In this document: positions 1-64,000 of the stretch, in pieces
How positions within the stretch are numbered: the first letter of the stretch is position 1
How the letters are laid out: every line of letters begins with the position of its first letter
Position numbers and translations under genes: made by a program
DNA from: Patescibacteria group bacterium
GTDB taxonomy: Bacteria > Patescibacteriota > Patescibacteriia > Buchananbacterales > UBA6539
Direction: 5' to 3'
Assembly: GCA_034003985.1 (NCBI GenBank)
Contig: JAVEXP010000001.1
Coordinates: 155,347-219,346 of the forward strand
DNA: 64,000 bases
Notes under the pieces: generated by a model
Databases searched by the model: none
Told to the model about the DNA's origin: nothing
Seen by the model: only the letters and a program-made list of their open reading frames with translations

Positions 1-68
1 TGAGCTGGCGCAGCAGTTGGGATAAATTTAAGCCAGTTAATTATAAATCATAACCGGAGATCAACTAT

Positions 69-194
69 ATGGAATGTGAACAATGCGGTTTGCCGCTAGA
101 CGAGCAGACCAGCTGTCTTTGTGAAATGATAATCTGCTATCATTGTTGCAGTTGTGAATCTGGTTGTCGCTGCGGCTGTCACGAGCGATCATAA
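69..194 (+). CDS. Small cysteine-rich protein (41 aa, 13 Cys): MECEQCGLPLDEQTSCLCEMIICYHCCSCESGCRCGCHERS. Metallothionein-like or metal-binding peptide. Not in the supplied ORF track because it is under 60 aa.
   Basis: I read the ORF manually. ATG at 69 is preceded by GGAG at 54-57. The stop TAA is at 192-194. A hairpin plus T-run follows at about 218-258. Confidence 0.4.
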   Translation: MECEQCGLPLDEQTSCLCEMIICYHCCSCESGCRCGCHERS

Positions 195-217
195 CTTATC
201 AGTTATCGGTGTAAAAA

Positions 218-258
218 CCCAGCCTTTATAAGGCTGGGTTTAGGTTTAGCTTGTCTTT
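218..258 (+). terminator. Intrinsic terminator: hairpin aaacccagcc/ggctgggttt followed by a T-rich run.
   Basis: Perfect inverted repeat cccagcc-tttataa-ggctggg, then tttaggtttagcttgtcttttttt. Confidence 0.45.
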
Positions 259-285
259 TTTTGGCAGAGTGATAAACTACAGATA

Positions 286-848
286 ACTGGTTTTTGACTT
301 TGACTCAAGTAACAAAGCGAGCGACAAGGTGCCTTTGCGAAGGCAGGGAAGAACGGTCGCGATGTGGCGGTCAGAAGTCAGCCAGCTTGTTAGCCGGCAA
401 CAGTGTTTAAGCGCAAGCTTAACCAATCAGAGTCAGCCGGTTGGCATGGCAAAACGAAGCGCAATTAGGAGAACGAACCATGAAAACCTTCGGCGCCGCG
501 GCAAACACCCGCGGCACCCCAACCAACACGGAGGCCGCGATCAATTAGGGCGGCGAGAAGAATATAGGCTAAGTAGACGGCTAGGTCTAACGCTCGCAAG
601 GTGCTGATCCCACCAATGGCCGTTAAGCGTTGCCTGCCCTCCCAGGTGACCAGTTCCTTTTTCATTCCTCAAACGGCGTTAAGCCAGCGCCGCAGTGTTG
701 TCGGCCCGGTGGCTGACAGCAAAGTAGGTAACCACGCAAGGGTATCCCGATTCCGGGTGGGGATACTTAAGACAGTCAGGCCCGGGCTAGCCTGACATTT
801 TTCCCGGCTGAGAGCCTCTTCCCCTCTCAGTTTTTTTTATCCCCAGGA
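286..848 (+). ncRNA. GC-rich structured RNA candidate of about 500-560 nt, unclassified. I considered RNase P RNA and tmRNA but could not confirm either. No credible ORF. It ends in a strong intrinsic terminator.
   Basis: GC is about 55-60% in a roughly 40% GC genome. Only Arg-rich, nonsense-like ORFs overlap it (329-607, 465-665, 601-795). There are many local hairpins, for example gtatccc...gggatac at 742-768 and gtcaggc...gcctgac at 775-797. Putative promoter: TTGTCT at 252-257 and TAAACT at 274-279. Terminator at 808-838. Confidence 0.4.
808..838 (+). terminator. Intrinsic terminator: ctgagag-cctcttccc-ctctcag followed by T8.
   Basis: Perfect 7-bp stem with a 9-nt loop, followed by tttttttt. 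Confidence 0.65.
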
Positions 849-855
849 AGAGGGC

Positions 856-884
856 TTGACACCATAATGGTTTAGTATTAATAT
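856..884 (+). promoter_or_regulatory. Sigma70-like promoter for the TrpR-like gene: TTGACA, 17-nt spacer, TAATAT.
   Basis: ttgaca at 856-861 and taatat at 879-884. An AT-rich leader follows. Confidence 0.5.
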
Positions 885-909
885 ATTAATATAGTAATAC
901 ATTAATACA

Positions 910-1212
910 ATGAAGAAAGTCAACCAAGTCAAAAATCAATGGCAAACCAAGGAAACGGCCCAGTTATTTAAGGCCATCGCCAAAATTGGCACTACTCGTC
1001 AGGCCGAGCAATTTATTCGTGACCTGTGTACCTTGGACGAAATTTATGAAATGGCCAGACGCTGGCAGGCAGTCAGAATGATTAATCAAGGCAAGTCCTA
1101 CCGAGAAATCGCCGCCAAGACCGGGTTAAGCACCACCACCGTTACCCGGGTAGCTTACTGGCTAAATTACGGCGAGGGTGGTTATCGGGCCATTTTGAAG
1201 AAAACAAAATAA
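910..1212 (+). CDS. TrpR-like protein of the YerC/YecD family, a small helix-turn-helix regulator-like protein.
   Basis: 100 aa. The C-terminal block ...SYREIAAKTGLSTTTVTRVAYWLNYGEGGY... is typical of the TrpR/YerC family. A terminator hairpin follows at 1305-1328. Confidence 0.7.
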   Translation: MKKVNQVKNQWQTKETAQLFKAIAKIGTTRQAEQFIRDLCTLDEIYEMARRWQAVRMINQGKSYREIAAKTGLSTTTVTRVAYWLNYGEGGYRAILKKTK

Positions 1213-1304
1213 TTATGAGGAATCAGATACAAACCACTAATCATCAGCAAATTACCTGGCCAGAGTCGAGGTGATTTGACATTGTTTAATTCAATTTCAG
1301 CTTA

Positions 1305-1328
1305 CCCCGCCTCTGGCGGGATTTTTTG
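1305..1328 (+). terminator. Intrinsic terminator: ccccgcc-tctg-gcggg followed by a T-run.
   Basis: Short GC stem followed by attttttg. Confidence 0.5.
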
Positions 1329-1362
1329 TGGATCTTTTCACTAACCAATGGAGGGCACAAAG

Positions 1363-1722
1363 ATGCCAAAGTATCGATTGGATGAAGACTGGCAGGTTGA
1401 TTTCGGCAAGCTTGGCGGATTGGTGGCGGTAGTCATTCAGGATTGGCGGACCAATCAGGTGCTGCAGCAGGCTTTCATGAATCAGGAAAGCTTTCGGCGC
1501 ACTCTTGCTACCGGTGAGATCTGGCTGTGGTCGCGCTCCCGCCAGAAACTGTGGCACAAGGGCGAAACTAGCGGCAATGTTATGCTCGTCAAGGAGCTTT
1601 GGCTGGATTGCGATGGGGATTGCGTTTTGGCCAAAGTTAAAGTGCTGGGCAATGCCTTGGCCTGCCACGAAGATCGTCGGTCTTGTTTCGCCCGGCGCTT
1701 GAAAAAGCAAACCGGCAAGTAA
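1363..1722 (+). CDS. hisI: Phosphoribosyl-AMP cyclohydrolase (HisI), monofunctional.
   Basis: The motifs GLVAVVIQD, WSRSRQKLWHKGETSGN, DCDGD and ACHEDRRSCF match the HisI family. GGAGGG sits 6 nt upstream of the ATG at 1363. The track's longer start is at 1348. Confidence 0.85.
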   Translation: MPKYRLDEDWQVDFGKLGGLVAVVIQDWRTNQVLQQAFMNQESFRRTLATGEIWLWSRSRQKLWHKGETSGNVMLVKELWLDCDGDCVLAKVKVLGNALACHEDRRSCFARRLKKQTGK

Positions 1723-1845
1723 CTGAGTGCTAGTCACAGCAATTCAATCAGAGCGAGAAGGCTATTGGCTTGACCGACCGTTATCGAGCGTGTTAACTTT
1801 GGTTGAGGCAAAACTTCAACGCGGTGATCCGAAGAGGAGTAAGAT

Positions 1846-2751
1846 ATGAAAGCCAAAGGATGCAGATTGATCGTCCCGGACGGTTCCTTAATGGACACCG
1901 TTCATCAGTTGTTGGCCGAAGCGGATTGCCCGGTTAGTTATCCCAGCAGCCGGGCTTATCGCGGAATCATTGCCAATCACCGGCTTTTCCCGCCGCCTTT
2001 TCATCTGGTTCACCGGATGCGGCCGTGGGATTCACCGTTGGTGGTAGCCGCGCAACGAGCGGAATTGGCGTTTACCGGCCAAGATTTGATTATCGAAGCC
2101 GGTTGCCAGGATCAGGTGGTGGTCCTGGACAAGTATCCGCTTTCGCGGGGTGGCGTTGGTTTTACCAAGTTGGTGTTGGCAGTGACAAGCGATTCTTTGA
2201 TCAAATCGGTGACAGATCTTGGTCCACAACACCAGGTGGCTACCGAATACCCCAACTACGCGCGGCAGTGGCTGGCGGCCAAGGGTGTTAATCCTCGGAT
2301 TGTCTGCTGCCACGGTTCGTTGGAAGCTTTTGCCGACTTCGCCGACGCGATTTTTGAGAATACCGAAACCGGGACTTCGTTGAAAGTCGGCGGGTGGCGG
2401 ATCATTGAAGATCTACCCAAGTCGCAGACTTGCTTGATTACTTATTCGCAAGCCTTGGAAGATGAAGTTCAGAATGCCATCATCCAGGAATTTCGGATAT
2501 TGCTGAATGCGGTCATGGCGGCGCGTGGCCGAGTGATGATCAAGTGCAATGTCAGACCCGAGAACTGCACCAGCATCGCGGCGCTGTTGCCTTCGGCCGG
2601 CAGGCCAACAATGTCACCGTTGTTCGGTAATGACGGCTTTGCCTTGGAGGCAGTTGTGATGCAGTCGGATGTCGAAAGCCTGCTGCCGGCGCTGAAAAAA
2701 GCCGGTGCGACGGCGATTGTAGTCCATAATATCGACAAATTCTTGCCCTAA
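1846..2751 (+). CDS. hisG: ATP phosphoribosyltransferase, long form, with the C-terminal regulatory domain (HisG).
   Basis: ADAIFENTETGTSLKVGGWRIIED...TCLI matches the HisG catalytic motif ADAIxDLVSTGxTLxxNGL. The C-terminal ALLPSAGRPTMSPL...KKAGATAIVV matches the HisG regulatory domain. RBS GAGGAG upstream. Confidence 0.85.
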   Translation: MKAKGCRLIVPDGSLMDTVHQLLAEADCPVSYPSSRAYRGIIANHRLFPPPFHLVHRMRPWDSPLVVAAQRAELAFTGQDLIIEAGCQDQVVVLDKYPLSRGGVGFTKLVLAVTSDSLIKSVTDLGPQHQVATEYPNYARQWLAAKGVNPRIVCCHGSLEAFADFADAIFENTETGTSLKVGGWRIIEDLPKSQTCLITYSQALEDEVQNAIIQEFRILLNAVMAARGRVMIKCNVRPENCTSIAALLPSAGRPTMSPLFGNDGFALEAVVMQSDVESLLPALKKAGATAIVVHNIDKFLP

Positions 2752-2794
2752 GCGGCCCAATTGGCCGAGTGGGCAGAAACGACTGTTGGACGAA

Positions 2795-2830
2795 GCGGAA
2801 ACCTACTTTACGGGTTTCCGTCTTTTTTTA
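2795..2830 (+). terminator. Intrinsic terminator: cggaaacc-tactttac-gggtttccg followed by T8.
   Basis: Stem-loop followed by tctttttttat. Confidence 0.6.
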
Positions 2831-2849
2831 TTCATGCTATAAAAAGATC

Positions 2850-3302
2850 ATGAATTTAAATGACAATTACCGTCAAAGTAACCGCATTACTTCAGTTAAA
2901 GTTGAGGTTGGCGACTTGGCAATCAAATTAACGAATGATTTGCTGGCTTGTGTTGAGACTAATCAGCGCCAAAATTTGGGAGAACAATTATTGGATGAGC
3001 TTTGTGACAGCGCCAAAATCGATATTGTCAAACTGAAAATATCAGACACCAGGCAATATCATAAACGGCGCGGCCGCCGGATTGTTTTCAAGCAATATGG
3101 CTATTATCGCGATAAATACATTTATATTCAAAACCGGACCCCGGCGCGCGGCCAGCTAGTGGCGCCGAAAACTTTTTTGGACACCCTGTTGCACGAATGG
3201 TTGCATCATTATGATACTTACGCCTTGGGACTTAATTCCATTCATACTAAGGGATTTTATGAGCGGTTGAAAGATCTTAGAAATCGTTTGAGGGTTACCT
3301 GA
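2850..3302 (+). CDS. Hypothetical protein with an HExxH motif (LLHEWLHHYD), possibly a zinc-dependent hydrolase.
   Basis: The track ORF 2769-3302 overlaps the upstream terminator, so I chose the internal ATG at 2850. AT-rich host-like composition. Confidence 0.45.
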   Translation: MNLNDNYRQSNRITSVKVEVGDLAIKLTNDLLACVETNQRQNLGEQLLDELCDSAKIDIVKLKISDTRQYHKRRGRRIVFKQYGYYRDKYIYIQNRTPARGQLVAPKTFLDTLLHEWLHHYDTYALGLNSIHTKGFYERLKDLRNRLRVT

Positions 3303-3337
3303 TATTATTGCTAAAGATATTTTGAAGATTCAATGTT

Positions 3338-4351
3338 TTGTGGTATAATTCAAAAGAAATGACCACTAAAAAATTGCATCAATTCATTGAATATCTGAGT
3401 CAGCAAAATTTGGTTTGGGCGCCTCAGAAACAAAATGGCCAGCTGGTCATTTCTCAAGTCAGCAGTCCTGAAGAGGTCGTTTTAACTAATGAGTTGCCAT
3501 TGCATTCGTTTAAAAAAATATTGGTGCCGCCGCAGGAGGCGCTTTTTAGTTATCAAAGAGGCAGAATCAAGGCTAAAATCGAGTCTCCTTATCAGGTGAT
3601 TTTTGGTTTAACCGTGCCGGATTTGAAGGCCGTAATATATTTGGATCAGGTGTTTGCCAAGGATCCTTACTATCAGGCTCGGCGCAAAAAAACTTTAATC
3701 GTCGGTCATAGCTTGGTGCCGGAAGCGGATTATCAATTTTTCATTGAGAAGTTCAGTGAAGATATTTTAGAGCATTTGAAGTTTGATATTTTTTTGGCCA
3801 TTCAGAAAAACCAGAAAAATTTTATCGTTTATACCGGATCAGAAGACGGTCAGCGGATTTTGGATGATTTTGGCTATAAATTATACGAACACATTGAATA
3901 TGTCGGGCCAATCAAAGAAGAGGGTCCCGACAAACAGATGCTGGAGATTAGAAGAAAGTTTTATGATAATCCGAAAATTTGGCAGGATTTGGCCCAGCGC
4001 TGTATTGAGTGCGGAAAGTGCAGTCTGGTTTGCCCGACTTGTTTTTGTCATGACCTTATTGACCAACCGGAGCTGGGTGAGGGTAACGGCACCAGAAATC
4101 GGCAATGGACCGCTTGCTTTTACGCTAATTTTTCCGCCGTGGCCGGTCGTGAATTGGGTAGCGGCAAGCCAAAATTTTTAAATAATACGGAGCAACGGAT
4201 CAGGTTTTGGTATGAACATAAATTTGTCAGGTCGGTTGACGAATTTGGCATTTCTGGCTGTGTCGGCTGCGGGCGCTGTACCAAAGTCTGTCCGGTGGCA
4301 ATTGACATTAAAAAAACTTTACAAAAAATTTTAAAAGGTGAAATTGAATGA
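3338..4351 (+). CDS. [NiFe] hydrogenase group-3b-like beta subunit (sulfhydrogenase HydB-like), a 4Fe-4S dicluster protein.
   Basis: Two ferredoxin-type Cys motifs (CIECGKCSLVCPTC and CVGCGRCTKVCP). The stop overlaps the start of the gamma subunit (ATGA). Confidence 0.7.
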   Translation: MWYNSKEMTTKKLHQFIEYLSQQNLVWAPQKQNGQLVISQVSSPEEVVLTNELPLHSFKKILVPPQEALFSYQRGRIKAKIESPYQVIFGLTVPDLKAVIYLDQVFAKDPYYQARRKKTLIVGHSLVPEADYQFFIEKFSEDILEHLKFDIFLAIQKNQKNFIVYTGSEDGQRILDDFGYKLYEHIEYVGPIKEEGPDKQMLEIRRKFYDNPKIWQDLAQRCIECGKCSLVCPTCFCHDLIDQPELGEGNGTRNRQWTACFYANFSAVAGRELGSGKPKFLNNTEQRIRFWYEHKFVRSVDEFGISGCVGCGRCTKVCPVAIDIKKTLQKILKGEIE

Positions 4352-5166
4352 TTAATCCGTATTTGCCAAAATTTGTTAAGATTAAGGCAATCCGAACGGA
4401 AACTTCCGACACCAAACTTTTTACTTTTGAGTTTGTTGACGCCAAAGATCGTCGTAATTTTTCTTTTGAACACGGTCAATTTATGATGGCTGGTATGCTT
4501 GGTGAGGGCGAAGCGGCTTTTGATATTTGTTCTTCCCGGGCGGATTTACAAAAATTTGATTTGGCGATTCGCCAAGTCGGGAGATTGACTGCCAAATTGC
4601 ATCAGCTGAAAGTTGGAGATCAAATAACAATCCGTGGGCCGTTTGGCAATGGTTTGCCTTTAAATAACTTCAAGAATCGCGATTTATTATTAATTGGCGG
4701 CGGCTGTGGTTTTATCACCATGAGATCGTTTGCTTTGGATTACTTAGCGGGAAAATTGGATATTGGTAAATTGAATATATTTTACGGTTGCGCCAATGAA
4801 GAACGCTTGCTTTTTAAAAAAGAATATAAAAGCTGGCGCAAAAAGGTTGGCTTGGAAATCGCCTTGGACAAGCCGTCAAAAAATTGGCAAGGTAAAATGG
4901 GGACAATTACTTCTTTGTTTAATTCCAGCCAAGATTTTACTGGTGCCGTGGCATTGATGGTTGGACCGCCGGCGATGTATAAATTTGTAATTGAAGAATT
5001 GCAGGACAGAGGTATTAAAGACGAGGACATTTATTTGTCATTGGAGCGCCGAATGTATTGTGGTATTGGAGTCTGTCAGCACTGCGCCATTGGCCCGTAC
5101 TATGTTTGTAAAGACGGCCCGGTTTTTTCTTGGGCGCAGCTGCGGGGAATTCCTAACGCCATTTAG
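4348..5166 (+). CDS. Hydrogenase gamma subunit: a PyrK-like FAD/NAD(P)-binding oxidoreductase with a C-terminal 2Fe-2S site (sulfhydrogenase HydG-like).
   Basis: FNR-like fold motifs (GDQITIRGPFG and LIGGGCG). C-terminal C-x4-C-x2-C...C cluster motif (CGIGVCQHCAIGPYYVC). Confidence 0.75.
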   Translation: MINPYLPKFVKIKAIRTETSDTKLFTFEFVDAKDRRNFSFEHGQFMMAGMLGEGEAAFDICSSRADLQKFDLAIRQVGRLTAKLHQLKVGDQITIRGPFGNGLPLNNFKNRDLLLIGGGCGFITMRSFALDYLAGKLDIGKLNIFYGCANEERLLFKKEYKSWRKKVGLEIALDKPSKNWQGKMGTITSLFNSSQDFTGAVALMVGPPAMYKFVIEELQDRGIKDEDIYLSLERRMYCGIGVCQHCAIGPYYVCKDGPVFSWAQLRGIPNAI

Positions 5167-5169
5167 CCT

Positions 5170-5694
5170 ATGGTGGTTTCAACAAAACAGCCAAAAAAAG
5201 TAAAAGTCAACGATAAAATGCAACAGGGATATGTTTATGAATTAACCGTCAGTGAAGGTAAAAATTTTCATCCGGAATTTAAGCCGGAATTAACGCCTAA
5301 ACAGATGCTGGAATTGGGAGTATTTGGCGGTAAATATTTGAATGATTGCCAAAAAGAATTTCCCAAATCCTGGTTTAAGCGGGCGAAACTGGCCAAACGC
5401 CATAAAAATCTTTCCTTGAATTATTTTAAAGTTGATGCGTCATTGCCGTTGAAGGAGTGGCAGCGTAAAGGCTGGATTTATAAAGACGATCCCCGCGGGT
5501 GGTTTCAATGGTATTGCCGTTATTATCTGGGCAGAAGATTGGATCAAGAAGATTGGCGGCAAATTAAGCGCTGGAAAGCAATTAGGCGCCATATCGGGGC
5601 GATTAAGAATAATTGTTTTCAAGGCGATTTAAACTGTCGGGCGCGCCAACGCCAGGCATTATTGCACTGGGCGTATGACAGCCGAAGGATATAA
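5170..5694 (+). CDS. Conserved hypothetical basic protein with Trp/Arg-rich motifs (GWFQWYCRYYLGRR, RWKAIRRH).
   Basis: 174 aa ORF, tightly packed within the hydrogenase gene array. No recognisable catalytic motif. Confidence 0.45.
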   Translation: MVVSTKQPKKVKVNDKMQQGYVYELTVSEGKNFHPEFKPELTPKQMLELGVFGGKYLNDCQKEFPKSWFKRAKLAKRHKNLSLNYFKVDASLPLKEWQRKGWIYKDDPRGWFQWYCRYYLGRRLDQEDWRQIKRWKAIRRHIGAIKNNCFQGDLNCRARQRQALLHWAYDSRRI

Positions 5695-5710
5695 ATAATC
5701 AGTTATAATA

Positions 5711-6103
5711 ATGAAACCTAAAATATTTATCATTTTCATTATGCCGGTTCTGACTTTGATTTTGGTTGGTTGCAGTTTTAAAGAAGAATACGCCATGCAA
5801 TATACAATTGTTGACCAGGCTGGTATTGAAACTAAAGTAACAGCGACTGATGATGGCGTTAAATTGGAGATTCCTTTTGCTGATTTTACTTGCGATATTA
5901 AAAGCGTTAAGGCAACGCTTGAAAGAAATGAAAGTATTTTTTCGGTTTTTATCCAGGGTAATGAAACCCCAGCGCGCTGTAGCCAAAAATTTAGCGCCGA
6001 TATTAATGGGGTTTCGCCCGGAAGTTATCAACTTAAAGTTTATTATCAGCGAGGGGAAGAAAAGCAAGTAGTTTTAGTTGAAGATTTTCAGGTAACCCAA
6101 TAA
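5711..6103 (+). CDS. Hypothetical lipoprotein.
   Basis: N-terminal signal peptide with a lipobox (LILVGC). Confidence 0.5.
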   Translation: MKPKIFIIFIMPVLTLILVGCSFKEEYAMQYTIVDQAGIETKVTATDDGVKLEIPFADFTCDIKSVKATLERNESIFSVFIQGNETPARCSQKFSADINGVSPGSYQLKVYYQRGEEKQVVLVEDFQVTQ

Positions 6104-6108
6104 TTAAA

Positions 6109-6312
6109 ATGTGCCTAACAGTACCGCTAGAGGTCACTAAAATCAAAAAACAGACAGCGGAATTGGCTGACGGGCGAGTGGTTAATATCAGTTTGGTCAA
6201 AGATGTTGAGGTTGGTGATTGGATTTTGGTTAATGCTAATTTGGCACTAGCCAAAATCACCGTGGAGGAAGCCAGGGAAATTATTGAGTTGTTAGCAATT
6301 AATAAAAAGTAA
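6109..6312 (+). CDS. hypC: Hydrogenase maturation factor HypC.
   Basis: 67 aa starting MCL, the essential Cys2. MCLTVPLEV...VGDWILVNANLAL...EEA matches HypC/HupF. Confidence 0.85.
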   Translation: MCLTVPLEVTKIKKQTAELADGRVVNISLVKDVEVGDWILVNANLALAKITVEEAREIIELLAINKK

Positions 6313-6315
6313 AAT

Positions 6316-7269
6316 ATGGAAACTAAAACAAAATTATTTAATTTTGAGCGACAGCGGATTGGAATAATATTGGTATTGCTAACCGCCTTAATTTCCGGTG
6401 TGGCTAATTTTTTCAATAAATTTGCCATGCAAATTCTAGCCAAAGATGCTTTTCAATATACTGCTTTGAAAAATATAGTAGTGGCCTTGGGTTTGAGTTT
6501 AATTTTATTGTCACCATTGGTGTTGGGGAAATTAAAAAAAATTCAAAAAACTGACTGGCTTAAATTAATCATCATTGGCTTAATTGGCGGCGGTATTCCG
6601 TTTTTGTTGTTTTTTAAAGGTTTGAGCTTAACCAGCGCGGTCAGCGCCAGTTTTATACACAAAACTTTATTTGCGTGGGTTGCTATTTTAGCCTGGCCAG
6701 TCTTGAAAGAAAAAATAGGTAAATGGCAATTTCTGGCTTTGGGGCTGCTGCTGATTGGCAATTTTGTTTTTTTGGATTTTCGAAATTTGCGCTGGGGAGT
6801 CGCTGAAACCATGATTTTAATTGCCACCATTATGTGGGCGATGGAAACAATCGTTGTTAAGGCTACTTTAGCAAAAGTCGAACCAATAGTGGCGGCCTGG
6901 GCGAGGATGTTTTTTGGCTCAATATTTTTGTTTGGCTGGTTAATAATGACTAATAATGTCACTGGTTTGGGACAATTAGATTTAGACCAATTAAGCTGGC
7001 TAGTGGGCGTAGGCGTGTTGCTGTTGGGCTATGTAATTACTTGGTATAGCGGATTGAAACGATTATCCGCCCTAACAACCGCCAGTATTTTGGTTTTAGC
7101 TTCACCAATTACGACATTATTAAATTCAATATTTGTCAGTCATAGTTTCTCGGTTCAGAATTTTTGGAGCAGTTTGATTATTGCCTTCGGTGTTTCGGGC
7201 TTCATCGCCTTGGGATTTAAACAAAACAGTAAATCCAGTTATCAAATATTAGAAAACAGTAAATCGTGA
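6316..7269 (+). CDS. EamA/DMT-superfamily membrane transporter.
   Basis: About 10 predicted transmembrane helices, with the two-repeat architecture typical of EamA. Confidence 0.6.
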   Translation: METKTKLFNFERQRIGIILVLLTALISGVANFFNKFAMQILAKDAFQYTALKNIVVALGLSLILLSPLVLGKLKKIQKTDWLKLIIIGLIGGGIPFLLFFKGLSLTSAVSASFIHKTLFAWVAILAWPVLKEKIGKWQFLALGLLLIGNFVFLDFRNLRWGVAETMILIATIMWAMETIVVKATLAKVEPIVAAWARMFFGSIFLFGWLIMTNNVTGLGQLDLDQLSWLVGVGVLLLGYVITWYSGLKRLSALTTASILVLASPITTLLNSIFVSHSFSVQNFWSSLIIAFGVSGFIALGFKQNSKSSYQILENSKS

Positions 7270-8081
7270 TGTTGTTAAACGACCAAAAATTGGCCGGGGC
7301 TTTACTGGCGGCGCGCTATGCCTTTATGCCTAACCGTTTGAAATATTGCGGACCGGATAATAATGCGGAATTGTTTGGTTATCTTGCCAATCAAACCGCT
7401 GATTTGGGTTTAAAGGAGATGCTCCAGGAATTTCAAACAATGTTTCCTTATTTAAAGTTGATTGCCGAAGCAAACCATATTGCCGATCCGTTCAACTATC
7501 GGGTGGTTGAAGCTTATTGGATTGGTAATGAACTATTGGAGAAAGTCAGGATACAAAATTTTTATCGTTATCTGGTTGATGGCCAGCAATTGAAGAAAAA
7601 GTTTAAATTAAGTTCTTTGGAAAAACTTTTTGGCAAGATTCCTTTGGGCGCCAAGCCGCACCACAGTTTTCATGTTTTAAATGTTCCGAAGCGAACCGGG
7701 TATTATCCGGTTGAACATACTTTAAAAACCATCAACGCTTGTATTATCACGCCGGCGAAAATCAAGCGCTTGAATCTTGAATCATGTTCGGCTGAAGGTC
7801 GGGTTAAAAAAATCAAAGAGCAACGAAATATTTTAAAAAAGATTATGGTTGAAGCCAGGCCATTGGTGGCTGAGGGTAATTGCCTGGAAATCGGTGAAGC
7901 CAGGGAGCAGGAAGTTTTTGTTGAATCTAATAATCAGGCCTTGGTCAAAGGATTTAAAGTTGGTGATGATGTGGCATTGCATTGGAATTGGGTTTGTGAT
8001 TTATTGACGCCAAGCCAGGCTGAAAATTTGTTGAAGTGGAATAATTATAATTTAAAATTGCTTAATCTGAATTATGCCTAA
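7266..8081 (+). CDS. Hypothetical protein, translationally coupled to the hydrogenase small subunit. Possibly a hydrogenase accessory protein.
   Basis: 271 aa. Its start overlaps the EamA stop and its end overlaps the start of the delta subunit. No known motif recognised. Confidence 0.45.
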   Translation: MMLLNDQKLAGALLAARYAFMPNRLKYCGPDNNAELFGYLANQTADLGLKEMLQEFQTMFPYLKLIAEANHIADPFNYRVVEAYWIGNELLEKVRIQNFYRYLVDGQQLKKKFKLSSLEKLFGKIPLGAKPHHSFHVLNVPKRTGYYPVEHTLKTINACIITPAKIKRLNLESCSAEGRVKKIKEQRNILKKIMVEARPLVAEGNCLEIGEAREQEVFVESNNQALVKGFKVGDDVALHWNWVCDLLTPSQAENLLKWNNYNLKLLNLNYA

Positions 8082-8898
8082 AAAAATTAAAAAACCAAGG
8101 GTGGCAATCGTTGGACTAACTTGTTGCGAGGGCTGTGAATTTGCAATTTTGGATTTGGGTCAGAGGTTTTTGGAACTAGCCAAGTATGTTGAGTTAGTCG
8201 AGTTTCGGATGATAAAAGACGATCCGCCAAAACCCGGACCTTATGATATCTGTTTTGTGGAAGGTTCGGCAGTAACCAAAAAGAATGTTGAGATTTTAAA
8301 AGAACTGCGGCGGGTGTCCAAAAAGCTGATTGTGCTAGGCAACTGCGCTCATACCGGCGGAATTCATCGGATGAAGAATTGGATTGGACGAGTTCAGGCA
8401 TTGGGGCAAGTATACGATAAGCCCCGGGGGATTGATAACCCGCCGATTGTACCGATTGCCGAAATTGTCAAAGTGGATTTTACCATCCCGGCTTGTCCGA
8501 TTAACGCCGAAGAATTTTTAATTATTGTAAAACAATTGTTGGCCGGGCGGGAGCCGTTTATTCCCCAAAATCCGGTTTGTTTCGAATGCCAGATTAACGG
8601 TTATGAGTGTTTGCTACAGCAAGGCGAACTTTGTTGCGGGCCAATCACTTTGGGCGGTTGCCAGGCTGTTTGTCTAAAAAGCAAACAGCCATGCTGGGGT
8701 TGCCGAGGTTTACTTGAAGAACCGGATGTTGATAAGTTTGTCCGTAATTGTTTTTTGACCGGTCATACTATTGAAGAAATTGAAAAAGTTTTGGAGGTGT
8801 TTGGAGTTAAAGATGACTGGATTGATCAGGCCAAACAAGAATGGCAATCGCTTCAAAAATCAAAAGCCTTAATTAAGATAACCGGGAAAGAAAAATAA
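8074..8898 (+). CDS. [NiFe] hydrogenase small subunit, group 3 (delta/HydD-like).
   Basis: Proximal FeS cluster motif VAIVGLTCCEGCEF, GNCAHTGG, and further C-rich motifs (CFECQINGYEC and CQAVC). Confidence 0.8.
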   Translation: MPKKIKKPRVAIVGLTCCEGCEFAILDLGQRFLELAKYVELVEFRMIKDDPPKPGPYDICFVEGSAVTKKNVEILKELRRVSKKLIVLGNCAHTGGIHRMKNWIGRVQALGQVYDKPRGIDNPPIVPIAEIVKVDFTIPACPINAEEFLIIVKQLLAGREPFIPQNPVCFECQINGYECLLQQGELCCGPITLGGCQAVCLKSKQPCWGCRGLLEEPDVDKFVRNCFLTGHTIEEIEKVLEVFGVKDDWIDQAKQEWQSLQKSKALIKITGKEK

Positions 8899-8906
8899 TT
8901 AAAATT

Positions 8907-9512
8907 ATGGAATGTTCAAAATGTAAAACTAACAATGATGACAAATCAAAGGTTTGTCGAATTTGCGGCGCTGATTTAACGATGGTGCCGGCCGCAATTG
9001 ATTTCAAGGCGGGAACTGAATCAAGCTCGGCGGCGGAAAAATATCAAGGGTTGGGTGGGTGGCTAATACTGGTAGGGCTAGGTTTAATTAGCGCTCCCTT
9101 AATGATTGGCTGGGCGTTGTATCAAGATTTTTTGCCGCTGGTTTTGGAGTCCCAGGTCTGGCAGACTTTAACTTCTCCAGGCAGTCTGATTTACAGTTCA
9201 TTGTGGAAGCCAACCTTAATGATGGAGGTAACCGTTAACATTATATTTTTTGTTTGGACAATATATCTGCTGGTTTTATTTTTCAGGAAGAGCGCGCATT
9301 TTCCTAAATTGTATATAATTTTTTTGGCGGTGAATTTATTATTTTTAATGATCGACGATATTTTACTTTTTCAGATCAGGCGCCAATTACCGATTCTGGG
9401 TCAGACTGTTGGTGAACAAAAATTTAGTTCATTGTCAGCGGTTTTGCCAACAGTTATTTGGATACCATATATGCTGAATTCCAAAAGAGTAAAACAAACT
9501 TTTGTTAATTAA
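8907..9512 (+). CDS. Membrane protein with an N-terminal zinc ribbon (CxxC...CxxC) and 4-5 transmembrane helices.
   Basis: MECSKCKT...VCRICGADL followed by hydrophobic helices. Sits between the small and large hydrogenase subunit genes. Confidence 0.5.
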   Translation: MECSKCKTNNDDKSKVCRICGADLTMVPAAIDFKAGTESSSAAEKYQGLGGWLILVGLGLISAPLMIGWALYQDFLPLVLESQVWQTLTSPGSLIYSSLWKPTLMMEVTVNIIFFVWTIYLLVLFFRKSAHFPKLYIIFLAVNLLFLMIDDILLFQIRRQLPILGQTVGEQKFSSLSAVLPTVIWIPYMLNSKRVKQTFVN

Positions 9513-9518
9513 TCATTT

Positions 9519-10805
9519 ATGAAGATTAGAATTGATCATTTGGAAAAAATGGAGGGTCACCTGGATTTTGTCGGTGATATTTTGGCTGGTGATGTCGCCA
9601 GCGCCAAAATAAAAACGACGGAAGGAATCAGGCTGATTGAGAGTATTTTGGTTGGTCGCAAGTATTATGACGCGCCAATCATTACGGCCAGAATTTGCGG
9701 GATTTGTCCGGTAGTTCATTCGTTGAATATGATTAAGACAGTCGAAAATGCTTTTGGCATTAAACCCAGTCAGCAGACTATTAAATTGCGGAAACTAATG
9801 GAGTTCTCACAAGTCATTCACAGCCATGCTTTACATTTGTATTTTTTGTCGATGCCGGATTTTTACGGAGTAAGAGATGATATTGACTTTATTAAACAAA
9901 ATCCAACCCAAGCCTCGGCGGCTATCAAAATTAGGGAATTTGCTTTGAAGATTTTGGAGGTGGTAGCCGGTCGGGCTATTCATCCAATTGCCTGCGAAGT
10001 CGGCGGCTTTAAAATTTTGCCCAGCCAGGAACAACTTAAAGAATTGTTGAGGAATTATAAAGAAACAATGGTCGCCGCGATGGAATTGATGGTGTTTGCG
10101 GCCAGATTGCCCTTGCCGCAGTTTGAACGCCGGATGGAATTTGCCAGTTTGTATTCGCCGGATGAATATGCGATTTATGACGGTCGGATAAAATTTTTGG
10201 ACGGCAAGATTATTAAGTCCAGTAAGTATGCCAAGGTAATAGATGAATATCAGTTGCTGGCGTCAGCAGCGAAGCGAGCAAATTATCAAGGTAAAAGCTA
10301 TATGGTAGGCGCTTTGGCCAGGCTTAATATTAATCATGACAAGTTGAGCAAGGAAGCCGCCGCCGTAGTTAAAGATTTAAAATTGAAATTTCCAATTTAT
10401 AATACCTTTGCCAATGTTTTGGCCCAAGCGATTGAAGTGGTTCATGCTATGCAAGAAGCCGGTAATTTACTGAGTGATTTGGCCGATAATTTGAAATTTG
10501 AAGAAAGCCGGGGCCATAATTTGGCTTTGATTGCCGATGCTAATCCCCAAGGTAGAGTTACGGTTGGCTATTCGGTAATGGAAGCGCCGCGGGGGATATT
10601 ATATGACATGGTAGAAATAAATGCCGATGGAGTAATCACTAGATCGGATATCATTACGCCGACCGTTCAATATTTAAACAATATCGAGGAGGATTTAAAA
10701 GTTTATTTGCCCAATTTAAAACAGTTATCAGACCGCCAGCGGCGGCAAAAAATTAAGACTTTAATCAGAGCTTACGATCCTTGTATTTCGTGTGCTACCC
10801 ATTAA
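9519..10805 (+). CDS. [NiFe] hydrogenase large subunit, group 3. It ends exactly at the DPCxxCxxH motif with no C-terminal extension.
   Basis: N-terminal L1 motif RICGICPVVHSL. C-terminal L2 motif DPCISCATH is immediately followed by a stop. Confidence 0.9.
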   Translation: MKIRIDHLEKMEGHLDFVGDILAGDVASAKIKTTEGIRLIESILVGRKYYDAPIITARICGICPVVHSLNMIKTVENAFGIKPSQQTIKLRKLMEFSQVIHSHALHLYFLSMPDFYGVRDDIDFIKQNPTQASAAIKIREFALKILEVVAGRAIHPIACEVGGFKILPSQEQLKELLRNYKETMVAAMELMVFAARLPLPQFERRMEFASLYSPDEYAIYDGRIKFLDGKIIKSSKYAKVIDEYQLLASAAKRANYQGKSYMVGALARLNINHDKLSKEAAAVVKDLKLKFPIYNTFANVLAQAIEVVHAMQEAGNLLSDLADNLKFEESRGHNLALIADANPQGRVTVGYSVMEAPRGILYDMVEINADGVITRSDIITPTVQYLNNIEEDLKVYLPNLKQLSDRQRRQKIKTLIRAYDPCISCATH

Positions 10806-12039
10806 TATGATTGATAATCTATTCTTTTTGATTATTTTAATTCTAGTTTCCGCTTTTTTCTCCGCTTCGGAAATCGCGATTTTTTCTTTGTCGCAAGCTA
10901 AAATAAAATCCTTAGAGAAAAAGAAAGTCCGTAACGCCAAGCAACTGGCGGCTTTGCGCGCTAAACCTCAGCGGTTATTAATTAATATTTTGATTGGCAA
11001 TAATTTGGTTAATATCGGTGCCTCGTCGATGGCGGCCGTGATCGCCTGGCAAATTTTTGGCAATATCGGTCCGGCGATTGCCACTGCTGTTTTAACGATT
11101 TTAATTTTGGTTTTTGGTGAAATTGGTCCCAAGACTTTGGCTTCGGCCAATGCCGAAAGGTTTTCTTTGGCAATCGCGCCGATTTTAACTTTGATTGATA
11201 TTATTTTTCGCCCGGTTTCCATTTGGTTTGAGTTTTTTAACAAACTGGCAATTAAATATCTGGCCGGCGGCCGGGCTCGACCGTCAATGACCGAAGAGGA
11301 ATTGACTGCTTTGGCCGAAATCGGCGCGGAAGAAGGAGTGGTTGAACCAAAAGAAAAAGAAATGATTAAACGGATTTTGGAATTCAATGATATTAATGCT
11401 GAGGATGTAATGAGGGTTAGGAGTGATATTTTTGCCTTGCCTCAGAATTTAACACTGAGACAGGCTTTGTCTGAAATTAATGAAGCTCATTATTCCCGCG
11501 TGCCAATTTTTGAGAGAACTATCGACAATATTACGGGGGTGATTTACCTGCCAGACATTCTTCGAGAATTGACCGCCGGTAATGATGATTTGCCAATTTT
11601 GAAGATTTCTCGCAAACCTTATTTTATTCCATTACAAAGGAAAATCGATGACATTTTTAAGGATTTTCAGCGCCGCCACAATCATATTGCAATCGTTCTG
11701 GACGGCCAGGGCAATACCGCCGGACTGGTGACTTTGGAGGATTTGTTAGAAGAGATTGTCGGGGAAATTATGGATGAGTCTGATGTGGACGAATCATTGA
11801 TAAAGCGAATTGACAAGAAAGCAATTTTGGTTGATGCTCAAACAGAAATTAGAAATATTAATAATTTTTTCAATATCAATATCCCCGGCCAGCCTCATGA
11901 CTTTGTGGCCGAAGCTTTTCTGGAAAAATTTGGACGAATTCCCAAACCGGGGGACGAGGCTTTGTTTGAAAATTTTAAAATGGTAATTGAAAAAGCGACT
12001 AAGAAAAAAATTGAAAAGATAAGAATAATTAAATTTTAA
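10792..12039 (+). CDS. HlyC/CorC (CNNM) family transporter-associated protein: DUF21 membrane domain, CBS pair and CorC_HlyC domain.
   Basis: 4-TM N-terminus with a conserved GExxPK motif, CBS domains, and a C-terminal transporter-associated domain. Confidence 0.8.
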   Translation: MLPINMIDNLFFLIILILVSAFFSASEIAIFSLSQAKIKSLEKKKVRNAKQLAALRAKPQRLLINILIGNNLVNIGASSMAAVIAWQIFGNIGPAIATAVLTILILVFGEIGPKTLASANAERFSLAIAPILTLIDIIFRPVSIWFEFFNKLAIKYLAGGRARPSMTEEELTALAEIGAEEGVVEPKEKEMIKRILEFNDINAEDVMRVRSDIFALPQNLTLRQALSEINEAHYSRVPIFERTIDNITGVIYLPDILRELTAGNDDLPILKISRKPYFIPLQRKIDDIFKDFQRRHNHIAIVLDGQGNTAGLVTLEDLLEEIVGEIMDESDVDESLIKRIDKKAILVDAQTEIRNINNFFNINIPGQPHDFVAEAFLEKFGRIPKPGDEALFENFKMVIEKATKKKIEKIRIIKF

Positions 12040-12040
12040 T

Positions 12041-12301
12041 ATGCACGATTTGCACGCGGCTGATCAAATTCTAAAATTGGTTTTAGCTCAAGCCAATGAT
12101 CACGGATTATTGAGGGTGAAAAGTATTGTTGTTGAACTTGGCAGTATGATTGAACATGGTGAAGAGATAAATCCGGACAATCTAACTTTTAATCTTAAAT
12201 TGTTGGCCAAAAATACCCCAGCCGAAGCCATGGCAGTAACAATCAACAAAGTTCAAGGGGGTAATTGGAAGCTGGTGGAAATTGAAGGAGACAATAATTG
12301 A
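12041..12301 (+). CDS. hypA: HypA-like hydrogenase nickel-insertion protein, truncated. The N-terminal Ni-binding domain (MHD...) is present but the C-terminal CxxC/CxxC zinc finger is absent.
   Basis: MHDLHAADQILKLVLAQANDHGLLRVKSIVVELGSMIEHGEEINPDNLTFNLKLLAKNTPAEAMAVTI aligns with the HypA N-terminal domain. The protein is 86 aa with no cysteines. Confidence 0.6.
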   Translation: MHDLHAADQILKLVLAQANDHGLLRVKSIVVELGSMIEHGEEINPDNLTFNLKLLAKNTPAEAMAVTINKVQGGNWKLVEIEGDNN

Positions 12302-13305
12302 TAATTAAGATGGAAGAAGAGAAAATAGAACAACCAGATCAAACCGCTGATTTGTCTAACCAGTCCGACTATTGGGATGATTATACCAGGCAAATGCGAT
12401 CTCATAATATTGGGGTGGTTGAAAGAGATGGTGGTTTTTATGTTGATACGCCCGAAGGTGAGGCGGCAGTCAGGCTGCCCGTCAGTCATGAGGCAATGCT
12501 GGATCAGGCCGAACGGGTCGGTCAAAGGGAGAGTTTAGTTAAAGCCCGTTTGACTAGCGAACAAGCTCCGCTGGCAGCTTGGGTTCAGGAAGGACGAAAG
12601 CAGATGGAACAAAATCAGTCGGCTTTTGCTGAGGCAAAAAACGCCGAGGATATTATGAGGGAATTAACCAGGCAAGGTAATTTATTGGTAGCTGAAAATA
12701 TTGTCGGTAAACTTAGGGGTTTTCCTGATCAGGCGAAAAGGTTTGTGATCCCGTCGAATGTTATTTCCGAAGTTGCTTCGGCTTTTGAGAAGTTGGGATA
12801 TTATGTTAAGAGGGTGTCGGGCAAAGGCATTTTTGTCCAAGGCGATTTTGCCGCTTACGCGTTTTTAAACGCTGACAAAGTTGAACAAGGAAATTTAGCA
12901 GAAGAAATGATTGATGATGATGGTGACGATGCGGGTGATGGGTCGTCGGGGCGGGACGGAAAGAAAGGAAAACCAACACAAGCGATGAAAGGAAAGTTGG
13001 GACCGAAATCATTTGGGCAGGGAGGTAAAGTTGGTGGTTTGGCAAAAGGTACTGGTAAACATGCCAACGGCCCAGTATCTTTAAGGAAACCGGGGGAGGC
13101 TGATGTTAATATTGGAAATGAGCCATTGGTAATTACCGAAACGGTGGTACCGATGACGGCGCTGTCTTCGCAGCCAAATATTACTTCCCATACCAAAACG
13201 GCAACGAGTCCAGAAGTCGCCGCTTCTCAACCAAGTGTGTCAAGTGGCACTAATTCGGCCGGCGGCGGAATGCCAACTGTCACTCCCGGTCCGGGCGCGG
13301 GCTAA
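12298..13305 (+). CDS. Hypothetical protein with an acidic patch (DDDGDDAGDG) and a Gly/Lys-rich, low-complexity C-terminal half.
   Basis: 335 aa ORF with no recognisable domain. Confidence 0.4.
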   Translation: MIIKMEEEKIEQPDQTADLSNQSDYWDDYTRQMRSHNIGVVERDGGFYVDTPEGEAAVRLPVSHEAMLDQAERVGQRESLVKARLTSEQAPLAAWVQEGRKQMEQNQSAFAEAKNAEDIMRELTRQGNLLVAENIVGKLRGFPDQAKRFVIPSNVISEVASAFEKLGYYVKRVSGKGIFVQGDFAAYAFLNADKVEQGNLAEEMIDDDGDDAGDGSSGRDGKKGKPTQAMKGKLGPKSFGQGGKVGGLAKGTGKHANGPVSLRKPGEADVNIGNEPLVITETVVPMTALSSQPNITSHTKTATSPEVAASQPSVSSGTNSAGGGMPTVTPGPGAG

Positions 13306-13355
13306 AAATATTATTAGTGCAGCAGGATCAATAATATGTTATAATAAAATTTGTT

Positions 13356-14585
13356 ATGAATCTAAAATCAATCAAATCGGTTAAAAATTTGAAAGGCAAA
13401 ACCGTAATGTTGAGGGTGGCTTACGATGTCCCATTGAAGAAACAAGGCAAGGGCTGGGCGGTGGCCGATGATCGTCGAATTGCCGAAACTTTGCCAACTA
13501 TTAAATATTTGCTGCAGCAACATTGCAAGATTGTAATTTTATCTTGGCTGAAGCGGCCTGGTGGTGAAGTGGTTGATAAATATCGCCTGGATCCGGTGGC
13601 TAAAAATCTTGGGATATTATTAAAGAAACCGGTTAAAAAGTTGGATGACTGCGTTGGTCCGAAGGTTTATCAGGAAATCAAAAATTTGAAAAACGGCGAA
13701 ATTTTAATGTTGGAGAATGTTAGATTTTATCCCGAAGAAGAAGCGGCCAACAAGATGTTTGGGGCTTTGTTGGTTCATGGCATTGACCTGATTGTTTTTG
13801 ACGCTTTTGCCCAAGCTCATCGGATTCACTCTTCCACGACGGTGATTACCAAGCTATTGCCAACTTATTCCGGGTTTTTGTTGGAAAAAGAATTGAAAGC
13901 TTTGGGTCAAATTAATAAAAGCCCAAAACGGCCGTTGGTAGTAATTTTGGGCGGGGCAAAAATATCAGACAAGATCGATGTTTTGCAGGAGTTGTTGAAA
14001 ATAGCTGACAAAGTTTTAATCGGCGGCGGGATGGCCAATGTTTTTATGAAGGCTAGCGGGATAGCGGTTGGTTCATCTTTTTTGGAAGATATTTTTGTTG
14101 ACAAAGCCAAAAGAAAAAAAGTTAATACCATTAAATTGGCCAGAAAACTTTTGAAAAAATACCGGACGAAAATCGTTTTGCCTGTTGATTTCGTGGCGGC
14201 TAATAAAATTGACCAAAATGCCTTGGTCGAAGTCGTTGATTTAGAAGAGTGCCAACACATTAATTCCCGTTGGAAATTCTTGGATATTGGACCAAAATCA
14301 GTGGCTAACTTTATGGTAGAAATCAAAGCGGCCAAAACGATTTTTTGGAACGGCCCCATGGGTGTGTTTGAAATAGAAAAATTTGCATTTGGCACCAAAA
14401 AAATCGCCCAGGCTGTCGGTCGTAGCAAGGCCATTAGTGTGGTTGGCGGGGGGGATACAGAAGCGGTGATTGGTAAATACAAATTAGAAAAAAAAATCAG
14501 TCATGTTTCGACTGGCGGCGGAGCTAGTTTGGAATTTTTAAGCGGCCGAACTTTGCCGGCATTAAAAAATGTAATTAAAAAATAA
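13356..14585 (+). CDS. pgk: Phosphoglycerate kinase.
   Basis: LKGKTVMLRVAYDVPL at the N-terminus, GGGMANVF, and a Gly-rich C-terminal ATP-binding motif. Confidence 0.9.
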   Translation: MNLKSIKSVKNLKGKTVMLRVAYDVPLKKQGKGWAVADDRRIAETLPTIKYLLQQHCKIVILSWLKRPGGEVVDKYRLDPVAKNLGILLKKPVKKLDDCVGPKVYQEIKNLKNGEILMLENVRFYPEEEAANKMFGALLVHGIDLIVFDAFAQAHRIHSSTTVITKLLPTYSGFLLEKELKALGQINKSPKRPLVVILGGAKISDKIDVLQELLKIADKVLIGGGMANVFMKASGIAVGSSFLEDIFVDKAKRKKVNTIKLARKLLKKYRTKIVLPVDFVAANKIDQNALVEVVDLEECQHINSRWKFLDIGPKSVANFMVEIKAAKTIFWNGPMGVFEIEKFAFGTKKIAQAVGRSKAISVVGGGDTEAVIGKYKLEKKISHVSTGGGASLEFLSGRTLPALKNVIKK

Positions 14586-14595
14586 CAATAAAATT

Positions 14596-15384
14596 ATGGA
14601 AATGCCCATCACTAATGCTAAATCCAATCTCCCAAAACAAATTCTGTTGTTGTTGATAAGTATCCTGGTGGTAATGTTGGTAATAATGTTAGCAGTGATT
14701 ATCAGAAATCAATGGCGAGCATTCGACTATATTGGTCGCAGCGATGAAAGGATATACACCATCACCATCCAGGGTGAAGGAAAGGTAACAGCTATTCCCG
14801 ATATTGCTCAGGTTAGCTTAGGGGTTCAAGCTGAAAAAATAAAAGTTGAGGATGCTCAGCGGGAGAATACCCAAAAAATGAACGACATTATTGCCGCGCT
14901 TAAGGGTCTGAATGTTGAACAAAAGGATATTAAAACTACCAATTATAACATCAGTCCAAAATATGATTGGAATAATGGTACTAGGATCTTACGCGGGTAC
15001 ATTGTCAGTCAGAATGTTACGGTAAAAATCAGAGATTTAGATCGAATTGGCGATATTTTAGACAAAGCGGCCGATTTGGGAGCCAATCAAGTTGGGGGGT
15101 TGAATTTTACGATTGATGAGCCGGAAGTGTTGCGCCAGGAAGCCAGAGAAAAAGCTTTGGCCAGCGCCAAGGCCAAGGCTGAGAGCCTGGCCAAAGTTGC
15201 CGAAGTAAAATTGGGCAAATTAGTTTCCTTTAATGAAAGTGGCGATAATTATGATTATCCTTACTACTTGGAATCACAGGCCATGATGATGGATTCATTG
15301 AAAGTTGCCGAGGAGACTACGACAATTGAGCCCGGCAGTCAGGATATTACGGTTAATGTAACAGTCACTTACGAAGTATTATAA
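14596..15384 (+). CDS. SIMPL-domain (DUF541) protein with an N-terminal membrane anchor.
   Basis: SIMPL-family pattern (GxxQVGGLNF and the KAKA helix region). One N-terminal TM segment. Confidence 0.7.
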   Translation: MEMPITNAKSNLPKQILLLLISILVVMLVIMLAVIIRNQWRAFDYIGRSDERIYTITIQGEGKVTAIPDIAQVSLGVQAEKIKVEDAQRENTQKMNDIIAALKGLNVEQKDIKTTNYNISPKYDWNNGTRILRGYIVSQNVTVKIRDLDRIGDILDKAADLGANQVGGLNFTIDEPEVLRQEAREKALASAKAKAESLAKVAEVKLGKLVSFNESGDNYDYPYYLESQAMMMDSLKVAEETTTIEPGSQDITVNVTVTYEVL

Positions 15385-15394
15385 AATATAATTT

Positions 15395-16660
15395 ATGTCA
15401 AAATATAAAATTAAATCAGTTTCGGCTTTAGAGATTTTAGATTCCCGCGGTAATCCGACGGTTAGGGTCAAGATTACTCTTAATAATAGTATTGGCGCCA
15501 GCACATCGGTGCCATCCGGCGCATCAACAGGCATTCACGAAGCCTTGGAATTACGCGACGGCGACAAGGCTCGCTATGGGGGCAAGGGCGTAATCAAAGC
15601 AGTTGATAACATTAACAAAAAAATCGCGCCAAGGTTAATCGGCCAAGATCCGACCAGTCAACGGCAATTAGATGAGCTGATGATTAAGTTAGACGGTACT
15701 AAAAATAAATCGAAATTGGGAGCTAATGCCATCTTAGGAGCATCTTTGGCTTTAGCCCATGTTTCATCAGCAGCTTTGGGCAAGCCATTGTATCAATATT
15801 TGCGTCAGACTTTTCGTTTGCCCTACCGGACTTGGCAGCTGCCGATTCCGACTATGAATATTTTGAATGGCGGCGCTCATGCCGACTGGTCGCTTGATAT
15901 TCAGGAATTTATGATTGTGCCGCGGCAAAAAACTATGGCCCAGCGGATTCGCTGCGGCGCCGAGACATTTCATGAGTTGGCAAAGATTATTAAGTCAATG
16001 GGATATGAAACCCTTAAAGGTGATGAAGGAGGATACGCCCCAAAGCTCAAAGGCAACGAGCAGGCTTTTACGGTTATTATAAAAGCCATTGAAGCCGCCG
16101 GTTATCGGGCTGGTCGGGATGTGAGTTTGGCGATTGATGCCGCCGCTTCGGAATTTTATAATTCCCAAACAAAACTTTATGAGCTTAGGGCGGATCAAAA
16201 GAAAGTGATGGCACAGCAGCTGATTGATTTGGAAGAAAAGTGGCTGGCAAAGTATCCGATTATCTCAATTGAAGACGGTTTGGATCAGGATGATTGGGAA
16301 AATTGGGAAACACTGACCAAACGGATTGGCAAAAAAGTCAGCTTGGTGGGAGATGATTTGTTTGTTACTAATGTCGAGAGGTTAAAGGAAGGAATCGATC
16401 GGAAAGTTGGTAACGCGATTTTAATCAAGCTTAATCAGATTGGTACTCTTTCGGAGACAATTGATGCCATTGAATTGGCTCATCGGCATGGTTATAAAAC
16501 CTCAATATCTCACCGTTCCGGGGAAACTGGCGATACCACTATTGCCGATTTGGCCGTGGCTGTCAACTCGGAATTTATTAAAACCGGTTCATTGTCGAGA
16601 AGTGAAAGGGTGGAAAAATATAACCGCCTGCTCGAAATTGAACAAGAATTAAAAAAATAA
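15395..16660 (+). CDS. eno: Enolase.
   Basis: Enolase N-terminal signature (EILDSRGNPTV), SIEDGLDQDDWE and the LIKLNQIGTLSET signature. Confidence 0.95.
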   Translation: MSKYKIKSVSALEILDSRGNPTVRVKITLNNSIGASTSVPSGASTGIHEALELRDGDKARYGGKGVIKAVDNINKKIAPRLIGQDPTSQRQLDELMIKLDGTKNKSKLGANAILGASLALAHVSSAALGKPLYQYLRQTFRLPYRTWQLPIPTMNILNGGAHADWSLDIQEFMIVPRQKTMAQRIRCGAETFHELAKIIKSMGYETLKGDEGGYAPKLKGNEQAFTVIIKAIEAAGYRAGRDVSLAIDAAASEFYNSQTKLYELRADQKKVMAQQLIDLEEKWLAKYPIISIEDGLDQDDWENWETLTKRIGKKVSLVGDDLFVTNVERLKEGIDRKVGNAILIKLNQIGTLSETIDAIELAHRHGYKTSISHRSGETGDTTIADLAVAVNSEFIKTGSLSRSERVEKYNRLLEIEQELKK

Positions 16661-18241
16661 ATGCCTAATCATAAAAAAAATAATACCCATAAGCCGTTAG
16701 TATTTCTGATCCTTGACGGCTGGGGGATTGCTCCAAAGAGCCCGGCTAACGCCATTGAACTTGCCAAAAAACCAAATTTTGATTATTTGTGGAACAACTA
16801 TTCCCATACCAAACTTCAAGCATCGGGAAAATATGTCGGTTTACCCGATGATCAGCCTGGCAATTCCGAAGCCGGTCATATGAATATCGGCGCGGGGCGG
16901 GTGGTTGAACAGGATTCGGTGACGATTTCCAAGGCCATTAATACCGGAAAATTTTTTAAGAATCCGGCGTTTGAGGCCGCTTGTACTCATCTTCGGAAGA
17001 ATAAATCGAATTTGCATATTATGGGAATGCTTTCTGATGGTCAAAGCGCTCACAGCGACCCCGATCATTTATTGGCGCTGATTGCCTGGGCGCGAATGAA
17101 AAAAATCAGAAATGTTTATTTACATTTGTTTACTGACGGTCGTGATTCGCCGCCACATTCAGCACTGAAATCAGTCGAGGCCTTGATGCGACAGTTGAAA
17201 AATAAGGAGCAGGGCAGTCAGCGCAGCGGCGAGTGGATTGCCACAATCATGGGGCGATTTTACGCAATGGATCGGAAAAAGGCTTGGCCCCGGACGGAGC
17301 GGGCTTATCAGGCGATGGTTTTGGCCAGGGGCATTGGTGCCAAGAGTCCTCAGGCGGCAATTACCCAGTCTTATAATCGGGGCGAGACGGATGAATTTAT
17401 TCCGCCCTATGTCATGAAACGGGGAGGCAAACCAATCGCCAAAATCAAAGACGGCGACGCAATTTTATTTTTTAATTTACGGAGCGATCGGGCGCGCCAG
17501 TTAGCCAAACCGTTTGTCCAGCAAAATTTTACCGAAGACAATTCCAACAGCTTCAAGCGCCAGAAGGTTTTAAAAAATATTGTCTTTGTGGCCATGACCG
17601 ATTTCGGTCCTGATCTTGATTCGATTTTAACGGCTTTCCCATCTGATGATATCGTCGGCACTTTACCGATGGCATTAGCCGGCTATAAGCAGCTTTATAT
17701 TTCCGAAAAAGAAAAATACGCCCATGTAACTTATTTTATTAACGGCGGTTATCCTGATCCGGTGGCCGGTGAGAACAGAATATCAAAACCATCGCCGGAA
17801 GTGGCATCTTATGATCAAAAACCGGAAATGAGTGTTTATCAAGTGACTGCTGAAGTTTTGCGAGATTTGGATAAATATGATTTTATCGCCATTAATTTTG
17901 CCAATCCTGATATGGTTGGCCATACTGGGAACATTAAAGCGGCGATCAAAGCCGTTGAAGCCTGTGACAAGTGTTTGGGTAAAATAAAAGACAAAGTTCT
18001 ATCGCGTCGGGGGATATTGGTGATTACGGCTGATCACGGTAATGCCGATAAGATGCTGGACTTGGAAACCGCTGAAATGTATACTGAACATACTACCAAT
18101 CCGGTGCCTTTTATTATCGTTGAGCCAAAAAAAATTAGTCGGCGCTTGAAAAGAGGAAAATTGGGTGATATCGCGCCGACCATTTTAAAATTAATGAAAG
18201 TCAAAAAACCTAAACAAATGACTGGTAAACCTTTGTTTTAA
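16661..18241 (+). CDS. gpmI: 2,3-bisphosphoglycerate-independent phosphoglycerate mutase (iPGM), copy 1.
   Basis: LVFLILDGWGIAP, MGRFYAMDRKKAW, NFANPDMVGHTG and ITADHGNAD motifs. Confidence 0.9.
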   Translation: MPNHKKNNTHKPLVFLILDGWGIAPKSPANAIELAKKPNFDYLWNNYSHTKLQASGKYVGLPDDQPGNSEAGHMNIGAGRVVEQDSVTISKAINTGKFFKNPAFEAACTHLRKNKSNLHIMGMLSDGQSAHSDPDHLLALIAWARMKKIRNVYLHLFTDGRDSPPHSALKSVEALMRQLKNKEQGSQRSGEWIATIMGRFYAMDRKKAWPRTERAYQAMVLARGIGAKSPQAAITQSYNRGETDEFIPPYVMKRGGKPIAKIKDGDAILFFNLRSDRARQLAKPFVQQNFTEDNSNSFKRQKVLKNIVFVAMTDFGPDLDSILTAFPSDDIVGTLPMALAGYKQLYISEKEKYAHVTYFINGGYPDPVAGENRISKPSPEVASYDQKPEMSVYQVTAEVLRDLDKYDFIAINFANPDMVGHTGNIKAAIKAVEACDKCLGKIKDKVLSRRGILVITADHGNADKMLDLETAEMYTEHTTNPVPFIIVEPKKISRRLKRGKLGDIAPTILKLMKVKKPKQMTGKPLF

Positions 18242-18242
18242 T

Positions 18243-19829
18243 ATGGCTAATCAACAGATAAAACCGATAATGCTATTGATTCTCGACGGTTTTGGTGTTG
18301 CCCCGCCAAGTAATAGTAACGCGGTTTCTTTAGGTAAGAAACCGGTTTTGGATTATTTTATTGCCAATTATCCGACTTTGACATTGCAGGCATCGGGCGA
18401 AGCGGTTGGGTTGTCTTGGGGAGAAATGGGTAATTCGGAGGTCTGTCATCTTAATTTGGGTTCGGGGCAGATAATTTATCAGACTTTGCCGAAAATCAAC
18501 AAGTCAATTGAAGACGGGACGATCAAAAAAAATGATAAACTATTGAAAGCAATCGACCACGCCAAAAAAAATAAGTCAAAGCTTCATTTGATGGGGTTGG
18601 TGTCAAACGGCGGGGTACATTCTCATCATGATCATCTATATGCTTTATTGGAAATGTGCAAGGAACGGGGAGCCGGTGAAGTCTATATTCACGCTTTTTT
18701 GGACGGCCGCGACACGGCCAAAGACGGTGCCAAGGAATTTATCAAGTCGCTTCAAGCCAAGTTGACTGAAATGAAGTTTGGTCAAATTGCCAGCTTGAGC
18801 GGACGATATTATGCTATGGATCGCGATAATAATTGGGAGCGAGAAGAAAAAGCTTACCGGGCGATTGCTTTGGGGGATTCACCGGCCAAGTTTGATGATC
18901 CGGTCAAAGCGATTGAAACCTCATATGGTAATCAGGTGTTTGATGAGGAATTTATTCCGGCGGTGATTACCCGCGGCGGCAAGCCGGTGGCAACAGTCAA
19001 CGATAATGACGCGATGATATTTTTTAATTTTCGGGCTGATCGAGCCAGACAGTTGGCCGCGGTGTTTGCGGTTCCAGGATTTGATAAATTCGCCAAGCCG
19101 GCAGTCAAAAATTTTCAACTAACTACCTTTACTGAATACGAAAAGGATCTGCCGGTTGATGTAGCTTATCCCGATGAAGACATTCAGCTGCCACTGGCAA
19201 AACTTTTTTCGAATTTGAAACTAAAACAGCTCCATGCGGCCGAAACGGAAAAATACGCCCATGTTACTTTTTTCTTCAATGGTCGCAAAGAAGACCCGTT
19301 TGAAGGTGAGGATCGGATTTTGGTGCCGTCTCCGGCGGTTTCCAGTTATGATCAAAAACCGGAAATGAGCGTTAACGAATTAACGGCTAAGCTCCTTAAA
19401 GCAATTAAAACTAATCAGCATCATTTATATATTGTTAATTTTGCCAACCCGGATATGGTCGGACATACTGGCGTAATCCCCGCAGCTGTCAAGGCCGTTC
19501 AAGCCGTTGATAAAGCCATCGGCCAGCTTTGGGATGCTATGTCACAAGTCGGAGGAACGCTGATGATTACGGCCGACCACGGCAATTGCGACGAAATGAT
19601 TAATCTTCAAACGGGAGAAGTTTCCAAAGAACATAGCACTAACCCGGTGCCTTTTATTGTGGTTGGTGAACAATGGAAAGGCAAGAGCTTGGTTTCGGGG
19701 TTGGATAGTGCTAACGGTGATTTGAGTGTTTTGACGCCCTCGGGAATTTTGGCTGATATTTCGCCGACCATTCTAAAACTATTAGAGATTGACCAACCCT
19801 CGGACATGACCGGCAGTCCGCTGGTTTAA
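18243..19829 (+). CDS. gpmI: 2,3-bisphosphoglycerate-independent phosphoglycerate mutase (iPGM), copy 2. A tandem paralog.
   Basis: IMLLILDGFGVAP, SGRYYAMDRDNNW, NFANPDMVGHTG and ITADHGNCD motifs. Diverged from copy 1. Confidence 0.9.
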   Translation: MANQQIKPIMLLILDGFGVAPPSNSNAVSLGKKPVLDYFIANYPTLTLQASGEAVGLSWGEMGNSEVCHLNLGSGQIIYQTLPKINKSIEDGTIKKNDKLLKAIDHAKKNKSKLHLMGLVSNGGVHSHHDHLYALLEMCKERGAGEVYIHAFLDGRDTAKDGAKEFIKSLQAKLTEMKFGQIASLSGRYYAMDRDNNWEREEKAYRAIALGDSPAKFDDPVKAIETSYGNQVFDEEFIPAVITRGGKPVATVNDNDAMIFFNFRADRARQLAAVFAVPGFDKFAKPAVKNFQLTTFTEYEKDLPVDVAYPDEDIQLPLAKLFSNLKLKQLHAAETEKYAHVTFFFNGRKEDPFEGEDRILVPSPAVSSYDQKPEMSVNELTAKLLKAIKTNQHHLYIVNFANPDMVGHTGVIPAAVKAVQAVDKAIGQLWDAMSQVGGTLMITADHGNCDEMINLQTGEVSKEHSTNPVPFIVVGEQWKGKSLVSGLDSANGDLSVLTPSGILADISPTILKLLEIDQPSDMTGSPLV

Positions 19830-19924
19830 TTTTTTTATTTTATCAAGATTGACAAAAACCTCTTTTGGGGTTATTTTTTTAGTGGCGAAAAGACATTGGT
19901 TTATAACCATGGAGGGCTATTGCC

Positions 19925-20197
19925 ATGAACTTTGCAATCGGTGTTCACCTGCCTCCCCAAGCGATCGGGATTGATCCTGGTATCCGGACCAGATCCGGAT
20001 ATACGATTGGTCAGGAGGTTATAATCACCTCTGAGGCCTTCACTACCACTTGGAAGTTTGGCCATAATCTGGCCGGACGCAGCGGCCGGGTCGTGGGTTT
20101 TACTCGCGGTGGTGGGGTTGTCCTCGAAGTCGGTGGTGACGGTGAAACCATGATTACCCAGCGGGTCGAATTTCGGCCCAATAGTCGGTTCGCCTAG
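19925..20197 (+). CDS. GC-rich orphan small protein (90 aa, Gly-rich), hypothetical.
   Basis: GGAGGG RBS 9 nt upstream. Putative promoter TTGACA at 19847. Terminator hairpin plus T7 at 20229-20270. About 57% GC against about 40% in the flanks. A minus-strand ORF (19901-20212) overlaps but lacks these signals. Confidence 0.45.
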   Translation: MNFAIGVHLPPQAIGIDPGIRTRSGYTIGQEVIITSEAFTTTWKFGHNLAGRSGRVVGFTRGGGVVLEVGGDGETMITQRVEFRPNSRFA

Positions 20198-20228
20198 GAC
20201 CGGATGGGTCATCTTGATTACCCTTGAA

Positions 20229-20270
20229 TTTACAGTGTCGCTATCTTTGCCGACGGCGACACTATTTTTT
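20229..20270 (+). terminator. Intrinsic terminator: gtgtcgc...gcgacac followed by T7.
   Basis: Inverted repeat followed by tatttttttag. Confidence 0.5.
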
Positions 20271-20345
20271 TAGAAACAATAACTTGCCAAAAAGGCATTT
20301 TTTTGTTTAAATTAGATTGTGTTAGAATGTTGTAAACCCAACTAA

Positions 20346-21845
20346 TTGATTATGAAAGAAGAGATTAAATTTAGAATTCTGGAAATTATTCCAGGTTTTT
20401 TAGTATGGCTGACTTTGTTGGGGGTAGTGGCCTTGTCTTTCTTCCGGCCGCTGTGGGCCATTTATTTTATTATCGCGTTTGATTTGTATTGGTTGCTGCG
20501 AATCGGCTATATGCTGATTTATCTGCTTACTTCGTGGGCGAGATTTCGTTTTGATGCGAATATTGATTGGTTTGCCAAAGTTAAGGAGCTACCAAAAGAT
20601 TATCAGGAATATTATCATTTGATTTTTTTGCCGACCTATAAAGAGCCCTATCAGGTGGTCAAAAAGCCGTTTGACGCTTTAATCAATTCAAACTACAATC
20701 AGCGAAAATTTATCGTGGTTTTGGCCGGTGAAGAGCGCGACCAAGAAAATTTTTTGGCAATCGCGGGTAAGATCAAAGAAGAATTCGCCAGCCACTTTTT
20801 GGATTTATTAATTACCGTTCATCCTAAAGACATTCCAGGTGAACTGCCGGGCAAAGGTTCAAATACCAACTATGCGGGCCGGCAGGCCAAAGGGTTGATT
20901 GATCAAATGGGGTTGGATTACAGCAAAGTGATTGTTTCCAATTTTGATATTGATACCTGTGTTCATCCGCAATACTTTGCCTATCTGACTTATAAATATT
21001 TGACTCATCCCAGGCCGACTCGCGCCAGTTATCAGCCAATCGCGATTTACAATAACAATATCTGGCAATCCAACCCGATTGTTCGGGTAGTGGCCAGCTC
21101 AACCACTTTTTGGCTGTTCACCGATTTATCGCGGCCCGAAAGGCTATTTACCTTTTCTTCGCACAGTATGAGTTTTCAGGCGTTGGTTGATGTTGATTTT
21201 TGGGACAAGACAATTGTGACGGAAGATTCCAGAATTTTTTTACAATGTCTGGTTCGTTATGATGGTGACTATGAAACGGTGCCAATGTATATTCCGGTTT
21301 ATATGGATACGGTGGATATCGGCGATTTTCGCCGGAGTTTGGTTAATCAATATAAGCAAATGCGGCGTTGGGCTTGGGGGGTGGAACACTTTCCCTGGAT
21401 GGTTAAGCAGTTTTGGTTTAAGGACGGTCAGGGCAGAAAAGTGCCATTGGTGCGCAAGCTGAATTATTTATGGAATCAGACGGAAGGAGTATATTCCTGG
21501 GCGACAGCCCCATTGGTAATTTTTTTGACCGGTTATTTGCCATTGTGGCTGGCTTCAACCCAAGATCGATCAACCGCGCTTTTTCAGAATGCTCCCCATG
21601 TTTTGTCCTCGTTGATGAGGCTATCAATGGGCGGAATGATCGTGATTGCAATCTTGTATACCTTGATGTTACCCACCAAACCTAAAGGCTACGGTTTGAG
21701 TCATTATGTTGTGATGCTGTTGCAGTGGGTGATTGTCCCGGTAACTTTAATTATTTTTGGCTCGCTGCCGGCGGCTGACGCTCAAACCAGGTTGATGTTG
21801 GGCGGAAAATGGCGGCTGGGTTTTTGGGTAACCGAAAAGAAATAA
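20346..21845 (+). CDS. Membrane-embedded processive GT2 glycosyltransferase (cellulose/chitin-synthase-like, QxxRW motif).
   Basis: DxD-type motifs (SNFDIDT), QYKQMRRWAWG (Q-x-x-R-W), and multiple TM helices at both ends. Confidence 0.65.
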   Translation: MIMKEEIKFRILEIIPGFLVWLTLLGVVALSFFRPLWAIYFIIAFDLYWLLRIGYMLIYLLTSWARFRFDANIDWFAKVKELPKDYQEYYHLIFLPTYKEPYQVVKKPFDALINSNYNQRKFIVVLAGEERDQENFLAIAGKIKEEFASHFLDLLITVHPKDIPGELPGKGSNTNYAGRQAKGLIDQMGLDYSKVIVSNFDIDTCVHPQYFAYLTYKYLTHPRPTRASYQPIAIYNNNIWQSNPIVRVVASSTTFWLFTDLSRPERLFTFSSHSMSFQALVDVDFWDKTIVTEDSRIFLQCLVRYDGDYETVPMYIPVYMDTVDIGDFRRSLVNQYKQMRRWAWGVEHFPWMVKQFWFKDGQGRKVPLVRKLNYLWNQTEGVYSWATAPLVIFLTGYLPLWLASTQDRSTALFQNAPHVLSSLMRLSMGGMIVIAILYTLMLPTKPKGYGLSHYVVMLLQWVIVPVTLIIFGSLPAADAQTRLMLGGKWRLGFWVTEKK

Positions 21846-21853
21846 TTTTTATT

Positions 21854-22882
21854 ATGGCTAAAGTCTCAGTCCAAATTATCACCTGGAATTCAATGCGCTA
21901 TATTTTTGATTGTTTAGAATCATTGATGCGCCAGAATTTTCGGGATTTTTCGGTTATTATTATTGATAACGGTTCAGACGACGGAACAGTTGAATTTATC
22001 AGAAATAATTATCCAACAGTTTCGGTCTTACAAAATTTCAAGAATATCGGACTGTCTAAAGCCAATGATCAAGGGATTAAATTGGCCAAAGGAGAATATG
22101 TCTTGATAATGAATCCGGATGTCATTTTGGCGGCTAATTTCTTGCAGGATATCGTGAATTTTGCCGATCAACATCCGGAGGGAGGAGTATTCGGCTCCAA
22201 AGTTTTAAAGTTAAAAAGTGAGGCGATTGATCAAGGAGATCAAAATGGTCTGCGCGAATCAATCCGATCTAATATTATTGATTCGGCGGGGTTGGAAATT
22301 TTTAAAAGTCGGAAGGTCATTAACCGCGGTGAAGGCCAAAAAGATAATGGTCAATATGACCGGACTCAGGAAGTTTTTGGAATTTCCGGTGCTTGCGTGC
22401 TTTATCGCCGGAAAGCCCTAGAAGAGATTAAAATTCGGCAGGAATATTTTGATTATGATTTTTTTGCCTACAAAGAGGATATTGATATCTGCTGGCGGAT
22501 GCATTTGTATGGTTATGGCTGTTGGTATCACCCCCAGGCTGTTTGTTATCATTATCGGCGGCTGTCGGCGCCGGATGATAAAAATATCAGATCAATTGTC
22601 AAGTCGCGCAAAGAAGTTTCAAAAATGTTGCGGGCGCTGTCTTTTCGTAACCAACATTTGATGATTGTCAAAAATGACCAGTTCATAAATATTTTAATGG
22701 CCTGGCCATGGTTTTTATTTTGGGAATTGAAGATTATATTTTACGCTTTAATTTTTGAACCTTTCCAGTATCGGGAGATAGTAAAGTTTTTTAAACTATT
22801 GCCTTCAATGTTGCTGAAGCGCCGGACAATCATGGCTCATAAAGTAACTAAACCTAAAGAAATTAGAAAGTGGTTTATTTAA
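21854..22882 (+). CDS. GT2 family glycosyltransferase (rhamnosyl-/WbbL-like).
   Basis: ITWNSMRYI, IIIDNGSDDGT and a DxD region. Start taken at the internal ATG after the upstream gene's stop. Confidence 0.75.
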   Translation: MAKVSVQIITWNSMRYIFDCLESLMRQNFRDFSVIIIDNGSDDGTVEFIRNNYPTVSVLQNFKNIGLSKANDQGIKLAKGEYVLIMNPDVILAANFLQDIVNFADQHPEGGVFGSKVLKLKSEAIDQGDQNGLRESIRSNIIDSAGLEIFKSRKVINRGEGQKDNGQYDRTQEVFGISGACVLYRRKALEEIKIRQEYFDYDFFAYKEDIDICWRMHLYGYGCWYHPQAVCYHYRRLSAPDDKNIRSIVKSRKEVSKMLRALSFRNQHLMIVKNDQFINILMAWPWFLFWELKIIFYALIFEPFQYREIVKFFKLLPSMLLKRRTIMAHKVTKPKEIRKWFI

Positions 22883-22884
22883 CT

Positions 22885-23763
22885 ATGAAATTATCAATCA
22901 TTATTTTGAATTATAAGCAGCAAGGTTTGGTCAAGCAATGTCTTAAAGGGATAGTTACGGCTCAGCCGCAATTAGATTATGAGATAATTGTGGTTGATAA
23001 TAATTCAGAGGATGATACTTTGGCGATGGTTGTTTCATTGTTTGAACCAAAAGATGAAACTAAATCGCAGCTGGCTTTGCCAATTGTCGATAAATTAAAA
23101 ATTCCACCGATCAAGGCTATCCAATCAGGAATCAACGGCGGTTTTGCCGCCGGCAACAATTTAGGGATTGCTCAGGCGGCTGGTGAATACATTATGATTC
23201 TTAATCCCGATATTGCCATTTTGCCCGAATCATTGGAGCGCATGGTTGAATTTATGGATGCCCATAAAGATGTGGGAATGATTGGCCCGCGGTTGATTAA
23301 TCCGGATGGAACGGTTCAATATTCTTGTCGGCGGTTTCCCAATTTTATAACACCATTGTTGCGCCGAACATTTTTTGGCAAATTGCCAACCGGTAAAAAA
23401 TCAGTAGAATGGTATTTAATGAAAGACTTTGACCATTTGTCTAATCGCCAAGTCGATTGGTTATTTGGCGCTTGTCTGTTAGTCAGAAAGACTTTGATTA
23501 ACAGTATTGGCAAATTTGACGAGCGGTTCTTTATGTATTTCGAGGATCTTGACCTTTGCCGTCGGATTTGGCAAGTCGGAAGCAAAGTCGTTTATTTTTC
23601 GGAAGTTGAGTTGGTCCATTATCATCAAAGATTATCGGCTGAACGCAGTGGGGTACTTGGGATTTTTACTAAAGGCGGACGCGTTCATTTAATTTCTGGT
23701 GTTAAGTATTTTTTGAAATATTTTGGGATAAAATTGCCACCAACTAATGCTGGACAAATTTAG
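22885..23763 (+). CDS. GT2 family glycosyltransferase.
   Basis: IIILNYKQ, VVDNNSEDDT, ILNPDI and DLDLCRR motifs. Confidence 0.75.
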   Translation: MKLSIIILNYKQQGLVKQCLKGIVTAQPQLDYEIIVVDNNSEDDTLAMVVSLFEPKDETKSQLALPIVDKLKIPPIKAIQSGINGGFAAGNNLGIAQAAGEYIMILNPDIAILPESLERMVEFMDAHKDVGMIGPRLINPDGTVQYSCRRFPNFITPLLRRTFFGKLPTGKKSVEWYLMKDFDHLSNRQVDWLFGACLLVRKTLINSIGKFDERFFMYFEDLDLCRRIWQVGSKVVYFSEVELVHYHQRLSAERSGVLGIFTKGGRVHLISGVKYFLKYFGIKLPPTNAGQI

Positions 23764-23822
23764 TCAATTCTTCTAAGATAATATCACTCAAATTAGAATG
23801 AATTTAAGTAAAATTTACAATA

Positions 23823-24827
23823 ATGATTAAGAAAATCGGAATTGATTTGGGAACCATGAACTCTTTGGTCTATGTGCCAAAGAGGGGAATTGTAATTAAT
23901 GAACCATCGGTAGTGGCGGTGTCGATAGTTGATAAAAAAATTTTGGCAGTAGGAGTAGAAGCCAAAGAAATGTTGGGTCGAACTCCCGATACGATTATTG
24001 CGGTTCGGCCAATGCGCGACGGCGTAATTGCTGACTATAAGATAACCGCGGCAATGCTGCGCTATTTTGTAAATAAATCATTGGGTGGCGTTAGGTTGTT
24101 TAGGCCGGAAGTGATGGTGGCCGTGCCGGCCGGTATTACTTCGACTGAACGGCGGGCGGTGATTGACGCGACAATTGCGGCCGGCGCCAAAGCCGCTTAT
24201 ATTATCAAGGAACCAATCGTCGCGGCGATTGGCGCCGGTATTCCCATTGGTTCACCATCAGGACACATGATCATTGATATCGGCGGTGGAACTTCGGAAA
24301 TGGCGGTTATTTCGCTGGGTGGGATTGTGGCCTCAACCTCGGTGCGAGTAGGCGGCAACCGTTTTGACAGTGCGATTGCTGAATATATCAGACGGAAATA
24401 TAATTTGGCAATCGGCGAACGAACGGCCGAACGAATTAAGATTGACATTGGTTCGGCCATGTATATGGAAGAGCGTTTAACCAGCGAAGTCAGAGGGCGC
24501 GATGTTGTGACTGGCTTGCCGCGAACAATTAGTGTTAGTTCGGACGACATTACTGATGCCATCCAAGTTGAACTGGAAGGAATAATCCAAGCTGTTAAAG
24601 ATGTTTTACATAAAACCCCACCGGAGCTTTCAGCCGATGTGATTGACAAAGGCATTATTATGTCCGGCGGTTCAAGTTTGTTGCGCAATATTGATCAGTT
24701 GATTACTCAGGTTACCGGCGTACCGGCTTATATTGCTGATGAAGCTTTATTCTGCGTCGCCAAAGGCACGGGAATAGCTTTGGAAAATTTGGAGTCTTAC
24801 AAACGAAGCATTCTGGCAATCAAGTAG
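23823..24827 (+). CDS. mreB: MreB/Mbl-family actin-like protein, paralog 1.
   Basis: IGIDLGTMNSLVYV, DIGGGTSE and an actin-fold ATPase motif pattern. Confidence 0.85.
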   Translation: MIKKIGIDLGTMNSLVYVPKRGIVINEPSVVAVSIVDKKILAVGVEAKEMLGRTPDTIIAVRPMRDGVIADYKITAAMLRYFVNKSLGGVRLFRPEVMVAVPAGITSTERRAVIDATIAAGAKAAYIIKEPIVAAIGAGIPIGSPSGHMIIDIGGGTSEMAVISLGGIVASTSVRVGGNRFDSAIAEYIRRKYNLAIGERTAERIKIDIGSAMYMEERLTSEVRGRDVVTGLPRTISVSSDDITDAIQVELEGIIQAVKDVLHKTPPELSADVIDKGIIMSGGSSLLRNIDQLITQVTGVPAYIADEALFCVAKGTGIALENLESYKRSILAIK

Positions 24828-24860
24828 TTTTAGCTAAACTGCCCGGCAGGAGGGTAAGCG

Positions 24861-25037
24861 ATGGGTTCAAATGGCAGCATTTCTACCAATGAGCCATTGG
24901 CAGAGGCTCAGCAGCGAGACGGCTGTTATGCCGTCGGATTGGCCAGGGGCTTATCAGTGGCTGTTTTGATGCAAATTTGGAATGCCAAATCCGAAGATGA
25001 ACGGAGGGCAATATTGGCGAGGTATTCCAAAAGATAG
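24861..25037 (+). CDS. Small hypothetical protein (58 aa) in a GC-rich patch.
   Basis: I read the ORF manually. GGAGGG RBS lies 8 nt upstream of the ATG at 24861. A hairpin plus T-run follows. Not in the track because it is under 60 aa. Confidence 0.35.
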   Translation: MGSNGSISTNEPLAEAQQRDGCYAVGLARGLSVAVLMQIWNAKSEDERRAILARYSKR

Positions 25038-25197
25038 CCAGGAGACTGGCTGGCTCGTTTTGGTTTTTCCCCGCGGTTTTGGCTAAGGGGTCTTTTTTTT
25101 AAAAAAAATGGCGAGGGGCGGCTTGACGCCGATACTCACCTTATTGTCTCAAATCAGTCCAAATAAACCCGTGCTTGGAGTTTATTGTCGCTCCCGC

Positions 25198-25347
25198 CTA
25201 TCTCAGGGGCAAGTTAGCAATGGTCAATCCCATCATTCTGGCAATATCAGACAGATCAAATCCGTTTTCGGGGATTGGCGGTTCCGGCCTGCTGGGCGTG
25301 ACTGATGATGTCGACGGCAGCGGCTTTGGCAGTTGGGCGTTTAACAC
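25198..25347 (-). CDS. Small Pro-rich hypothetical protein (49 aa from a GTG start; the track's longer version begins at 25395).
   Basis: AGGAGG lies 8 nt upstream of GTG at 25347 on the minus strand. Convergent with the 24861 ORF across a T8A8 bidirectional terminator-like tract at 25094-25109. Confidence 0.3.
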   Translation of the reverse strand: MLNAQLPKPLPSTSSVTPSRPEPPIPENGFDLSDIARMMGLTIANLPLR

Positions 25348-25445
25348 AGTCAATTCCTCCTGATTGTTTTTGTTGATTGGTTTGAGTAAATCCACATTAG
25401 TTTAACTGAGGTGGATGAATATCATTATCAGTCAAGGTGATTTCT

Positions 25446-25473
25446 TTGTCAAGAGCGATAATTTTGTTATAAT
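25446..25473 (+). promoter_or_regulatory. Sigma70-like promoter: TTGTCA, 16-nt spacer, TATAAT. The -10 ends 6 nt before the ATG, so the mRNA may be leaderless.
   Basis: ttgtca at 25446-25451 and tataat at 25468-25473. Start codon at 25480. Confidence 0.45.
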
Positions 25474-25479
25474 TTATCT

Positions 25480-26478
25480 ATGAAAAAAATGTTAAAAAAA
25501 TTAAGCTTGGTGCTGGCAGTAACCGTCGTTTTAGCTGGTTTTTGGGCTTGGGCGTTTTCTTTAGATTTCACTCAACCTTCGCCGATTTTTGGGGTAACTT
25601 TCAGTAATAAATATGCCAGCAGCCTGGGACTTGATTGGCGCCAGTCTTATTTGGCCATTCTCGACGATCTGGCGGTAAGCCATTTACGGCTGGTTGCCTA
25701 TTGGGACGAGATTGAAGCTGCTGAAGACCATTTTGTTTTTGAGGATTTAGATTGGCAAATAAATCAAGCTACTGAACGCGGGCGAAAAATAATTTTGGTG
25801 GTCGGCCGCCGTTTACCCCGCTGGCCGGAATGCCATGATCCCAACTGGCTGTCAGACCTTTCGGAGTTGGCCATTCAGCAGCAGCAATTAGAATTTGTTC
25901 GCGAGACGGTAAATCGCTATAAAGATAATGCGGCAATTACCGCCTGGCAGGTAGAAAATGAGCCGCTTTTTAACTGGTTTGGCGAGTGTCCCAAAGCAAA
26001 CAAAAATTTTTTGAAGCAGGAAATAGATTTGGTTAAATCTTTGGATACTCGGCCGATTATTATTACCGACAGCGGTGAACTGAATCATTGGCAGGCAGCG
26101 GCGGGAATGGCCGATTGGCTTGGTATTACGATGTATCGGATTGTTTGGAATAAATATTTGGGATTTTGGGATTATTTTTTTGTACCCAGCGCTGCTTATC
26201 GCTGGAAAGCGGATTTGACCAAATATTGGCATCCTGGATTGGAAAAAATTATGGTCACGGAATTGCAAATGGAACCTTGGACGCTGGATAAAAATATGAC
26301 TGATTTGACCATTGAGCAGCAGCAAAGGTCATTTGATTTGCAAAGATTTAATAATAACATTGCTTATGTTAAATCCGCCGGGTTTGATGAAGTTTACCTG
26401 TGGGGAGCGGAATATTGGTATTGGCTTAAACAACAAAATCATCCGGAAATTTGGGATCAGGCCAAAACATTATGGTGA
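25480..26478 (+). CDS. Clan GH-A glycoside hydrolase (GH5-like), membrane-anchored or secreted.
   Basis: N-terminal hydrophobic segment. The acid/base motif WQVENEP and the nucleophile motif VTELQ are on the expected beta-strand positions. Confidence 0.6.
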   Translation: MKKMLKKLSLVLAVTVVLAGFWAWAFSLDFTQPSPIFGVTFSNKYASSLGLDWRQSYLAILDDLAVSHLRLVAYWDEIEAAEDHFVFEDLDWQINQATERGRKIILVVGRRLPRWPECHDPNWLSDLSELAIQQQQLEFVRETVNRYKDNAAITAWQVENEPLFNWFGECPKANKNFLKQEIDLVKSLDTRPIIITDSGELNHWQAAAGMADWLGITMYRIVWNKYLGFWDYFFVPSAAYRWKADLTKYWHPGLEKIMVTELQMEPWTLDKNMTDLTIEQQQRSFDLQRFNNNIAYVKSAGFDEVYLWGAEYWYWLKQQNHPEIWDQAKTLW

Positions 26479-26717
26479 TGATGATTTTTTTAAAAAATTA
26501 AGCTTAAATTTTTTCAGTCTCTGTTTGTTTTTAGCGATTGGATGTTTTCTAGCATGGCTAGAGGTGGCATGTATAGTAGATTCTAGCGGCTAATTTCAAC
26601 TTATTAAAAACCCATTTGACGCACTGCTTTGGGGCGGGGGTGATTGGGTTTATTTTTTTATCATTTTGTGGCATAATTTAAGCTTGTCAAAAATTGAAAT
26701 TATGCTAAAATATAACC

Positions 26718-27749
26718 ATGTCAAATCAGGGAGCGCAGCATTTTAGGTGGCCAGTAATCGGCCATTCTAATATTGTTGCTTACTTACAAAATAATATTAC
26801 TAATGACCAGGTCAGTCATGCCTATTTGTTTGTCGGTCCTGACCATACAGGTAAAAAAACAGTAGCTGATTATTTTGTCAATTCACTGATTTGTGCTGTT
26901 GGTAACAACGATCAAGCGGCAATCAGGCCGTGTGGCGAATGTCAGCATTGTCGTCAATTTAAAAACGGTATTCATCCTGATATTTTTAATGTTGATCGGG
27001 AGATTAACGACAAGACTGGCCGGTTGAAAAAGAATATTAGTATTGAACAAGTCAGGGAGCTTCAGGATCGCTTAAACCTCCATTCTTTTTTGAACTCTTA
27101 CAAGGTTGGCATAATTAACGCCGCTCAGACTTTGAGTTTGGAAGCGGCTAATTCTTTGTTAAAAACTTTAGAAGAGCCATCACCCCAGACCGTTATGATT
27201 ATCATTGTTAATCATTTGTCGCAATTGCCGCGAACGCTGGTTTCCCGTTGCCAAGTCATTAATTTTTTGCCGGTTGGCACCAAAGCGATTACGGATTATT
27301 TAATCAGTCAAAAGATTGATCGCAAACAAGCTAGAAATTTAGGTTCTTTGGCTTTTGGTCTGCCAGGTTTGGCGATTAATTATTATCATGACTCTCAGCA
27401 GTACGAACTGTTACGGGAGCGGTCTAGGGAATTGGTGGCAATTCTCGGTGCGAATTTGACCGCTAGGTTCAAGCTGGTTGGCGATTTGTTGACCGGATTG
27501 GAAGTCGATTCAATTCAATTATTGTTGAATAACTGGCTAAAGACATTGCGCGATGTGCTGTTGATTAAGTGTGGTGCTAATCATTTGATCAGTCAACCTT
27601 TCCTGGCGGGTGAATTAAGCCAAGTGGCAATTAATTACCAAACCGAAAAGATTATGGCGATGATTAAGGAAATTGAAGAAGCTAAAAAAATGTTGTCGGC
27701 CAATGTTAACAATAAATTAACTATTGAAAACCTAGTTTTAAATTTTTAA
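26718..27749 (+). CDS. holB: DNA polymerase III delta-prime subunit.
   Basis: AAA+ P-loop-like GPDHTGKKT and the Zn module CGECQHCRQFKNGIHPD. Confidence 0.8.
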   Translation: MSNQGAQHFRWPVIGHSNIVAYLQNNITNDQVSHAYLFVGPDHTGKKTVADYFVNSLICAVGNNDQAAIRPCGECQHCRQFKNGIHPDIFNVDREINDKTGRLKKNISIEQVRELQDRLNLHSFLNSYKVGIINAAQTLSLEAANSLLKTLEEPSPQTVMIIIVNHLSQLPRTLVSRCQVINFLPVGTKAITDYLISQKIDRKQARNLGSLAFGLPGLAINYYHDSQQYELLRERSRELVAILGANLTARFKLVGDLLTGLEVDSIQLLLNNWLKTLRDVLLIKCGANHLISQPFLAGELSQVAINYQTEKIMAMIKEIEEAKKMLSANVNNKLTIENLVLNF

Positions 27750-27760
27750 AAAATATTTTT

Positions 27761-28813
27761 ATGAAAAAAGTTTTATTTGCCGTTTTAATTTCAACCCTGC
27801 TGGTTTCCGGTTGTACCATCAAGTTTGGCAATTCCAATGCCACCGGCGTGGCCGGGGTGTTCAAATCTTTTGATAAAGGCGAAAATTGGACAGAAAAAAA
27901 TCTATTTTTGCACTCCGGCGGTGTCGGTAGTATTGCCGGAGTCAATGTCGTCAATCTGACTTTTGACCCTCAGGATAGCCGGGCGATTTATTTGGCTTCT
28001 AGCGATAGCGGTTTATTTTATAGTTATGATGCTACTGACAGCTGGTTGAAAGCTAATCAAATTGCAAACGGCAAAATTGAATCAGTGGCCGTTGATCCAA
28101 AAAATAAATGTGTTTTATATGTCAGTTTTGCTACTACGATTTTAAAGAGCAATGATTGCAGTCGCAGCTGGTCAGAAATTTATATTGATACCAGGGCGGA
28201 TAAGAATATCACGGCTTTGGTGGTTGATCATTATGACAACTTGATAGTCTATGCCGGTAATTCAGCCGGAGATATTTTAAAAAGCGTTGACGGTGGCGGT
28301 AACTGGCGGGTGATTCAGAGGTTTAACGATCAAATTACCAAGATTTTGATTGATTCTAACGATAGTCGGATTGTTTATGTTGCCACTAAATCAAAGGGAA
28401 TTTTTAAAACCATTAGTGCCGGTGCCGATTGGTTTGACATTAATGAAAGTTTAAAACCGTATTCCGGGGCCATGGAGTATAAACATTTGATTTTTGACAA
28501 AAGTCAAGCCGATTCATTACTGCTGGTCGCCAAGTATGGTTTGATAAAAACCGCGGACGGTGGTCAGACTTGGGAGCCAATTTCTTTAATTACTCCGCCG
28601 GCCACCACCGATATCTATGCCGTTGCGATGAATCCTCAGGATAACCGGGAAATATATTATGCTACCGCCACCACTTTCTACAAGACGGTGGACGGCGGTC
28701 AAAATTGGATCACTAAAAGATTGCCCAGTTCGGCCGTACCGACTTTTATGCAGGTTGATCCGCTCAACTCCAATGTCATTTATATGGGACTAGCCAATAT
28801 TAATAATCGTTAA
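27761..28813 (+). CDS. Lipoprotein with seven BNR/Asp-box repeats (beta-propeller, Ycf48-like).
   Basis: Lipobox LVSGC. Repeated SxDxGxxW motifs: SFDKGENW, SYDATDSW, SVDGGGNW, TADGGQTW, TVDGGQNW. Confidence 0.7.
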   Translation: MKKVLFAVLISTLLVSGCTIKFGNSNATGVAGVFKSFDKGENWTEKNLFLHSGGVGSIAGVNVVNLTFDPQDSRAIYLASSDSGLFYSYDATDSWLKANQIANGKIESVAVDPKNKCVLYVSFATTILKSNDCSRSWSEIYIDTRADKNITALVVDHYDNLIVYAGNSAGDILKSVDGGGNWRVIQRFNDQITKILIDSNDSRIVYVATKSKGIFKTISAGADWFDINESLKPYSGAMEYKHLIFDKSQADSLLLVAKYGLIKTADGGQTWEPISLITPPATTDIYAVAMNPQDNREIYYATATTFYKTVDGGQNWITKRLPSSAVPTFMQVDPLNSNVIYMGLANINNR

Positions 28814-28821
28814 ATAAATTT

Positions 28822-29370
28822 ATGGATTTAATTAGCTACAAGAAAGATTTTGATAAAGCGTTAGAACTGCTAAAAGATGATTTAGCGACTTTGCGGGTTG
28901 GTCGGGCTAATCCGATTATGGTCGAGAATATTTTAGTGGAGGCTTACGGTAGCAAGACGCCCTTAAAGCAGCTGGCTTCAATTGCTGTTCCGGAAGCCCG
29001 GACTATTTTAATTCAACCTTGGGATAAGGGGGTTAACAAAGATATTGAAAAAGCCATTATCGCAGCCGACATTGGCATTAATCCTGTTAATGAAGGAGCG
29101 CAAATTAGATTGAGTATTCCACCTTTAACCGAAGAGAGCCGCAGGGAGCTGACTAAGTCGGTTGGCGAAAAGATGGAAAAGACCAGAATTACCGTAAGGC
29201 AGTTGCGAGATAAAATTAAAGATGAAATTAATCAGCAAGAGAAAGCTAAAATGATAACCGAAGACGATAAATACAGCTTACAGAAAAAACTTGATGAAAT
29301 GGTTAAAGATTATAATGAGAAAATCAAAGGCATCGGTGACAAAAAAGAAGAAGAAATAATGACTATTTAA
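28822..29370 (+). CDS. frr: Ribosome recycling factor.
   Basis: RVGRANPIMVENILVEAYGSKTPLKQLA is the classic RRF signature. Confidence 0.9.
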   Translation: MDLISYKKDFDKALELLKDDLATLRVGRANPIMVENILVEAYGSKTPLKQLASIAVPEARTILIQPWDKGVNKDIEKAIIAADIGINPVNEGAQIRLSIPPLTEESRRELTKSVGEKMEKTRITVRQLRDKIKDEINQQEKAKMITEDDKYSLQKKLDEMVKDYNEKIKGIGDKKEEEIMTI

Positions 29371-29371
29371 T

Positions 29372-30538
29372 ATGCTATTAACCTTAGTATCATTTTTTGC
29401 CATTTTAGGCATTATTGTTTTGGTCCACGAACTGGGTCACTTTTTCGCGGCCCGACGAGGGGGAATAAAAGTTGATGAGTTCGGTCTAGGAATTCCGCCA
29501 AGAATTTTTGGATTTTTTAAAAATTCTGAAGGCCGGTGGCAAATGGTTGGAATGAAAGCCAAAGAGGCCAGTTCGACAATTTGGTCTTTGAATTGGATTC
29601 CACTTGGCGGGTTCGTAAAGATCAAAGGCGAGGAAGGCCAGAATTCGCAGGATGAGGACAGTTTTGCGCACAAAAGTGTTGGTCGAAGGATTTGGGTGGT
29701 TTCCGCCGGCGTGACGATGAATATAATTTTAGCGGTGATTTTACTGACCGTTGGTTTGATCATTGGATCGCCGCAAATCATTGATGAAAATATTCCAACA
29801 GTGGCCAGAATTTCCAATCAGGAATTCAGAATTATTGAAGTACTGGCTGATTCTCCGGCCCAGCAAGCCGGTTTGGCGGTGGCCGATACGGTGTTAAGTA
29901 TTGACGGCCAAACATTTAAGCAAATTTTCGAATTGCAGGATTATGTCAATAGTCGGGCTGACCAGTCGACGGTGCTGGAAATCAAACGCGATGAAGAAAC
30001 CCTTAATATTGAAGTGACTCCCAGGCTGTTAGCCGAGACCAATGATATCGATCTAGGAATTGGTTTGGTACAAACCGGGTTGGTTTCTTTTCCTTGGTAT
30101 GTAGCGCCGTTCTACGGGGTGGGGGAAACCGTTAAGATGGCTGGCGCAGTGGCGGTTGGTTTCTATTTGATGCTTGAAAATTTAATCGTGAATCAGCAAT
30201 TGATTGGCGAAGTTTATGGTCCGGTGGGAATCGCCAGTTTGGTGGGCGACGCTGCCAGATTGGGGATTTTATATTTGATTCAATTGACGGCTGCTTTATC
30301 GGTTATTATTGCGGTGATTAATTTTTTGCCTTTTCCAGCACTAGACGGCGGCCGAGTATTTTTCTTGATTATTGAAGGGATTAGAAAAAAACCGGTGAAT
30401 CAGAAGCTGGAAGCCACAATGCATAATATTGGTTTTGCTTTGTTGATGTTGTTGGTACTGATTGTTACCTATCATGATATCGTCAGAATTTCTGGCGGAT
30501 TCATGCAATGGGGGCAAAAAATTATCAATTTGTTTTAA
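29372..30538 (+). CDS. rseP: RIP metalloprotease RseP (site-2 protease) with a PDZ domain.
   Basis: HELGHFFAAR (HExxH in TM1), PDZ region, and a C-terminal LDGG motif. Confidence 0.85.
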   Translation: MLLTLVSFFAILGIIVLVHELGHFFAARRGGIKVDEFGLGIPPRIFGFFKNSEGRWQMVGMKAKEASSTIWSLNWIPLGGFVKIKGEEGQNSQDEDSFAHKSVGRRIWVVSAGVTMNIILAVILLTVGLIIGSPQIIDENIPTVARISNQEFRIIEVLADSPAQQAGLAVADTVLSIDGQTFKQIFELQDYVNSRADQSTVLEIKRDEETLNIEVTPRLLAETNDIDLGIGLVQTGLVSFPWYVAPFYGVGETVKMAGAVAVGFYLMLENLIVNQQLIGEVYGPVGIASLVGDAARLGILYLIQLTAALSVIIAVINFLPFPALDGGRVFFLIIEGIRKKPVNQKLEATMHNIGFALLMLLVLIVTYHDIVRISGGFMQWGQKIINLF

Positions 30539-30539
30539 G

Positions 30540-30911
30540 ATGAAAATCGGCGTACCATTTGATTTCAGGCAAAATTTTTCGATATTTATGCGTCGGGCCG
30601 GGTATGCCGAATTTAACGATCCCAATACCGGTCAGACTAGTTATGTCAGGAGATTGACTCGGGATTTCTATCCCAGGTTCCACGCTTATGTCCAACAGGA
30701 TCGGGATAATCAGTGGTTTGTTAATCTGCATTTGGATCAGAAAAAACCCAGCTATCAGGGAGCCCACGCTCACAATGCTGATTATGAAGGGACTCGGGTT
30801 GAGGCGGAAGCCGCCAGACTCGAAGGTTTGATTAAAAATCAACTTGACAATCAGAATCAAGTCAGCAGCCGTCAATCTAAAAAAAATTTTTGGCAGCAAT
30901 TATTTCATTAA
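30540..30911 (+). CDS. Hypothetical protein (123 aa).
   Basis: The ATG at 30540 sits 2 nt after the rseP stop. The track's longer ORF overlaps the rseP 3' end. Confidence 0.4.
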   Translation: MKIGVPFDFRQNFSIFMRRAGYAEFNDPNTGQTSYVRRLTRDFYPRFHAYVQQDRDNQWFVNLHLDQKKPSYQGAHAHNADYEGTRVEAEAARLEGLIKNQLDNQNQVSSRQSKKNFWQQLFH

Positions 30912-30914
30912 ATT

Positions 30915-32627
30915 ATGAGACAATCAAAATTATTTGGCCGGACAAACAAAGCCGTTAAAGATTACGCTTCCAAGAACGCGGAACTGTTAATCAAGGGTGG
31001 CTTTATTCAGCAGACAATGGCTGGTGTCTACAGTTTTTTGCCTTTGGGAAAAAGGGTGCTGGATAAAATCGAAAACATTATCAGGGAAGAAATGGACAAA
31101 ATCGGCCAAGAACTTTTGTTGCCGTCAATCGTTCCCAATGACTTGTGGGAGACAACCGGCCGATTGGAAAAAGTCAGCGTGCTTTTCAAGGCGGTGCCGG
31201 GAAACGCCGCATCTAAAAAAGTTAATGATGCTGAATATGTTTTGAATTCGACTCACGAAGAAGTCATAACGCCGATTGCCAAGTCTTTCAATTTTAGTTA
31301 CAAGGATTTACCTTTTGCCGTTTATCAGGTTCAGACCAAATTTCGTAACGAGGCCCGGCCTAAATCGGGATTATTGCGCGGCCGGGAATTTCGGATGAAG
31401 GATTTGTATAGTTTTCACCGTAATGAAGCCGAACTAAAAGAATACTACGAGCAGGCCAAAGCCGCCTATTTTAAAGTTTTTGAGCGTTTGGGGATTGGTC
31501 AGGACACTTATTTGGCCGCTGCGTCGGGCGGTGATTTTACCAAAGATTTTTCTCATGAATTCCAGACCAGGTGCGCCACCGGCGAGGATACCATTTTTTA
31601 TGACCAATCAATTAAGGTGGCCTACAATCGCGAAGTGGCACCGGCTCAGGCACCCGCATTAAAACAAGATCAGGACTTTAAGGAATGCCAGGATGTTGAA
31701 GGCCAGGGAATAATCGGGGTGGCTGAGTTGTCTGGGTTTTTAAACATCCCGGCCGAAAAAACCACTAAAACTTTGATTTATGAAACTGATCGGGGTGAAG
31801 TAATCGCCGCGGCGGTTAGGGGAGTGTATGATATTAATGAAGAAAAGTTAGCCAGGATCATCGGTGTTGAAAGTTTAGAACTGGCCAGCGAGGAGACGGT
31901 TAAAAAAGTTACCGGCGCCAAAGTCGGGTACGCCGGGCTGCTTAATTTAGATAAACAAGTTCGCCAGTTTGTCGACGAGTCTTTAAGAGATCAAGTCAAT
32001 TTCGAGATGGGTGCCAATCGGACAAATTATCATACCGTTAATGTCAACTGGGGACGCGATTTGCCCAAACCGGAAAAGTTCTATGATTTTAAAATCGCCC
32101 GGGAAGGCGATTTAAATCCGGAAACTGGCCAAGTCTATGAAGTCTTTAAAGCCAGTGAGGTTGGCAATATTTTTCCCTTGAATACCAAATTTTCCAGAGC
32201 GTTTAATTATTATTATACCGATGAAGCTGGTCAACAACAGATTGTTTATATGGGTAGCTATGGAATTGGTTCCAGTCGAGTAATGGGAGTATTGGTGGAA
32301 AAGTTTTTCGATAATAAGGGGATAATTTGGCCGGAGAGTGTTGCGCCCTATCAAATCCATTTGCTGCAGTTGGGTTTTGATCAATCAGTTGTCAAAGCGG
32401 CTGAAAAGGCGTATGATAAATTACTTGCCAATGGGGTGGAAGTTCTATTTGATGACCGGATTGAAGCCAGTGCCGGTGAAAAATTCGCTGATGCTGATTT
32501 AATCGGCATCCCTTATCGGTTGGTAATATCGGCAAAAACCAAAAATAAAATAGAAGTCAAAAAAAGAAACGAAGCCAAAACCCAATTGCTGAGTTTGGGG
32601 CAGGTCTTGAAACTTTTAACGAAGTAA
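30915..32627 (+). CDS. proS: Prolyl-tRNA synthetase.
   Basis: Class II aaRS motifs with a ProRS-specific N-terminus (GFIQQTMAGVYSFLPLG) and a C-terminal anticodon-binding domain. Confidence 0.9.
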   Translation: MRQSKLFGRTNKAVKDYASKNAELLIKGGFIQQTMAGVYSFLPLGKRVLDKIENIIREEMDKIGQELLLPSIVPNDLWETTGRLEKVSVLFKAVPGNAASKKVNDAEYVLNSTHEEVITPIAKSFNFSYKDLPFAVYQVQTKFRNEARPKSGLLRGREFRMKDLYSFHRNEAELKEYYEQAKAAYFKVFERLGIGQDTYLAAASGGDFTKDFSHEFQTRCATGEDTIFYDQSIKVAYNREVAPAQAPALKQDQDFKECQDVEGQGIIGVAELSGFLNIPAEKTTKTLIYETDRGEVIAAAVRGVYDINEEKLARIIGVESLELASEETVKKVTGAKVGYAGLLNLDKQVRQFVDESLRDQVNFEMGANRTNYHTVNVNWGRDLPKPEKFYDFKIAREGDLNPETGQVYEVFKASEVGNIFPLNTKFSRAFNYYYTDEAGQQQIVYMGSYGIGSSRVMGVLVEKFFDNKGIIWPESVAPYQIHLLQLGFDQSVVKAAEKAYDKLLANGVEVLFDDRIEASAGEKFADADLIGIPYRLVISAKTKNKIEVKKRNEAKTQLLSLGQVLKLLTK

Positions 32628-32725
32628 TTTTGACATCTTAGAAAGATAAAGGCCGGTGGGAGGTTAATCCAGATCCGGTCTTTGAACTTGTATTTTGAAT
32701 CTAGAATATATTAAGCCGTAAAAAA

Positions 32726-33784
32726 ATGTTTAATCGACTATTTAAAAAGTTTTCTCGAGATGTCGGTATTGATCTGGGGACTTCCAATACCCTGATTTAT
32801 GTTAAAGATCGAGGTATTGTGGTGAACGAATCATCAATCGTGGCGGTCAATAATCGTAACGATCAGATTTTGGCGGTCGGCGAAGAAGCTCAGAAAATGT
32901 TGGGCAAAACGCCGCCGCACATTACAATTTCCAAGCCGTTGGTGGACGGAATAATTTCGGATTTTGAGGTGACGGAAAAGATGCTTAAATATTTTATCGA
33001 CCGATTGTATAAAGAAAGTTTTGGTTTATCGCCCCGGCCGCGAGTGGTTATCGGAGTACCGTTGGATGTGACGGAGGTGGAAAAAAAGGCGGTGGAGGAT
33101 GTGGTTTTGTCGGCCGGTGCCCGTGATGTTTATTTGGTGGAAAATGTGATTGCTACGGCGATTGGCGCCAGACTGCCCATTCAGGATCCGTCAGGGAGTA
33201 TGGTCGTTGATTTGGGCGGTGGCATTACGGAGATTGCGGTCATTTCGCTTTCCGGAGTGGTAGCTTGGAAATCGTTGCGGATTGCCGGTAATAAGATGAA
33301 TCAGGATATTATGGGTTTTGCGCGAAGCGAATTTAATTTGTTGGTTGGGGAACGAGTAGCCGAGGAAATAAAAATTCAAGCCAGCCGTCTAGTTGACAGT
33401 CAAGAACCTCTTGAATTAAGAATGCGTGGTCGTGATTTGATGACCGGCCTGCCCAAAGAAGTAATTGTAACAACTTCCCAAATTAAGCAATCAATGCAGC
33501 GTTCGGTTTTGGGGATTATTGAAGGTATTAAGAGTACGCTGGAAATAACCCCGCCAGAATTGGTGGCCGATATTTACCAGCGCGGCATGATTTTAGCCGG
33601 CGGCGGAGCATTATTGAGCGGTTTGGACAAGATGATTGCCCAGGCCACTCGGATTCCGGTAAAAATAATCGAAGATTCTTTAACCTGTTCGGTTCGGGGC
33701 ATGGGTTTGATTTTGGAAGACGAGAATTTATTGCGGGAAGTGGCCATCCCTTCGTCCACTCAGGAAGAGAAGACTTCGCGTTAG
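32726..33784 (+). CDS. mreB: Rod shape-determining protein MreB, paralog 2, heading the mreBCD-mrdA cluster.
   Basis: VGIDLGTSNTLIYV, DLGGGITE and actin-fold motifs. Confidence 0.9.
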   Translation: MFNRLFKKFSRDVGIDLGTSNTLIYVKDRGIVVNESSIVAVNNRNDQILAVGEEAQKMLGKTPPHITISKPLVDGIISDFEVTEKMLKYFIDRLYKESFGLSPRPRVVIGVPLDVTEVEKKAVEDVVLSAGARDVYLVENVIATAIGARLPIQDPSGSMVVDLGGGITEIAVISLSGVVAWKSLRIAGNKMNQDIMGFARSEFNLLVGERVAEEIKIQASRLVDSQEPLELRMRGRDLMTGLPKEVIVTTSQIKQSMQRSVLGIIEGIKSTLEITPPELVADIYQRGMILAGGGALLSGLDKMIAQATRIPVKIIEDSLTCSVRGMGLILEDENLLREVAIPSSTQEEKTSR

Positions 33785-33795
33785 TTTAGTGTTTT

Positions 33796-34596
33796 ATGCT
33801 TAAAATTTTACGATCACTAAAACTTTCTTGGATATTGTTGGCAGTAGTAATTCTGCTGATTTTTTTGAAGGCCGTTGGAATTCTCTCGCCCCTTGAGGCA
33901 TTAATCACCAGAGTTCTTTCTCCCATTGAGCATTTCGTCTACGCCAGCGGGGTAAAGGTAAACGGGCTTTATTCAAGTTTTACCGGTAAAGATGTTTTGT
34001 TGTCCGAGAATAGCAACTTGAAAGATCAGCTGGCCGCGTTGACGGTCCAGAATGCTCAAATCCAGGTTGAGCTGGCGGAATTAAAGGAGGCTTTAATTCA
34101 ACACGATTTTTTGGATTCACGGGATTTGCGGGCGATTACTGTTAGGGTTGTTGGTAAAAATCCTCAGCCTGATTTTCAGTCAATCATTCTTGATCAGGGA
34201 GCGAAAGCTGGGATTAGAGTTGGTCAGCCGGTGATTGTCAAAGATGGAATGTTGGTGGGCAAGATTTTTAAAGTCAATGATTATACCTCGGAAGCCTTGC
34301 TGCTCAGTGATCCTAGAATTCGGGTGGCGGCGGAAATTCAGAATAATCTTAAAAGTCGGGGGGTTGTTGTCGGTGAACACGGTTTAAGCTTAAAAATGGA
34401 ATTGATTCCTCAAAACGAGATAATCGAGATTGATAATCTGGTGATTACTTCCGGGGTTGAGCCGACGATTCCTCGCGGTTTGGTCATCGGTCGGGTCGTC
34501 AGAATTGAGAGCCAGTCCAATGCGCTTTTCCATTCAGCTTTTGTGAAGCCGATAACCGACATTGAAAATTTATTGGTCGTGTCGGTGATTGAATAA
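33796..34596 (+). CDS. mreC: Rod shape-determining protein MreC.
   Basis: N-terminal TM segment, a coiled-coil (NLKDQLAALTVQNAQIQVELAELKEA), and a beta-rich C-terminal domain. Confidence 0.8.
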   Translation: MLKILRSLKLSWILLAVVILLIFLKAVGILSPLEALITRVLSPIEHFVYASGVKVNGLYSSFTGKDVLLSENSNLKDQLAALTVQNAQIQVELAELKEALIQHDFLDSRDLRAITVRVVGKNPQPDFQSIILDQGAKAGIRVGQPVIVKDGMLVGKIFKVNDYTSEALLLSDPRIRVAAEIQNNLKSRGVVVGEHGLSLKMELIPQNEIIEIDNLVITSGVEPTIPRGLVIGRVVRIESQSNALFHSAFVKPITDIENLLVVSVIE

Positions 34597-34604
34597 CCAG
34601 TTCG

Positions 34605-35147
34605 ATGAATAAAATCATATTAAACATTTTGATAATTATTCTGCTGGGCATTATCCAAGTCAGTTTTTTGACGACTTGGCCTTTTCCAGTCAACAGTTTT
34701 AATTTGATTTTGAGTTTGGTGGTTTTTTTGGTGGTGATTGTTAATTATCATCAGGCTTTATGGTTGGCGTTTGGCGCCGGTTTATTTTTGGAAATTTATA
34801 GTTCCTCGTTTTTCGGGGTGATTGTAATCAGTTTGCTGATACTGGCAATGGCGGTTAATTTTTTATTTAACAATTTTTTTACCAATCGTTCTTCATATTC
34901 CTTGATAATTTTGGGGATTTTGGGCACCTTGATTTACAATTTATTGACGACGGCGATGGATTTTTTGGTTAATCTTTTTCGGGGCGAAGATCTGCTGTGG
35001 TATTATAATATTTGGCCCAAGCTTTTTTGGCAGCCGATTTTTAACGCCATAATTTTACTGGTAATTTTTTATGTTTATTATTTATCGACTGATCGCCTGA
35101 CTACCAGTCTGTTTTTTAGTTCCAATAGCTATGAGAAACGGTCTTAA
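34605..35147 (+). CDS. mreD: Rod shape-determining protein MreD-like membrane protein.
   Basis: Small polytopic membrane protein placed between mreC and the PBP2 gene. Confidence 0.55.
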   Translation: MNKIILNILIIILLGIIQVSFLTTWPFPVNSFNLILSLVVFLVVIVNYHQALWLAFGAGLFLEIYSSSFFGVIVISLLILAMAVNFLFNNFFTNRSSYSLIILGILGTLIYNLLTTAMDFLVNLFRGEDLLWYYNIWPKLFWQPIFNAIILLVIFYVYYLSTDRLTTSLFFSSNSYEKRS

Positions 35148-37083
35148 TTCTAATCCTTTTGGCTTGGCCGCCAACCGAAAATTTGACGGTTATTTTTTGA
35201 ATGACCGGCAAAAAGGCAAATGGTTTGAAGTTGATTTGTTAAACGAGAAGGGTTCGGGTGTAAATAAAAAAGTCAGAGATTCGTTTGTTAGTGACCGAAT
35301 AATCAATTTTTGGATGATAGTTTTGATCGGGGGGTTGTTAATTTTGGGCGGTCGAACGGCTTATATGCAGGTGATCCAAGGTGACCATTTTCGGGCGGTG
35401 GCCGAAGGCAACAGAATCCGAATCAGGGACATTAAAGCCAGCCGGGGCGTGATTTATGATCGCTATCAAAATTTGTTGCTGGAAAATGTTTCCAGCTTTT
35501 CGCTGGCGATTGTTCCGGTTGATTTGCCAAATGATGAGATTGAACTGACGACACTACTTGATCGTCTTTCTCAGATTACCGGTAAATCGGTTGAAGAAAT
35601 CAACGACTTGTTGGCCGGACAATCTGATTATTCATATCAACCGGTGATTTTAGCTGAAAATTTGAACCATGATCAAGCGACAATGGTTGAAATTATTTCC
35701 AGTGAATTTCCGGCCGTGATTTTGCGTTCCGCTAGTTTCCGGCATTATTTGACCACTCCCACCCTGCCTAGCTTATCGCACATTTTGGGTTATGTTGGTA
35801 AGATTGAGGAAAATAAAAAGGCTGATTATTTACAGCAGGGATATTTAATCGACGATTATGTTGGAAAGTCAGGTTTGGAGCTTTTTTACGAAAAAACTTT
35901 AAAAGGAATAAACGGCAAGGAGCAGGTTGAGGTTGATGCTTTCGGCGAGGCAAAAGAAATTTTAGCAAGACAAGAACCGTTGTCCGGTAATAATTTAGTT
36001 TTGACCATTGATTCGGAGTTGCAACGAGTGGCCGAAGAGAGTCTTAATAAAGTTTTGACCAGTCAGCATAAAGGCCGTGGTGCAGTAGTGATCATGAATC
36101 CCAATTCCGGAGAGATTCTCAGTTTGGTGAGCTTGCCTGGTTTTGACAATAATTTATTCAGTCAAGGGATCAGCCAAGAAAATTTCAGTAATTTGATTAA
36201 CGATGAAAATAAACCTTTATTTAACCGGGCGATCAGCGGCGAATATCCGTCCGGTTCAACTTTTAAATTAATTGTCGCGGCCGCTGCTTTGCAGGAAGGA
36301 TTGGTAAATCCCAATACGGGAGTAAACAGTAGTGGCGGAATTTCGGTTGGCAGCTGGTTTTTTCCAGACTGGAAAGCCGGCGGCCATGGTTGGAGTAATT
36401 TGTATAAAGCTTTAGCCGAGTCGGTTAATACTTACTTTTACTTGATTGGCGGCGGGTATAATGATTTTAAAGGTTTAGGTATAGACAAAATCAGGGCTTA
36501 TGCCGAAAAATTAGGTTTAAGCAAACCGTTGAATATTGATTTGCCAAATGAGGCGGCTGGTTTTTTGCCGTCGCCAGAGTGGAAGCAGGAAGCTAAAGGC
36601 GAGCGTTGGTATATTGGTGATACTTATAATTTCTCGATTGGTCAGGGCGATATTTTGGTTACCCCTTTGCAGGTTGCCAACTGGACAGCCTTTTTCGCCA
36701 ATGGCGGAGTGCTGTATAAGCCATATTTGGTCAAAGAGGTTTTGGACTCAAACAACAATGTCATTTCGGAAATTAAGCCAACAATCGTCAGTCAAGGTAT
36801 TGTCAGTGTGGAAAACATCAAGGCAGTTAATCGCGGTTTGCGTCAGGGTGTGACCGATGGCAGTTCGCGGGGATTGTCGAATTTGCCTATTAAAGTCGCG
36901 GCCAAGACGGGAACGGCCCAGTGGTCAAGCAAATATGAACCCCATGCCTGGCTGACGGCTTTTGCCCCTTATGATAATCCGCAAATTGTAGTGACGGTAT
37001 TGGTTGAGGAGGGCGAAGAGGGTAGTACGGTGGCGTTGCCGGTCGCCAGAGATATTTTGTTGTGGTGGTCGCAACATCGATAG
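35131..37083 (+). CDS. mrdA: Penicillin-binding protein 2, the elongasome transpeptidase.
   Basis: SxxK (SGSTFK), SxN and KTG (KTGTAQ) motifs, plus an N-terminal TM anchor. Confidence 0.85.
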   Translation: MRNGLNSNPFGLAANRKFDGYFLNDRQKGKWFEVDLLNEKGSGVNKKVRDSFVSDRIINFWMIVLIGGLLILGGRTAYMQVIQGDHFRAVAEGNRIRIRDIKASRGVIYDRYQNLLLENVSSFSLAIVPVDLPNDEIELTTLLDRLSQITGKSVEEINDLLAGQSDYSYQPVILAENLNHDQATMVEIISSEFPAVILRSASFRHYLTTPTLPSLSHILGYVGKIEENKKADYLQQGYLIDDYVGKSGLELFYEKTLKGINGKEQVEVDAFGEAKEILARQEPLSGNNLVLTIDSELQRVAEESLNKVLTSQHKGRGAVVIMNPNSGEILSLVSLPGFDNNLFSQGISQENFSNLINDENKPLFNRAISGEYPSGSTFKLIVAAAALQEGLVNPNTGVNSSGGISVGSWFFPDWKAGGHGWSNLYKALAESVNTYFYLIGGGYNDFKGLGIDKIRAYAEKLGLSKPLNIDLPNEAAGFLPSPEWKQEAKGERWYIGDTYNFSIGQGDILVTPLQVANWTAFFANGGVLYKPYLVKEVLDSNNNVISEIKPTIVSQGIVSVENIKAVNRGLRQGVTDGSSRGLSNLPIKVAAKTGTAQWSSKYEPHAWLTAFAPYDNPQIVVTVLVEEGEEGSTVALPVARDILLWWSQHR

Positions 37084-37121
37084 CATTTTATAATCATTAA
37101 TAATTTATAAAATTTTAATAT

Positions 37122-37505
37122 ATGAATCGGAAATCCAAAAATAAGCTATATTTGGTCGCGGCGGCCGTGACCATAATCATCATAATCGTTGGATCGACAA
37201 TCTACCAGCACCGGGCCGGTGATTTAGATGGTTTGGCCAGTTGTCTTGAAGCCAATGGCGCCAGAATGTATGGGGCATTCTGGTGCAGCGCTTGTAATGC
37301 CCAAAAAGAAATGTTTGGCCAGTCAGCCAGACTGTTGCCTTATGTCGAATGTTCAACTGCTGACGGTCAGACTATGACTTTTGCTTGTCAGGGTAAAAAT
37401 ATTTCCGCTTATCCGACTTGGGAATTTGCCGACGGCACCACTCAGGTAGGTGTAATGTCCCTTGGTGATTTAGCGGCCGAAACCGGTTGTCAAGAAGTTT
37501 TGTGA
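37122..37505 (+). CDS. Membrane-anchored thioredoxin-like protein with a CxxC motif (FWCSAC).
   Basis: N-terminal TM segment and a Trx-fold with WCSAC. Confidence 0.5.
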   Translation: MNRKSKNKLYLVAAAVTIIIIIVGSTIYQHRAGDLDGLASCLEANGARMYGAFWCSACNAQKEMFGQSARLLPYVECSTADGQTMTFACQGKNISAYPTWEFADGTTQVGVMSLGDLAAETGCQEVL

Positions 37506-37509
37506 CGAC

Positions 37510-38061
37510 ATGTTGAATTCGCAATTCAAGCTTCGGCCAAAGACATTAAGAAATTCCGTTCCCTTGGCTTCGACAATCAAAAACATCAAACGCCAGCCGA
37601 TTTATTTTATTTTGGATAATGTCTTGGATACCTATAATGTCGGCTCCATCTTCAGACTGGCTGATGCCGTTAGTGCCAGCCGAGTCTATCTTTGCGGCGA
37701 GACCGAGACTCCTCCCAATACCAAAATTAAAAAAGCTTCAATTAATACTTGGCAGTGGACAGATTGGCGTTATAAACCGGATGTTTTGGCGGCAATTGAT
37801 GAGCTGCGGCAAGAAATAAAAGGCATTAAAATAATATCGGTAGAACAAAACGAACAAAGTCAATTGTACCATCAGGCCAAGTATCCTTTGCCGTTAGCCT
37901 TGATCGTCGGTAATGAAACCAGGGGAGTGTCTGAGGTGGCAATTGCAAAATCAGACTTTTTGGTTGAACTGCCAATGTTTGGGGTTAATAGCAGTTTGAA
38001 TGTGATTGTTTCTTTGGCGGTCGTGGCTTATGAAGTATTGGAAAAAAATAAAATAAAATAA
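37510..38061 (+). CDS. SpoU/TrmH-family (SPOUT) RNA 2'-O-methyltransferase.
   Basis: LDNVLDTYNVGSIFRLADA and the C-terminal SLNVIVSLAV knot motif. Confidence 0.8.
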   Translation: MLNSQFKLRPKTLRNSVPLASTIKNIKRQPIYFILDNVLDTYNVGSIFRLADAVSASRVYLCGETETPPNTKIKKASINTWQWTDWRYKPDVLAAIDELRQEIKGIKIISVEQNEQSQLYHQAKYPLPLALIVGNETRGVSEVAIAKSDFLVELPMFGVNSSLNVIVSLAVVAYEVLEKNKIK

Positions 38062-38138
38062 TTTTGTTAAAAAAAGAGAGGCGGCAATTTTTGGTTGTCG
38101 CCCCAAGGAAAACATTGGGCACTCGGAGTGCCTTTTTT

Positions 38139-39371
38139 TCAGAAGTAGAGAGTGAAGCCGGCTGAAAATACATCGACTTCAGTCTCATACCGTCCTGGAG
38201 ACAGGTTGTTGAACGATTGTCCAATTTCCTGTTTGACCCAAGCATGGAGGTATGCTAGGTCAAATGACCAGTTATCCTGATGGTAACCCAGGCCTAGTCC
38301 GACGCAGAATCCCTGGCCGTCAGGGATCACCGGATTGGTGGTGTCGTTGGGTACGGCTGGGCCGAGCCAGCCAACCCCCATCCGACTAGTCAAATGCTCG
38401 TTGAGTTGGCGCTCTATCCCCAGATGAGCGCTGAAAGATTTGTCCCAGTCCAGGCGCTGACGGATGGTTGGCAGCTTTCCGAAATCGAAGTCGATTCGGT
38501 CAGTCTGGCTATAGTCAAACCAGTTGACATCGAAAGCCACCAAATATTCGTTGTTGGGCTGCCAGGCAAATCCCAAACCCAATCGTGCCGGAAAGGTGAC
38601 ATCGGCGTCGAAGCCGTCGCGCCCCAGATTCAGTCCTGCCAACGAGATGTCGGTGTGACCTTTGAGGGCAATTTTCATCCGTGAGGAATAGCTCAGGGCC
38701 AATGCCAGGCGTTCATCGGGTTGCCAACGAATACCCAGACGATAACCCCAACCAAATCCGTCGCCTTCAGTCACTAAATCGGTGAGATCCAGTCTGACGC
38801 CGCCAATCTGGTGCAGGGGTGTGTGGTAGAGCAATTGGCCATAGCCAAGGTCTAATCCCACCCCGATACTCAGAGTGTCGGTGAGTTCATAGCTGAATCC
38901 ACCGGTGAGGTTGACTACGGCCAGCAGACTTTGGCGGTAGTTAAGACCCGGGTAGCGGTTGTTCGGGTATTTGACGCCCAAGCCATAGGGAGCGTATATT
39001 CCCGCTCCCAGTACCAGCCTGTCGGACAGGCGGGTGGCACCGGCTACTAGCGGCATAGTGAATAGCTGATCTTCCGACTGTTCTTCGAATCCGCCCCAGC
39101 TATCCGGCAGACGGTATTCAAAGTCGGGTGAAATGAAGTCGCCCGAAATTTGCAGGAAAGAGCCATCAACCTGGCTTAATCCCGCAATGTTGTGGTACAG
39201 TGCCGAGCCGTCGGAAGCTACGGCATTGTGGGCACCAGACATGCCCAGAGCTCTGGGGGTAAGGCTGGCGCCGGGACGGATAACACCACCACCAAACGCC
39301 GTCTGACCACAAAGTACTACCACCGCTAAGCAAGCCGCCCACTTAATATTCATCAGGTTCCTCCTTATCAT
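38139..39371 (-). CDS. FadL/OmpP1/TodX-family outer-membrane beta-barrel, a hydrophobic-compound transport protein. GC-rich.
   Basis: Signal peptide. N-terminal hatch motif ...ASDGSALYHNIAGL matches the FadL NPA(G)L region. Alternating amphipathic strands. The C-terminus ends ...GFTLYF (terminal Phe). About 56% GC. Confidence 0.7.
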   Translation of the reverse strand: MIRRNLMNIKWAACLAVVVLCGQTAFGGGVIRPGASLTPRALGMSGAHNAVASDGSALYHNIAGLSQVDGSFLQISGDFISPDFEYRLPDSWGGFEEQSEDQLFTMPLVAGATRLSDRLVLGAGIYAPYGLGVKYPNNRYPGLNYRQSLLAVVNLTGGFSYELTDTLSIGVGLDLGYGQLLYHTPLHQIGGVRLDLTDLVTEGDGFGWGYRLGIRWQPDERLALALSYSSRMKIALKGHTDISLAGLNLGRDGFDADVTFPARLGLGFAWQPNNEYLVAFDVNWFDYSQTDRIDFDFGKLPTIRQRLDWDKSFSAHLGIERQLNEHLTSRMGVGWLGPAVPNDTTNPVIPDGQGFCVGLGLGYHQDNWSFDLAYLHAWVKQEIGQSFNNLSPGRYETEVDVFSAGFTLYF

Positions 39372-39552
39372 CTTGTGTGCTTAACACGGGTTTCTGTTTT
39401 TACGGCTTTTTAAATTACCACATTTAAGTAAAAAAGTCAATATTGTATATTTTATAATTGACTTTTTTGTTGTATTATGATATTAATAAGAGTTGTCCTT
39501 TTAATTGGGTATAAGTGAATCCAACCGTGCTAAACACGAAAGGGTTAGGGCT

Positions 39553-40530
39553 ATGAGTATGTCAACGATTTTGGCAGTACCTACGGTCGAGGTGGCAGTT
39601 GACCCGGAGATTCCGGATGTCACAATCACAATGGTCGAGCAGTGTCGGCCGATCTCCACCTACACCTACGAGAGGTTGCGTTGGCTCTATGTGCTGACAT
39701 TTCCTCTCTCGGTTGCCCTAACCTTGTGGGTTATGGGCAAGAAGTTTTTGTGTTTGGCATTGGGTCGTCCAATGCCAAGAATCAACACCATCTTTTTTGA
39801 TGGTTTGGGGGAGGAGTGCCGCCAGATCAAGATGGGCGAGGCCTCGTGGAAAGCCCTGCATGTCATCTATAACCATGTTTTTAAGTGGGGATGGCGGGTC
39901 GACACTTTCGTTGACAATTATTGGATCGGCATGGTCAATGCACAAGCGGTGCGTAACCGCTTCAAGTTGGTCAAGCAGGAGATCCGGCGGGCCATCATGT
40001 CGGTCTACGACGGAGCGGAAGTAAGAATTATGTCCCTGGCCTGCGGTTCGGCCCAAGCTATCATTGAAGTGATGGCCGAAATGAAACAGAAAGGGATCGT
40101 GGTTCGGGCAATGCTGGTCGACAAGGACCAGGACGCGCTTGACTATGCGATGCAACTTGCCAATGAGCATGGTTTGCAAGATCGTGTCAGCGTCGTTTGC
40201 GATACCGTCTCAAATGTCGAGTTCTTGGCAGCTGACTTTCGGCCTCAGATCATTGAGATGCTGGGGCTGCTGGACTACCTGCATCAGCTCAAAGCCATTG
40301 ATCTGGCTGCCAAGATCTATCGGTCGCTGCCCGACAAAGGCTGGTTTCTCACCTGTAACATTGCCCATAACTTCGAGATGTGGTTCCTGCGGTGGGTAAT
40401 TAACTGGCCGATGATCTATCGGACGCCTCGGCAGTTGGCGGAAGTGGTGCTCAAAGCCGGCTTTGCCGATTGTCGGCTGATTTACGAGCCCCATCGAGTC
40501 CACGGATTGGTAGTCACCCAGAAGGTGTAA
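39553..40530 (+). CDS. Membrane-associated class I SAM-dependent methyltransferase-like protein. GC-rich.
   Basis: Motif I LACGSAQ, acidic post-I LVDKD, motif II VVCDTV, and one predicted TM helix near the N-terminus. Start taken at the ATG at 39553 preceded by AAAGGG. Confidence 0.5.
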   Translation: MSMSTILAVPTVEVAVDPEIPDVTITMVEQCRPISTYTYERLRWLYVLTFPLSVALTLWVMGKKFLCLALGRPMPRINTIFFDGLGEECRQIKMGEASWKALHVIYNHVFKWGWRVDTFVDNYWIGMVNAQAVRNRFKLVKQEIRRAIMSVYDGAEVRIMSLACGSAQAIIEVMAEMKQKGIVVRAMLVDKDQDALDYAMQLANEHGLQDRVSVVCDTVSNVEFLAADFRPQIIEMLGLLDYLHQLKAIDLAAKIYRSLPDKGWFLTCNIAHNFEMWFLRWVINWPMIYRTPRQLAEVVLKAGFADCRLIYEPHRVHGLVVTQKV

Positions 40531-40602
40531 ACCTTCAAGAACGGTGGCTTGGGCCTGGGAAAAATGCTATACTGAAAGCAGTTTTCCCAGGTTCTATTTT
40601 TT

Positions 40603-42807
40603 ATGGCGTTAATATTTCCTTACGCTCTATCGGCCTTAATTAATGCACTAACCAGTTTGATACTCGGGACTTTTGTTGTTGTTAAAAATTTTCGAAATAA
40701 AGTTAATCTAACTTTTGGCTTGTTTGCCTTTAGTGTAGCTTTCTGGAGCATCGGCTATTATTTATGGCAGATGTCGGGAACAAGTGAAATAGCCTTATTT
40801 TGGTGTAGGGTTTTAATGGCCGGGGCAATATTTATTCCAATTTTTTATTTTCATTTTGTATTGGCATTGATTGGTCTGTTGGAAAAAAAACGCTTGGTCC
40901 TGGTTGTTGGCTATGTTATTTTTATTTCTTTTTTCTTTTTGAATTTTACTTCGTTTTTTGTTAATCGAGTTGAGCCAAGATTATATTTTAAATTTTGGCC
41001 ACTTCCTGGTCCTGCTTATCACGGATTTTTGATTTTATGGTTTTTGTATGTTGCTTATTCAACTTATTTGTTGTATCAGAAGTATAAGAATTCTTCCGGC
41101 ACTATAAGGCAACAAATAAAGTATGTTTTTTTGGGAATGGTCATTGGTTTTGCTGGCGGCTCAACTAATTATTTGCTGTGGTATGGTATACCAATCCCAC
41201 CAGTAGCAAATATTTTAGTTTCGGTTTATGTTGGTTCAATTGCTTATGCAATTGCCAAATATCGCCTAATGGATATTAGATTTTTTGCTCGCAAGGCATT
41301 CATTTATTTTGGAATGGCACTTTTTACTTATTTAATGTTTTATTTTGTTGCTTGGCTATATCTAGCTTTCGCTGATGGGATATTTACTTCGACATCCTAT
41401 TTGACAGGGTTAATAATTGCTCCGTTTTTTGTATTTTTCTTTTATTTAGTTAACCATTTTTTAAAGTTGGTGGCTAATAAATATTTTTTTGCCAGTCTTT
41501 ATAATTATCAAGAAACAATCAATAAATTAACTCGGGAGCTTAATTATTATACTGATTTGAATAAAATTATTGATTCAATTGTCGAGACGATCAAAAATAC
41601 CATGCAGTTGGATCGCGCCGGTGTTTTGTTGATTAATCAAAATGTTAAACCAGTTCATTATCAAATTGCCAAAGTCATCGGTTTTAATGAGCATAACGGC
41701 ATTAGCTTGGTTCAGGATAATTTTTTGACCAGATATTTGGAAAGCAGCCAGAAACCACTGGTTAGAGAGGAGCTGGCTTTGTTGGCAAACAATGCCACCA
41801 GGCAGAAAGACAAAGAAAGCTTTGAACAGTTGGCCGAACACATGAAGCGCATTGAAGCCTCGCTTTGTTTGCCGCTGACCAGCAATACCAAACTGATTGG
41901 TATAATTGTTTTAGGGTCAAAAGCCTCGCGTGATGCCTATACTAATGAAGATTTAGAGCTTTTGAGCACTCTTTCATTGCAGGCGGCTATCGCGATTGAT
42001 AATGCCAGACTTTATCAGGAGGTACAGAATTTCAACAAGAATTTACAGCAGAAAGTTGATATCCAAACTCAAGAAATAACTAAGAAAAATCAGTATCTTC
42101 AGGAATTGCTTAAAATGAAAAACGAATTTTTAAACATCGCTTCCCATCAGCTCAAAACGCCGATTTCCATTACGCGCGGGTACTTGTCAATGATTCTGGA
42201 CGGTACTATCAAAGAACAAGCCAAACAGCAGGACGCGCTGGAAAAGGCGATGGGCGGAATTAACCGGCTTAATGAAACAGTCAAGAATTTTTTGGATGCC
42301 TCCGATTTGGAGGGGAAAGAGATGGAGCTGGAAATCGCCAAAACTGATATTTTGAAATTGATCGAAGATTTAATTGCCGCCAAGAAAATTCTGGCCGAAA
42401 ATAAAGGTTTAGTTTTGGAATTCATTAAACCTAAAGAAAAGATTCCAAGTTTTAATTTGGACGGCTCAAGGTTAACTGAAGCCATTTCCAATCTGATAGA
42501 TAATGCGATATTTTATACTAACGAGGGCAAGGTTTGTGTTAGTCTTAATGTTAGCAATAATGAAATAATCATCTCGATTCAGGATACCGGCATTGGTATC
42601 TCCCCCTCAGAACAGAAAAATTTATTTAATAAATTTCGCCGCGGCAAGCGGGCAATTTTGGCTAAGCCTGACGGTTCGGGGTTGGGACTGTATATTTGTA
42701 AAAAAATTGTTGAGCTACATAAAGGCAAAATAGTCTTAGAGAGTGCCGTTGGGCAAGGAACCAAGTTTATAATTCAACTTCCGACAAATTTGAAAGCGCT
42801 AAAATAA
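40603..42807 (+). CDS. Sensor histidine kinase with a 7TM N-terminal domain, GAF, HisKA and HATPase_c.
   Basis: Multiple TM helices in the N-terminal 290 aa, H-box IASHQLKTPIS, and N/G1/G2 boxes (DNAIFYT, QDTGIGI, GSGLGL). Confidence 0.85.
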   Translation: MALIFPYALSALINALTSLILGTFVVVKNFRNKVNLTFGLFAFSVAFWSIGYYLWQMSGTSEIALFWCRVLMAGAIFIPIFYFHFVLALIGLLEKKRLVLVVGYVIFISFFFLNFTSFFVNRVEPRLYFKFWPLPGPAYHGFLILWFLYVAYSTYLLYQKYKNSSGTIRQQIKYVFLGMVIGFAGGSTNYLLWYGIPIPPVANILVSVYVGSIAYAIAKYRLMDIRFFARKAFIYFGMALFTYLMFYFVAWLYLAFADGIFTSTSYLTGLIIAPFFVFFFYLVNHFLKLVANKYFFASLYNYQETINKLTRELNYYTDLNKIIDSIVETIKNTMQLDRAGVLLINQNVKPVHYQIAKVIGFNEHNGISLVQDNFLTRYLESSQKPLVREELALLANNATRQKDKESFEQLAEHMKRIEASLCLPLTSNTKLIGIIVLGSKASRDAYTNEDLELLSTLSLQAAIAIDNARLYQEVQNFNKNLQQKVDIQTQEITKKNQYLQELLKMKNEFLNIASHQLKTPISITRGYLSMILDGTIKEQAKQQDALEKAMGGINRLNETVKNFLDASDLEGKEMELEIAKTDILKLIEDLIAAKKILAENKGLVLEFIKPKEKIPSFNLDGSRLTEAISNLIDNAIFYTNEGKVCVSLNVSNNEIIISIQDTGIGISPSEQKNLFNKFRRGKRAILAKPDGSGLGLYICKKIVELHKGKIVLESAVGQGTKFIIQLPTNLKALK

Positions 42808-42811
42808 ATAT

Positions 42812-43219
42812 ATGGCTAACCAAAAAAAAGTTTTATTTATTGAAGACGAACCGGGGTTGATTGATATTTATCATTTGACTTTTGATGCTCATGGTTATCA
42901 ATTTTTTTCGACAGCCGATATTGAAGAGGGTATGATCATCGCCAAAACCCAGCAACCGGACATTATTCTTTTGGATATTATTTTGCCGGAAAAGAGCGGT
43001 GATTCGGTTAATATCTCGGCCAAACAAGGGCTGGTATTTTTAAGCCGAGCAAAAAGCGACAAACAAATTAAGGATATTCCGGTTGTGGTTTTTACCAACC
43101 TTAACTCTTCGGCTGATCGCCAAAAAGCCAAGGAACTGGGAGCGGTGGACTATCTGGTTAAGGCGGACAACTTGCCTGATGAAGTGTTTAAAAAGGTAGA
43201 TAAATTCTTGAATCAGTAA
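42812..43219 (+). CDS. Single-domain response regulator (REC only).
   Basis: VLFIEDE, phospho-acceptor Asp in ILLDIILP, and a conserved Lys region. Confidence 0.8.
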   Translation: MANQKKVLFIEDEPGLIDIYHLTFDAHGYQFFSTADIEEGMIIAKTQQPDIILLDIILPEKSGDSVNISAKQGLVFLSRAKSDKQIKDIPVVVFTNLNSSADRQKAKELGAVDYLVKADNLPDEVFKKVDKFLNQ

Positions 43220-43255
43220 GGATTTGGACTTTGTGGATAACATAATTATTGAGAC

Positions 43256-43284
43256 TTGACAGTAGTTTGGTTTCAGCATACAAT
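43256..43284 (+). promoter_or_regulatory. Sigma70-like promoter for greA: TTGACA, 17-nt spacer, TACAAT.
   Basis: ttgaca at 43256-43261 and tacaat at 43279-43284. Confidence 0.55.
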
Positions 43285-43305
43285 AAGTTCTAATAATATT
43301 AATTC

Positions 43306-43328
43306 ATACAGTTGTGGCTGTATTTTTT
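43306..43328 (+). terminator. Leader hairpin plus T-run between the greA promoter and its RBS. A GraL-like attenuator or short-RNA terminator.
   Basis: atacag-ttgtgg-ctgtat followed by tttttat, about 15-38 nt downstream of the predicted transcription start. Confidence 0.4.
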
Positions 43329-43349
43329 ATATAAATTTAAGGAGCAATC

Positions 43350-43808
43350 ATGGGAACAAACTATATTACCAAAGAGGGACTTGAAAAGTTAAAAGAAGAA
43401 CTTGAATATTTAAAAAAGACCAAAATGCCCGAAGTAGTTGAGCGAATTTCCCGCGCCAAGGAGCTTGGTGATTTGTCGGAAAACGCCGAATATCATGACG
43501 CCAAAGACGAACAGGGCTTTATCGCTGGGCGGATTGCCGAATTGGAAAATTTGGTTATCAAATCATTAGTGATTGAAGAAAGTGGCAGTAAAGAGGTGGT
43601 CAGCATTGGTTCGACAATTAAGGTAAAATGCGATAATCATAGTTTTACTTATACGATCGTCGGATCAAATGAAGCTAATCCGGCTCATGGCCTGATTTCA
43701 AACGAATCGCCAATCGGTCGAGCTTTTTTGGGAAGAAAGAAGGGCGACAAAGTCACAGTCAAGGTTCCAAGGGGTGAAATGGAATGCCATATTTTGGAAA
43801 TTGGCTAG
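43350..43808 (+). CDS. greA: Transcription elongation factor GreA.
   Basis: GreA coiled-coil N-terminus with the acidic tip DLSENAEYHDAKDEQ, plus an FKBP-like C-terminal domain. Confidence 0.9.
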   Translation: MGTNYITKEGLEKLKEELEYLKKTKMPEVVERISRAKELGDLSENAEYHDAKDEQGFIAGRIAELENLVIKSLVIEESGSKEVVSIGSTIKVKCDNHSFTYTIVGSNEANPAHGLISNESPIGRAFLGRKKGDKVTVKVPRGEMECHILEIG

Positions 43809-43830
43809 AATCAAAATTAAAAACCAACCA

Positions 43831-43863
43831 ATTACCCCGTGAAAATCGGGGTAATTTTATTTT
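43831..43863 (+). terminator. greA terminator: attaccccg-tgaaaat-cggggtaat followed by a T-run.
   Basis: Perfect 9-bp stem followed by tttatttt. Confidence 0.65.
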
Positions 43864-43890
43864 GACTAAAATCGTTTTTTTTAGTAAAAT
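43862..43890 (+). promoter_or_regulatory. Sigma70-like promoter for lysS: TTGACT, 17-nt spacer, TAAAAT.
   Basis: ttgact at 43862-43867 and taaaat at 43885-43890. Confidence 0.5.
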
Positions 43891-43915
43891 TATTCTATAA
43901 AATTTTATAACTTTT

Positions 43916-45394
43916 ATGACTAATACCCTAAATGACGAGTATCAGACTCGTCTTAATAAACTCAAAAATCTTAGGGAGCGAGGGATAAATCCTTATCCTG
44001 AACGGTTTGAAAAACTTCAGTCAATTGCTGAAGTTTTACAGTATAAAATCGGTAGAAAGGTAAAGACGGCCGGTCGAATTGTGACGGTTAGGATAATGGG
44101 TAAGATTGCCTTTTGCCATCTTCAGGATTGGTCCGGTCGAATGCAGATTGTTTTAAAGGAAGATGAAGTCGGTAAAGATGGTTTGAAAGAGTTTAGTAAG
44201 ATTTTTGATCCCGGTGATTTTATCGGTGTCGAGGGGGAAGTATTCAAAACTCAAAAAGGAGAGCTGTCGATTTTAGTGAAAAAATATAAATTATTGAGTA
44301 AGACTTTGCGACCTCTGCCGGAGAAATGGCACGGTTTAAAGGATCAGGAATTGAAATATCGTCAACGCTACCTCGATTTAATTTCCAATCATGAAACATT
44401 AGAGCGGTTTAAACTGCGAAGCAGGCTGATTAGGTCTTTGCGCGAATTTTATTGGTCAAATGGTTTTATGGAAGTTGAGACGCCAATTTTGACCAATACT
44501 GCTTCGGGCGCTTTAGCTAAACCGTTTAAAACCCATTATAATGCCTTGGATATCGATGTTTATTTAAGGATTGCGCCGGAAACTTATTTAAAGGAGTGTG
44601 TGGTCGGTGGAATTGAAAAAGTTTTTGAGGTCGGTCGGGCTTTCCGGAATGAAGGGATGGATCCGTCTCACTTACAAGATTTTACCATGGCGGAACACTA
44701 TGTAGCCTATTGGAATTTTGAAGACAATATGAAATTTACCGAGGAACTTTTTGCCTATTTATTGGATAAACTGTTTGGAACTCTGAAATTGGAGATAAAA
44801 GATCGTCAGGGGCAATTGCACCAAGTTGACTTCAAGCCACCATGGCCGCGAGTCAGTTTTGCTCAATTGATTAAAAAGGATTGCGGCATTGATATTGATA
44901 AATTTGATTCGGCATTAAGCTTGCGAAAAGAAGTTAAAAATAAAAAAATTATTATCGAAGACATTGACCGCTTGGGTCGGGGCAATTTGATCGACGCTTT
45001 GTATAAGGCGGTTTCGCGGGACAAGCTGATTAAACCGACTTTTTTAATTAATCATCCACTTGATCTTTCACCGTTGGCCAGGAGAAACGATGACAACCCG
45101 CAGATTGTTGATCGTTTTCAGTTGATTGTTAACGGTTGGGAAATTGTTAACGCTTATTCGGAACTGGTTGACCCAGTTGATCAAGCTCAACGATTTGAAG
45201 CTCAAAACGAGGCTAAGGCCAAAGGTGATGCCGAGGCTCACGGCAAAGATGACGAATATGTCAGGGCTTTGGAGCATGGGGCGCCGCCGATTTCAGGCTG
45301 GGGCATGGGAATTGACCGCATTGTTACTTTATTAACTAAACAAGATAATTTAAGAGACGTGGTTCTGTTTCCATTACTGCGTCCGGAAAAATAA
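43916..45394 (+). CDS. lysS: Lysyl-tRNA synthetase, class II.
   Basis: OB-fold anticodon-binding N-terminus and class II motifs (FMEVETP, GRAFRNEG, GMGIDR). Confidence 0.9.
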   Translation: MTNTLNDEYQTRLNKLKNLRERGINPYPERFEKLQSIAEVLQYKIGRKVKTAGRIVTVRIMGKIAFCHLQDWSGRMQIVLKEDEVGKDGLKEFSKIFDPGDFIGVEGEVFKTQKGELSILVKKYKLLSKTLRPLPEKWHGLKDQELKYRQRYLDLISNHETLERFKLRSRLIRSLREFYWSNGFMEVETPILTNTASGALAKPFKTHYNALDIDVYLRIAPETYLKECVVGGIEKVFEVGRAFRNEGMDPSHLQDFTMAEHYVAYWNFEDNMKFTEELFAYLLDKLFGTLKLEIKDRQGQLHQVDFKPPWPRVSFAQLIKKDCGIDIDKFDSALSLRKEVKNKKIIIEDIDRLGRGNLIDALYKAVSRDKLIKPTFLINHPLDLSPLARRNDDNPQIVDRFQLIVNGWEIVNAYSELVDPVDQAQRFEAQNEAKAKGDAEAHGKDDEYVRALEHGAPPISGWGMGIDRIVTLLTKQDNLRDVVLFPLLRPEK

Positions 45395-45398
45395 AAAT

Positions 45399-45809
45399 AT
45401 GTTAGGAGTCGGTGAAATTATTTCCCGTTTATTATTAGTAACTGTTTTGGCCGGGCTGTTGGGTTTGGAGCGTGAATTCAAGGATAAACCGGCCGGTTTT
45501 CGAACCAATGTCATGGTTGGGCTCGGTTCGGCTTTGACAATGATTGTGTCTTTAATGTTTGAAATTGATTCGGCCAGAATTGCCGCGGGAGTAATAACCG
45601 GCATTGGTTTTATCGGCGGCGGCTTGATTATTCACGGTAAGAGCGAAGTCCACGGTATTACTACGGCCGCGACAATTTGGGTTGTGTCGGCAATCGGTTT
45701 GGCGGTCGGTGCCGGTTATTTTTTGCCGGCCGGCGTAGTTACCGCCATTGCCTTGTTTGTTCTCTACTTTTTCAGTGATGACCGGATGCATAAAATTTTT
45801 GGAGTTTAA
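45399..45809 (+). CDS. MgtC/SapB-family membrane protein.
   Basis: LLGLEREFKDKPAGFRTN is the MgtC signature. 4-5 TM helices. Confidence 0.75.
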   Translation: MLGVGEIISRLLLVTVLAGLLGLEREFKDKPAGFRTNVMVGLGSALTMIVSLMFEIDSARIAAGVITGIGFIGGGLIIHGKSEVHGITTAATIWVVSAIGLAVGAGYFLPAGVVTAIALFVLYFFSDDRMHKIFGV

Positions 45810-45814
45810 ATTAT

Positions 45815-46381
45815 ATGGACCGCGCCGAAGCTTATGAATTACTGAAACAGCACATGAAGGATCCGGCTAATCTTAACCATAGCCGGGAGTCCGAAGTCAT
45901 TATGCGCGCATTGGCCAGAAAATTCGGCGGCGATCAAGAATATTGGGGCAATCTCGGCCTGCTTCATGATATTGATTGGGAATATGGCGAACAGCAGCAT
46001 TGTCGGAAGTGCTGGAAAATCTTAGCAGCGGCTGGTTTTGACGATGAATTCATTGAGACGATCGTCTCGCACGGGTACGGTTTTGCCGAGCTGGGTCAGG
46101 ATTTTGCGGCTAAGCAAAGACAGGGTGATTTACAACATTTGTTGGCTGCCGCCGAGACCATCACTGGTCTAATTTACGCCTCAGCCCTGGTTAGGCCGGA
46201 TAAGAAATTGGAATCAGTCGAGGCAAGATCAATCAAGAAAAAGATGAAGGACAAATCCTTTGCCGCCAAAGTTGATCGGGAGGTAATTAAAGAATGCGAG
46301 CAGGCCGGCATTATGCTGGATGATTTCATTGAATTGAGTTTGAAAGCGGTAAAAGAAATTGCTGCCGAGATCGGAGTTTAA
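45815..46381 (+). CDS. HD-domain phosphohydrolase.
   Basis: An H...HD motif (LLHDID) in an all-helical protein. Confidence 0.6.
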   Translation: MDRAEAYELLKQHMKDPANLNHSRESEVIMRALARKFGGDQEYWGNLGLLHDIDWEYGEQQHCRKCWKILAAAGFDDEFIETIVSHGYGFAELGQDFAAKQRQGDLQHLLAAAETITGLIYASALVRPDKKLESVEARSIKKKMKDKSFAAKVDREVIKECEQAGIMLDDFIELSLKAVKEIAAEIGV

Positions 46382-46382
46382 T

Positions 46383-46817
46383 ATGACTGTGGCGTCAAAA
46401 GTAAAACCACAAAGAGTGATGGTATTTGGCACTTTTGACGGCTTGCATCAAGGTCATTTGAATTTATTCAAACAAGCCAGAAAATATGGCGACTATTTGA
46501 TTGTGGTGGTGGCGCGTGATATCAATGTTTTAAAGATTAAAGGTCATAGGCCAGAAAAATCCGAGCGGCAAAGATTAAAGGATGTGTCGGATGTTAAATT
46601 AGTTTCGTTGGCGGTTTTGGGAAATATTAAGGATCCCTATGCCGTAATTCGGCGCTATCGGCCTTCAGCCATTGGCTTGGGTTATGATCAGGACAGCTTT
46701 ACTAAAAATTTAAAAGAAAATTTTTTGGCTATTAAAATTTATCGTTTAAAACCTTATCGGGCCAATATTTATAAATCATCAAAATTAAGAAATCAAAGGT
46801 ATGTTAGACATCAATAA
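46383..46817 (+). CDS. Cytidylyltransferase-like nucleotidyltransferase (FAD synthase RibL or FMN adenylyltransferase-like).
   Basis: FGTFDGLHQGH is the (H/T)xGH nucleotidyltransferase motif. Start taken at MTVASK just after the upstream gene's stop. Confidence 0.6.
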   Translation: MTVASKVKPQRVMVFGTFDGLHQGHLNLFKQARKYGDYLIVVVARDINVLKIKGHRPEKSERQRLKDVSDVKLVSLAVLGNIKDPYAVIRRYRPSAIGLGYDQDSFTKNLKENFLAIKIYRLKPYRANIYKSSKLRNQRYVRHQ

Positions 46818-48051
46818 AATTCGTGAAGATCAGGAGGGAATCCGAGCCGCGTTGCTTAAAAGAATGGACCCGGAAAAATTGGACCTGGATTCAATTTTAA
46901 AGATTGACGACCAGCGGCGCAAATTATTGCAGGAAGTCGAAATCTTGAAGGCTGAACGCAATAAATATTCCAAAACCAAACCAGACCAGGAAACAATCGT
47001 TAAAATGAAGAAAGTCGGAGAGCAGATTAAAGAGTTTGATGAGCAAGTCAAAGCTACTGAAAATAATTTGCGAGAAAAATTGGCGGAATTGCCTAATATT
47101 CCGGCTGAAGATGTTTTGCCGGGCGGCAAAGAAAACAATAAAGTAATCAAGGTGGTTGGCCAGAAACCGGAGTTTGATTTTGAACCCAAGGATCATTACG
47201 AATTGGCCACCAGTCTAGGAATCATTGATTACGAGCGGGCGGCCAAAATGTCAGGAACGGGGTTTTGGGTGTATCGCGGCGACGGGGCGATTTTGGAGTG
47301 GGCGTTGCTTAGTTATTTTTTGGAATTTCACCGAGGCAATCATTATATTTTTATGATTCCACCGTTTTTGCTGACCGAACAATCAGCTTATACCTCCGGA
47401 CATTTGCCAAAATTTCGCGATGATTTGTTTTGGACCCAAGATCAAACTTGCCTTAATGCCACTAGTGAAATGATGCTTGGCAATTATCATCGTGACGAAA
47501 TTTTGGACGCCGAAGAATTGCCAATCAAATATGCGGCTTACTCAGCTTGTTTTCGACGGGAAGCCGGCAGTTACCGCAAAGAAGAGCGGGGGATGATCAG
47601 GGGTCATCAATTCAATAAAATTGAGATGTTCCATTACACCAAGCCGGAACAATCTTGGGACTCGTTTGACGAGTTGGTTAGTAATGCCGAAAAATTGGTG
47701 GAAGGCTTGGGGTTGCATTTTCAGACTGTTCAATTGGCCGCTGGCGATGCCAGTGCGGCAATGGCCAAAACCATGGATGTGGAAGTCTGGATTCCCAGCA
47801 TGAATATCTACAAAGAAGTCAGCAGTGTGTCCAATGCTTTGGATTACCAGGCGCGGCGCGGCAATGTCAGATTTAAAGATAAAGAGAGCGGTAAAAATGA
47901 ATTTGTTCACACCTTGAATGCTTCGGGGTTGGCAACCAGCCGTTTATTCCCGGCGATTTTGGAACAATTTCAAAATGCTGACGGCAGTGTTAGTATCCCT
48001 AAAGCCTTGCAGAAGTATACCGGTTTTAAGAAAATTGAGCCTAAAAAATAG
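46801..48051 (+). CDS. serS: Seryl-tRNA synthetase.
   Basis: N-terminal coiled-coil arm and class II core motifs (FRREAGS, GLATSR). Confidence 0.9.
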   Translation: MLDINKIREDQEGIRAALLKRMDPEKLDLDSILKIDDQRRKLLQEVEILKAERNKYSKTKPDQETIVKMKKVGEQIKEFDEQVKATENNLREKLAELPNIPAEDVLPGGKENNKVIKVVGQKPEFDFEPKDHYELATSLGIIDYERAAKMSGTGFWVYRGDGAILEWALLSYFLEFHRGNHYIFMIPPFLLTEQSAYTSGHLPKFRDDLFWTQDQTCLNATSEMMLGNYHRDEILDAEELPIKYAAYSACFRREAGSYRKEERGMIRGHQFNKIEMFHYTKPEQSWDSFDELVSNAEKLVEGLGLHFQTVQLAAGDASAAMAKTMDVEVWIPSMNIYKEVSSVSNALDYQARRGNVRFKDKESGKNEFVHTLNASGLATSRLFPAILEQFQNADGSVSIPKALQKYTGFKKIEPKK

Positions 48052-48062
48052 CTTAATTAAAA

Positions 48063-49181
48063 ATGTATAATTCCTGGGTGGAAATTTCCCGGTCGGCGAT
48101 TATCCATAATTTAGCGCAGTATCAGCGGTTAGTTGGTTCGGAAGTAGCGGTAATGCCAATAGTAAAAAGCAATGCTTATGGCCATGGTATGGCGGAAATC
48201 GCCAGGCTGGTAGCGCCGCGGGTTAAGTGGTTGGGAGTTGTCAGTTTGGGTGAAGCTTTGGAATTAAGAAGGCTGGGAATCAAACGGAGGATTTTTGTTT
48301 TAAGCTATGTTTCCCAACAGTATTTATCAGCAGGAATCAAACAGAGAATTGATTTGCCTATTTATGATTTGGAATCGGCTAAATTAATCAATGCTGTTGC
48401 CGGCAGACTTAAGATTAAGGCGCGCCTTCACATCAAAGTGGATACCGGTGCAACCAGGGTTGGAATTTTGACATCGCAAGTTGGCGGTTTTGTCCAACAG
48501 CTCACCACCCTGCCAAATTTAAAGATGGAGGGAATTTACAGTCATTTTGCGGCCAGCGAAGAAAATCAGAAATATACCGGACTCCAGCTTAAAAGATTTC
48601 AGCAAGTCTTAGCTGATTTAAAGATAGAAATTCCGACAAGGCATTTTGCTTGTTCAGCCGCAATTTTGGTTGAACCGAAAGCTCATTTTAATCTGATTAG
48701 ACTGGGTTTGGGATTGTATGGTTTGTGGCCATCTGAGCTGGTTAGAAATTTAGCCCAAAAGAAATATCCTGGGTTTGAGTTAAAGCCAGCCTTAACTTGG
48801 AAGACTACAATTATTCAAGTTAAAACTATTTCGGCCAAAACTAAGATTGGTTATGGTTGCAGTTATACCGCCAAGACCAAAATGAAAATTGCTGTCATTG
48901 CGGTTGGCTATTGGGAAGGCTATGATAGACATTTGAGTAATAAAACGGAAGTCTTAGTTGGTAATAAGCGTTGTCCGTTGGTTGGTCGAATTTGCATGAA
49001 TATTTCGATGATTGATGTAAGTAAAGTTAGAGATGTTAAGGTTGGCCAGGAGGTGGTGTTGCTGGGTAAACAAGGGAGAGAGGAAATAACAGCGGAAGAA
49101 TTAGCTGGAAGAATTGGTACGATTAATTATGAGCTGGTGACCAGGATTAACCCAATACTGGAACGCCGATATTTAGATTAA
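48063..49181 (+). CDS. alr: Alanine racemase.
   Basis: PLP-Lys motif VMPIVKSNAYGHG and a C-terminal beta domain. Confidence 0.9.
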   Translation: MYNSWVEISRSAIIHNLAQYQRLVGSEVAVMPIVKSNAYGHGMAEIARLVAPRVKWLGVVSLGEALELRRLGIKRRIFVLSYVSQQYLSAGIKQRIDLPIYDLESAKLINAVAGRLKIKARLHIKVDTGATRVGILTSQVGGFVQQLTTLPNLKMEGIYSHFAASEENQKYTGLQLKRFQQVLADLKIEIPTRHFACSAAILVEPKAHFNLIRLGLGLYGLWPSELVRNLAQKKYPGFELKPALTWKTTIIQVKTISAKTKIGYGCSYTAKTKMKIAVIAVGYWEGYDRHLSNKTEVLVGNKRCPLVGRICMNISMIDVSKVRDVKVGQEVVLLGKQGREEITAEELAGRIGTINYELVTRINPILERRYLD

Positions 49182-49184
49182 AAA

Positions 49185-49385
49185 AGACCCCACCAAACCG
49201 AGCCATTCCCTCTCCATGGTGGAGTAGGAACAGCAAGGTGGTCTGGTGGGGCTGGGGAAGGTTATCGGTAGCTGTTCCAGGGAGGTCCGGTACGCCGACC
49301 GGGATCCTGAGTGCTTGTAGGTGCTGCGCACCAATCCGCTGCGTTTTGGAACTCTCAGGCTTTTCCTCGTTCTACCGATGACAAA
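49185..49385 (-). ncRNA. GC-rich small RNA candidate of about 200 nt with its own promoter and intrinsic terminator. Unclassified; 6S-like size and architecture.
   Basis: Minus-strand promoter TTGACT (complement of 49414-49419), 18-nt spacer, TAAGAT (complement of 49390-49395). Minus-strand terminal helix ccccaccagacc...ggtttggtgggg followed by tcttttt ending at about 49181. About 58% GC. The 5' segment AUCGGUAG pairs with the 3'-proximal CUACCGAU. The only ORF is a low-complexity 81-aa reading frame. Confidence 0.45.
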
Positions 49386-49432
49386 AACAATCTTAGAAGA
49401 TTTATTAGGATAAGTCAATAAATTATTAAAAA

Positions 49433-50578
49433 ATGTCTAAAATTAGCAGAAAAATTAAGGTCGGAGTGATTTTTGGCGGCCGGAGCGGAGAACACGAGGT
49501 CTCAATTGTTTCAGCTCAATCGGTGATGAAAGAATTAGCCAAGAAGGGCTATGACATTATGCCTATTGGTATTACCAAAGAAGGTAAATGGGTAGCTGGC
49601 GCCGAGGCAGTTAGATTTCTTAAGGACGGCATCAAGCGCTTACCTTTTAAATCTGTATTATTGCCCGATCCAACCCAAAAAGGCTTGGTAAAAATCGGAG
49701 AGCGGGGGATAGTTAATGTTAAATCAAATCAACCTGGCCGATTAGATGTGATATTCCCTTTGATCCATGGCAGCTATGGCGAAGATGGTAAACTCCAGGG
49801 TTTGTTGGAAATGGCTGATTTGCCTTATGTCGGTGCTGGTGTTTTGGGTTCGGCGTTGGGAATGGATAAGGTAGTTCAAAAACAGTTGACTGATCGGGCG
49901 GGGATTCGCAGTGTTGAATATGATTGGGTTATGAATAAAGACTGGCAAAAAAATCGTGAACAGACATTGAAACGGCTGATGAAAAAATTAAGATATCCAA
50001 TTTTTACCAAACCGGCCAACTCAGGATCCAGCGTCGGCATCAATAAATGTCATAATCAACGGGAGCTAATCAATGGGATCAACGAGGCGCTAAAGTATGA
50101 TCACAAAGTGATTATTGAGCAGGGCATTGAAGATATCAGGGAAATTGAAGTGGCGGTGTTGGGCAACGATGACCCTAAGGCGTCGGTTCCGGGGGAAATC
50201 GTGGCCTCCAATGAATTTTATGATTATGACGCCAAATATATTGATGGCAAGTCTCAGGCAATTATTCCCGCCAAATTGCCAAAATCGGTAGTTGCTAAAA
50301 TCCAAAGATTGGCAGTCTCGGCTTTCAGGGCTTTAAATTTATCCGGAATGGCTAGGGTTGATTTCATGGTCAGGAAGAAAGATGGCCGGGTTTATCTGAA
50401 CGAAGTCAATACAATTCCGGGATTTACTTCAATTTCTATGTACCCGAAATTATGGGAGGCCTCCGGTTTGAATTACACCGATTTACTTGATCAGCTGATA
50501 AAACTGGCAATGGCAAAGCATCAAGAAAAAAATGAACTGCTGACCAGTTATCAACCCAAAGATGATTGGTATAAATAG
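49433..50578 (+). CDS. ddl: D-alanine--D-alanine ligase.
   Basis: KVGVIFGGRSGEHEVSIVSA and ATP-grasp motifs. Confidence 0.9.
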   Translation: MSKISRKIKVGVIFGGRSGEHEVSIVSAQSVMKELAKKGYDIMPIGITKEGKWVAGAEAVRFLKDGIKRLPFKSVLLPDPTQKGLVKIGERGIVNVKSNQPGRLDVIFPLIHGSYGEDGKLQGLLEMADLPYVGAGVLGSALGMDKVVQKQLTDRAGIRSVEYDWVMNKDWQKNREQTLKRLMKKLRYPIFTKPANSGSSVGINKCHNQRELINGINEALKYDHKVIIEQGIEDIREIEVAVLGNDDPKASVPGEIVASNEFYDYDAKYIDGKSQAIIPAKLPKSVVAKIQRLAVSAFRALNLSGMARVDFMVRKKDGRVYLNEVNTIPGFTSISMYPKLWEASGLNYTDLLDQLIKLAMAKHQEKNELLTSYQPKDDWYK

Positions 50579-50580
50579 TT

Positions 50581-51447
50581 ATGAAAGCTAAAAAAGATTA
50601 TCATCGTAAGGATTTTAATAATCCCTTTTTTCCCAAGAAATCAAAAATCAGCGCCGGGCGCAAGGCAAAAATTTTAGTCGGCCTGGTTTTAGGTTTGATT
50701 TTAATTGCAGTTTATTTGTTTAATCGGTTGCCGGCCTTGCAAATAACTAATATTGAAATCGCGGGCAATGATTACGCCTCTACTGAGGAAATCAAAGCCT
50801 TGGTTGATGATCAAATGAATCATCGTCGGTGGTTATTTTTTAATCAGCATAACATTTTATTTTTTAGTAAGTCGCAATTACGCCAAAAACTCGATAGTTA
50901 TTATTTGCTGGAGAGAATAAAGATTAAAAAAAGATATTTCAGCGGTTTGGATATTGAGATAACCGAACGACCGTCGGGACTGGTTTGGTCGAGCGATAAC
51001 AAATATTATTATTTGGATTTGAGCGGAAAAGTCTTGCGAGAGATCCAGCCTGATAATGTGGTAATTGTGGAAGGGCAGGGAACTACTAATCTTGTCAGAA
51101 ATCAGGCTGAAAGTGTTAAATATCCATTAGTAACTGATTTAAGCAATAGCGAGGTGTTTATTAATCAACAGGCCGCTAGCGAAAAACTAATCCGTTTTGT
51201 GTTGGGTTTTAGTGATTTGATAACACGGTCCGGTGATTTTGTGGTTTCTCATTATGAAATTTTTAAGTCGAATACCAGAGAAATTGAAATGGTCACGAAA
51301 GCCGGCTGGCGGGTCAAATTAAATATTGAAGAAACCCCCGAATCGCAGGCGGAATTATTGCTCGCAGTTTTGCAACAGCGGGTTAAGGATCGAAATAATT
51401 TAGAATACATTGATTTGCGTTTTGGGGACAAAATATTTTGGAAATAA
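50581..51447 (+). CDS. ftsQ: Cell division protein FtsQ/DivIB (POTRA domain).
   Basis: Single TM anchor, then a POTRA-like region (ITNIEIAGNDYASTEEI) and a beta domain. Lies immediately downstream of ddl. Confidence 0.65.
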   Translation: MKAKKDYHRKDFNNPFFPKKSKISAGRKAKILVGLVLGLILIAVYLFNRLPALQITNIEIAGNDYASTEEIKALVDDQMNHRRWLFFNQHNILFFSKSQLRQKLDSYYLLERIKIKKRYFSGLDIEITERPSGLVWSSDNKYYYLDLSGKVLREIQPDNVVIVEGQGTTNLVRNQAESVKYPLVTDLSNSEVFINQQAASEKLIRFVLGFSDLITRSGDFVVSHYEIFKSNTREIEMVTKAGWRVKLNIEETPESQAELLLAVLQQRVKDRNNLEYIDLRFGDKIFWK

Positions 51448-51453
51448 AATTCT

Positions 51454-52317
51454 ATGCCTAGGAGTTTATTAATTACCAAAGCTGATGGTAATAAAGAGGT
51501 TTTTTCGGTTGATAAATTGAAAAAATCAATGTTTCGTTCCGGTGTTAGCGAGCCGGTTATTAACCAAACCATCAGCCAAATAAAGAAAAAGATTAAGCCC
51601 GGGGTCAGTACTTCTCGGATATATCGCTTGGCTTTTAACAATTTGAAATCAGCTAATAAAGTTTACGCCGCCAAATACAGTTTAAAAAAAGCGGTGATGG
51701 ATCTTGGTCCCGACGGTTTTCCATTTGAAAAATATTTCGCCGCCCTATTGAAAGATCAGGGTTATTTGACTTTTACTAATGTGGTTGTTAAAGGCAAGTG
51801 TATTACTCATGAAGTAGATATTATTGCCGAGAAGCCCCAGAAAAATATTCACGCGATTATTGAGGCTAAATTTCATTCTCGCAGCGGCGGTAAAACCGCC
51901 AGCAAGGATGCTTTATATACCCATGCTCGATTTTTGGATATTAAAGAATTTTGGAATCGACAAAAAATTTTAGGCGCTAAACCCAGTACTGGTCAGCTTG
52001 AAAGTTGGTTAGTAACTAATACTAAAATTACGGCGGAAGCTAGACAGTACTGCTTGTGTTCCGGAATCAAAGTCGTAGGTTGGGATTATTCATCAATTGG
52101 TGATAATTTGGAGCAGATGATTCATCACAAGGGATTGTATCCGATAACGGTTTTAACCAGTCTTAATAATGAATCTAAACGCAAACTGCTTGGTCATGGG
52201 GTGGTATTATGTAAGGATCTATTGGATGATAAAAATTCCAAATTATTAAAGCGACTATATTTAAAAAAAGGGCAGTTAAATAGATTACTTGATGAAGTTA
52301 AACTATTACTACGCTGA
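51454..52317 (+). CDS. ATP-cone domain fused to a PD-(D/E)xK (restriction-endonuclease-fold) domain protein.
   Basis: N-terminal ATP-cone-like region (ITKADGNKEVFSVDKLKKSMFRSG). Nuclease-fold motif HEVDIIAE...IIEAKFH (D...E-x-K). Confidence 0.5.
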   Translation: MPRSLLITKADGNKEVFSVDKLKKSMFRSGVSEPVINQTISQIKKKIKPGVSTSRIYRLAFNNLKSANKVYAAKYSLKKAVMDLGPDGFPFEKYFAALLKDQGYLTFTNVVVKGKCITHEVDIIAEKPQKNIHAIIEAKFHSRSGGKTASKDALYTHARFLDIKEFWNRQKILGAKPSTGQLESWLVTNTKITAEARQYCLCSGIKVVGWDYSSIGDNLEQMIHHKGLYPITVLTSLNNESKRKLLGHGVVLCKDLLDDKNSKLLKRLYLKKGQLNRLLDEVKLLLR

Positions 52318-52723
52318 ATCTGCTCAGTATTAAATAAGAGTTATGTGTCGTAAAATATTATAGAAACATTTGGCAGGGCAGGGAAGAGGAGATTGAATGA
52401 TTAAGATAATTGATTGATATAATTTTTTATTTTGATGATATTTGATAGATCTATCAAATATTTTTTTAATTTAATTATCTAGTTGGATGTCCATCATTGT
52501 CCAAAAGAAATTTATTTTTAATATTTTTAGATTGAATATTTAATTCCACGGAATTTTGTTTCTTTTTAGAGCCATTGGAGTAACTTGATTGGCTCTTTGC
52601 TGCTATTTGTGGATAAGTTATTAAATATGTAGTGTCGTATAAGATATATTGTGCGACACTACATATTTAATAAAACAGCCTTAAATAATAATTAAAATTC
52701 ATCCCCTCGCTCAACGGCGAGTT

Positions 52724-52752
52724 GACAACCTGGGTAATAAGATATAAAGTTT
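52724..52752 (+). promoter_or_regulatory. Candidate sigma70-like promoter (TTGACA ... TATAAA or TAAAGT) driving the small-peptide transcript.
   Basis: ttgaca at 52724-52729, with -10 candidates 15-17 nt downstream. Confidence 0.35.
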
Positions 52753-52836
52753 ATTGTCGGGAACATTAAAAATATTTTGTCCTTCCCTATTTGACGGTTA
52801 TTCTTGAAGATTGCCAGCAGATACGGGAGGGCAAAA

Positions 52837-52878
52837 ATGCATATCTTGCAGTTGCCAGGCCTGGTCGACCTGTGCTAA
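52837..52878 (+). CDS. 13-codon upstream ORF (MHILQLPGLVDLC) with a near-perfect Shine-Dalgarno site.
   Basis: GGGAGGG lies 6 nt upstream of the ATG at 52837. The stop TAA is at 52876-52878. Confidence 0.3.
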   Translation: MHILQLPGLVDLC

Positions 52879-52897
52879 ATGCCACTCCTATTAATTC

Positions 52898-53074
52898 ATG
52901 AGCTTTAGGCTTATGTACCACGCAATCAAAACCGGAGTGACATTAGCCGTCGGCTTAGCCGTACTGCAGATGTTCCTCCCTGATGTGGGATCCAAGTTAG
53001 TTGAGTTAATCACTACGGTGATTGACATTATGCTGGTTACCATCAACCAAGCGTCGACTAACTTACCCTCATAG
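52898..53074 (+). CDS. Small hydrophobic peptide (58 aa, two predicted TM segments): MSFRLMYHAIKTGVTLAVGLAVLQMFLPDVGSKLVELITTVIDIMLVTINQASTNLPS.
   Basis: I read the ORF manually; it is under 60 aa. It lies 20 nt after the 13-codon uORF. It is followed by the terminator hairpin ggccctagg...cctgggcc plus a T-rich run at about 53075-53115. Confidence 0.35.
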   Translation: MSFRLMYHAIKTGVTLAVGLAVLQMFLPDVGSKLVELITTVIDIMLVTINQASTNLPS

Positions 53075-53132
53075 ACGACATAAGGCCCTAGGATACTCTC
53101 CTGGGCCTTTTCCTTTGTCTTTGAATATTAGT

Positions 53133-53792
53133 TTAGCTATTTATTTTTCGATAGCTTAAATAAGAGTAGATCATAATCAGTGTTACTCCGCTGATGATTG
53201 AGACAATAAATATCCGCCAATAAATTTGGTTTGGTAAAAACGCTCCTAGAATAGTTATTAACCCCATGGCCACAAATATCTTTCCGCCGAATCGGTGAGT
53301 TTGATTCCAAACCTTTTCATTGGACAATGTCCAAGGAGTTCTGATCCCGATAAACCAATTAGGTTTTATTTTTGATAGGTAATTTCCAATGATCAAAAAT
53401 AGTACCCCGATTGATAACGGTACTACTATATTGATCGGGATTTGATAACCAAGGCCGACTAAGCCAATATAAAAATAGATCAAAGCAAAATAGCCGATTA
53501 TAATAGCCTTAAAAACATGGTAGGTTTTTTGAAATTGTGAATAGCGTTCAGCTTTGGGGTCAATTAAAGGAATAATTAAGAATGTTAAATACGAAACAAT
53601 CATTATCGCCGGGATCATGAAAGCGCCAACCATTTTATTGGAATAACTGTCAATTTCTCCTTGATAATTCCAGTGCATTGGCACTTGTTCTGGAAAATGG
53701 GTATAGAAATAAAAACTACCAACTATAACCAGGATAATTGTTAGCAGCGGGATTAATTCAGTGGTTGGACTGAGGTTGACTGGATTTTTCAT
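53133..53792 (-). CDS. SdpI/YhfL-family (DUF1648) membrane protein, a putative toxin-immunity and signalling protein.
   Basis: 6-TM protein with the conserved extracytoplasmic motif PMHWNYQGEID and the C-terminal arrangement typical of SdpI-like proteins. Its start overlaps the stop of the ArsR-family gene. Confidence 0.7.
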   Translation of the reverse strand: MKNPVNLSPTTELIPLLTIILVIVGSFYFYTHFPEQVPMHWNYQGEIDSYSNKMVGAFMIPAIMIVSYLTFLIIPLIDPKAERYSQFQKTYHVFKAIIIGYFALIYFYIGLVGLGYQIPINIVVPLSIGVLFLIIGNYLSKIKPNWFIGIRTPWTLSNEKVWNQTHRFGGKIFVAMGLITILGAFLPNQIYWRIFIVSIISGVTLIMIYSYLSYRKINS

Positions 53793-54058
53793 ATTTTTTT
53801 ATTGAAAAAATTATATAACTCTTTAGCGACTTCCTCAAAGATGCTTAAATTTAAAGAGTAGATCAGTTGTTGCCCTCGTCGGCGGTAGCTGATTAAACCG
53901 GCATTTTTTAAGATAGTTAGATGATGAGATAATGACGGCAAGGTTATATCGAAGTTTATCGCCATTTCATTAACCGACAGCTCTTTCCTTTTAAGCAAGG
54001 TAAGGATTTTTCTCCTGGTCGGATCGGCTAAAGCGGCGAAAGTTTTGTTTAAGCTCAT
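53789..54058 (-). CDS. ArsR-family transcriptional repressor (SdpR-like).
   Basis: The wHTH signature ALADPTRRKILTLL...SLSHHLTIL...GLI. Start taken at the ATG at 54058, because the track's longer start would run into the palindrome. Confidence 0.8.
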   Translation of the reverse strand: MSLNKTFAALADPTRRKILTLLKRKELSVNEMAINFDITLPSLSHHLTILKNAGLISYRRRGQQLIYSLNLSIFEEVAKELYNFFNKKI

Positions 54059-54095
54059 AGCAATTATCCCTTCCCCTAATGTTTGACAGCTAAGC

Positions 54096-54139
54096 AAGTT
54101 ATTATTTAGATAGTTAGATAACTATCTAAATAATAACTT
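54096..54139. promoter_or_regulatory. Perfect 44-bp palindrome (21-bp arms around a 2-nt centre): AAGTTATTATTTAGATAGTTA-GA-TAACTATCTAAATAATAACTT. A candidate operator for the ArsR/SdpR-like repressor.
   Basis: I checked it base by base: positions i and 45-i are complementary for all 21 pairs. It lies 38 nt upstream of the repressor start codon. Confidence 0.65.
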
Positions 54140-54172
54140 AAAAGAAAGTGGTGGTCAAATTTTTATCCACTG

Positions 54173-54574
54173 CTATAAATCGTTCCAGTAAAGTATTTTT
54201 AGGTAAGTAATGCTTAAAAAAAGGATACAGGCTTGCAAAACATCAGTTAAATTAGGATTTTGGCCAAAGAAGAAAGGCGTGATTATTGTTAAAACCGGGG
54301 CTAGATACATCAATAGATCGTGTTTAATCTGCTGTTTCCAGGTAAGTCGGGCAGAAATGTAGAATTGGTTGTTAGCTTCAAAATGTTTGATTTTTTTTCG
54401 GTCACGGGTATGAACTAAAATACCAAGAGTGATAAAAACTAAAGCTGGAACCAATGACACGATTGTTTCGGTCAGTGATCTTATTTTGTAAAGATAACTA
54501 AAGTAAATATATCCAACTACCACGACGATCGACCAGGTTACTACCAAAGATATTTTTGGGAACTGGCTATTCAT
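54173..54574 (-). CDS. Hypothetical small membrane protein (4 TM).
   Basis: 133 aa ORF with hydrophobic helices. Confidence 0.45.
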   Translation of the reverse strand: MNSQFPKISLVVTWSIVVVVGYIYFSYLYKIRSLTETIVSLVPALVFITLGILVHTRDRKKIKHFEANNQFYISARLTWKQQIKHDLLMYLAPVLTIITPFFFGQNPNLTDVLQACILFLSITYLKILYWNDL

Positions 54575-54577
54575 ATG

Positions 54578-55822
54578 TTAAGGCAGGTACTCTAAGGGAT
54601 TGACTGGTATGCCGCCTAATCTGACCTCGAAATGAAGATGCGGGCCGGTGCTCAAATTACCGGAACCGGGTGTTCCAGGCATGCCGCCACTTAGAGCGAT
54701 GGCTTGACCCTTGGTGACATATTGATCCTCCTTTACCAACGGTTTGGAAACATGTCCATAGACAGTTGAAATGTCGTTATTGTGGATTAGCATGATATAA
54801 GCATAACTGGAATCGCCGGCAAATTTAACTCTGGCAACATAGCCTGATTCCGCGGCGGTGAGGGTTGTCCCCTGGTAGGCCCTGATATCAATTGCCGGAT
54901 GTTCAAAAATATAACGGAAAGGATAATCGGGATCGTGAAAGTAAGCCGATATTCCCCGACTGTGATCAAGCGGCCAGGCTAACCTGGCATCGCCGAAGTC
55001 TTTAAATCTTTCGGCTAATTCGCGTTGTTCCAGTTCAGCTCTGATTGTTTTTTCGATGCTGGATATTTCAGAGTTAGCTTGCTGTTGCTCAAGCTGAAGC
55101 TGATACTGGTAATTTTGGTATTGTTTTTGAGTTAGTCGGGCTTGAACCAACAGCATTCCTTGGGCGGTATTTCTTTCTTCCAGCTCCGATCGCTGGCTTT
55201 GGAGCTGGTCTTTAAGTTCGTTTTCCAGCTTTATTTTTCCTTCCAGGTCATTTTTTTCCTTTTCAAAATTTATCTTTTCATTTTTTAGACCGCTTAGGGC
55301 ATTTTTTAAATCATTGTGGATTTCTTCTGTGTATTTAATTTGATCAAAAAAATCAGAAAAAGAGTCATGATTGAGGACAATCTCAAGCGGACTGATTTGA
55401 TCATTTCGATGTATTAGCCTTAAATATTCTGATATTTTTGCTTTTTGATCCTTGATTCTATTTTCCAATACCTTGATTTCCAGATTAGCCGCCTGAATTG
55501 CCAGTTGGTTTTCTTCAATTCTGATATTGGTGCTTTCAATATCCAAATTAATTTTGGCAATTTGGTTATCAATAATCGAAATTTGGTTTTGCAGTCCCCT
55601 AGCCTCTTGCTGTTTAATTTTAATTTGTTCGGCATAAGCATCGATTTCTTTTTGCAAAACATCAATTTCTCGGCGTTTTTGTTCAATTTGTTGATTGAGG
55701 ATCGTGACATCTTCTTCGGCCTTGGTTGGTAAAATAAAAAAATTGGTCAACAATAAACTAACCAATAGCAGCTGGCTTAGCCGATAATATTTTTTGTATT
55801 TTTGTTTTTTATTTTGGTACAT
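54578..55822 (-). CDS. M23-family peptidoglycan DD-metalloendopeptidase with a long N-terminal coiled coil (EnvC-like).
   Basis: Heptad-rich region of about 250 aa, then an M23 LytM domain (HxxxD ... HLHFE). Confidence 0.8.
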   Translation of the reverse strand: MYQNKKQKYKKYYRLSQLLLVSLLLTNFFILPTKAEEDVTILNQQIEQKRREIDVLQKEIDAYAEQIKIKQQEARGLQNQISIIDNQIAKINLDIESTNIRIEENQLAIQAANLEIKVLENRIKDQKAKISEYLRLIHRNDQISPLEIVLNHDSFSDFFDQIKYTEEIHNDLKNALSGLKNEKINFEKEKNDLEGKIKLENELKDQLQSQRSELEERNTAQGMLLVQARLTQKQYQNYQYQLQLEQQQANSEISSIEKTIRAELEQRELAERFKDFGDARLAWPLDHSRGISAYFHDPDYPFRYIFEHPAIDIRAYQGTTLTAAESGYVARVKFAGDSSYAYIMLIHNNDISTVYGHVSKPLVKEDQYVTKGQAIALSGGMPGTPGSGNLSTGPHLHFEVRLGGIPVNPLEYLP

Positions 55823-55898
55823 GCTGAATTAATTATAATCAGAAATTTTTCCTAAAGCAATTGTTTTGAATCGTTAAAATCCATGTTTTAAATCGGCT

Positions 55899-57362
55899 TT
55901 AGCCTAAGTTGTTGCCAAGATCTTTAGCTTGGAGTTTTTCGATGGCCATTTCAATTCGATTTAGGCTTTCAGTTTTTCCCAGAATGGCGGCGACCTCAAA
56001 ATTTCCTGGACTGGCTTGGCGTCCAGTCAGGGCGACGCGCATCGGCCAAAGCATATCTCCTATGCTGTAATTATTATCTTTGATGAAGAGAGTAATGATT
56101 TTTTCCAGTGTCTCGGTTTGCCAGTCGTTGGCCGGTATTTTTTCCAGCTCAATTTTAATCAATTCCAAATTTTTCAAAGTTGCTTGGCCGGTCGATTTTT
56201 TCCAAACTAAAAGCTTGGTTTCATAATCCGGTAGCTGGAAAAAAAAGCCAGTGGCCTCAACAATCTCATTAAGGCGTTTTATCCGTTGTTGCTCGGAAGC
56301 GATAACTTTTTCAAGGTTGATTTCTTTATTTTTAACATTAATGCCGGCCTGGGAAAAATAAGGCTCACAAAGTTTTGCCAGTTGGTGTGGCGACTTGCTC
56401 CTTAAGTAGTGGCCATTGAGCCAGTCTAGTTTTTGGACATTGAATATCGCTCCTGACTTATTTATTTTATCAATCGCAAAAGTTTTTATCATTTCTTCAA
56501 GATTGAATATTTCTTGGTCGGTTCCGGGATTCCACCCCAAAAGCAGAACAAAATTAAGCAAGGCTTCCGGTAAATATCCCTTGGCTAAGTAATCTTCAAC
56601 CGCCACATCGCCTTGCCGCTTGGAAAGTTTCGTCCGGTCGGAGTTGAGCAATAACGGCAGGTGAGCAAAATTTGGTTTATCCCAGTTGAAAGCTTTGTAT
56701 AGCAATAAATGTTTGGGAGTTGACGGCAGCCACTCCTCTCCTCTGATAACATCAGTCACTTCCATATCGTGATCATCAATGACGGAAGCCAAATGATAAG
56801 TTGGAAAACCGTCTGATTTTAAAATGATCGGGTCATCCAGGAGTTTGTTGTCAAAAGTTACTTTTCCTCGAACCAGGTCAATAAATTCGGTTTGACCAGT
56901 TTTTGGCATTTTAAATCGGATGACATATTCTTGATTGTTAGTTATTTTTTCTTCAATTTCAGCTGGTGTTAAATTTCGGCAATGGCCGTCGTACATTGGT
57001 GGTAGACCTTTTTGGGTTTGAAGTTGGCGTAAATTATCTAAACGATCCTTGGAGCAGAAACAATAATAAGCTTGTGAAGCTTCAACTAATTTTTTAGCGC
57101 CAGTTTGATATTTTTCCAAGCGTTCGGATTGGAAAACAACTTTTTTATTATCGCGGTTAAGGCCAAATTTTTCCAAGGTCGTAATCAGGCTTTCGGCGGC
57201 CCCCTCAACTTTTCTGGTTTGATCGGTATCTTCAATTCTTAACAAAAAATTACCCCCGTGGTGACGGGCAAAAAGATAGCTGTATAAAGCCGTTCTTAAA
57301 CCGCCGACATGCAAAAAACCGGTGGGGCTGGGAGCAAAACGAGTGGTGATTTTTTTAGCCAT
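55899..57362 (-). CDS. gltX: Glutamyl-tRNA synthetase.
   Basis: RFAPSPTGFLHVGGLRTALY (HIGH region) and KLSKR (KMSKS-type). Confidence 0.9.
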   Translation of the reverse strand: MAKKITTRFAPSPTGFLHVGGLRTALYSYLFARHHGGNFLLRIEDTDQTRKVEGAAESLITTLEKFGLNRDNKKVVFQSERLEKYQTGAKKLVEASQAYYCFCSKDRLDNLRQLQTQKGLPPMYDGHCRNLTPAEIEEKITNNQEYVIRFKMPKTGQTEFIDLVRGKVTFDNKLLDDPIILKSDGFPTYHLASVIDDHDMEVTDVIRGEEWLPSTPKHLLLYKAFNWDKPNFAHLPLLLNSDRTKLSKRQGDVAVEDYLAKGYLPEALLNFVLLLGWNPGTDQEIFNLEEMIKTFAIDKINKSGAIFNVQKLDWLNGHYLRSKSPHQLAKLCEPYFSQAGINVKNKEINLEKVIASEQQRIKRLNEIVEATGFFFQLPDYETKLLVWKKSTGQATLKNLELIKIELEKIPANDWQTETLEKIITLFIKDNNYSIGDMLWPMRVALTGRQASPGNFEVAAILGKTESLNRIEMAIEKLQAKDLGNNLG

Positions 57363-57418
57363 AAATAATAAATTAGAGGTGAAAACCTCTGTTTAATTTT
57401 ACTATTTTTAATTAACTT

Positions 57419-57447
57419 TGACAAATAGGATGGAATCGACTAAAATA
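57419..57447 (+). promoter_or_regulatory. Consensus-like sigma70 promoter: TTGACA, 17-nt spacer, TAAAAT.
   Basis: ttgaca-aataggatggaatcgac-taaaat upstream of an AAGGAGG RBS. Confidence 0.5.
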
Positions 57448-57469
57448 AGATTTTTAAGGAGGTTTTGCC

Positions 57470-57799
57470 ATGACGATTGAACATTGGGAAATCGGCCCAA
57501 CGGCCGAAGAGGCTTGGCAGCGAGCGCTGTCTAACGGCAAAGATTGCACCTTCGTTGGTTGGACGGCCTTTGTGGCAATTATCAAGTGGTCTCAGGAGGG
57601 TCACGGTGAAGTGGTGATGGTGGAAAACGATCGGCCGGTTGAAGGCATGACTGCGTCTCAGGTAATTGAGTGGTGTCGCGATGGTCAAGTATTGCGTTTC
57701 CGGACCATTACCAAAATGGATAAACCATTTGATCATCCGTTGTGCCAACTGCTGAAAGTCGGCAAACCGGCTTTCAAGGGTGTTGCTCTCAGCGATTAG
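57470..57799 (+). CDS. GC-rich orphan hypothetical protein (109 aa).
   Basis: Strong RBS AAGGAGG. About 53% GC. The terminator-like ggggcaaccc plus T8 follows. Its 3' end overlaps the convergent tagA-like gene by about 10 nt. Confidence 0.45.
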   Translation: MTIEHWEIGPTAEEAWQRALSNGKDCTFVGWTAFVAIIKWSQEGHGEVVMVENDRPVEGMTASQVIEWCRDGQVLRFRTITKMDKPFDHPLCQLLKVGKPAFKGVALSD

Positions 57800-58547
57800 G
57801 GGCAACCCTTTTTTTTATTTGATCAATCAAGACCAACCAAGGGAAGATTACAGTAGCAGTAAAGATTCTTTTGTATCTTTGAGGTTGAAGAATTAAACGG
57901 AATAGCCATTCTAATCCGAGATTCCTTAAAATTTTTGGTGCTCGCAAAACATTGCCGGAGATGTAATCAAAGGCACCCCCAATCCCAACGGCGACTTTAA
58001 TATTTGGTAATTGATCAAGGTGATAGAAGATCCATTTTTCTTGTTTGATTTGGCCCAGGGCGACAAATAAAATGGCTGCCTGGGAATCATTAATGCGTTC
58101 AATGAGCTCATGGTCAATTTCTTTGGGGTCGGTAATATCTCCCCCGCTTTCGGCGCCGGCAACAATTAGATTGGGTAAATTTTCTTTTAACACTGTTGCA
58201 GTTTGAGCTGCAACAGTTTCGGCGGCGCCTAATAAATAAACTGAACAATTTTGTTGTTCAGCTAATTCACTGATTAACCAGACGAGGTCAACGCCGGTTA
58301 CTCGTTGCAACCGCTGGCCTAAGAGTTTGGCGATTTTAATCAATCCGACACCGTCGGCCACGGCGATATCGGCATAATTTAGGATTTCTTTAAATTCATG
58401 GTCTTGATTTGTGGCGACAATAAATTCCGGATTGGGAGTCACTAAATAATGCTGGTCATTTGAGTGCAAAAAATGGTTCACCTGTTCTAAAACTTCTTGC
58501 GGTGATAAATTATCGATTTGAACTCCCAATATATCAACCTTGTCCAT
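57789..58547 (-). CDS. WecB/TagA/CpsF-family glycosyltransferase (N-acetylmannosaminyltransferase-like).
   Basis: ILGVQIDNLS...VTPNPEFIV...ADGVGLI is the family signature. Confidence 0.8.
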   Translation of the reverse strand: MDKVDILGVQIDNLSPQEVLEQVNHFLHSNDQHYLVTPNPEFIVATNQDHEFKEILNYADIAVADGVGLIKIAKLLGQRLQRVTGVDLVWLISELAEQQNCSVYLLGAAETVAAQTATVLKENLPNLIVAGAESGGDITDPKEIDHELIERINDSQAAILFVALGQIKQEKWIFYHLDQLPNIKVAVGIGGAFDYISGNVLRAPKILRNLGLEWLFRLILQPQRYKRIFTATVIFPWLVLIDQIKKRVAPNR

Positions 58548-58559
58548 ACATTTAAATTA

Positions 58560-59123
58560 CTATTGAGATGGATTCAAAGTGAAACTTTTAATAATTTTAT
58601 ATTGCGATCCTTGGGGGTGAAGCTGGCTGTGCATCAATTCAATATGGTTGATTTTGAATTCTAGGTTTGGCGTTCTTAGATTTTGAGTCTTAAAGATTGT
58701 TTTGGTTTTGATCCGAGCCACAGTCAGATGCGGCTTCCATGGCCTGTCGTCCAGACTGATGCCGCTAGTCGTTAATTTTTTTCCGAGGGTTGCTTGTAAT
58801 TTCGTCAGTTCTGATCCAAATTTTTCTTTGACTTCAAGGATAATCGTAGTGGGATTTTTCAAATCAGGGAAAGCGTTAATTTTAGAAGTAATTAGCGACA
58901 TGGGACTATGCTGACGGCAAGTGGTCTTGATAATTTCTTCAATCAATTTAATTTCGCGTTCGTTGCGGTTGCCTAAAAAGTGTAAAGTCAGGTGTAAGCC
59001 GGCGGGTTTGACATAATGAATTGCCTGATGGGGGTTAATTTTTTTGGCTTGGGAAATAAAACCAGCTAGGATATTCTTCATTTCATCAGGTAAGCTGATG
59101 GCAATAAAAATTCGCTTGTCCAT
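58560..59123 (-). CDS. RNA 2',3'-cyclic phosphodiesterase (2H family, LigT/ThpR).
   Basis: Two H-x-T/S-x motifs (HLTLHF and HLTVAR). Start taken at MDKRIF to avoid overlapping the divergent radical-SAM gene. Confidence 0.75.
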   Translation of the reverse strand: MDKRIFIAISLPDEMKNILAGFISQAKKINPHQAIHYVKPAGLHLTLHFLGNRNEREIKLIEEIIKTTCRQHSPMSLITSKINAFPDLKNPTTIILEVKEKFGSELTKLQATLGKKLTTSGISLDDRPWKPHLTVARIKTKTIFKTQNLRTPNLEFKINHIELMHSQLHPQGSQYKIIKSFTLNPSQ

Positions 59124-59162
59124 AATTGAATTATAGCATTCAAAAATGGTATAATCAAGCCG

Positions 59163-60182
59163 ATGAAAGAAGCAAAACATTATCAAAAGTTGGCAAATAA
59201 TTTAGCGGCTTGTGGACTTTGCAATCATTTTTGCCGGATTGAAAACGGTCGGCGCGGGCTGTGCGGGGTGAGATTGAATTGTGATGGGGTGCTATATACT
59301 TTAGTGTATGATAAAGTCGTGGCGGCCAATATTGATCCGATTGAGAAAAAACCCTTGTATCATTTTTTACCAGGTTCCAAGACATTTTCAATCGCCACGG
59401 TTGGTTGTAATTTTCATTGTGACAACTGTCAGAATGCCGATATTTCCCAGCTACCCAAGGATTCCAATTGGTCGACGAAAGATTTACCCGGTTCTGCTTT
59501 GACACCGGCAGAAATTGTTGAATCAGCTTTGATGTCCGGCTGTCAAAGCATTGCTTATACTTATACCGAACCAACAATTTTTTTTGAGTTGGCCTTGGAT
59601 TGTATGAAATTGGCCAGGTCCAAGGGGCTGAAAAATGTTTGGGTTTCCAACGGGTATACCAGTACGCCAGCTTTAATACAAGCCAGAGATTATCTGGATG
59701 CTGTTAATGTCGATTTAAAATTTTTTAATCGTCAGAGCTATTTAAAAATTGCCGGGGCCAAGCTAGAACCGATTTTGGAAAATTTAAAGTGGTATAAGAC
59801 TAATGGCGTTTGGTTGGAAGTAACAACTCTAATTATCCCCTCCCTCAACGACAATCCGCAGGAGCTAAACAATATCGCCGAATTTATCAGCGGCGAATTA
59901 GGCCAAAATGTCCCTTGGCACATTTCAGTTTTTCATCCGGCTTTCAAATTATTGGATCATCCGGCCACTTCTCGTGATATAATTAATTTAGCTTGGGATA
60001 TTGGCCAGCAAGCCGGGTTGAATTATATTTATGTCGGAAACATTGAAGACCAAAATCGGAGCAACACTTATTGTCCGGGATGTAAAAGTTTGATCGTTCA
60101 GCGTACCGGGTATTTAGTTAAACGGTTTGACGAGGATGGCCAATGTCCAAAATGTCATGCGAAAATTGATTTGATATTATAA
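59163..60182 (+). CDS. AmmeMemoRadiSam-system radical SAM enzyme.
   Basis: N-terminal CxxC...C cluster (CGLCNHFCRI), the radical-SAM CNFHCDNCQN (CxxxCxxC) motif, and a C-terminal CPGC...CPKC. Confidence 0.8.
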   Translation: MKEAKHYQKLANNLAACGLCNHFCRIENGRRGLCGVRLNCDGVLYTLVYDKVVAANIDPIEKKPLYHFLPGSKTFSIATVGCNFHCDNCQNADISQLPKDSNWSTKDLPGSALTPAEIVESALMSGCQSIAYTYTEPTIFFELALDCMKLARSKGLKNVWVSNGYTSTPALIQARDYLDAVNVDLKFFNRQSYLKIAGAKLEPILENLKWYKTNGVWLEVTTLIIPSLNDNPQELNNIAEFISGELGQNVPWHISVFHPAFKLLDHPATSRDIINLAWDIGQQAGLNYIYVGNIEDQNRSNTYCPGCKSLIVQRTGYLVKRFDEDGQCPKCHAKIDLIL

Positions 60183-61520
60183 ATGAAAAAAATATTATAC
60201 CTGATTTTATTTTCTAGCTTGTTGGCCTTGCCCAATTACGCGCGGGCCGATTATTATTTTAATCCTCATTTTGTTATTACTGACGAAGAGATGACGGATT
60301 ATTTGTCCTTGTCATTGGCGCAAATCCAGCGGTTTTTGGAAGACAAAGGAAGTTATTTGGCCGAGTGGTCGGCGCCGGATTACAATGGCGTTACCAGGCC
60401 GGCGGCCGAAATCATTTGGCAGGCCGCCCAGGAGAGCCAAATTAGCCCCAAAGTACTCTTGACGACTTTGCAAAAAGAGCAAAGTTTAATCGGTGATAAA
60501 TCTCCCAGCCAAAATCAATTGGATAAAGCCATGGGCTACCGTTGCCCTGATGGCGGCTCTTGCAATGTTAAGTCTTTGGGATTTGGCAAGCAGGTTGACG
60601 GCGCGGCTTGGCAATTTCGTCAGTATTATAATACGCCAAATACCTGGACTTATCGGATTGGTGAAACCTATATCATCGACGGTTATTGGACGATGCCGGT
60701 TAATCAGGCAACGGCCAGTTTGTATAATTATACTCCTCATTATTCGGGCAATAAAAGATTTTGGGAATTGTGGCAAAAGTATTGGGGTAAAAATTATCCC
60801 GATGGGACATTGCTTAAAGCTGATGACAATCCTGGAGTTTGGTTGATTCAATACGGCACCAGAAGATTAATTAAATCTTGGGGAGTTTTGCTGTCACGAT
60901 TTGACCCTCGTAAAATTATCACCGTCAATAAGACTGATTTGGAAAAGTATGCGGTCGGTCCTGATATCAAGTTTCATAATTATTCATTATTGCGAGTTGA
61001 TAAAAATGATATCTATCTGTTGGTTAATGATGAGTTGCGCCAGATTGTGTCTTTGGATATTTTTAGGAATATCGGTTTTAATCCCGAGGAAATTGAAGAT
61101 GTTGCTTCGGCTGATTTAGCTGGTTATCAGTATGGCGCGGATATTACGGCTCAAACAGCTTATCCAACCGGAGCCTTATTGCAAGATCAAAATACTGGCG
61201 GCGTTTATTTTGTGGAAAACGGTGTCAAATATCCGATCTATTCCAAGGAAATTATGGCTGCTAATTTTCCTGATCGGGTATTGACTGCTGTTGCTCCAGA
61301 GGTGTTAGAAGGCTACCAAACTGGCGTGCCAGTAAAATTCAAGGATGGCGAATTAGTGATGGCCGATGGTGATTCAAAAGTTTTCGTAATTTCCGGCGGT
61401 TACCGTCGCTGGATTAAAACCCAGGCCGGATTTGAAAAATTAGGCTATAAGTGGGATAATATAATTGTGACTTCGGCCAAAGCAATAGCCATTCATTCCT
61501 TGGGCGAAGATATTGACTAA
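60183..61520 (+). CDS. Secreted hypothetical protein with four tandem repeats of about 55 aa.
   Basis: Signal peptide. Repeats centred on VWLIQYGTRRLIKS, IYLLVNDELRQIVS, VYFVENGVKYPIYS and VFVISGGYRRWIKT. Confidence 0.45.
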   Translation: MKKILYLILFSSLLALPNYARADYYFNPHFVITDEEMTDYLSLSLAQIQRFLEDKGSYLAEWSAPDYNGVTRPAAEIIWQAAQESQISPKVLLTTLQKEQSLIGDKSPSQNQLDKAMGYRCPDGGSCNVKSLGFGKQVDGAAWQFRQYYNTPNTWTYRIGETYIIDGYWTMPVNQATASLYNYTPHYSGNKRFWELWQKYWGKNYPDGTLLKADDNPGVWLIQYGTRRLIKSWGVLLSRFDPRKIITVNKTDLEKYAVGPDIKFHNYSLLRVDKNDIYLLVNDELRQIVSLDIFRNIGFNPEEIEDVASADLAGYQYGADITAQTAYPTGALLQDQNTGGVYFVENGVKYPIYSKEIMAANFPDRVLTAVAPEVLEGYQTGVPVKFKDGELVMADGDSKVFVISGGYRRWIKTQAGFEKLGYKWDNIIVTSAKAIAIHSLGEDID

Positions 61521-62331
61521 AATTGGGCCAAATATGCCAATTGTTTTTTCAGCGATTACGCCGCATCCGCCGATTTTGATTCCCGAAATCGGCAAAGACA
61601 ATTTAGAAAAGATCAAAAAAACTCAGGAAGCAATGAAAACTTTGGAGCAGAATCTTTATGTTGCCAAGCCCGAAAGTATTGTGATCATTTCGCCTCATGG
61701 TCAGGTTTTTGATGATTCTTTTGCCATCAATCTGAATGCCGACTACGCCGCTAATTTTAAGGAGTTTGGCGATTTTAGTTTGGAGCTTAAATTCAAAAGC
61801 GATTATATGTCAATTCAGGAAATCAGAGCAGCTGATGAGAGCCATAAAGAAGCGCCCATTGTTTTAACCAGCGAGCAAGAGATTGATTATGCTTTCTCCG
61901 TACCGCTTTATTATTTAACCCAGCATTTGAAAAATATTCCCATCATTCCCATTACTTATTCGACTTTGGACAATCAGCAGCATTTTGAGTTCGGTCAGTT
62001 TTTGTACCGTCAGCTGGCTAAGATTAATAAGCGGTTTGCAGTGATTGCCTCGGCTGATTTATCACATAAACTTACTCAAGATGCGCCTGGCGGATACTCT
62101 CCTCAGGCTCAAGAATTTGATGAGCAGGTTGTAACTTTGGTAAAGCAAAAAAAATTCGCCGAGTTTTTGAAAATTGATCCGAATTTGGTTGCTCAAGCCG
62201 GTGAAACCGACTTGCGGGCGCTGATTGTTTTAGCCGGGCTGCTTCAGGCTTTGAATGTCAAATCGGAAGTGCTATCTTACGAAGGGCCTTTTGGGGTTGG
62301 CTATCTGGTGGCCAGCTTTCAAATGGTTTAA
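61513..62331 (+). CDS. LigB-fold (class III extradiol dioxygenase / Memo-like) protein, a candidate AmmeMemoRadiSam system protein B.
   Basis: ISPHGQVF and SADLSHKL His-containing motifs are typical of the LigB/Memo fold. It lies 1.3 kb from the system's radical SAM gene. Confidence 0.5.
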   Translation: MTKIGPNMPIVFSAITPHPPILIPEIGKDNLEKIKKTQEAMKTLEQNLYVAKPESIVIISPHGQVFDDSFAINLNADYAANFKEFGDFSLELKFKSDYMSIQEIRAADESHKEAPIVLTSEQEIDYAFSVPLYYLTQHLKNIPIIPITYSTLDNQQHFEFGQFLYRQLAKINKRFAVIASADLSHKLTQDAPGGYSPQAQEFDEQVVTLVKQKKFAEFLKIDPNLVAQAGETDLRALIVLAGLLQALNVKSEVLSYEGPFGVGYLVASFQMV

Positions 62332-62356
62332 CCAGTTTGATCTAGCCATATTTTTT

Positions 62357-62650
62357 TCACCCTTGAGGGGGTGATTTTTTGTTGGAAATAGAATTTTCAA
62401 TCAGTTTGAAAAAATATTTCCATTTTTCGCCGGTTTGGCACAGTTCTTTGGTGTCATTTATTGCCTTTTGAATAATGGCGGGAGAGTTTTTTTTGCATAC
62501 TAAAAAGACGGAGTTTCTTTTAGAACCCGGAACGGCCAGTTCATCAATGATTTTTAAAGCCAAATCCTGCCAGGGGTAAGCCGGCGGTTTAATGATTTTT
62601 TTGGCATTAATAATGTCGCTGAATTTTTGAGGACCTTGGTCAGCTGGCAT
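62357..62650 (-). CDS. Hypothetical protein (97 aa).
   Basis: ORF only. AT-rich composition. Confidence 0.35.
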   Translation of the reverse strand: MPADQGPQKFSDIINAKKIIKPPAYPWQDLALKIIDELAVPGSKRNSVFLVCKKNSPAIIQKAINDTKELCQTGEKWKYFFKLIENSISNKKSPPQG

Positions 62651-62681
62651 AGTATTGATATTATACCAAATTTAATCAGAT

Positions 62682-62715
62682 TAAAAAAAATCGGCCGAAA
62701 GCGAACTTCCGGCCT
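62682..62715 (-). terminator. Intrinsic terminator of the small-membrane-protein operon: ggccggaagttcgctttcggccg followed by T8 on the minus strand.
   Basis: On the plus strand it reads aaaaaaaatcggccgaaagcgaacttccggcc. Confidence 0.55.
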
Positions 62716-62746
62716 AAGATTGCGGGATAGTATAGTGGGTCCGAGA

Positions 62747-62941
62747 TTAGTTCTCGGGATCTATCTCGATTATGGCTTGAATCAAGAGTGGCAATCCCCA
62801 AAACAGGAGGATTAGCCTTTCTTTCAGGGTCAGGCCGGCACTCATGGCCAGAGAGATATTGGCGCCGAAGTAAACCACTGCTGCAAAACCTACAACAATG
62901 GCTACCATGATCAGTAACGAGTAGACGACTATCATTGTCAT
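62747..62941 (-). CDS. Tiny membrane protein (64 aa, 2 TM), gene 4 of a GC-rich four-gene operon.
   Basis: AAGGAGG RBS. A 4-nt ATGA overlap with the upstream gene. Confidence 0.5.
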   Translation of the reverse strand: MTMIVVYSLLIMVAIVVGFAAVVYFGANISLAMSAGLTLKERLILLFWGLPLLIQAIIEIDPEN

Positions 62942-63174
62942 GGTTTTTGGTCCTCCTTTTGTTCGTTCGGATCAGGTTTTGCTGGGGTTAGAATCAAAGC
63001 CGCCAATTCAATCAGCACCAGGCTGATTTGGGAGAAAGGCAGCGAAACAATGTCGACCAACTGATCTATTGCCGACTTTCGTCGACAATGATTTCGCCGA
63101 CTTTCGAGGTGGATTCCCACCCCAATCCAGACCAGCCCGGCGAGCGCCAAGGCAGCTAACTTTGCTTCGTTCAT
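62938..63174 (-). CDS. Tiny membrane protein (78 aa, 2 TM), gene 3. Weak resemblance to MnhF/MrpF-like subunits.
   Basis: AAGGAG RBS. A 3-nt gap to the upstream gene. Confidence 0.5.
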   Translation of the reverse strand: MNEAKLAALALAGLVWIGVGIHLESRRNHCRRKSAIDQLVDIVSLPFSQISLVLIELAALILTPAKPDPNEQKEDQKP

Positions 63175-63177
63175 CGG

Positions 63178-63369
63178 TTACTCCTTGGGTTCAGTTTTGC
63201 TGAGCAGAATGGCCAGATACAACAGCAGGTAGTTAACCGGCTCCTCGTGAATTTGCCTCAGGTAAGCCCGCCAGCCGGTTTGACTGCCAAAGTGGCCGGT
63301 TAAGACAACGCCAGTTGCCAGATATAACCCGTAGATTATCCCGGCGCCAATCAGAATGTCAGTAGCCAT
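63178..63369 (-). CDS. Tiny membrane protein (63 aa, 2 TM), gene 2.
   Basis: AAGGAG RBS. Confidence 0.5.
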   Translation of the reverse strand: MATDILIGAGIIYGLYLATGVVLTGHFGSQTGWRAYLRQIHEEPVNYLLLYLAILLSKTEPKE

Positions 63370-63383
63370 GGTGGTCTTCTCCT

Positions 63384-63503
63384 TTAGGCGATATCGCCTT
63401 CACAAGGGATGCCGATGAACCATCGAAACAGCCGATACACTGAGACTGAGATTACAAATCCCAGTACGAGCGTTATTATCACGCCAGAAAGCAGTCGTTG
63501 CAT
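63384..63503 (-). CDS. Tiny membrane protein (39 aa, 1 TM), gene 1. Not in the track.
   Basis: I read the ORF manually: MQRLLSGVIITLVLGFVISVSVYRLFRWFIGIPCEGDIA. AAGGAGGGG RBS. Confidence 0.4.
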   Translation of the reverse strand: MQRLLSGVIITLVLGFVISVSVYRLFRWFIGIPCEGDIA

Positions 63504-63717
63504 GGGTTACCCCTCCTTGTCAAGTTGTTAACATTCCCGTAATTAATTAATTTTAATGGCAAGTTGCTATTTAAGTCAAGTTATCCCCAAAACCGATAGG
63601 TTTGACAGAAATATTAATCGGTTATATAATTAATTCTTCCCAATGGAATATTCCCCTAGCTTTTGGCAGGGGTTTTCGTTTTTTCTTAAAACTAACATAA
63701 TAAAATAAAAACCAACT

Positions 63718-63855
63718 ATGCCTAAAGTTTTTGATTCCCCAATCGAAGAATTAAAGTTTTATTTAACCATGCAGATTCAGGCTTATCATGAAGAGGATTT
63801 CAAACTTTACGACAGGTTGGAAAGCAAAATTTTGGAAATTGAAAAAAAATTATGA
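63718..63855 (+). CDS. Small hypothetical protein (45 aa) upstream of def.
   Basis: I read the ORF manually. No strong SD. Confidence 0.25.
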   Translation: MPKVFDSPIEELKFYLTMQIQAYHEEDFKLYDRLESKILEIEKKL

Positions 63856-63890
63856 AAAATTGTTGATTTGTGTTATAATAATTTAAAATT

Positions 63891-64000
63891 ATGACAAAAG
63901 TTTATCCCCTAACGCTTTATCCCGACAAGATCTTGCGTCAATCCAATCGGACAATAAAATTAGAGGAGCTGCCGACCAAGGAGTTTGCGCAGCTACTTTT
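63891..64000 (+). CDS. def: Peptide deformylase, N-terminal fragment. It continues beyond the window.
   Basis: MTKVYPLTLYPDKILRQSNRTIKLEEL...EFAQL matches the PDF N-terminus. Confidence 0.65.
   Translation, partial: MTKVYPLTLYPDKILRQSNRTIKLEELPTKEFAQLL

Follow-up and report, generated by a model that had tools for sequence, protein, structure and literature searches.

GC-rich patches in a 64-kb Patescibacteria chromosome segment are heterogeneous, mostly strain-variable DNA and include a conserved leader RNA

The window, by which we mean the whole 64-kb stretch of DNA analyzed here, is a chromosome segment of a member of the Patescibacteria (CPR) near Ca. Buchananbacteria. Its MreB shares 88–93% identity with Ca. 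Buchananbacteria/Patescibacteria MAGs, its HisG has an exact match annotated to a Patescibacteria MAG, and its GC content is 42.1%. An earlier note on this sequence listed at least nine GC-rich patches. All nine intervals do reach 50–60% GC locally, but the list is incomplete and heterogeneous. In 200-bp windows, GC has an SD of 6.1%, and comparable values occur in the conserved genes iPGM1 (17.1–17.5 kb, maximum 0.575), mreB1 (23.95–24.4 kb, 0.57), mreB2 (33.0–33.3 kb, 0.565), and PBP2 (36.75–37.1 kb, 0.555). Given that ordinary conserved genes are equally GC-rich at this scale, a "50% patch" amounts to only about +1.3 SD there. As a gene-level reference, we used 44 syntenic core genes (GC 0.414 ± 0.030, GC3 0.423 ± 0.036). 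Relative to these, with sampling noise included, the GC3 outliers were a Methyltransf_20-like gene (MT20, +5.1 SD), hisG (+4.5), a FadL-family gene (+4.1), and hisI (+3.9), and the small ORFs of the patches fell at +0.9 to +2.8 SD. Three long ORF-less spacers (195–909, 24828–25479, and 49182–49432) have a GC content of 47–50%, with every other spacer at 19–43%. High expression does not explain the patches, as GC3 of eno, pgk, frr, and greA is only 0.39–0.44.

The patches are heterogeneous rather than one kind of element. Comparison at the DNA and protein levels revealed no sequence likeness between patches and no repeat family, contrary to the proposal that they constitute a single family. Pfam/NCBIfam annotation of the whole window agrees with the earlier view that integrases and transposases are lacking; the 64 kb also contain no tRNA gene and, by Rfam comparison, no known RNA. 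Expression signals had been attributed to most patches. Promoter, Shine-Dalgarno (SD), and terminator signals were indeed found at patches 2, 6, 7, and 8, and on the minus strand at patches 5 and 3b, whereas patch 1a has a terminator alone.

Much of the following rests on comparison with syntenic loci from related genomes (about 100 loci, labeled L001–L107), hereafter sisters. These are distant (~60–80% protein identity); presence or absence therefore fits gain and loss alike and provides no dating. By this comparison, several GC-rich genes are native. Patch 1b (910–2751, plus strand) is a cluster of a yerC/TrpR-like gene (910–1212, GC3 0.55), hisI (1348–1722, 0.65), and long-form hisG (1846–2751, 0.63), as assigned by Pfam/NCBIfam. 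The gene order gap-yerC-(hisI)-hisG-hydB is kept in L103–L107, the closest hisG homologues (66–44% identity) are without exception from Patescibacteria, and GC3 of sister hisG genes is likewise high (0.58 vs ~0.40 and 0.54 vs ~0.37). The yerC-hisI-hisG genes are native to the clade and syntenic in it, and the proposed acquisition of patch 1 does not hold for this part. Patch 9 (12298–13305, plus strand) encodes a 335-aa protein with no assigned function and no Pfam hit, whose tail is rich in Gly, Lys, Ala, Pro, and Ser. Its surplus GC is confined to codon positions 1 and 2 (GC1 0.58, GC2 0.44), and its GC3 of 0.41 is native (−0.3 SD vs core). Patch 9 is GC-rich solely through amino-acid composition and is not an insert of foreign GC, as had been supposed. 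The gene is missing from L106, where pgk directly follows the unk86 homologue.

Patch 6 (52723–53115, plus strand) is a self-contained unit convergent with sdpI/arsR-like genes. It comprises a promoter (TTGACA at 52723), a structured, conserved leader RNA of ~150 nt (52766–52912), a small membrane-protein gene (probable start at 52913, stop at 53074), and a terminator (53083–53115). Orthologues occupy the same position in L088, L089, L090, L091, L095, and L102, identifying patch 6 as a native, syntenic clade gene and not an acquired one. Following alignment and RNAalifold analysis of the leader, a covariance model search across 1.48 Mb retrieved the seven patch-6 sites only, at 105–136 bits. 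In the alignment, 89.5% of cells were paired, compared with 36–52% in slid controls; double changes affected 16 of 27 pairs, and the observed score was reached by none of 500 shuffles. No Rfam family matched. This covariation points to a previously undescribed conserved leader RNA, and part of the patch 6 surplus GC is this conserved base-paired element. The earlier note's second alternative, that structured elements and small-protein genes are subject to distinct compositional constraints, is thereby borne out for patch 6. A close parallel is provided by RNAs found in long GC-rich intergenic regions (Stav et al. 2019, PMC6429828; DIMPL, PMC8723152), as patch 6 is likewise a GC-enriched, covarying leader upstream of one gene family in an AT-rich genome. 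Patches 1a, 3b, and 5 match the selection criterion of those studies too. The differences are that the patch 6 motif lacks an Rfam family and that patches 1a, 3b, and 5 lack homologues.

The smaller coding patches occupy slots whose content varies among sisters. Patch 2 (19883–20273, plus strand) is a single-gene cassette with a promoter (TTGACA-17-TATTTT, 19849–19877), a GGAGGG SD, ORF90 (19925–20197; coding periodicity z 3.5, GC3 0.56), and a terminator (20236–20273). It enlarges the iPGM2-GT2a spacer to 516 bp, compared with 94–206 bp in L001, L002, L004, L005, and L006, and ORF90 had no homologue in the fetched loci, Pfam, PHROGs, or viral contigs. The reported lack of flanking direct repeats stands elsewhere but not here, where an exact 11-nt repeat, TATTTTTTTAG, flanks the cassette (19872–19882 and 20263–20273); it may be coincidental, representing two terminator T-tails. 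Patch 7 (57363–57820, plus strand) is likewise a single-gene cassette and runs antisense to the WecG-gltX array, with a TTGACA promoter (~57419), an AAGGAGG SD, ORF109 (57470–57799), and a terminator overlapping the 3′ end of WecG. The gltX-WecG spacer measures 426 bp in the window and ranges from overlapping to 78 bp in six sisters. An exhaustive phmmer search returned a single relative of ORF109 (P0002, 44% identity), located at the same slot in L102; GC3 is 0.55 for ORF109 and 0.41 for the L102 copy, whose host GC3 is ~0.20. Patch 8 (62690–63560, minus strand) contains four consecutive small hydrophobic ORFs (39, 63, 78, and 64 aa), each with a GGAGG-type SD, followed by a terminator (~62690–62720). 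Coding periodicity is pronounced (z 9.7), and GC3 is 0.50–0.62. The corresponding slot in L102, between unk97 and orf45 homologues, holds two small TM ORFs with no detectable similarity to patch 8.

Other slots hold ORF-less DNA. Patch 1a (260–845, plus strand; ~550 nt, 54% GC) ends in a hairpin and U-run terminator (~805–838) and is flanked by a conserved, Cys-rich ORF of 41 aa (69–194) and the yerC promoter (856–884). Its 3-base periodicity was nil (z 0.1), a six-frame Pfam search detected no remnant, and Rfam gave no hit. In sisters, its slot is a short AT-rich spacer (275 bp in L103, 164 bp in L105) or, in L106, an unrelated GC-rich 89-aa gene cassette (8209–8478). Patch 3 (24828–25479) is a 650-bp variable spacer after mreB1. 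Its 3a portion (24840–25095, plus strand) carries a 58-codon ORF with an SD plus terminators, and 3b (~25100–25452, minus strand) has a promoter (TTGACA-17-GATAAT, 25452–25424) and a hairpin with a U8 terminator near 25100–25140. Neither portion has coding periodicity (z −0.5 and 0.3). This spacer spans 320–1300 bp in every sister, with differing contents; in L002 it contains a FadL fragment followed by a histidine kinase (HK) and a response regulator (RR). Patch 5 (49182–49432, minus strand; 49% GC) is an insert between alr and ddl with a promoter (TTGACT-17-TAAGAT, 49418–49390) and a long hairpin plus U-run (49251–49182) adjoining the alr stop codon; it gave no periodicity (z 0.3) and no Rfam hit. 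The alr-ddl spacer is 19–56 bp in five sisters; in eight others it measures 290–914 bp and holds unrelated sequence that is often GC-rich.

These blocks (1a, ~550 nt; 3b, ~320 nt; 5, ~200 nt) could be genes for novel structured or antisense ncRNAs, with a GC content that reflects base-pairing, much like known RNAs from AT-rich genomes. No other spacers in the window are as long or as GC-rich; the blocks lack coding periodicity and Pfam remnants, and are bounded by a minus-strand promoter and intrinsic terminator (5 and 3b) or end in a terminator (1a). Selecting long GC-rich intergenic regions is a proven way to enrich for structured RNAs (PMC6429828, PMC8723152), and patch 6 illustrates the validity of this approach for the present genome. 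On its minus strand only, patch 5 is more stably folded than shuffled sequence (z −3.1 vs −1.3 on the plus strand). Nevertheless, no sister genome retains patch 1a, 3b, or 5 at its slot, the fold z-scores do not reach significance for patch 1a (plus strand −1.1, minus strand −0.9) or patch 3, Rfam similarity is absent even at E of 5–10, and sister alr-ddl inserts have no consistent promoter/terminator layout. We consider the ncRNA explanation unlikely for these blocks.

Patch 4 is part of a variable 5.3-kb island (38062–43349) in which Pfam identified a FadL/Toluene_X-family gene (38139–39371, minus strand), MT20 (39505–40530, plus), a 7TM-GAF HK (40603–42807, plus), and an RR (42812–43219, plus). 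The PBP2-greA distance is 6.3 kb in the window and 183–520 bp in L086, L095, and L090. GC3 is 0.60 for FadL, 0.65 for MT20, and 0.37 for HK. The island FadL is 50% identical to the FadL of L104/L105, encoded there at another locus, and 34% identical to the L002 fragment, which is followed by homologues of HK (63%) and RR (64%). A large protein search recovered no close relatives of FadL or MT20; because it also missed the 50%-identical L104/L105 FadL, its negatives carry little weight. Outer-membrane genes of the FadL type would not be expected in this phylum, and the source is a MAG, which might suggest that the inserts are assembly or binning artifacts, i.e., chimeric joins with reads of GC-richer organisms. 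That origin is highly improbable: each insert lies within one contig, between the syntenic genes expected to its left and right, a homologous ORF110 is found at the same slot in a Logan assembly, FadL is present in two separate NCBI MAGs, and the promoters, SD sites, and terminators of the inserts follow the host style.

Most of the GC-rich patches are strain-variable accessory DNA between conserved genes. The presence/absence polymorphism anticipated by the earlier note was observed against syntenic sisters for patches 1a, 2, 3, 4, 5, and 7, and the foreign-looking composition was likewise upheld, with atypical GC3 in several polymorphic patches. The slots are polymorphic, their contents are mutually unrelated, no recombinase gene is present, and variable DNA of this subclade is unusually often GC-enriched. 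Five of six variable segments in the window are GC-enriched, compared with a baseline rate of 16.7% across the clade (n = 144; binomial P = 6.6e-4), and such segments are also frequent in L089 (4/5) and L102 (3/5). Taken over the wider clade, variable DNA does not exceed core DNA in average GC (mean difference −0.01 to −0.05). The postulated higher-GC donor pool is partly substantiated: relatives sharing this gene order include some of higher GC (for example L091, 54.5% GC), making such a pool available within the clade, but no donor outside Patescibacteria could be named, nor was one identified for any patch.

High GC alone is no proof of recent import. The hisG, FadL, ORF109, and patch 6 genes, though deeply diverged, keep a high GC3 in hosts whose own GC differs widely, a pattern that a simple account of recent acquisition leaves unexplained. 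FadL, for instance, maintains 54–55% GC across hosts of 35.5–43.5% GC at merely 34–50% identity. Simple import followed by amelioration predicts no such steady GC in FadL, hisG, or the patch 6 gene. Something therefore keeps these four loci GC-rich; candidates are recurrent replacement by copies from GC-richer relatives, gene-specific selection, and GC-biased gene conversion where recombination is frequent. GC-biased gene conversion has been described in bacteria (Lassalle et al. 2015, PMC4450053) and predicts higher GC3 in often-recombining genes whatever the mutational AT bias. The GC3 excess that persists in all four loci across hosts fits this prediction, although the link to them is hypothetical.

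A rival view is that nothing in the window is foreign. All patches would be native, with a gene-specific GC owing to amino-acid composition, RNA structure, or local GC-biased repair/conversion, and absences reflecting losses in sisters. In its favor, amino-acid composition fully accounts for patch 9; patch 6 and hisG, both native and syntenic, are GC3-rich in all hosts examined; the homologue of ORF109 in a distant relative occupies the same slot; FadL-family genes of equal GC occur in three clade genomes; and no donor was found. Yet patches 2, 3, 5, and 1a have no homologue in ~100 related loci, sister slots hold unrelated sequence rather than being simply empty, the FadL module sits at differing chromosomal positions among genomes, and hisG divergence is incongruent with that of its neighbors (46% vs 69–75% for L106). 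A wholly native origin thus seems improbable, slightly more so than the ncRNA explanation for the ORF-less blocks.

We favor, with a probability of roughly 60%, flexible-genome DNA exchanged among Patescibacteria combined with gene-specific GC maintenance. What the patches share is a mode of evolution, not common ancestry. Conserved syntenic housekeeping genes are parted by a limited number of fast-turnover intergenic slots holding unrelated self-contained units (promoter, small ORF or ORF-less RNA-like body, terminator) that differ between relatives, with one slot housing the FadL-methyltransferase-kinase-regulator island. DNA would be taken up from other Patescibacteria of differing GC content and integrated without a dedicated mobile-element enzyme, through recombination within the conserved genes on either side or illegitimate recombination at the tails of terminators. 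A second component is not foreign, namely the native yerC-hisI-hisG and patch 6 genes and patch 9 with its amino-acid composition.

This scenario has precedent. Groundwater Patescibacteria contain many islands, with ~83% of detected transfers occurring among Patescibacteria and with competence and pili proposed as the transfer route (PMC12455944). Phylum, habitat type, atypical accessory DNA, mostly intra-Patescibacteria exchange, and the proposed uptake without dedicated integrases are all alike. The window differs in that its units are mostly 0.25–0.65 kb (one gene or none), far smaller than IslandViewer-type islands, in its recurrent intergenic slots, and in that several GC-rich genes are native. 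Classical integrase-borne islands, adjacent to tRNA genes and flanked by direct repeats, share the atypical GC and presence/absence polymorphism but contrast with the window, which offers no integrase, transposase, or tRNA gene and just one doubtful 11-mer repeat. The phenomenon is largely known in kind, and the leader RNA of patch 6 is the one concrete new item.

The window has a GC content of 42.1% (SD of 200-bp windows, 6.1%) and encodes housekeeping genes, among them a group-3b-like NiFe hydrogenase cluster, pgk, eno, two iPGM copies, two mreB copies, mreC, PBP2, holB, frr, rseP, proS, greA, lysS, serS, alr, ddl, ftsQ, gltX, wecG, and an AmmeMemoRadiSam-like set (Pfam and NCBIfam annotation). 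Its MreB is 88-93% identical to that of MAGs of Ca. Buchananbacteria/Patescibacteria, and an identical hisG protein is on record from a Patescibacteria MAG. An earlier note had singled out nine GC-rich intervals, here patches 1 to 9. Each does reach 50-60% GC; however, the list is incomplete, and ordinary conserved genes are as rich. Unlisted stretches of 50-60% GC occur in iPGM1 (17.1-17.5 kb), mreB1 (23.95-24.4 kb), mreB2 (33.0-33.3 kb), and PBP2 (36.75-37.1 kb). Relative to the 44 core genes that are syntenic in related genomes (GC 0.414 ± 0.030, GC3 0.423 ± 0.036), and with sampling noise included, the GC3 outliers were the Methyltransf_20-like gene MT20 (+5.1 SD), hisG (+4.5), FadL (+4.1), and hisI (+3.9), while the small ORFs deviated by +0.9 to +2.8 SD. 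Three long ORF-less spacers (195-909, 24828-25479, and 49182-49432) have 47-50% GC versus 19-43% for every other spacer. Patch 9 (12298-13305) has a native GC3 of 0.41; its surplus GC is confined to codon positions 1 and 2 because the tail of its 335-aa protein is rich in Gly, Lys, Ala, Pro, and Ser. The patch-9 gene is missing from one sister locus (L106), as are CNNM and DUF2569. The compositional opposite of the patches is a very AT-rich stretch (52200-52720, 21-30% GC) 3′ of an Mrr-like gene, which includes a perfect hairpin (tagtgtcg...cgacacta) at ~52631-52664. Two full-length cofactor-independent phosphoglycerate mutase paralogues lie in tandem at 16661-19829, and the pair is kept in all close relatives.

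Strongly conserved gene order in ~100 related loci formed the basis for a slot-by-slot comparison, a slot being an intergenic site between conserved neighbors. The sister genomes are distant, and differences among them are given as presence or absence, not polarised into gains versus losses. The expectation that the GC-rich patches would differ in presence among sister genomes was borne out for patches 1a, 2, 3, 4, 5, and 7 but not for the his cluster or patch 6. At patch 2 (19883-20273), the spacer between iPGM2 and GT2a, only 94-206 bp long in five sisters, reaches 516 bp in the window; the surplus amounts to a whole small gene with a promoter, a GGAGGG Shine-Dalgarno (SD) sequence, ORF90 (three-base periodicity z 3.5), and a terminator. 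An exact 11-nt repeat, TATTTTTTTAG, brackets the ORF90 cassette, and both copies are terminator tails. At patch 7 (57363-57820), gltX and WecG overlap or lie no more than 78 bp apart in six sisters versus 426 bp in the window, where the insert carries ORF109, antisense to its neighbors, with a TTGACA promoter, an AAGGAGG SD sequence, and a terminator. The complement of the ORF109 terminator supplies the last eight codons of WecG (KKRVAPNR, 57789-57815); insertion of ORF109 seems to have remodelled the WecG C terminus. Among 1.84 billion representative proteins, ORF109 has a single relative (44% identity), which is encoded in the identical gltX|WecG slot of L102, a Patescibacteria contig of 32.6% GC. 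L102 is no nearer to the window than are sisters without ORF109 (gltX identity of 61% vs 64-66%), and its ORF109 copy has a GC3 of 0.41 versus ~0.20 in its host. Structures predicted for ORF109 and ORF90 from single sequences had low confidence (pLDDT 59.6 and 45.5, respectively). A word-indexed search with a concatenate of the small ORFs against a 5.8-billion-protein index gave zero matches, yet this search is insensitive, as it also missed the known patch-6 homologues.

Other slots hold different DNA from genome to genome. The alr-ddl spacer, site of patch 5 (49182-49432), is short (19-56 bp) in five sisters and 290-914 bp long in another eight, and its inserts are unrelated between genomes and often GC-rich and ORF-less. 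A conserved RNA at this slot was rejected, as the sister inserts have no similarity, Rfam match, or common promoter/terminator layout; one of them (L089) has a fold z of ~-2.5 on both strands, a value that is not diagnostic. The spacer 3′ of mreB1, which holds patch 3 (24828-25479), is different in every sister. The slot of patch 1a (260-845), between a Cys-rich 41-aa ORF and yerC, is occupied in the window by an ORF-less, GC-rich 550-nt block with a terminator, in L103 and L105 by a short AT-rich spacer, and in L106 by an unrelated 89-aa gene, likewise GC-rich, that brings its own promoter, SD sequence, and terminator. The Cys-rich ORF itself (MECEQCGLPLDEQTSCLCEMIICYHCCSCESGCRCGCHERS, 69-194) has its own terminator and is found downstream of gap in relatives (54% identity, L106 7785-7913).

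At patch 4 (38062-43349), the distance from PBP2 to greA is 6.3 kb in the window, compared with 183-520 bp in three sisters. The FadL-family gene encoded there is 50% identical to a gene at another locus in L104/L105, likewise with a GC3 of 0.60, and 34% identical to a fragment in L002 (54% GC within a 35.5%-GC genome). That fragment occupies the mreB1 slot, and after it come homologues of the window kinase (63%) and regulator (64%); FadL-X-HK-RR has therefore changed slots as a module. Composition within the module is mixed, with a GC-rich FadL and an AT-rich kinase. The L002 copy (11116-15822) looks like a decaying one: only the C-terminal third of FadL is left, a minus-strand ORF of 80 aa adjoins, and the kinase is apparently split into 110-aa and 516-aa ORFs. 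A FadL plus MT20 query of a large protein index missed the 50%-identical FadL of L104/L105.

The yerC-hisI-hisG segment (patch 1b, 910-2751), by contrast with these variable slots, is native and syntenic as judged from gene order, with gap-yerC-(hisI)-hisG-hydB conserved. All of the nearest hisG homologues (66-44% identity) come from Patescibacteria. Its GC3 is raised in relatives as well (0.58 in L103 and 0.54 in L106 vs ~0.40 and 0.37 for the respective neighbors), and its divergence is incongruent with that of the flanking genes (46% vs 69-75% in L106). In the window (1348-2751), L103, L105, and L106, long-form hisG adjoins, with or without hisI, a TrpR-like gene, and other histidine-pathway genes are not nearby. 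A 263-aa protein with a faint SPASM match takes the place of hisI in L106, and nothing lies between yerC and hisG in L105. Between the yerC promoter and start codon (875-908) lies a palindrome rich in AT (GTATTAATATATTAATA / TAGTAATACATTAATAC), which is conserved in L103 (~9107-9137) and L106 (~8561-8599) and probably serves as operator for the TrpR-like YerC. Beyond hisG, the hydrogenase cluster (3338-10805, ~9 kb, native GC) is missing between hisG and pgk in L103 (10915-12930), which has instead a GC-rich PALP-family gene with a GC3 of 0.60.

Patch 6 (52723-53115) is the second conserved case. Six sisters keep its small membrane-protein gene at the equivalent position, upstream of sdpI/arsR-like genes. 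The ~53-aa protein bears a C-terminal VDQAxTNLP motif, and the gene is convergent to the sdpI/arsR(sdpR)-like genes. The GC3 of the gene ranges from 0.46 to 0.61 among hosts whose GC content is 33-55%. Alignment of the orthologous loci exposed a conserved leader RNA of ~150 nt before the ORF. Leader and gene span 52766-53074 in the window (leader, 52766-52912), and the orthologous leaders lie at L088 13712-13868, L089 6318-6465, L090 14647-14792, L091 11489-11634, L095 14593-14730, and L102 4062-4216. The RNAalifold prediction comprises two hairpins, one variable and the other with a conserved GGUCA loop, besides a long P1/P2 stem. A covariance model matched 7/7 orthologous loci at 105-136 bits and nowhere else in 1.48 Mb of related DNA, apart from palindromic echoes on the opposite strand. 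Cells of the alignment were paired in 89.5% of cases versus 36-52% with partners slid by 1-3 columns, two-sided changes were seen in 16 of 27 pairs versus 3-6 in the slid controls, and none of 500 shuffles reached the observed covariation; resting on seven sequences and an alignment fitted to the model, this covariation is good but not final evidence. The leader has no Rfam family, either in the window or in the sister loci. The patch-6 ORF has no SD sequence; GGGAGGG, the one stretch resembling an SD sequence, forms the 3′ side of P1, and CCUCC occurs after the final hairpin. Together these features suggest alternative pairing of the leader that may control translation. Leader and protein might constitute a translational switch or, alternatively, a peptide-immunity pair. 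Type I toxin-antitoxin systems were considered for patches 6 and 8. The patch-6 and patch-8 peptides, the latter from four small ORFs (62690-63560), are small and hydrophobic, and the patch-6 leader is long and structured; no antisense promoter or RNA was identified, and strict synteny across such deep divergence would be atypical of these systems. The alternative raised in the earlier note, that the patches are structured elements and small-protein genes, holds for patch 6. To our knowledge, regulatory RNAs are almost unexplored in Patescibacteria, and the leader before a small membrane protein beside genes of sdpI/sdpR type offers a new RNA motif that is concrete and can be tested.

Three-base periodicity served to tell coding from noncoding DNA. 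It is clear in pgk, frr, greA, FadL, hisG, ORF90, and the four-ORF cluster of patch 8 (z 9.7) and absent from patches 1a (z 0.1), 3a (-0.5), 3b (0.3), and 5 (0.3), as well as from the sister inserts L083 and L095. Decayed pseudogenes were rejected as the source of the ORF-less blocks, given the lack of periodicity and the negative outcome of six-frame Pfam scans, which covered the blocks of the window and four inserts from sisters. On the minus strand, patch 5 and patch 3b each carry a promoter (matching the consensus at 9/12 and 11/12 positions, respectively) and a terminator made of a hairpin and a U-run. Folding was better than in shuffled sequence in patch 5 only, on the minus strand only (z -3.1); fold z was not significant for patches 1a and 3. 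Long GC-rich spacers of AT-rich genomes are known to harbor structured RNAs (PMC6429828, PMC8723152), a precedent that patch 6 fits. The ORF-less blocks are candidates for accessory RNAs or old debris.

Known classes of mobile element were weighed against these data. As reported from inspection of the sequence, no integrase or transposase is encoded, according to Pfam/NCBIfam annotation of all window ORFs of at least 80 aa. The parallel statement that flanking direct repeats are missing stands for patches 1, 3, 4, 5, 7, and 8, while patch 2 has the 11-nt T-rich candidate. What the window has in common with classical genomic islands is presence/absence polymorphism at the six patches named above and deviant composition (GC3 z +2 to +5 for hisI, hisG, FadL, MT20, ORF90, and ORF109), but not a recombinase or adjacency to tRNA/tmRNA genes with flanking repeats; ARAGORN found no tRNA or tmRNA gene in the window. 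The view of the inserts as one family fell, as blastn (word size 7) and tblastx of patches against one another and the whole window gave only chance matches; a dispersed repeat or MITE-like family was rejected in the absence of recognizable copies in the same searches, and a patch-by-patch repeat search found no terminal inverted repeats. The units do not fit integron cassettes: an integrase gene is absent and the cassette ends have no shared imperfect inverted repeat; the window units also differ in bringing their own promoters. Known structural RNAs were rejected as the cause of the patches based on ARAGORN and Rfam, including a search of patches 1a and 5 at E ≤ 10. Rfam 15 gave no match in the window at the gathering threshold or at E ≤ 5, targeted scans returned trivial matches only, and nine sister loci had no match. 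Prophage origin was likewise rejected, with no megablast match of window 1-20000 to phage records; PHROGs had no match for ten small ORFs, and IMG/VR no relatives of ORF90, ORF109, or MT20. GIY-YIG and IS200/IS605-type Y1 transposase ORFs lie in or beside the hydrogenase cluster of the close relative L104 (16075-16362 and 18029-18454); mobile elements therefore do occur in the clade, though none is in the window.

We then asked how general the GC excess is, marking conserved and variable segments (≥250 bp) by all-against-all ORF comparison in all fetched loci. The proposition that accessory DNA is GC-rich throughout the clade was rejected: the clade-wide mean difference from core is slightly negative, and 16.7% of variable segments (n = 144) exceed core by +0.03 GC. 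In the window, 5/6 do so (binomial P 6.6e-4), and the nearest alr-anchored relatives show a similar tendency (L089, 4/5; L102, 3/5). GC-rich variable DNA is a real trait, but one confined to this subclade. No other outlier in any locus comes close in composition to a 186-aa ORF of L102 (18968-19528; 57% GC, GC3 0.82), which lies in that 32.6%-GC genome. At the divergences seen for ORF109, FadL, hisG, and the patch-6 ORF, synonymous sites should have equilibrated, and a single old import therefore cannot explain the persistent GC3 excess. Expression level is not the cause, since eno, pgk, frr, and greA are highly expressed yet have ordinary GC3. Repeated replacement by GC-richer relatives is possible because such relatives exist, for example L091, with 54.5% GC and equal gene order. 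GC-biased gene conversion, described in bacteria (PMC4450053), and gene-specific selection are other options.

The proposal of repeated acquisition survives in part: several patches are flexible-genome DNA in recurrent slots without mobility genes, while others are native. The flexible slots accord with a study of groundwater Patescibacteria that describes hundreds of islands, places ~83% of transfers within the phylum, and names competence plus pili as the likely route (PMC12455944). A more specific and improbable reading, to which we give roughly a 7% chance, is that recombinase-independent cassette traffic fills the slots. Intrinsic terminators, through their T-tails, would be the capture sites for self-contained promoter-payload-terminator modules, whether these encode a protein or only an RNA; the 11-nt TATTTTTTTAG duplication would be the footprint, and GC would be kept high by a specific process, for example biased conversion or RNA-structure selection. 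If true, such traffic would be a new way for small genes to move in ultra-small bacteria.

The data also caution against composition-based island finding. The vertically inherited hisG and patch-6 gene are GC3-rich in every host, and atypical GC is therefore an unreliable mark of recent transfer in this clade. Patescibacteria have tiny genomes, and their innovation is thought to proceed mainly by gene exchange. In the window, the landing sites of that exchange can be seen at base-pair resolution: they are a few slots between syntenic housekeeping genes, and what arrives there is often one small gene or an RNA-like block without mobility genes.

Follow-up and report, generated by a model that had tools for sequence, protein, structure and literature searches.

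A split group 3b [NiFe] hydrogenase gene cluster carrying a conserved hypC-EamA-DUF6390 module in a Buchananbacteria-like Patescibacteria genome

The closest described counterpart of the hydrogenase analysed here is the 'hyd1' enzyme of CPR bacteria (Jaffe et al. 2020, BMC Biol 18:69, PMC7304191; Valentin-Alvarado et al. 2024, PMC10811913). According to the accessible part of PMC7304191, the hyd1 beta and gamma genes are co-located and 'in some cases not immediately upstream' of the gene for the small subunit, which is full-length, and a HypC-like family is found in the neighbourhood. The accessible parts of the two papers do not name EamA, DUF6390, a missing C-terminal extension or a Zn-less HypA, and the word 'maturation' has no occurrence in either; set against these parts, the present enzyme is a member of hyd1 from which it differs in nothing essential. 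Among solved structures the top-scoring relatives of all four subunits are Pyrococcus furiosus sulfhydrogenase I (SHI) and Thermococcus kodakarensis Hyh (group 3b, hydBGDA; 9nez, 9e1j, 5yxy), whose four homologous subunits share the domains and NiFe cysteine motifs of the present enzyme. In contrast with these archaeal enzymes, accessory genes interrupt the gene order described here, the 4-residue C-terminal extension is missing from the large subunit, HypA has no zinc domain and the sequences share little identity (full-length E 1e-57). We show here that a whole CPR clade has the split as its standard gene arrangement, and that it is not a mosaic peculiar to this locus.

The window, a 64 kb stretch of DNA, derives from a Buchananbacteria-like member of the Patescibacteria (CPR): one protein of 100% identity carries a Patescibacteria MAG annotation, and the relatives are Buchananbacteria. 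The genes for HypC, EamA and DUF6390 lie among 12 intact, co-directional and packed hydrogenase-cluster genes (3338-12301, plus strand; Table 1), all of which the first-pass annotation had listed correctly with respect to presence, strand and position. Neighbouring genes are spaced by -14 to +16 nt, and the G+C content of the cluster (0.40-0.41) is typical for the window. Independent assemblies (L001/L002; L003/L004/L014) show the same gene order, and the layout is thus not an assembly artefact. The promoter-like site preceding the beta gene was the top scorer (10/12) within positions 1200-14000, and its TATAAT hexamer stops 10 nt short of the likely start codon of beta, an ATG at 3359 that would bring the protein into line with relatives of 326-332 aa; a similar TATAAT lies ~10 nt before pgk. 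A search for a strong internal terminator within the hydrogenase operon found none. Judged by spacing, positions 3359-13305 would be co-transcribed as one tightly packed operon, of which the 335-aa protein gene is probably the last.

Table 1. Features of the hydrogenase cluster and its flanks (positions within the window).
Feature	Position	Strand	Characteristics
Promoter-like site	3322..3349	+	TTGAAG, 16 nt, TATAAT, TG upstream; consensus match only
Beta subunit (HydB/ShyB-type, AsrA-like Fe-S protein)	3338..4351	+	Fer4_22 E 4e-27
Gamma subunit	4348..5166	+	FAD_binding_6, NAD_binding_1, DHODB_Fe-S_bind domains (FAD, NAD(P), 2Fe-2S)
Basic 174-aa protein	5170..5694	+	pI 10.0; variable passenger
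130-aa lipoprotein	5711..6103	+	LVGC lipobox
HypC chaperone	6109..6312	+	PF01455 E 3e-16; begins MCLTVP
EamA/DMT-family permease	6316..7269	+	EamA E 5e-31
DUF6390 protein, 271 aa	7266..8081	+	PF19927 E 7e-54
Small (delta) subunit	8074..8898	+	Full length, 274 aa; Oxidored_q6
Zinc-ribbon + DUF2569 membrane protein	8907..9512	+	DUF2569 E 1e-32; in small-large gap
Large (alpha) subunit	9519..10805	+	RICGICPVVH near N-terminus; DPCISCATH, then stop codon directly
CNNM/CBS/CorC-type membrane protein	10792..12039	+	Domain matches
Short HypA (hypA')	12041..12301	+	86 aa; PF01155 33.7 bits, profile positions 1-69 of 112
335-aa protein	12298..13305	+	Low-complexity C-terminal part; 4-nt overlap with hypA'

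The initial suggestion of a sulfhydrogenase-type (group 3b-like) enzyme was borne out, the four subunits matching best the ShyABCD/HydABDG models and the chains of P. furiosus SHI. The large subunit, in which all four active-site cysteines are present, scores 239 and 223 bits against ShyA and HydA, compared with 144 and 135 bits against FrhA and VhuA, and its PDB scores run from SHI alpha (199 bits) and Tk HyhL (191) to MvhA (144) and HoxH (126); the small subunit scores 147 bits against ShyD and 123 bits against SHI delta. Profile scores, PDB scores and a published tree together support assignment to the cytoplasmic heterotetrameric group 3b [NiFe] hydrogenases of hyd1 type. Homology places the predicted NiFe site in alpha and the Fe-S clusters in delta and beta, with FAD and NAD(P)H bound by gamma. 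We consider it likely that the locus is one intact CPR hyd1 group 3b operon, split by a conserved module with putative helper roles.

The hypC-EamA-DUF6390 genes constitute a conserved, uncharacterized, hydrogenase-linked helper module that occurs in several phyla. [NiFe] subunits are encoded in 45 of the 50 DUF6390 loci that have 5 kb or more of flank on each side, and three of the remaining five have hycI and/or hypB. The module's neighbours extend beyond group 3b to hyd2 (L040), a Mvh-type, 3c-like enzyme (L029) and group-1-like enzymes (L070, L091-L095). EamA adjoins DUF6390 in 60/80 genome loci; here the stop codon of EamA and the start of DUF6390 overlap (TGATG), and a Kerfeldbacteria MAG has the two annotated as a single fused protein (P0361), although this one sequence could reflect a lost stop codon. 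Some transporter gene (DMT, Nik/Opp-type ABC, SBP_bac_1-type ABC or MFS) adjoins DUF6390 in almost every context examined, the exceptions being L070 (hypC-DUF6390-small) and L006. HypC itself just reaches the TIGR00074 cut-off (48.1 bits against 48) and keeps the N-terminal Cys2, with Asn at the aligned position that we take to correspond to His51 of E. coli HypC.

DUF6390 consists of an N-terminal helical domain followed by a HypC-like OB-fold domain, and 128-129 of 129 diverse representatives retain C28, H133, C159 and H239. The C-terminal domain resembles HypC/HupF/HybG in its OB-fold and C-terminal helix (hhalign probability 94%), and was not detected by PF01455. C159 and H239 align with Cys2 of HypC and with the position presumed to be His51. 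DUF6390 departs from the HypC family in that its Cys is internal (residue 159) rather than N-terminal, in its additional helical domain of ~155 residues, which carries a separate conserved Cys and His, and in the fusion of some members to EamA or to XRE, PadR, GntR and ArsR HTH domains. Nickel regulators and metallochaperones (NikR, RcnR/InrS, HypB, SlyD) offer a working analogy, rather than a family to which DUF6390 might belong: a putative ligand site rich in Cys and His, gene linkage with nickel-type transporters and hydrogenases, and use as an input domain in HTH fusions are shared, while comparison with these proteins found no sequence or fold relationship.

The hydrogenase may act as a redox valve that exchanges NAD(P)H for H2, possibly also reducing polysulfide, and would serve the glycolytic genes pgk, eno and gpmI, to which (with gap in some relatives) the cluster is always linked. 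Nickel insertion would fall to the Zn-less HypA, and HypC would carry the Fe(CN)2CO unit. Least certain is the part played by DUF6390, which context, conservation and fusions suggest could be a sensor or chaperone that binds metal (Cys2His2) in the cytoplasm and works with the EamA permease, the two perhaps supplying or gauging an active-site metal or ligand, most likely nickel. It should be emphasized that recognized nickel transporters are already present in some clusters (CbiM in L001, L003, L010 and L013; NicO in L094), and the DUF6390-linked transporter may thus carry something other than nickel.

It could be argued that DUF6390 is neither sensor nor metal supplier but a self-contained Fe(CN)2CO scaffold that replaces part of HypD/E/F in the genome-reduced CPR, its N-domain giving the ligands that HypD normally supplies and a HypC::HydE-like radical-SAM fusion being the equivalent in sister clusters. 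The pairing of C159 and H239 with the HypC residues, one of which is Asn in the cluster HypC, is in keeping with this proposal, as is the nesting, in the large-subunit tree, of clusters with the HypC::radical-SAM fusion among DUF6390 clusters, in which the same slot is used. Furthermore, hypB, hypD, hypE and hycI were not found in any Patescibacteria locus examined, where hypF was sought by sequence motifs only. The absence of hypDEF, however, applies at the level of the CPR loci examined, and in Chloroflexota DUF6390 is also present in clusters with hypD and hypE (L059) or hypB and hycI (L061). The repeated fusions to DNA-binding domains and the adjoining transporters are more readily expected of a ligand-sensing domain than of a biosynthetic scaffold, and we regard the scaffold proposal as unlikely. 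If hypD, hypE and hypF are not located elsewhere in the genome, the maturation scheme that we propose is incomplete.

The locus had at first been read as an unusual mosaic of catalytic with transporter and membrane genes, which would imply that the five genes between gamma and delta, together with those for DUF2569 and CNNM, are unrelated insertions into a once-contiguous hydBGDA operon. Consistent with such a history, the archaeal reference operon is contiguous, as is beta-gamma-small-large (type B) in 10 related loci, unrelated genes do get inserted into these gaps, and the basic protein, DUF2569 and 335-aa protein are seldom or never seen in other loci. The order beta-gamma...hypC-eamA-DUF6390-small-large-hypA', however, is found in 25 of 87 DUF6390-anchored loci, with the module in the same slot although the large subunits of these 25 share only 41-75% identity; one of the 25, L026, contains the eight core genes and nothing else. 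The type B operons are followed by the same hypC, EamA and DUF6390 genes, varying in order and orientation and with hypB or hycI interposed in some. Thus, the order is split because hypC-eamA-DUF6390 separates gamma from delta and does not follow alpha, the position that hypA' takes. The EamA-DUF6390 pair, moreover, adjoins other hydrogenase groups in other phyla, and the accessible part of PMC7304191 had already remarked on hyd1 genes that are not adjacent. Accidental assembly of the cluster is therefore improbable, and for hypC, EamA and DUF6390 largely refuted already; of the five genes first viewed as inserted, only those for the basic protein and the lipoprotein are variable passengers, the other three being the conserved hydrogenase-associated module.

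That the hydrogenase is decaying or non-functional is very improbable. It is true, as first noted, that the maturation set in view is incomplete: no motif or homologue of hypB, hypD, hypE, hypF or hycI was found anywhere in the 64 kb, and hypBDEF and endopeptidase genes are absent from all CPR loci examined. Against decay, every ORF is intact, synteny is kept over deep divergence and 118/120 large-subunit homologues (50-100% identity) retain both cysteine motifs, L1 and L2. Alignment of the large subunit stops at residue 424 in the 9nez_D and 5yxy chains of 428 aa, and 4 positions short of the ShyA and HydA profile ends; the protein terminates at the His of DPCxxCxxH, as do 118 of 120 clade homologues, and with no C-terminal extension to remove, the endopeptidase step is unnecessary. 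HypA, rightly described at the outset as zinc-finger-less, keeps the nickel-binding N-terminal M-H-D when aligned to the full-length L029 protein and lacks the CxxC pairs and zinc-finger domain. Short proteins of 84-86 aa occur in L001-L008 and L088, and Zn-less HypA is a clade-wide form.

The view that beta and gamma form a separate AsrAB- or PyrK-type oxidoreductase, leaving a hydrogenase of small and large subunits only, is scarcely credible, since, despite close second matches to AsrA (118 bits; ShyB 128, HydB 113) and AsrB (192 bits; PRK08345 223, ShyC 190) and the 2.9 kb between the two gene pairs, hydrogenase subunits are the best matches (for beta the sole PDB match is SHI beta, 9nez_B, E 3e-25; for gamma, SHI gamma 9nez_C scores 172 bits and PyrK 69), no asrC or pyrD lies nearby, and beta-gamma is contiguous with small-large in the type B loci and constantly co-occurs with it in the clade.

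The gaps between gamma and hypC, delta and alpha, alpha and hypA', and hypA' and pgk are insertion hot spots, filled with unrelated genes that differ between genomes: AspRS, Ldh_2, nitroreductase, RsmE, cysteine desulfurase and histidine kinase in relatives; the basic protein, lipoprotein, DUF2569, CNNM and 335-aa protein in the window. The basic protein has no Pfam or NCBIfam match and a homologue in one of the 87 loci (L010), and the 335-aa protein, with no Pfam match and no homologue among these loci, is specific to the window. Lipoprotein homologues occur in L001, L002, L009 and L010, downstream of a CbiM/NikM-type Ni/Co permease gene wherever the locus has one (directly in L001, with a 96-aa ORF between in L010); no CbiM was found in the window. 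DUF2569 and CNNM are likewise variable among the compared loci: DUF2569 has no homologue in any of the 87, the small-large gap of relatives holding unrelated genes, and is a window-specific passenger. CNNM, which probably starts at the ATG at 10807, is found in the large-hypA' gap of L010, L013 and L032 as well, and its recurrence at the same position in four loci indicates that it may not be a pure passenger.

The four structural proteins of the cluster match the Shy/Hyd models and the chains of P. furiosus sulfhydrogenase I (SHI) best, in agreement with the first-pass annotation, which had proposed a sulfhydrogenase-type (group 3b-like) enzyme; the top solved-structure match of each subunit is the corresponding SHI chain (4/4). 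The nickel-iron ligand motifs of the large (alpha) subunit are intact, with RICGICPVVH representing the N-terminal RxCGxCxxxH and DPCISCATH the C-terminal DPCxxCxxH. Against NCBIfam the alpha subunit scored 239 bits with ShyA and 223 with HydA, compared with 144 for FrhA and 135 for VhuA, while among solved structures SHI (199 bits) preceded T. kodakarensis HyhL (191), MvhA (144) and HoxH (126). The small (delta) subunit scored 147 bits with ShyD, and 123 with SHI delta versus 103 with MvhG; gamma scored 223 bits with PRK08345 and 190 with ShyC, and the best sulfhydrogenase-model score of beta was with ShyB (128 bits). By both profile and PDB scores the large and small subunits are nearer to 3b references than to those of groups 3a, 3c, 3d, 1, 2 or 4. 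All of the subunit scores lie far under the NCBIfam equivalog cut-offs, so the hydrogenase is a divergent relative of the archaeal sulfhydrogenases. It could be argued that the beta and gamma genes belong to a PyrK/DHOD-type system or another unrelated oxidoreductase, an alternative raised when the cluster was first described. The two proteins, however, form a diaphorase pair (an AsrA-like Fe-S beta and a FAD/NAD(P)/2Fe-2S gamma), gamma matches SHI with 172 bits versus 69 for PyrK, and neither asrC nor pyrD was found near the genes; the best matches of beta and gamma are hydrogenase subunits, and an unrelated origin is therefore unlikely. The group 3b assignment is thus supported by the profile and PDB scores and by the published CPR tree (PMC7304191).

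The large subunit shows 100% identity to a protein of a 'Patescibacteria group bacterium' MAG, and its relatives at 50-76% identity derive from Candidatus Buchananbacteria and other Patescibacteria. Jaffe et al. 2020 (PMC7304191) distinguished hyd1 and hyd2, CPR-specific clades that are both relatives of group 3b; beta and gamma families are co-located with hyd1, 'in some cases ... not immediately upstream' of the small subunit, the hyd2 small subunit is truncated (~164 aa), and a family partly homologous to HypC occurs near both. CPR 3b enzymes are likewise discussed by Valentin-Alvarado et al. 2024 (PMC10811913). The window comes from a CPR genome, has beta and gamma genes near the large subunit gene, encodes a small subunit of 274 aa (hyd1 ~250) and carries a HypC-like family nearby. 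Its small subunit differs from that of the hyd2-type locus L040 (162 aa), and this length, together with the beta and gamma genes, identifies the window as a hyd1 member. The hyd2-type set of L040 (11846-14872, minus strand) comprises a Pyr_redox_2 flavoprotein of 412 aa, the small subunit and a large subunit of 431 aa, agreeing with the hyd2 description of Jaffe et al. 2020 (PMC7304191), and lies divergent from an EamA-DUF6390 pair, as in about 19 similar loci. Records of L010, L013, L015, L022 and other compared loci are titled 'uncultured Gammaproteobacteria', 'Pseudomonadales' or 'Saccharibacteria' although their hyd1 clusters are clearly CPR-like and share the synteny; such titles look unreliable for these loci, and conflicting ones were left out of the taxonomy.

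Every gene listed by the first-pass annotation was recovered with the same coordinates, on the plus strand, by ORF listing and Pfam/NCBIfam scans, as set out in the table below.

Genes of the hydrogenase cluster, with DUF6390 and HypC fusion genes of other compared loci
Feature	Position	Strand	Basis or remark
beta subunit	3338-4351, likely true start ATG 3359	+	ORF listing, Pfam/NCBIfam
gamma subunit	4348-5166	+	ORF listing, Pfam/NCBIfam
basic 174-aa protein	5170-5694	+	ORF listing
130-aa lipoprotein	5711-6103	+	ORF listing
HypC	6109-6312	+	Pfam/NCBIfam
EamA	6316-7269	+	Pfam/NCBIfam
DUF6390	7266-8081	+	Pfam, E 7e-54
small subunit, 274 aa	8074-8898	+	Pfam/NCBIfam
zinc ribbon/DUF2569 protein	8907-9512	+	Pfam
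large subunit	9519-10805	+	Pfam/NCBIfam
CNNM/CBS/CorC protein	10792-12039	+	Pfam
HypA, 86 aa	12041-12301	+	Pfam/NCBIfam
335-aa ORF	12298-13305		4-nt overlap with hypA'
DUF6390 fused to PadR, GntR, ArsR or XRE domain	L091:1852-2961, L093:1468-2499, L094:8001-8972, L095:4413-5516		
hypC fused to radical-SAM/BATS domain	L007:7936-9201, L088:8001-9281		sister CPR hyd1 clusters

Neighbouring genes are spaced by -14 to +16 nt, with stop and start codons overlapping at several junctions. The top-scoring promoter-like site of the region lies directly 5' of beta, and a comparable -10 element lies 5' of pgk; the search for terminators inside the cluster gave no convincing one. From this pattern the economical reading is that ~3357-13305 may form a single transcription unit. 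Three further possibilities were rejected: RNA elements inside the cluster, with zero Rfam matches and zero tRNAs in the window; misassembly, since independent assemblies agree; and a horizontal-transfer island, since the cluster, at 0.40-0.41, does not stand out from the window in G+C, and since most of the split-type loci that extend far enough have pgk-SIMPL-eno-gpmI downstream in the same arrangement.

A contiguous hydBGDA order is typical of the group 3b family and is not enzyme-defining. In contrast with that order, beta and gamma stop at 5166 in the window and the small subunit begins at 8074. Neighbourhoods of five large-subunit relatives (75-51% identity) and 80 DUF6390-anchored genome loci were compared by mapping the proteins of the window onto all of them. 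The order of the window, beta-gamma ... hypC-(eamA)-DUF6390-small-large-hypA', was found in 25 loci, usually with pgk-SIMPL-eno-gpmI next downstream; 10 loci have a contiguous beta-gamma-small-large followed by hypC, eamA and DUF6390 (in varying order and strand, with hypB or hycI interleaved in some), and in 20 an EamA-DUF6390 pair is divergent from a hyd2-type enzyme. One locus, L026, consists of the eight core genes of the split order with no extras. The gaps between gamma and hypC, small and large, and large and hypA' differ in length across loci, the shortest measuring only a few bases and the longest 3.8 kb, and in relatives contain CbiM with a PDGLE or lipoprotein gene, a 610-aa protein, or genes for AspRS, an Ldh_2 dehydrogenase, a nitroreductase, a sorbosone-dehydrogenase-like protein, RsmE, an acyltransferase, a cysteine desulfurase or a histidine kinase. 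Homologues of the DUF2569 and 335-aa proteins were found in no other locus compared, and that of the basic protein in one only (L010). The lipoprotein gene lies 3' of CbiM in L001, L009 and L010 (L002, which also has it, is truncated on the upstream side of the gene), and CbiM itself was sought in the window and is missing; CNNM recurs in L010, L013 and L032. In view of this patchy distribution and the unrelated gap contents of relatives, the basic protein, lipoprotein, DUF2569, CNNM and 335-aa proteins are read as passengers in insertion hot spots, CNNM being the least certain. The layout had initially been described as an unusual mosaic. The split is indeed real relative to archaeal hydBGDA, but it is conserved in 25 loci and is a clade character, resulting for the most part from a dedicated accessory module (hypC-eamA-DUF6390) and not from random transporter insertions; non-contiguous hyd1 subunit genes are already known from the literature (PMC7304191), of which the window is a further, ordinary example. 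In one hyd1 subclade (L006:7211-7771, L007:7275-7790, L088:7317-7826, and L008, L016 and L017) a small methyltransferase gene follows gamma, its product matching archaeal protein-lysine N-methyltransferase best (E 5e-22), and a 47-aa LiaF-TM-like gene comes next in L006 and L088.

Maturation of [NiFe] hydrogenases is usually held to require HypA-F and a protease. What accompanies the enzyme in the hyd1 clade is limited to HypC, a truncated form of HypA and two conserved but uncharacterised genes. As first noted, hypB, hypD, hypE, hypF and an endopeptidase gene are not visible in the 64-kb window: a motif scan, and tblastn with Chloroflexota HypB, HypD, HypE and HycI from the compared loci, detected none of these four genes, and no hypF was found by motif scan, the sole method for that gene and one run without a positive control. 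Similarly, the ±10 kb flanks of the Patescibacteria loci contain no hypB, hypD, hypE, hypF (motifs only) or hycI in any case. Non-CPR loci, in contrast, encode HycI (in 15), HypB (in 7) and full-length HypA, with hypD-hypE in L059. The large subunit terminates at the His of DPCxxCxxH, a motif followed by zero residues in 118/120 CPR homologues; its match reaches residue 424 of 428 in the 9nez_D and 5yxy chains and leaves the last four positions of the ShyA and HydA profiles uncovered. C-terminal processing, and hence an endopeptidase, is not needed, which explains the 'missing' endopeptidase gene. Searches of the literature on CPR or Patescibacteria and Hyp maturation genes found no relevant paper, and the word 'maturation' has 0 occurrences in PMC7304191 and in PMC10811913.

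The two Hyp proteins that are retained are themselves altered. HypC (PF01455; 59.7 bits vs a cut-off of 28.5) has the N-terminal Met-Cys (MCLTVP) and the OB-fold profile, and in the HypC alignment (A2) it retains Cys2 and carries Asn ('LVNANLA') at the position corresponding to His51 of E. coli HypC; the same position is Asn in the HypC of 4/5 relatives and Thr in the L007 fusion protein. HypA (PF01155; 33.7 bits vs a cut-off of 28.9) keeps the N-terminal nickel site (Met-His-Glu in the family) in the form MHD, M1 and H2 being invariant across the eight aligned sequences (A3), and is 84-86 aa long with M1-H2-D3 kept in every hyd1 locus. The description of this gene as a zinc-finger-less hypA holds: the zinc domain is absent, the 86 residues include no Cys, and both CxxC pairs are missing compared with the full-length HypA of the Dehalococcoidales locus L029, the reference in A3 (the T. 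kodakarensis HypA in that alignment was left out of the reading). Its score with the NCBIfam equivalog is 37 against a cut-off of 146.

The '271-aa unknown' of the first-pass annotation is a DUF6390 protein that matches the profile over its full length (PF19927; 183 bits vs a cut-off of 25; residues 9-268 covering profile positions 3-239 of 244). This family (3,228 word-index homologues; 1,511 representatives at 50% identity) is spread over several phyla, among them Patescibacteria and Chloroflexota, and tracks [NiFe] hydrogenases of several groups, though a literature search on DUF6390 found no paper. When the proteins of the window were used for detection, [NiFe] subunits were found in 45/50 DUF6390 genome loci whose flanks extend 5 kb or more in each direction, and three of the remaining five carry hycI and/or hypB. 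EamA adjoins DUF6390 in 60/80 loci. DUF6390, with or without EamA, lies beside 3b enzymes of both gene orders, hyd2, and group-1-like enzymes whose small subunit has an SSU_C domain (L070, L091-L095), while the pair also accompanies an HdrA-MvhD-linked 3c-like enzyme in L029, in the order HycI-HypA-HypC-EamA-DUF6390.

The AlphaFold model of DUF6390 (pLDDT 79, pTM 0.81) has an N-domain made of helices and a C-domain that combines a beta-barrel with a helix. The C-domain resembles HypC by profile-profile comparison (94% probability, E 1.4e-7) and by Foldseek comparison with 2z1c (probability 0.97, although E 0.11). Foldseek of the model against the PDB gave no match at E <= 0.001 and no recognisable solved analogue of the N-domain, and the DUF6390 profile matched PDB sequences below threshold only (HypC, E 0.3; a match to amyloid-precursor E2, E 0.06, was judged to be chance). 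C28, H133, C159 and H239 are kept in 128-129/129 diverse representatives; C159 aligns with Cys2 of HypC, and H239 with the position corresponding to His51 of E. coli HypC. DUF6390 is fused to EamA in one Kerfeldbacteria sequence and to XRE-, PadR-, GntR- and ArsR-type HTH domains in others, the PadR fusion forming a 15-member cluster found on many contigs. The HTH fusions examined (4/4) lie inside [NiFe] (group-1-like) hydrogenase clusters that additionally contain NifU/Rieske, HycI, HypA or NicO genes, and directly adjoin transporter genes: Nik/Opp-type ABC systems in L091/L092 and L095, an SBP_bac_1-type ABC system in L093 and an MFS permease in L094, which also has NicO, HycI, HypA and a ParA-type HypB. 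A Nik/Opp-type system likewise adjoins stand-alone DUF6390 in Chloroflexia (L061), and a transporter stands beside DUF6390 in almost every context examined, the exceptions being L070 and L006. The conserved Cys2His2 set, the repeated HTH fusions and the adjacent transporters mark DUF6390 as a candidate input or chaperone domain that binds a ligand or metal. For the ligand or cargo, nickel is the obvious choice; CbiM or NicO coexists in some clusters, however, and the cargo could thus be something else.

A rival idea assigns DUF6390 a role in biosynthesis or as a scaffold. In the sister clusters L007 and L088, which lack EamA and DUF6390, a HypC::radical-SAM fusion gene occupies their place between the gamma and small-subunit genes of the [NiFe] hydrogenase; its radical-SAM/BATS domain scores above the NCBIfam equivalog cut-off for HydE (264.8 vs 254.6 bits), HydE being an [FeFe] maturase. 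There are at least 120 such fusion clusters in Patescibacteria, and more distant copies (L089, L090) lie away from hydrogenase genes. The fusion clusters nest among DUF6390-bearing ones in a neighbour-joining tree of large subunits, drawn without support values, and this placement keeps the rival alive. A further joint reading, given rather less than even confidence, is one in which EamA-DUF6390 (generally, DUF6390 with a transporter of varying family) would be an unrecognised, widespread [NiFe] accessory module, DUF6390 a new Cys2His2 metal- or ligand-binding domain of HypC-like fold, and the CPR set a pared-down or alternative maturation route. Stand-alone DUF6390 would be the partner of the transporter, and HTH-fused DUF6390 the sensor of a hydrogenase-specific regulator. 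In the genome-reduced CPR the module, the Zn-less HypA and the extension-less large subunit would together make up the pared-down or alternative route, of which the HypC::HydE-like radical-SAM fusion would be a part in sister clusters.

The value added by this analysis lies in two hypotheses, the EamA-DUF6390 module and the pared-down maturation set. Should DUF6390 and the transporter beside it prove to provide or detect nickel, or some other component of the cofactor, they would be a new player in hydrogenase biogenesis and regulation, for which the four conserved residues offer a small testable target. Knowledge of such a role would also help in judging if hydrogenases known from the annotation of CPR genomes can in fact be made active. 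Against the usual scheme, the hyd1-clade large subunit is made without a cleavable tail.

Elsewhere in the window, positions 1-3000 have a G+C of about 0.50 versus 0.40 in the hydrogenase cluster and carry a Trp-repressor-like gene and hisG. Within the ORF listed as 2769-3302, which probably begins in reality at 2850, lies a strong terminator-like hairpin (2795-2821); the ORF has a HExxH-like motif (HEWLH) and no family match. At 59163-62331 there are a tandem radical SAM gene, a 445-aa gene and a LigB/Memo-like gene; Radical_SAM and LigB/Memo are the only domains confirmed, and the AmmeMemoRadiSam-type likeness was judged by eye. The minus-strand gene at 38139-39371, oriented against its neighbours, encodes a FadL/OMPP1/TodX-type outer-membrane transport protein (PF03349, E 7e-44) and lies in 4 kb of sequence with raised G+C (0.47 versus about 0.42). 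Patescibacteria are generally regarded as lacking an outer membrane, and this odd gene may be a transferred one or reflect a binning or assembly issue. Directly after the hydrogenase operon (13356-19829) lie pgk, a SIMPL/DUF541 gene, eno and a tandem pair of iPGM genes; of these, pgk-SIMPL-eno is retained in most split-type loci that extend far enough, and gap (GAPDH) stands beside the hydrogenase cluster in L005 and L022; this synteny with glycolytic genes suggests a possible redox coupling of the hydrogenase to lower glycolysis.

Follow-up and report, generated by a model that had tools for sequence, protein, structure and literature searches.

DUF6390 proteins, a putative HypC-derived family encoded beside transporter and NiFe hydrogenase genes and a candidate for the metal supply or maturation of these enzymes

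The maturation of NiFe hydrogenases involves six Hyp proteins, known mainly from studies of E. coli and a small number of other model organisms. NikR and InrS are nickel metalloregulators, in which a DNA-binding domain is combined with a metal site rich in Cys and His, and SlyD is the H. pylori metallochaperone that acts on nickel uptake. The control of nickel uptake by a metallochaperone of this organism is described in one study (PMC7840056). The HypC-type chaperones carry an essential Cys, which is the N-terminal residue in the characterised proteins, and this residue, Cys2, is proposed to coordinate Fe(CN)2CO together with Cys41 of HypD (PMC8692609). HypC His51 adjoins Cys2 and promotes the binding to HypD (PMC9002611).

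The window, by which we mean the whole stretch of 64,000 nucleotides that was analysed, encodes a protein of the DUF6390 family on its forward strand (positions 7266..8081, 271 codons from a GTG at 7266). The open reading frame begins with GTG-ATG, and the ATG at 7269 is the likelier start, giving a 270-aa product that is 100% identical to the deposited protein P0001, which is named “DUF6390 family protein [Patescibacteria group bacterium].” The A of this ATG is also the last letter of the stop codon TGA of the preceding EamA gene at 7267-7269 (TGATG), and the TAA at 8079-8081 ends the DUF6390 frame 8 nt into the gene of the hydrogenase small subunit, which starts with the ATG at 8074. Both overlaps had been pointed out in an initial annotation of this DNA and are present. 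The same annotation recognised no domain in the protein, which has to be corrected, since the Pfam domain DUF6390 (Pfam ID PF19927) matches it over almost the full length with 183.3 bits against a cutoff of 25 and an E value of 7e-54, aligning residues 9-268 to profile positions 3-239 of 244. There is no NCBIfam model for the protein.

The search for homologues yielded 3228 sequences with an E value of at most 1e-3 in a database clustered at 90% and 1500 clusters at 50% identity, 388 of which have an E value of at most 1e-30, and the frame at 7266..8081 is therefore a genuine gene and not a chance ORF. All 120 homologues listed carry PF19927, and at least 524 matches are confirmed among the species-representative genomes. 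The best-matching genomes belong to the Patescibacteria (Buchananbacteria, Uhrbacteria, Kerfeldbacteria, Parcubacteria, and others) and to the Chloroflexota (Dehalococcoidia, Chloroflexia, Anaerolineales, Thermoflexus, and Caldilineaceae), together with a few Bacillota, Armatimonadota, and Desulfatiglandales.

In the window, the gene is part of a hydrogenase operon. The forward strand encodes the beta subunit (3338-4351, Pfam Fer4_22) and the gamma subunit (4348-5166, with Pfam matches to FAD, NAD, and DHODB Fe-S domains) of a 3b-type enzyme, followed by a stand-alone HypC of 67 aa that starts with MC (6109..6312, Pfam HupF_HypC with an E value of 3.2e-16, and TIGR00074) and the EamA/DMT-family permease (6316..7269, Pfam EamA with an E value of 4.9e-31), which is the translationally coupled upstream partner of DUF6390. 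Downstream on the same strand are the NiFe hydrogenase small (delta) subunit (8074..8898, Pfam Oxidored_q6, NCBIfam ShyD/HydD-like), the group-3b-like large (alpha) subunit (9519..10805, identified from its translation, Pfam NiFeSe_Hases, and ShyA/HydA-like NCBIfam matches), and a short HypA-like protein of 86 aa that starts with MHD (12041..12301, Pfam HypA with an E value of 3.9e-8, covering profile positions 1-69 of 112). Between these genes lie two ORFs without Pfam matches (5170-5694 and 5711-6103), a zinc-ribbon/DUF2569 membrane protein (8907-9512), and a CNNM/CorC transporter (10792-12039). The short HypA-like protein contains no Cys and thus lacks the zinc-finger Cys pairs; a similar gene is found in 10 related loci. 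The large subunit has both Cys pairs, in the motifs RICGICPVVH and DPCISCATH, and its final residue is a His with no C-terminal extension, so no maturation protease should be needed. The best NCBIfam matches of the enzyme, ShyA/HydA and ShyD/HydD, all score under the equivalog cutoffs, and we describe it as group-3b-like.

The DUF6390 protein is composed of an N-terminal all-helical domain (residues 1-158, positions 7266..7739) and a C-terminal HypC-like OB-fold domain with an additional helix (residues 159-271, positions 7740..8078), both on the forward strand. The HypC models PF01455 and TIGR00074 do not match the protein at an E value of 0.01 or below, and the matches to HypC sequences of PDB entries are weak (E value of 0.24). 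The profile and fold comparisons that the initial annotation had proposed did bring out a relation to HypC, with a profile-profile hhalign E value of 1.8e-6 and a similar fold, in which the OB-fold beta-barrel is followed by a C-terminal helix as in HypC. Profile comparisons with E. coli HypA, HypB, HypD, HypE, HypF, and HycI gave nothing, and HypC alone matches. The family thus combines a HypC-derived domain with a novel helical domain.

Two residues of the helical domain, Cys28 (codon 7347-7349) and His133 (7662-7664), and two of the HypC-like domain, Cys159 (7740-7742) and His239 (7980-7982), are 100% conserved in 313 non-identical full-length members, a set made up of the representatives of the 50% clusters, the proteins of the 80 species loci described below, and the fusion proteins, all aligned to the family profile. 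Conservation in the same set reaches 99 to 100% for Gly29, Gly87, and Trp240, 94% for His136, and 89% for both His132 and Cys244 (codon 7995-7997); His132, His133, and His136 are located within the motif GAKPHHSFHV of the window protein. Cys159 aligns with HypC Cys2, and His239 aligns with HypC His51. Cys159 is internal; in all 40 aligned sequences it follows Ala, Glu, Asp, Ser, or similar residues, and a start codon never stands directly before it. A hidden internal start that would give a free HypC-like protein was considered and rejected, because this alignment shows no Met, Val, or Leu at the position preceding Cys159. In the structure prediction, the helical domain has a pLDDT of 80 when modelled with the HypC-like domain versus 61 without it, which is consistent with an inter-domain interface; the model around Cys28 has a pLDDT below 50. 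From the conservation pattern, we infer that Cys28, His133, Cys159, and His239 form one inter-domain metal site of the Cys2His2 type, which is the simplest reading of a retained HypC Cys and His combined with a Cys and a His from the helical domain.

Compared to the HypC, HybG, and HupF proteins (PF01455 and TIGR00074), the DUF6390 proteins have their Cys in an internal position, after a helical domain of 158 residues, and are three to four times larger, and a stand-alone HypC is often encoded alongside. Fusions to HTH domains and to a transporter occur among the DUF6390 proteins.

For the gene neighbourhoods, we collected 80 loci, each from a different species and with flanks of up to 8 kb, and searched their ORFs with the window proteins, cluster representatives, and Pfam. 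This comparison, which had been suggested with the initial annotation, found structural or maturation genes of NiFe hydrogenases in 73 of the 80 loci and in 48 of the 49 loci whose two flanks both reach 5 kb or more, and it supports the annotation's proposal of a candidate hydrogenase accessory factor. The large subunit is present in 54 loci, the small subunit in 52, a HycI-type protease in 47, HypC in 44, HypA in 21 (and in 10 more with the short form), and HypB in 7. The hydrogenases, which come from Patescibacteria, Chloroflexota, and other groups, are of several kinds. Beside the four-subunit 3b type found in the window (“hyd1”), there is a type encoded on the opposite strand with a truncated small subunit, a Pyr_redox_2 flavoprotein, and a ferredoxin (“hyd2”), an HdrA/MvhD-linked hydrogenase in one Dehalococcoidales locus, and, in further loci, enzymes with an NiFe_hyd_SSU_C domain (group 1/2-like). 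By its conserved co-location across distant taxa, DUF6390 falls into the operational class of NiFe hydrogenase accessory genes.

The DUF6390 gene is also almost always coupled to a transporter gene. An EamA permease adjoins it in 60 of the 80 loci, where the EamA stop is found at a median of about 23 nt 5' of the codon for the conserved Ala16 (50 loci), and therefore the two genes overlap or abut as in the window. A Kerfeldbacteria genome encodes a natural EamA-linker-DUF6390 fusion of 563 aa (P0121), which is called in two assemblies, one from NCBI and one from Logan. Loci without EamA have other transporters in its stead. At one of them (L069), a Fur-ZnuA-ATPase-ABC-3 permease operon ends with an overlapping DUF6390 gene; this type is known as a classical metal-cation importer, and its usual cargo is Zn, Mn, or Fe rather than Ni. 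Inspection of the ZnuA-like binding protein of this locus revealed no His-rich loop. Eight Chloroflexota loci have a family-5 (Nik/Opp-type) binding protein 3' of DUF6390, one locus (L054) has an MFS gene two genes upstream with a PIG-L gene in between, and one (L082) includes a gene for CbiM (Ni/Co ECF) within the DUF6390 operon. EamA/DMT and MFS proteins are not known to import nickel. The residues conserved in the DUF6390-linked EamA clade (K52, H115, K116, E132, E177, and R197) are unlike a classical metal site, so that the cargo may instead be an organic ligand or a chelated metal.

An N-terminal HTH domain is found on five of the best 150 of the 1500 DUF6390 cluster representatives, and these domains come from four HTH families, namely, XRE (P0139 and P0166), PadR (P0150), GntR (P0179), and ArsR (P0220). 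The fusion proteins keep the motifs YCGP, AYWIGN, PHHSFxV, CRIxWG, and HWxWxC, with the exceptions of P0220, which lacks the last Cys, and P0166, which is truncated. Their genes are located directly 5' of transporter genes, often overlapping them, with an SBP_bac_1-type ABC system following P0179, family-5 ABC systems following P0150 and P0139, and an MFS transporter following P0220. For P0139, P0179, and P0220, genes for NiFe hydrogenase, HycI, HypA, HypC, or the NicO nickel/cobalt transporter are found within a few kilobases; the short contigs of P0150 (about 8 kb) contain no recognisable hydrogenase, hyp, or NicO genes. Repeated independent fusion to unrelated DNA-binding domains is a usual signature of a ligand- or metal-sensing module. 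The genes of NikR and InrS likewise lie beside nickel or metal transporter genes that serve hydrogenase, but their folds are unrelated to DUF6390, most members of which have no DNA-binding domain and whose metal site is a predicted one. The window protein has no HTH domain in the Pfam search.

We propose that DUF6390 acts as a cytoplasmic metal-binding receiver or sensor, which couples a dedicated transporter to NiFe hydrogenase maturation, because the HypC residues are kept and others added, the genes are wired to transporters, several of them from metal-importing families, they occur almost exclusively at hydrogenase loci, and the fusions are of the sensor type; we give this reading a probability of about 50%. 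The HypC-derived OB-fold domain would pack against the helical domain, so that Cys28 and His133 from one side and Cys159 and His239 from the other may form the Cys2His2 site, backed by His132, His136, and Cys244. The site would receive a metal ion imported by the co-translated transporter, which is EamA in the window. Our first guess for the metal is nickel, to which both the chemistry of Cys and His and the neighbouring genes for Nik-type ABC systems, NicO, CbiM, HypA, and HypB point; iron comes second, suggested by the descent from HypC and by Znu/Tro-type, Nramp, and Fbp-like genes nearby. The stand-alone protein may pass the metal on, or report its availability, to HypC, the short HypA, or the apo-large subunit, docking on the maturation line via its HypC-like surface. 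The HTH-fused forms would be the sensor half of one-component regulators of transporter genes in other lineages; the stand-alone form cannot regulate transcription, leaving metal hand-over or protein-protein control of the permease as its likely modes of action. The H. pylori metallochaperone that acts on nickel uptake (PMC7840056) offers a precedent for the concept, namely, a cytoplasmic metal protein that links an importer to the maturation of a nickel enzyme. DUF6390 and SlyD belong to unrelated families, and the resemblance would be a functional analogy only. Metal binding, the identity of the metal, and the direction of transfer are what we infer from the sequences, and the Cys2His2 site could also hold a purely structural zinc.

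Taken alone, the homology to HypC would place the protein on the Fe(CN)2CO side of maturation and not in the supply of metal ions. DUF6390 may accordingly be a specialised HypC paralogue that carries Fe(CN)2CO or holds the apo-large subunit open, as HypC, HybG, and HupF do, with an N-terminal domain that only adds client specificity and an incidental adjacency to transporters, a reading that we consider somewhat unlikely. Besides the homology itself, the retained Fe-binding Cys and its neighbouring His fit such a role, and in about 36 of the 80 loci, mainly those with the “hyd2” arrangement of Parcubacteria, a separate HypC is missing from the retrieved DNA, leaving DUF6390 as the sole HypC-like protein there. 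It is also consistent with this role that the position of His51 is not a His in 20 of the 29 stand-alone HypCs that neighbour DUF6390, among them the window HypC, which has an Asn. However, Cys159 is internal with no start codon before it, whereas the Cys of characterised HypC proteins is N-terminal (PMC8692609), and a HypC paralogue would leave the two further invariant ligand-type residues of the helical domain, the five HTH fusions, the EamA fusion, and the Fur-ZnuABC-type operon without explanation. The frequent lack of the His that mediates HypD binding in the neighbouring HypCs (PMC9002611) also fits the idea that DUF6390 replaces the HypD scaffold, so that HypC and DUF6390, with Cys28 in the place of HypD Cys41, would assemble or receive Fe(CN)2CO where HypD is absent; such organisms perhaps lack HypE and HypF as well, and the EamA permease might import a precursor. 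The resemblance to the HypC-HypD complex lies in one Cys per module (Cys159 and Cys28, echoing Cys2 and Cys41; PMC8692609) with a His nearby, and in the DUF6390 gene often directly following hypC. HypC abuts DUF6390 in 17 loci without an upstream EamA, and in Chloroflexia, the gene order protease-hypA-hypB-hypC-DUF6390 places it in the canonical slot of hypD. Neither the 1.06 Mb of flanks from the 80 species nor the 64-kb window gave a tblastn match to E. coli HypD, HypE, or HypF, although HypA, HypB, HypC, and HycI were recovered, and the HypD motifs GPGCPVC and GFETT are absent from the ORFs of the 80 related loci and from the six-frame translation of the window. On the other hand, DUF6390 has no sequence or fold similarity to HypD (hhalign probability of 0.1% against E. 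coli HypD), its three conserved Cys are too few for the [4Fe-4S] cluster of HypD, the absence of hypDEF applies to the flanks and the window rather than to whole genomes, and HTH and transporter fusions suit a cofactor-assembly scaffold poorly, making this replacement improbable. We are similarly doubtful about a broader scenario, in which HypDEF would be missing genome-wide in Patescibacteria and perhaps in other carriers, and HypC, EamA, and DUF6390 would form a minimal route for loading the active site. In such a route, DUF6390 would be the scaffold of HypC and partner in one, with Cys159 and Cys28 acting as HypC Cys2 and HypD Cys41, and the permease would bring in a metal or the precursor of a ligand, perhaps taken from the host.

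The tightest and most general partner of DUF6390 is the transporter gene and not the hydrogenase. This, together with the EamA-DUF6390 fusion and the HTH fusions upstream of transporter operons, would also be expected of a regulatory or structural accessory protein of the transporter, such as a cytoplasmic subunit for gating or substrate sensing, perhaps with a structural zinc and with no direct role in hydrogenase maturation; the hydrogenase genes would then be neighbours merely by virtue of their need for the transported substrate. Against such a role, which we judge to be unlikely, the HypC-derived domain retains the functional Cys and His, 48 of the 49 well-flanked loci are hydrogenase loci, and some members have HypC or hyp neighbours with no adjacent transporter detected, such as the HypC-DUF6390-small-large arrangement of L055, and L009/L010. 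If DUF6390 were instead a further structural component of the 3b enzyme, produced in fixed proportion to the small subunit, this would account for the 8 nt that its gene shares with the start of the small-subunit gene in the window and for the 11 related loci in which this start overlaps or abuts the DUF6390 stop (-8 to +1 nt), an arrangement that is absent elsewhere. Yet the gene mostly stands apart from the structural genes, on the opposite strand, or with hyp genes only, it accompanies at least four types of hydrogenase, and HTH-fused forms exist; a structural subunit is very improbable, and we rejected it on the variable gene order.

DUF6390 is a widespread candidate for the metal supply or maturation of hydrogenases in CPR bacteria and in many members of the Chloroflexota. 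Should the proposed binding of nickel or iron by a receiver or sensor hold, the family would be a new hydrogenase accessory protein, a function could be assigned to both DUF6390 and its paired DMT-type permease, and a handle would be available for the heterologous production of CPR-type 3b enzymes. The family also makes it testable whether reduced genomes dispense with HypDEF.

DUF6390 is thus far a large, catalogued family without a published function, whose link to hydrogenase had been noted in passing only. No paper names “DUF6390” in a full-text literature search, and the literature on hydrogenase maturation in CPR/Patescibacteria offers only a brief remark on “fam002” by Jaffe et al. 2020 (PMC7304191), a group that probably corresponds to DUF6390 or to HypC and DUF6390 taken together. 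That paper does not describe the domains or conserved residues of the family, its link to transporters, or its fusions, and the literature search found no account of the two-domain architecture, of the invariant quartet mapped onto HypC Cys2 and His51, of the systematic coupling to transporters including the natural fusion, or of the HTH fusions. One member, P0017, is named “hydrogenase maturation factor” in a JGI record.

The stand-alone HypC gene that adjoins the DUF6390 region in the window (6109-6312, +) encodes a protein with an asparagine at the position of the usually conserved His51, reading LVNANLA rather than the normal LVHVGFA. The substitution recurs in related loci, as the 29 HypC proteins neighbouring DUF6390 (loci L001-L077) carry asparagine at this position in 12 cases, histidine in 9, glutamine in 4, tyrosine in 2, and serine and aspartate in one each. 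In Escherichia coli, His51 of HypC favours binding to HypD (PMC9002611).

A second uncharacterised partner, a conserved protein of about 400 residues, is found beside DUF6390 or HypC in Chloroflexota and in the loci where the DUF6390 homologue carries an N-terminal PadR DNA-binding domain (L047, 8788-10014; L050, 3911-5137; L078, 6451-7671; L088, 2466-3650; positions are those of each locus). The only match for this protein is DUF4159, which stays below the threshold.

The EamA permease paired with DUF6390 (6316-7269, +) forms a clade with 54 orthologues, in which the distinctive conserved charged or polar residues are K52, N53, H115, K116, E132, E177, K182, and R197, and in which cysteine is nearly absent. 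This residue set bears little resemblance to a typical metal-ion site, and the permease may therefore transport a chelate or an anion.

The hydrogenase large subunit (9519-10805, +) ends with the histidine of the DPCxxCxxH motif as its last residue and thus has no C-terminal extension, and the hydrogenase operon of the window has no gene for a maturation protease. By contrast, in 30 loci of the "hyd2" type, an arrangement of Parcubacteria, a divergent 128-residue HycI-like gene lies immediately 3' of DUF6390.

Several further genes belong to the operon, and their slots are partly filled by other families in related DUF6390-bearing loci. Between the small- and large-subunit genes lies a gene for a membrane protein with a zinc ribbon and a DUF2569 domain (8907-9512, +); this slot differs in relatives, with, for example, Ldh_2 in L083 and Flavin_Reduct 5' of the small subunit in L082. 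A CNNM/CBS/CorC-type transporter gene (10792-12039, +), also present in L003 and L006, starts 14 nt ahead of the large-subunit stop, and its family suggests a possible role in metal-ion transport. Two ORFs of 174 (5170-5694, +) and 130 residues (5711-6103, +) do not yield matches in Pfam or NCBIfam searches. The shorter one has a cysteine within its hydrophobic N-terminus, which we read as lipoprotein-like. In L082, the slot of both ORFs is taken by CbiM, a component of Ni/Co ECF transporters, and an unknown 132-residue ORF.

The gene after that of the CNNM/CBS/CorC-type transporter encodes a HypA-like protein of only 86 residues starting with MHD (12041-12301, +), which covers positions 1-69 of the 112 positions of the Pfam HypA profile. 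The protein contains no cysteine and therefore lacks the zinc-finger half of HypA. In 10 related loci, as well as in L082 and L083, a comparable short gene lies 3' of the large-subunit gene. The stop of the short HypA gene in the window overlaps by 4 nt with a 335-residue ORF (12298-13305, +), which has no match in the Pfam search and whose C-terminal half is of low complexity and rich in Gly, Lys, and Asp.

Patescibacteria are usually regarded as having no outer membrane. Elsewhere in the window, this contig attributed to Patescibacteria carries a gene for a FadL/TodX-type outer-membrane beta-barrel protein (38139-39371, -; Pfam Toluene_X, E value of 7e-44).
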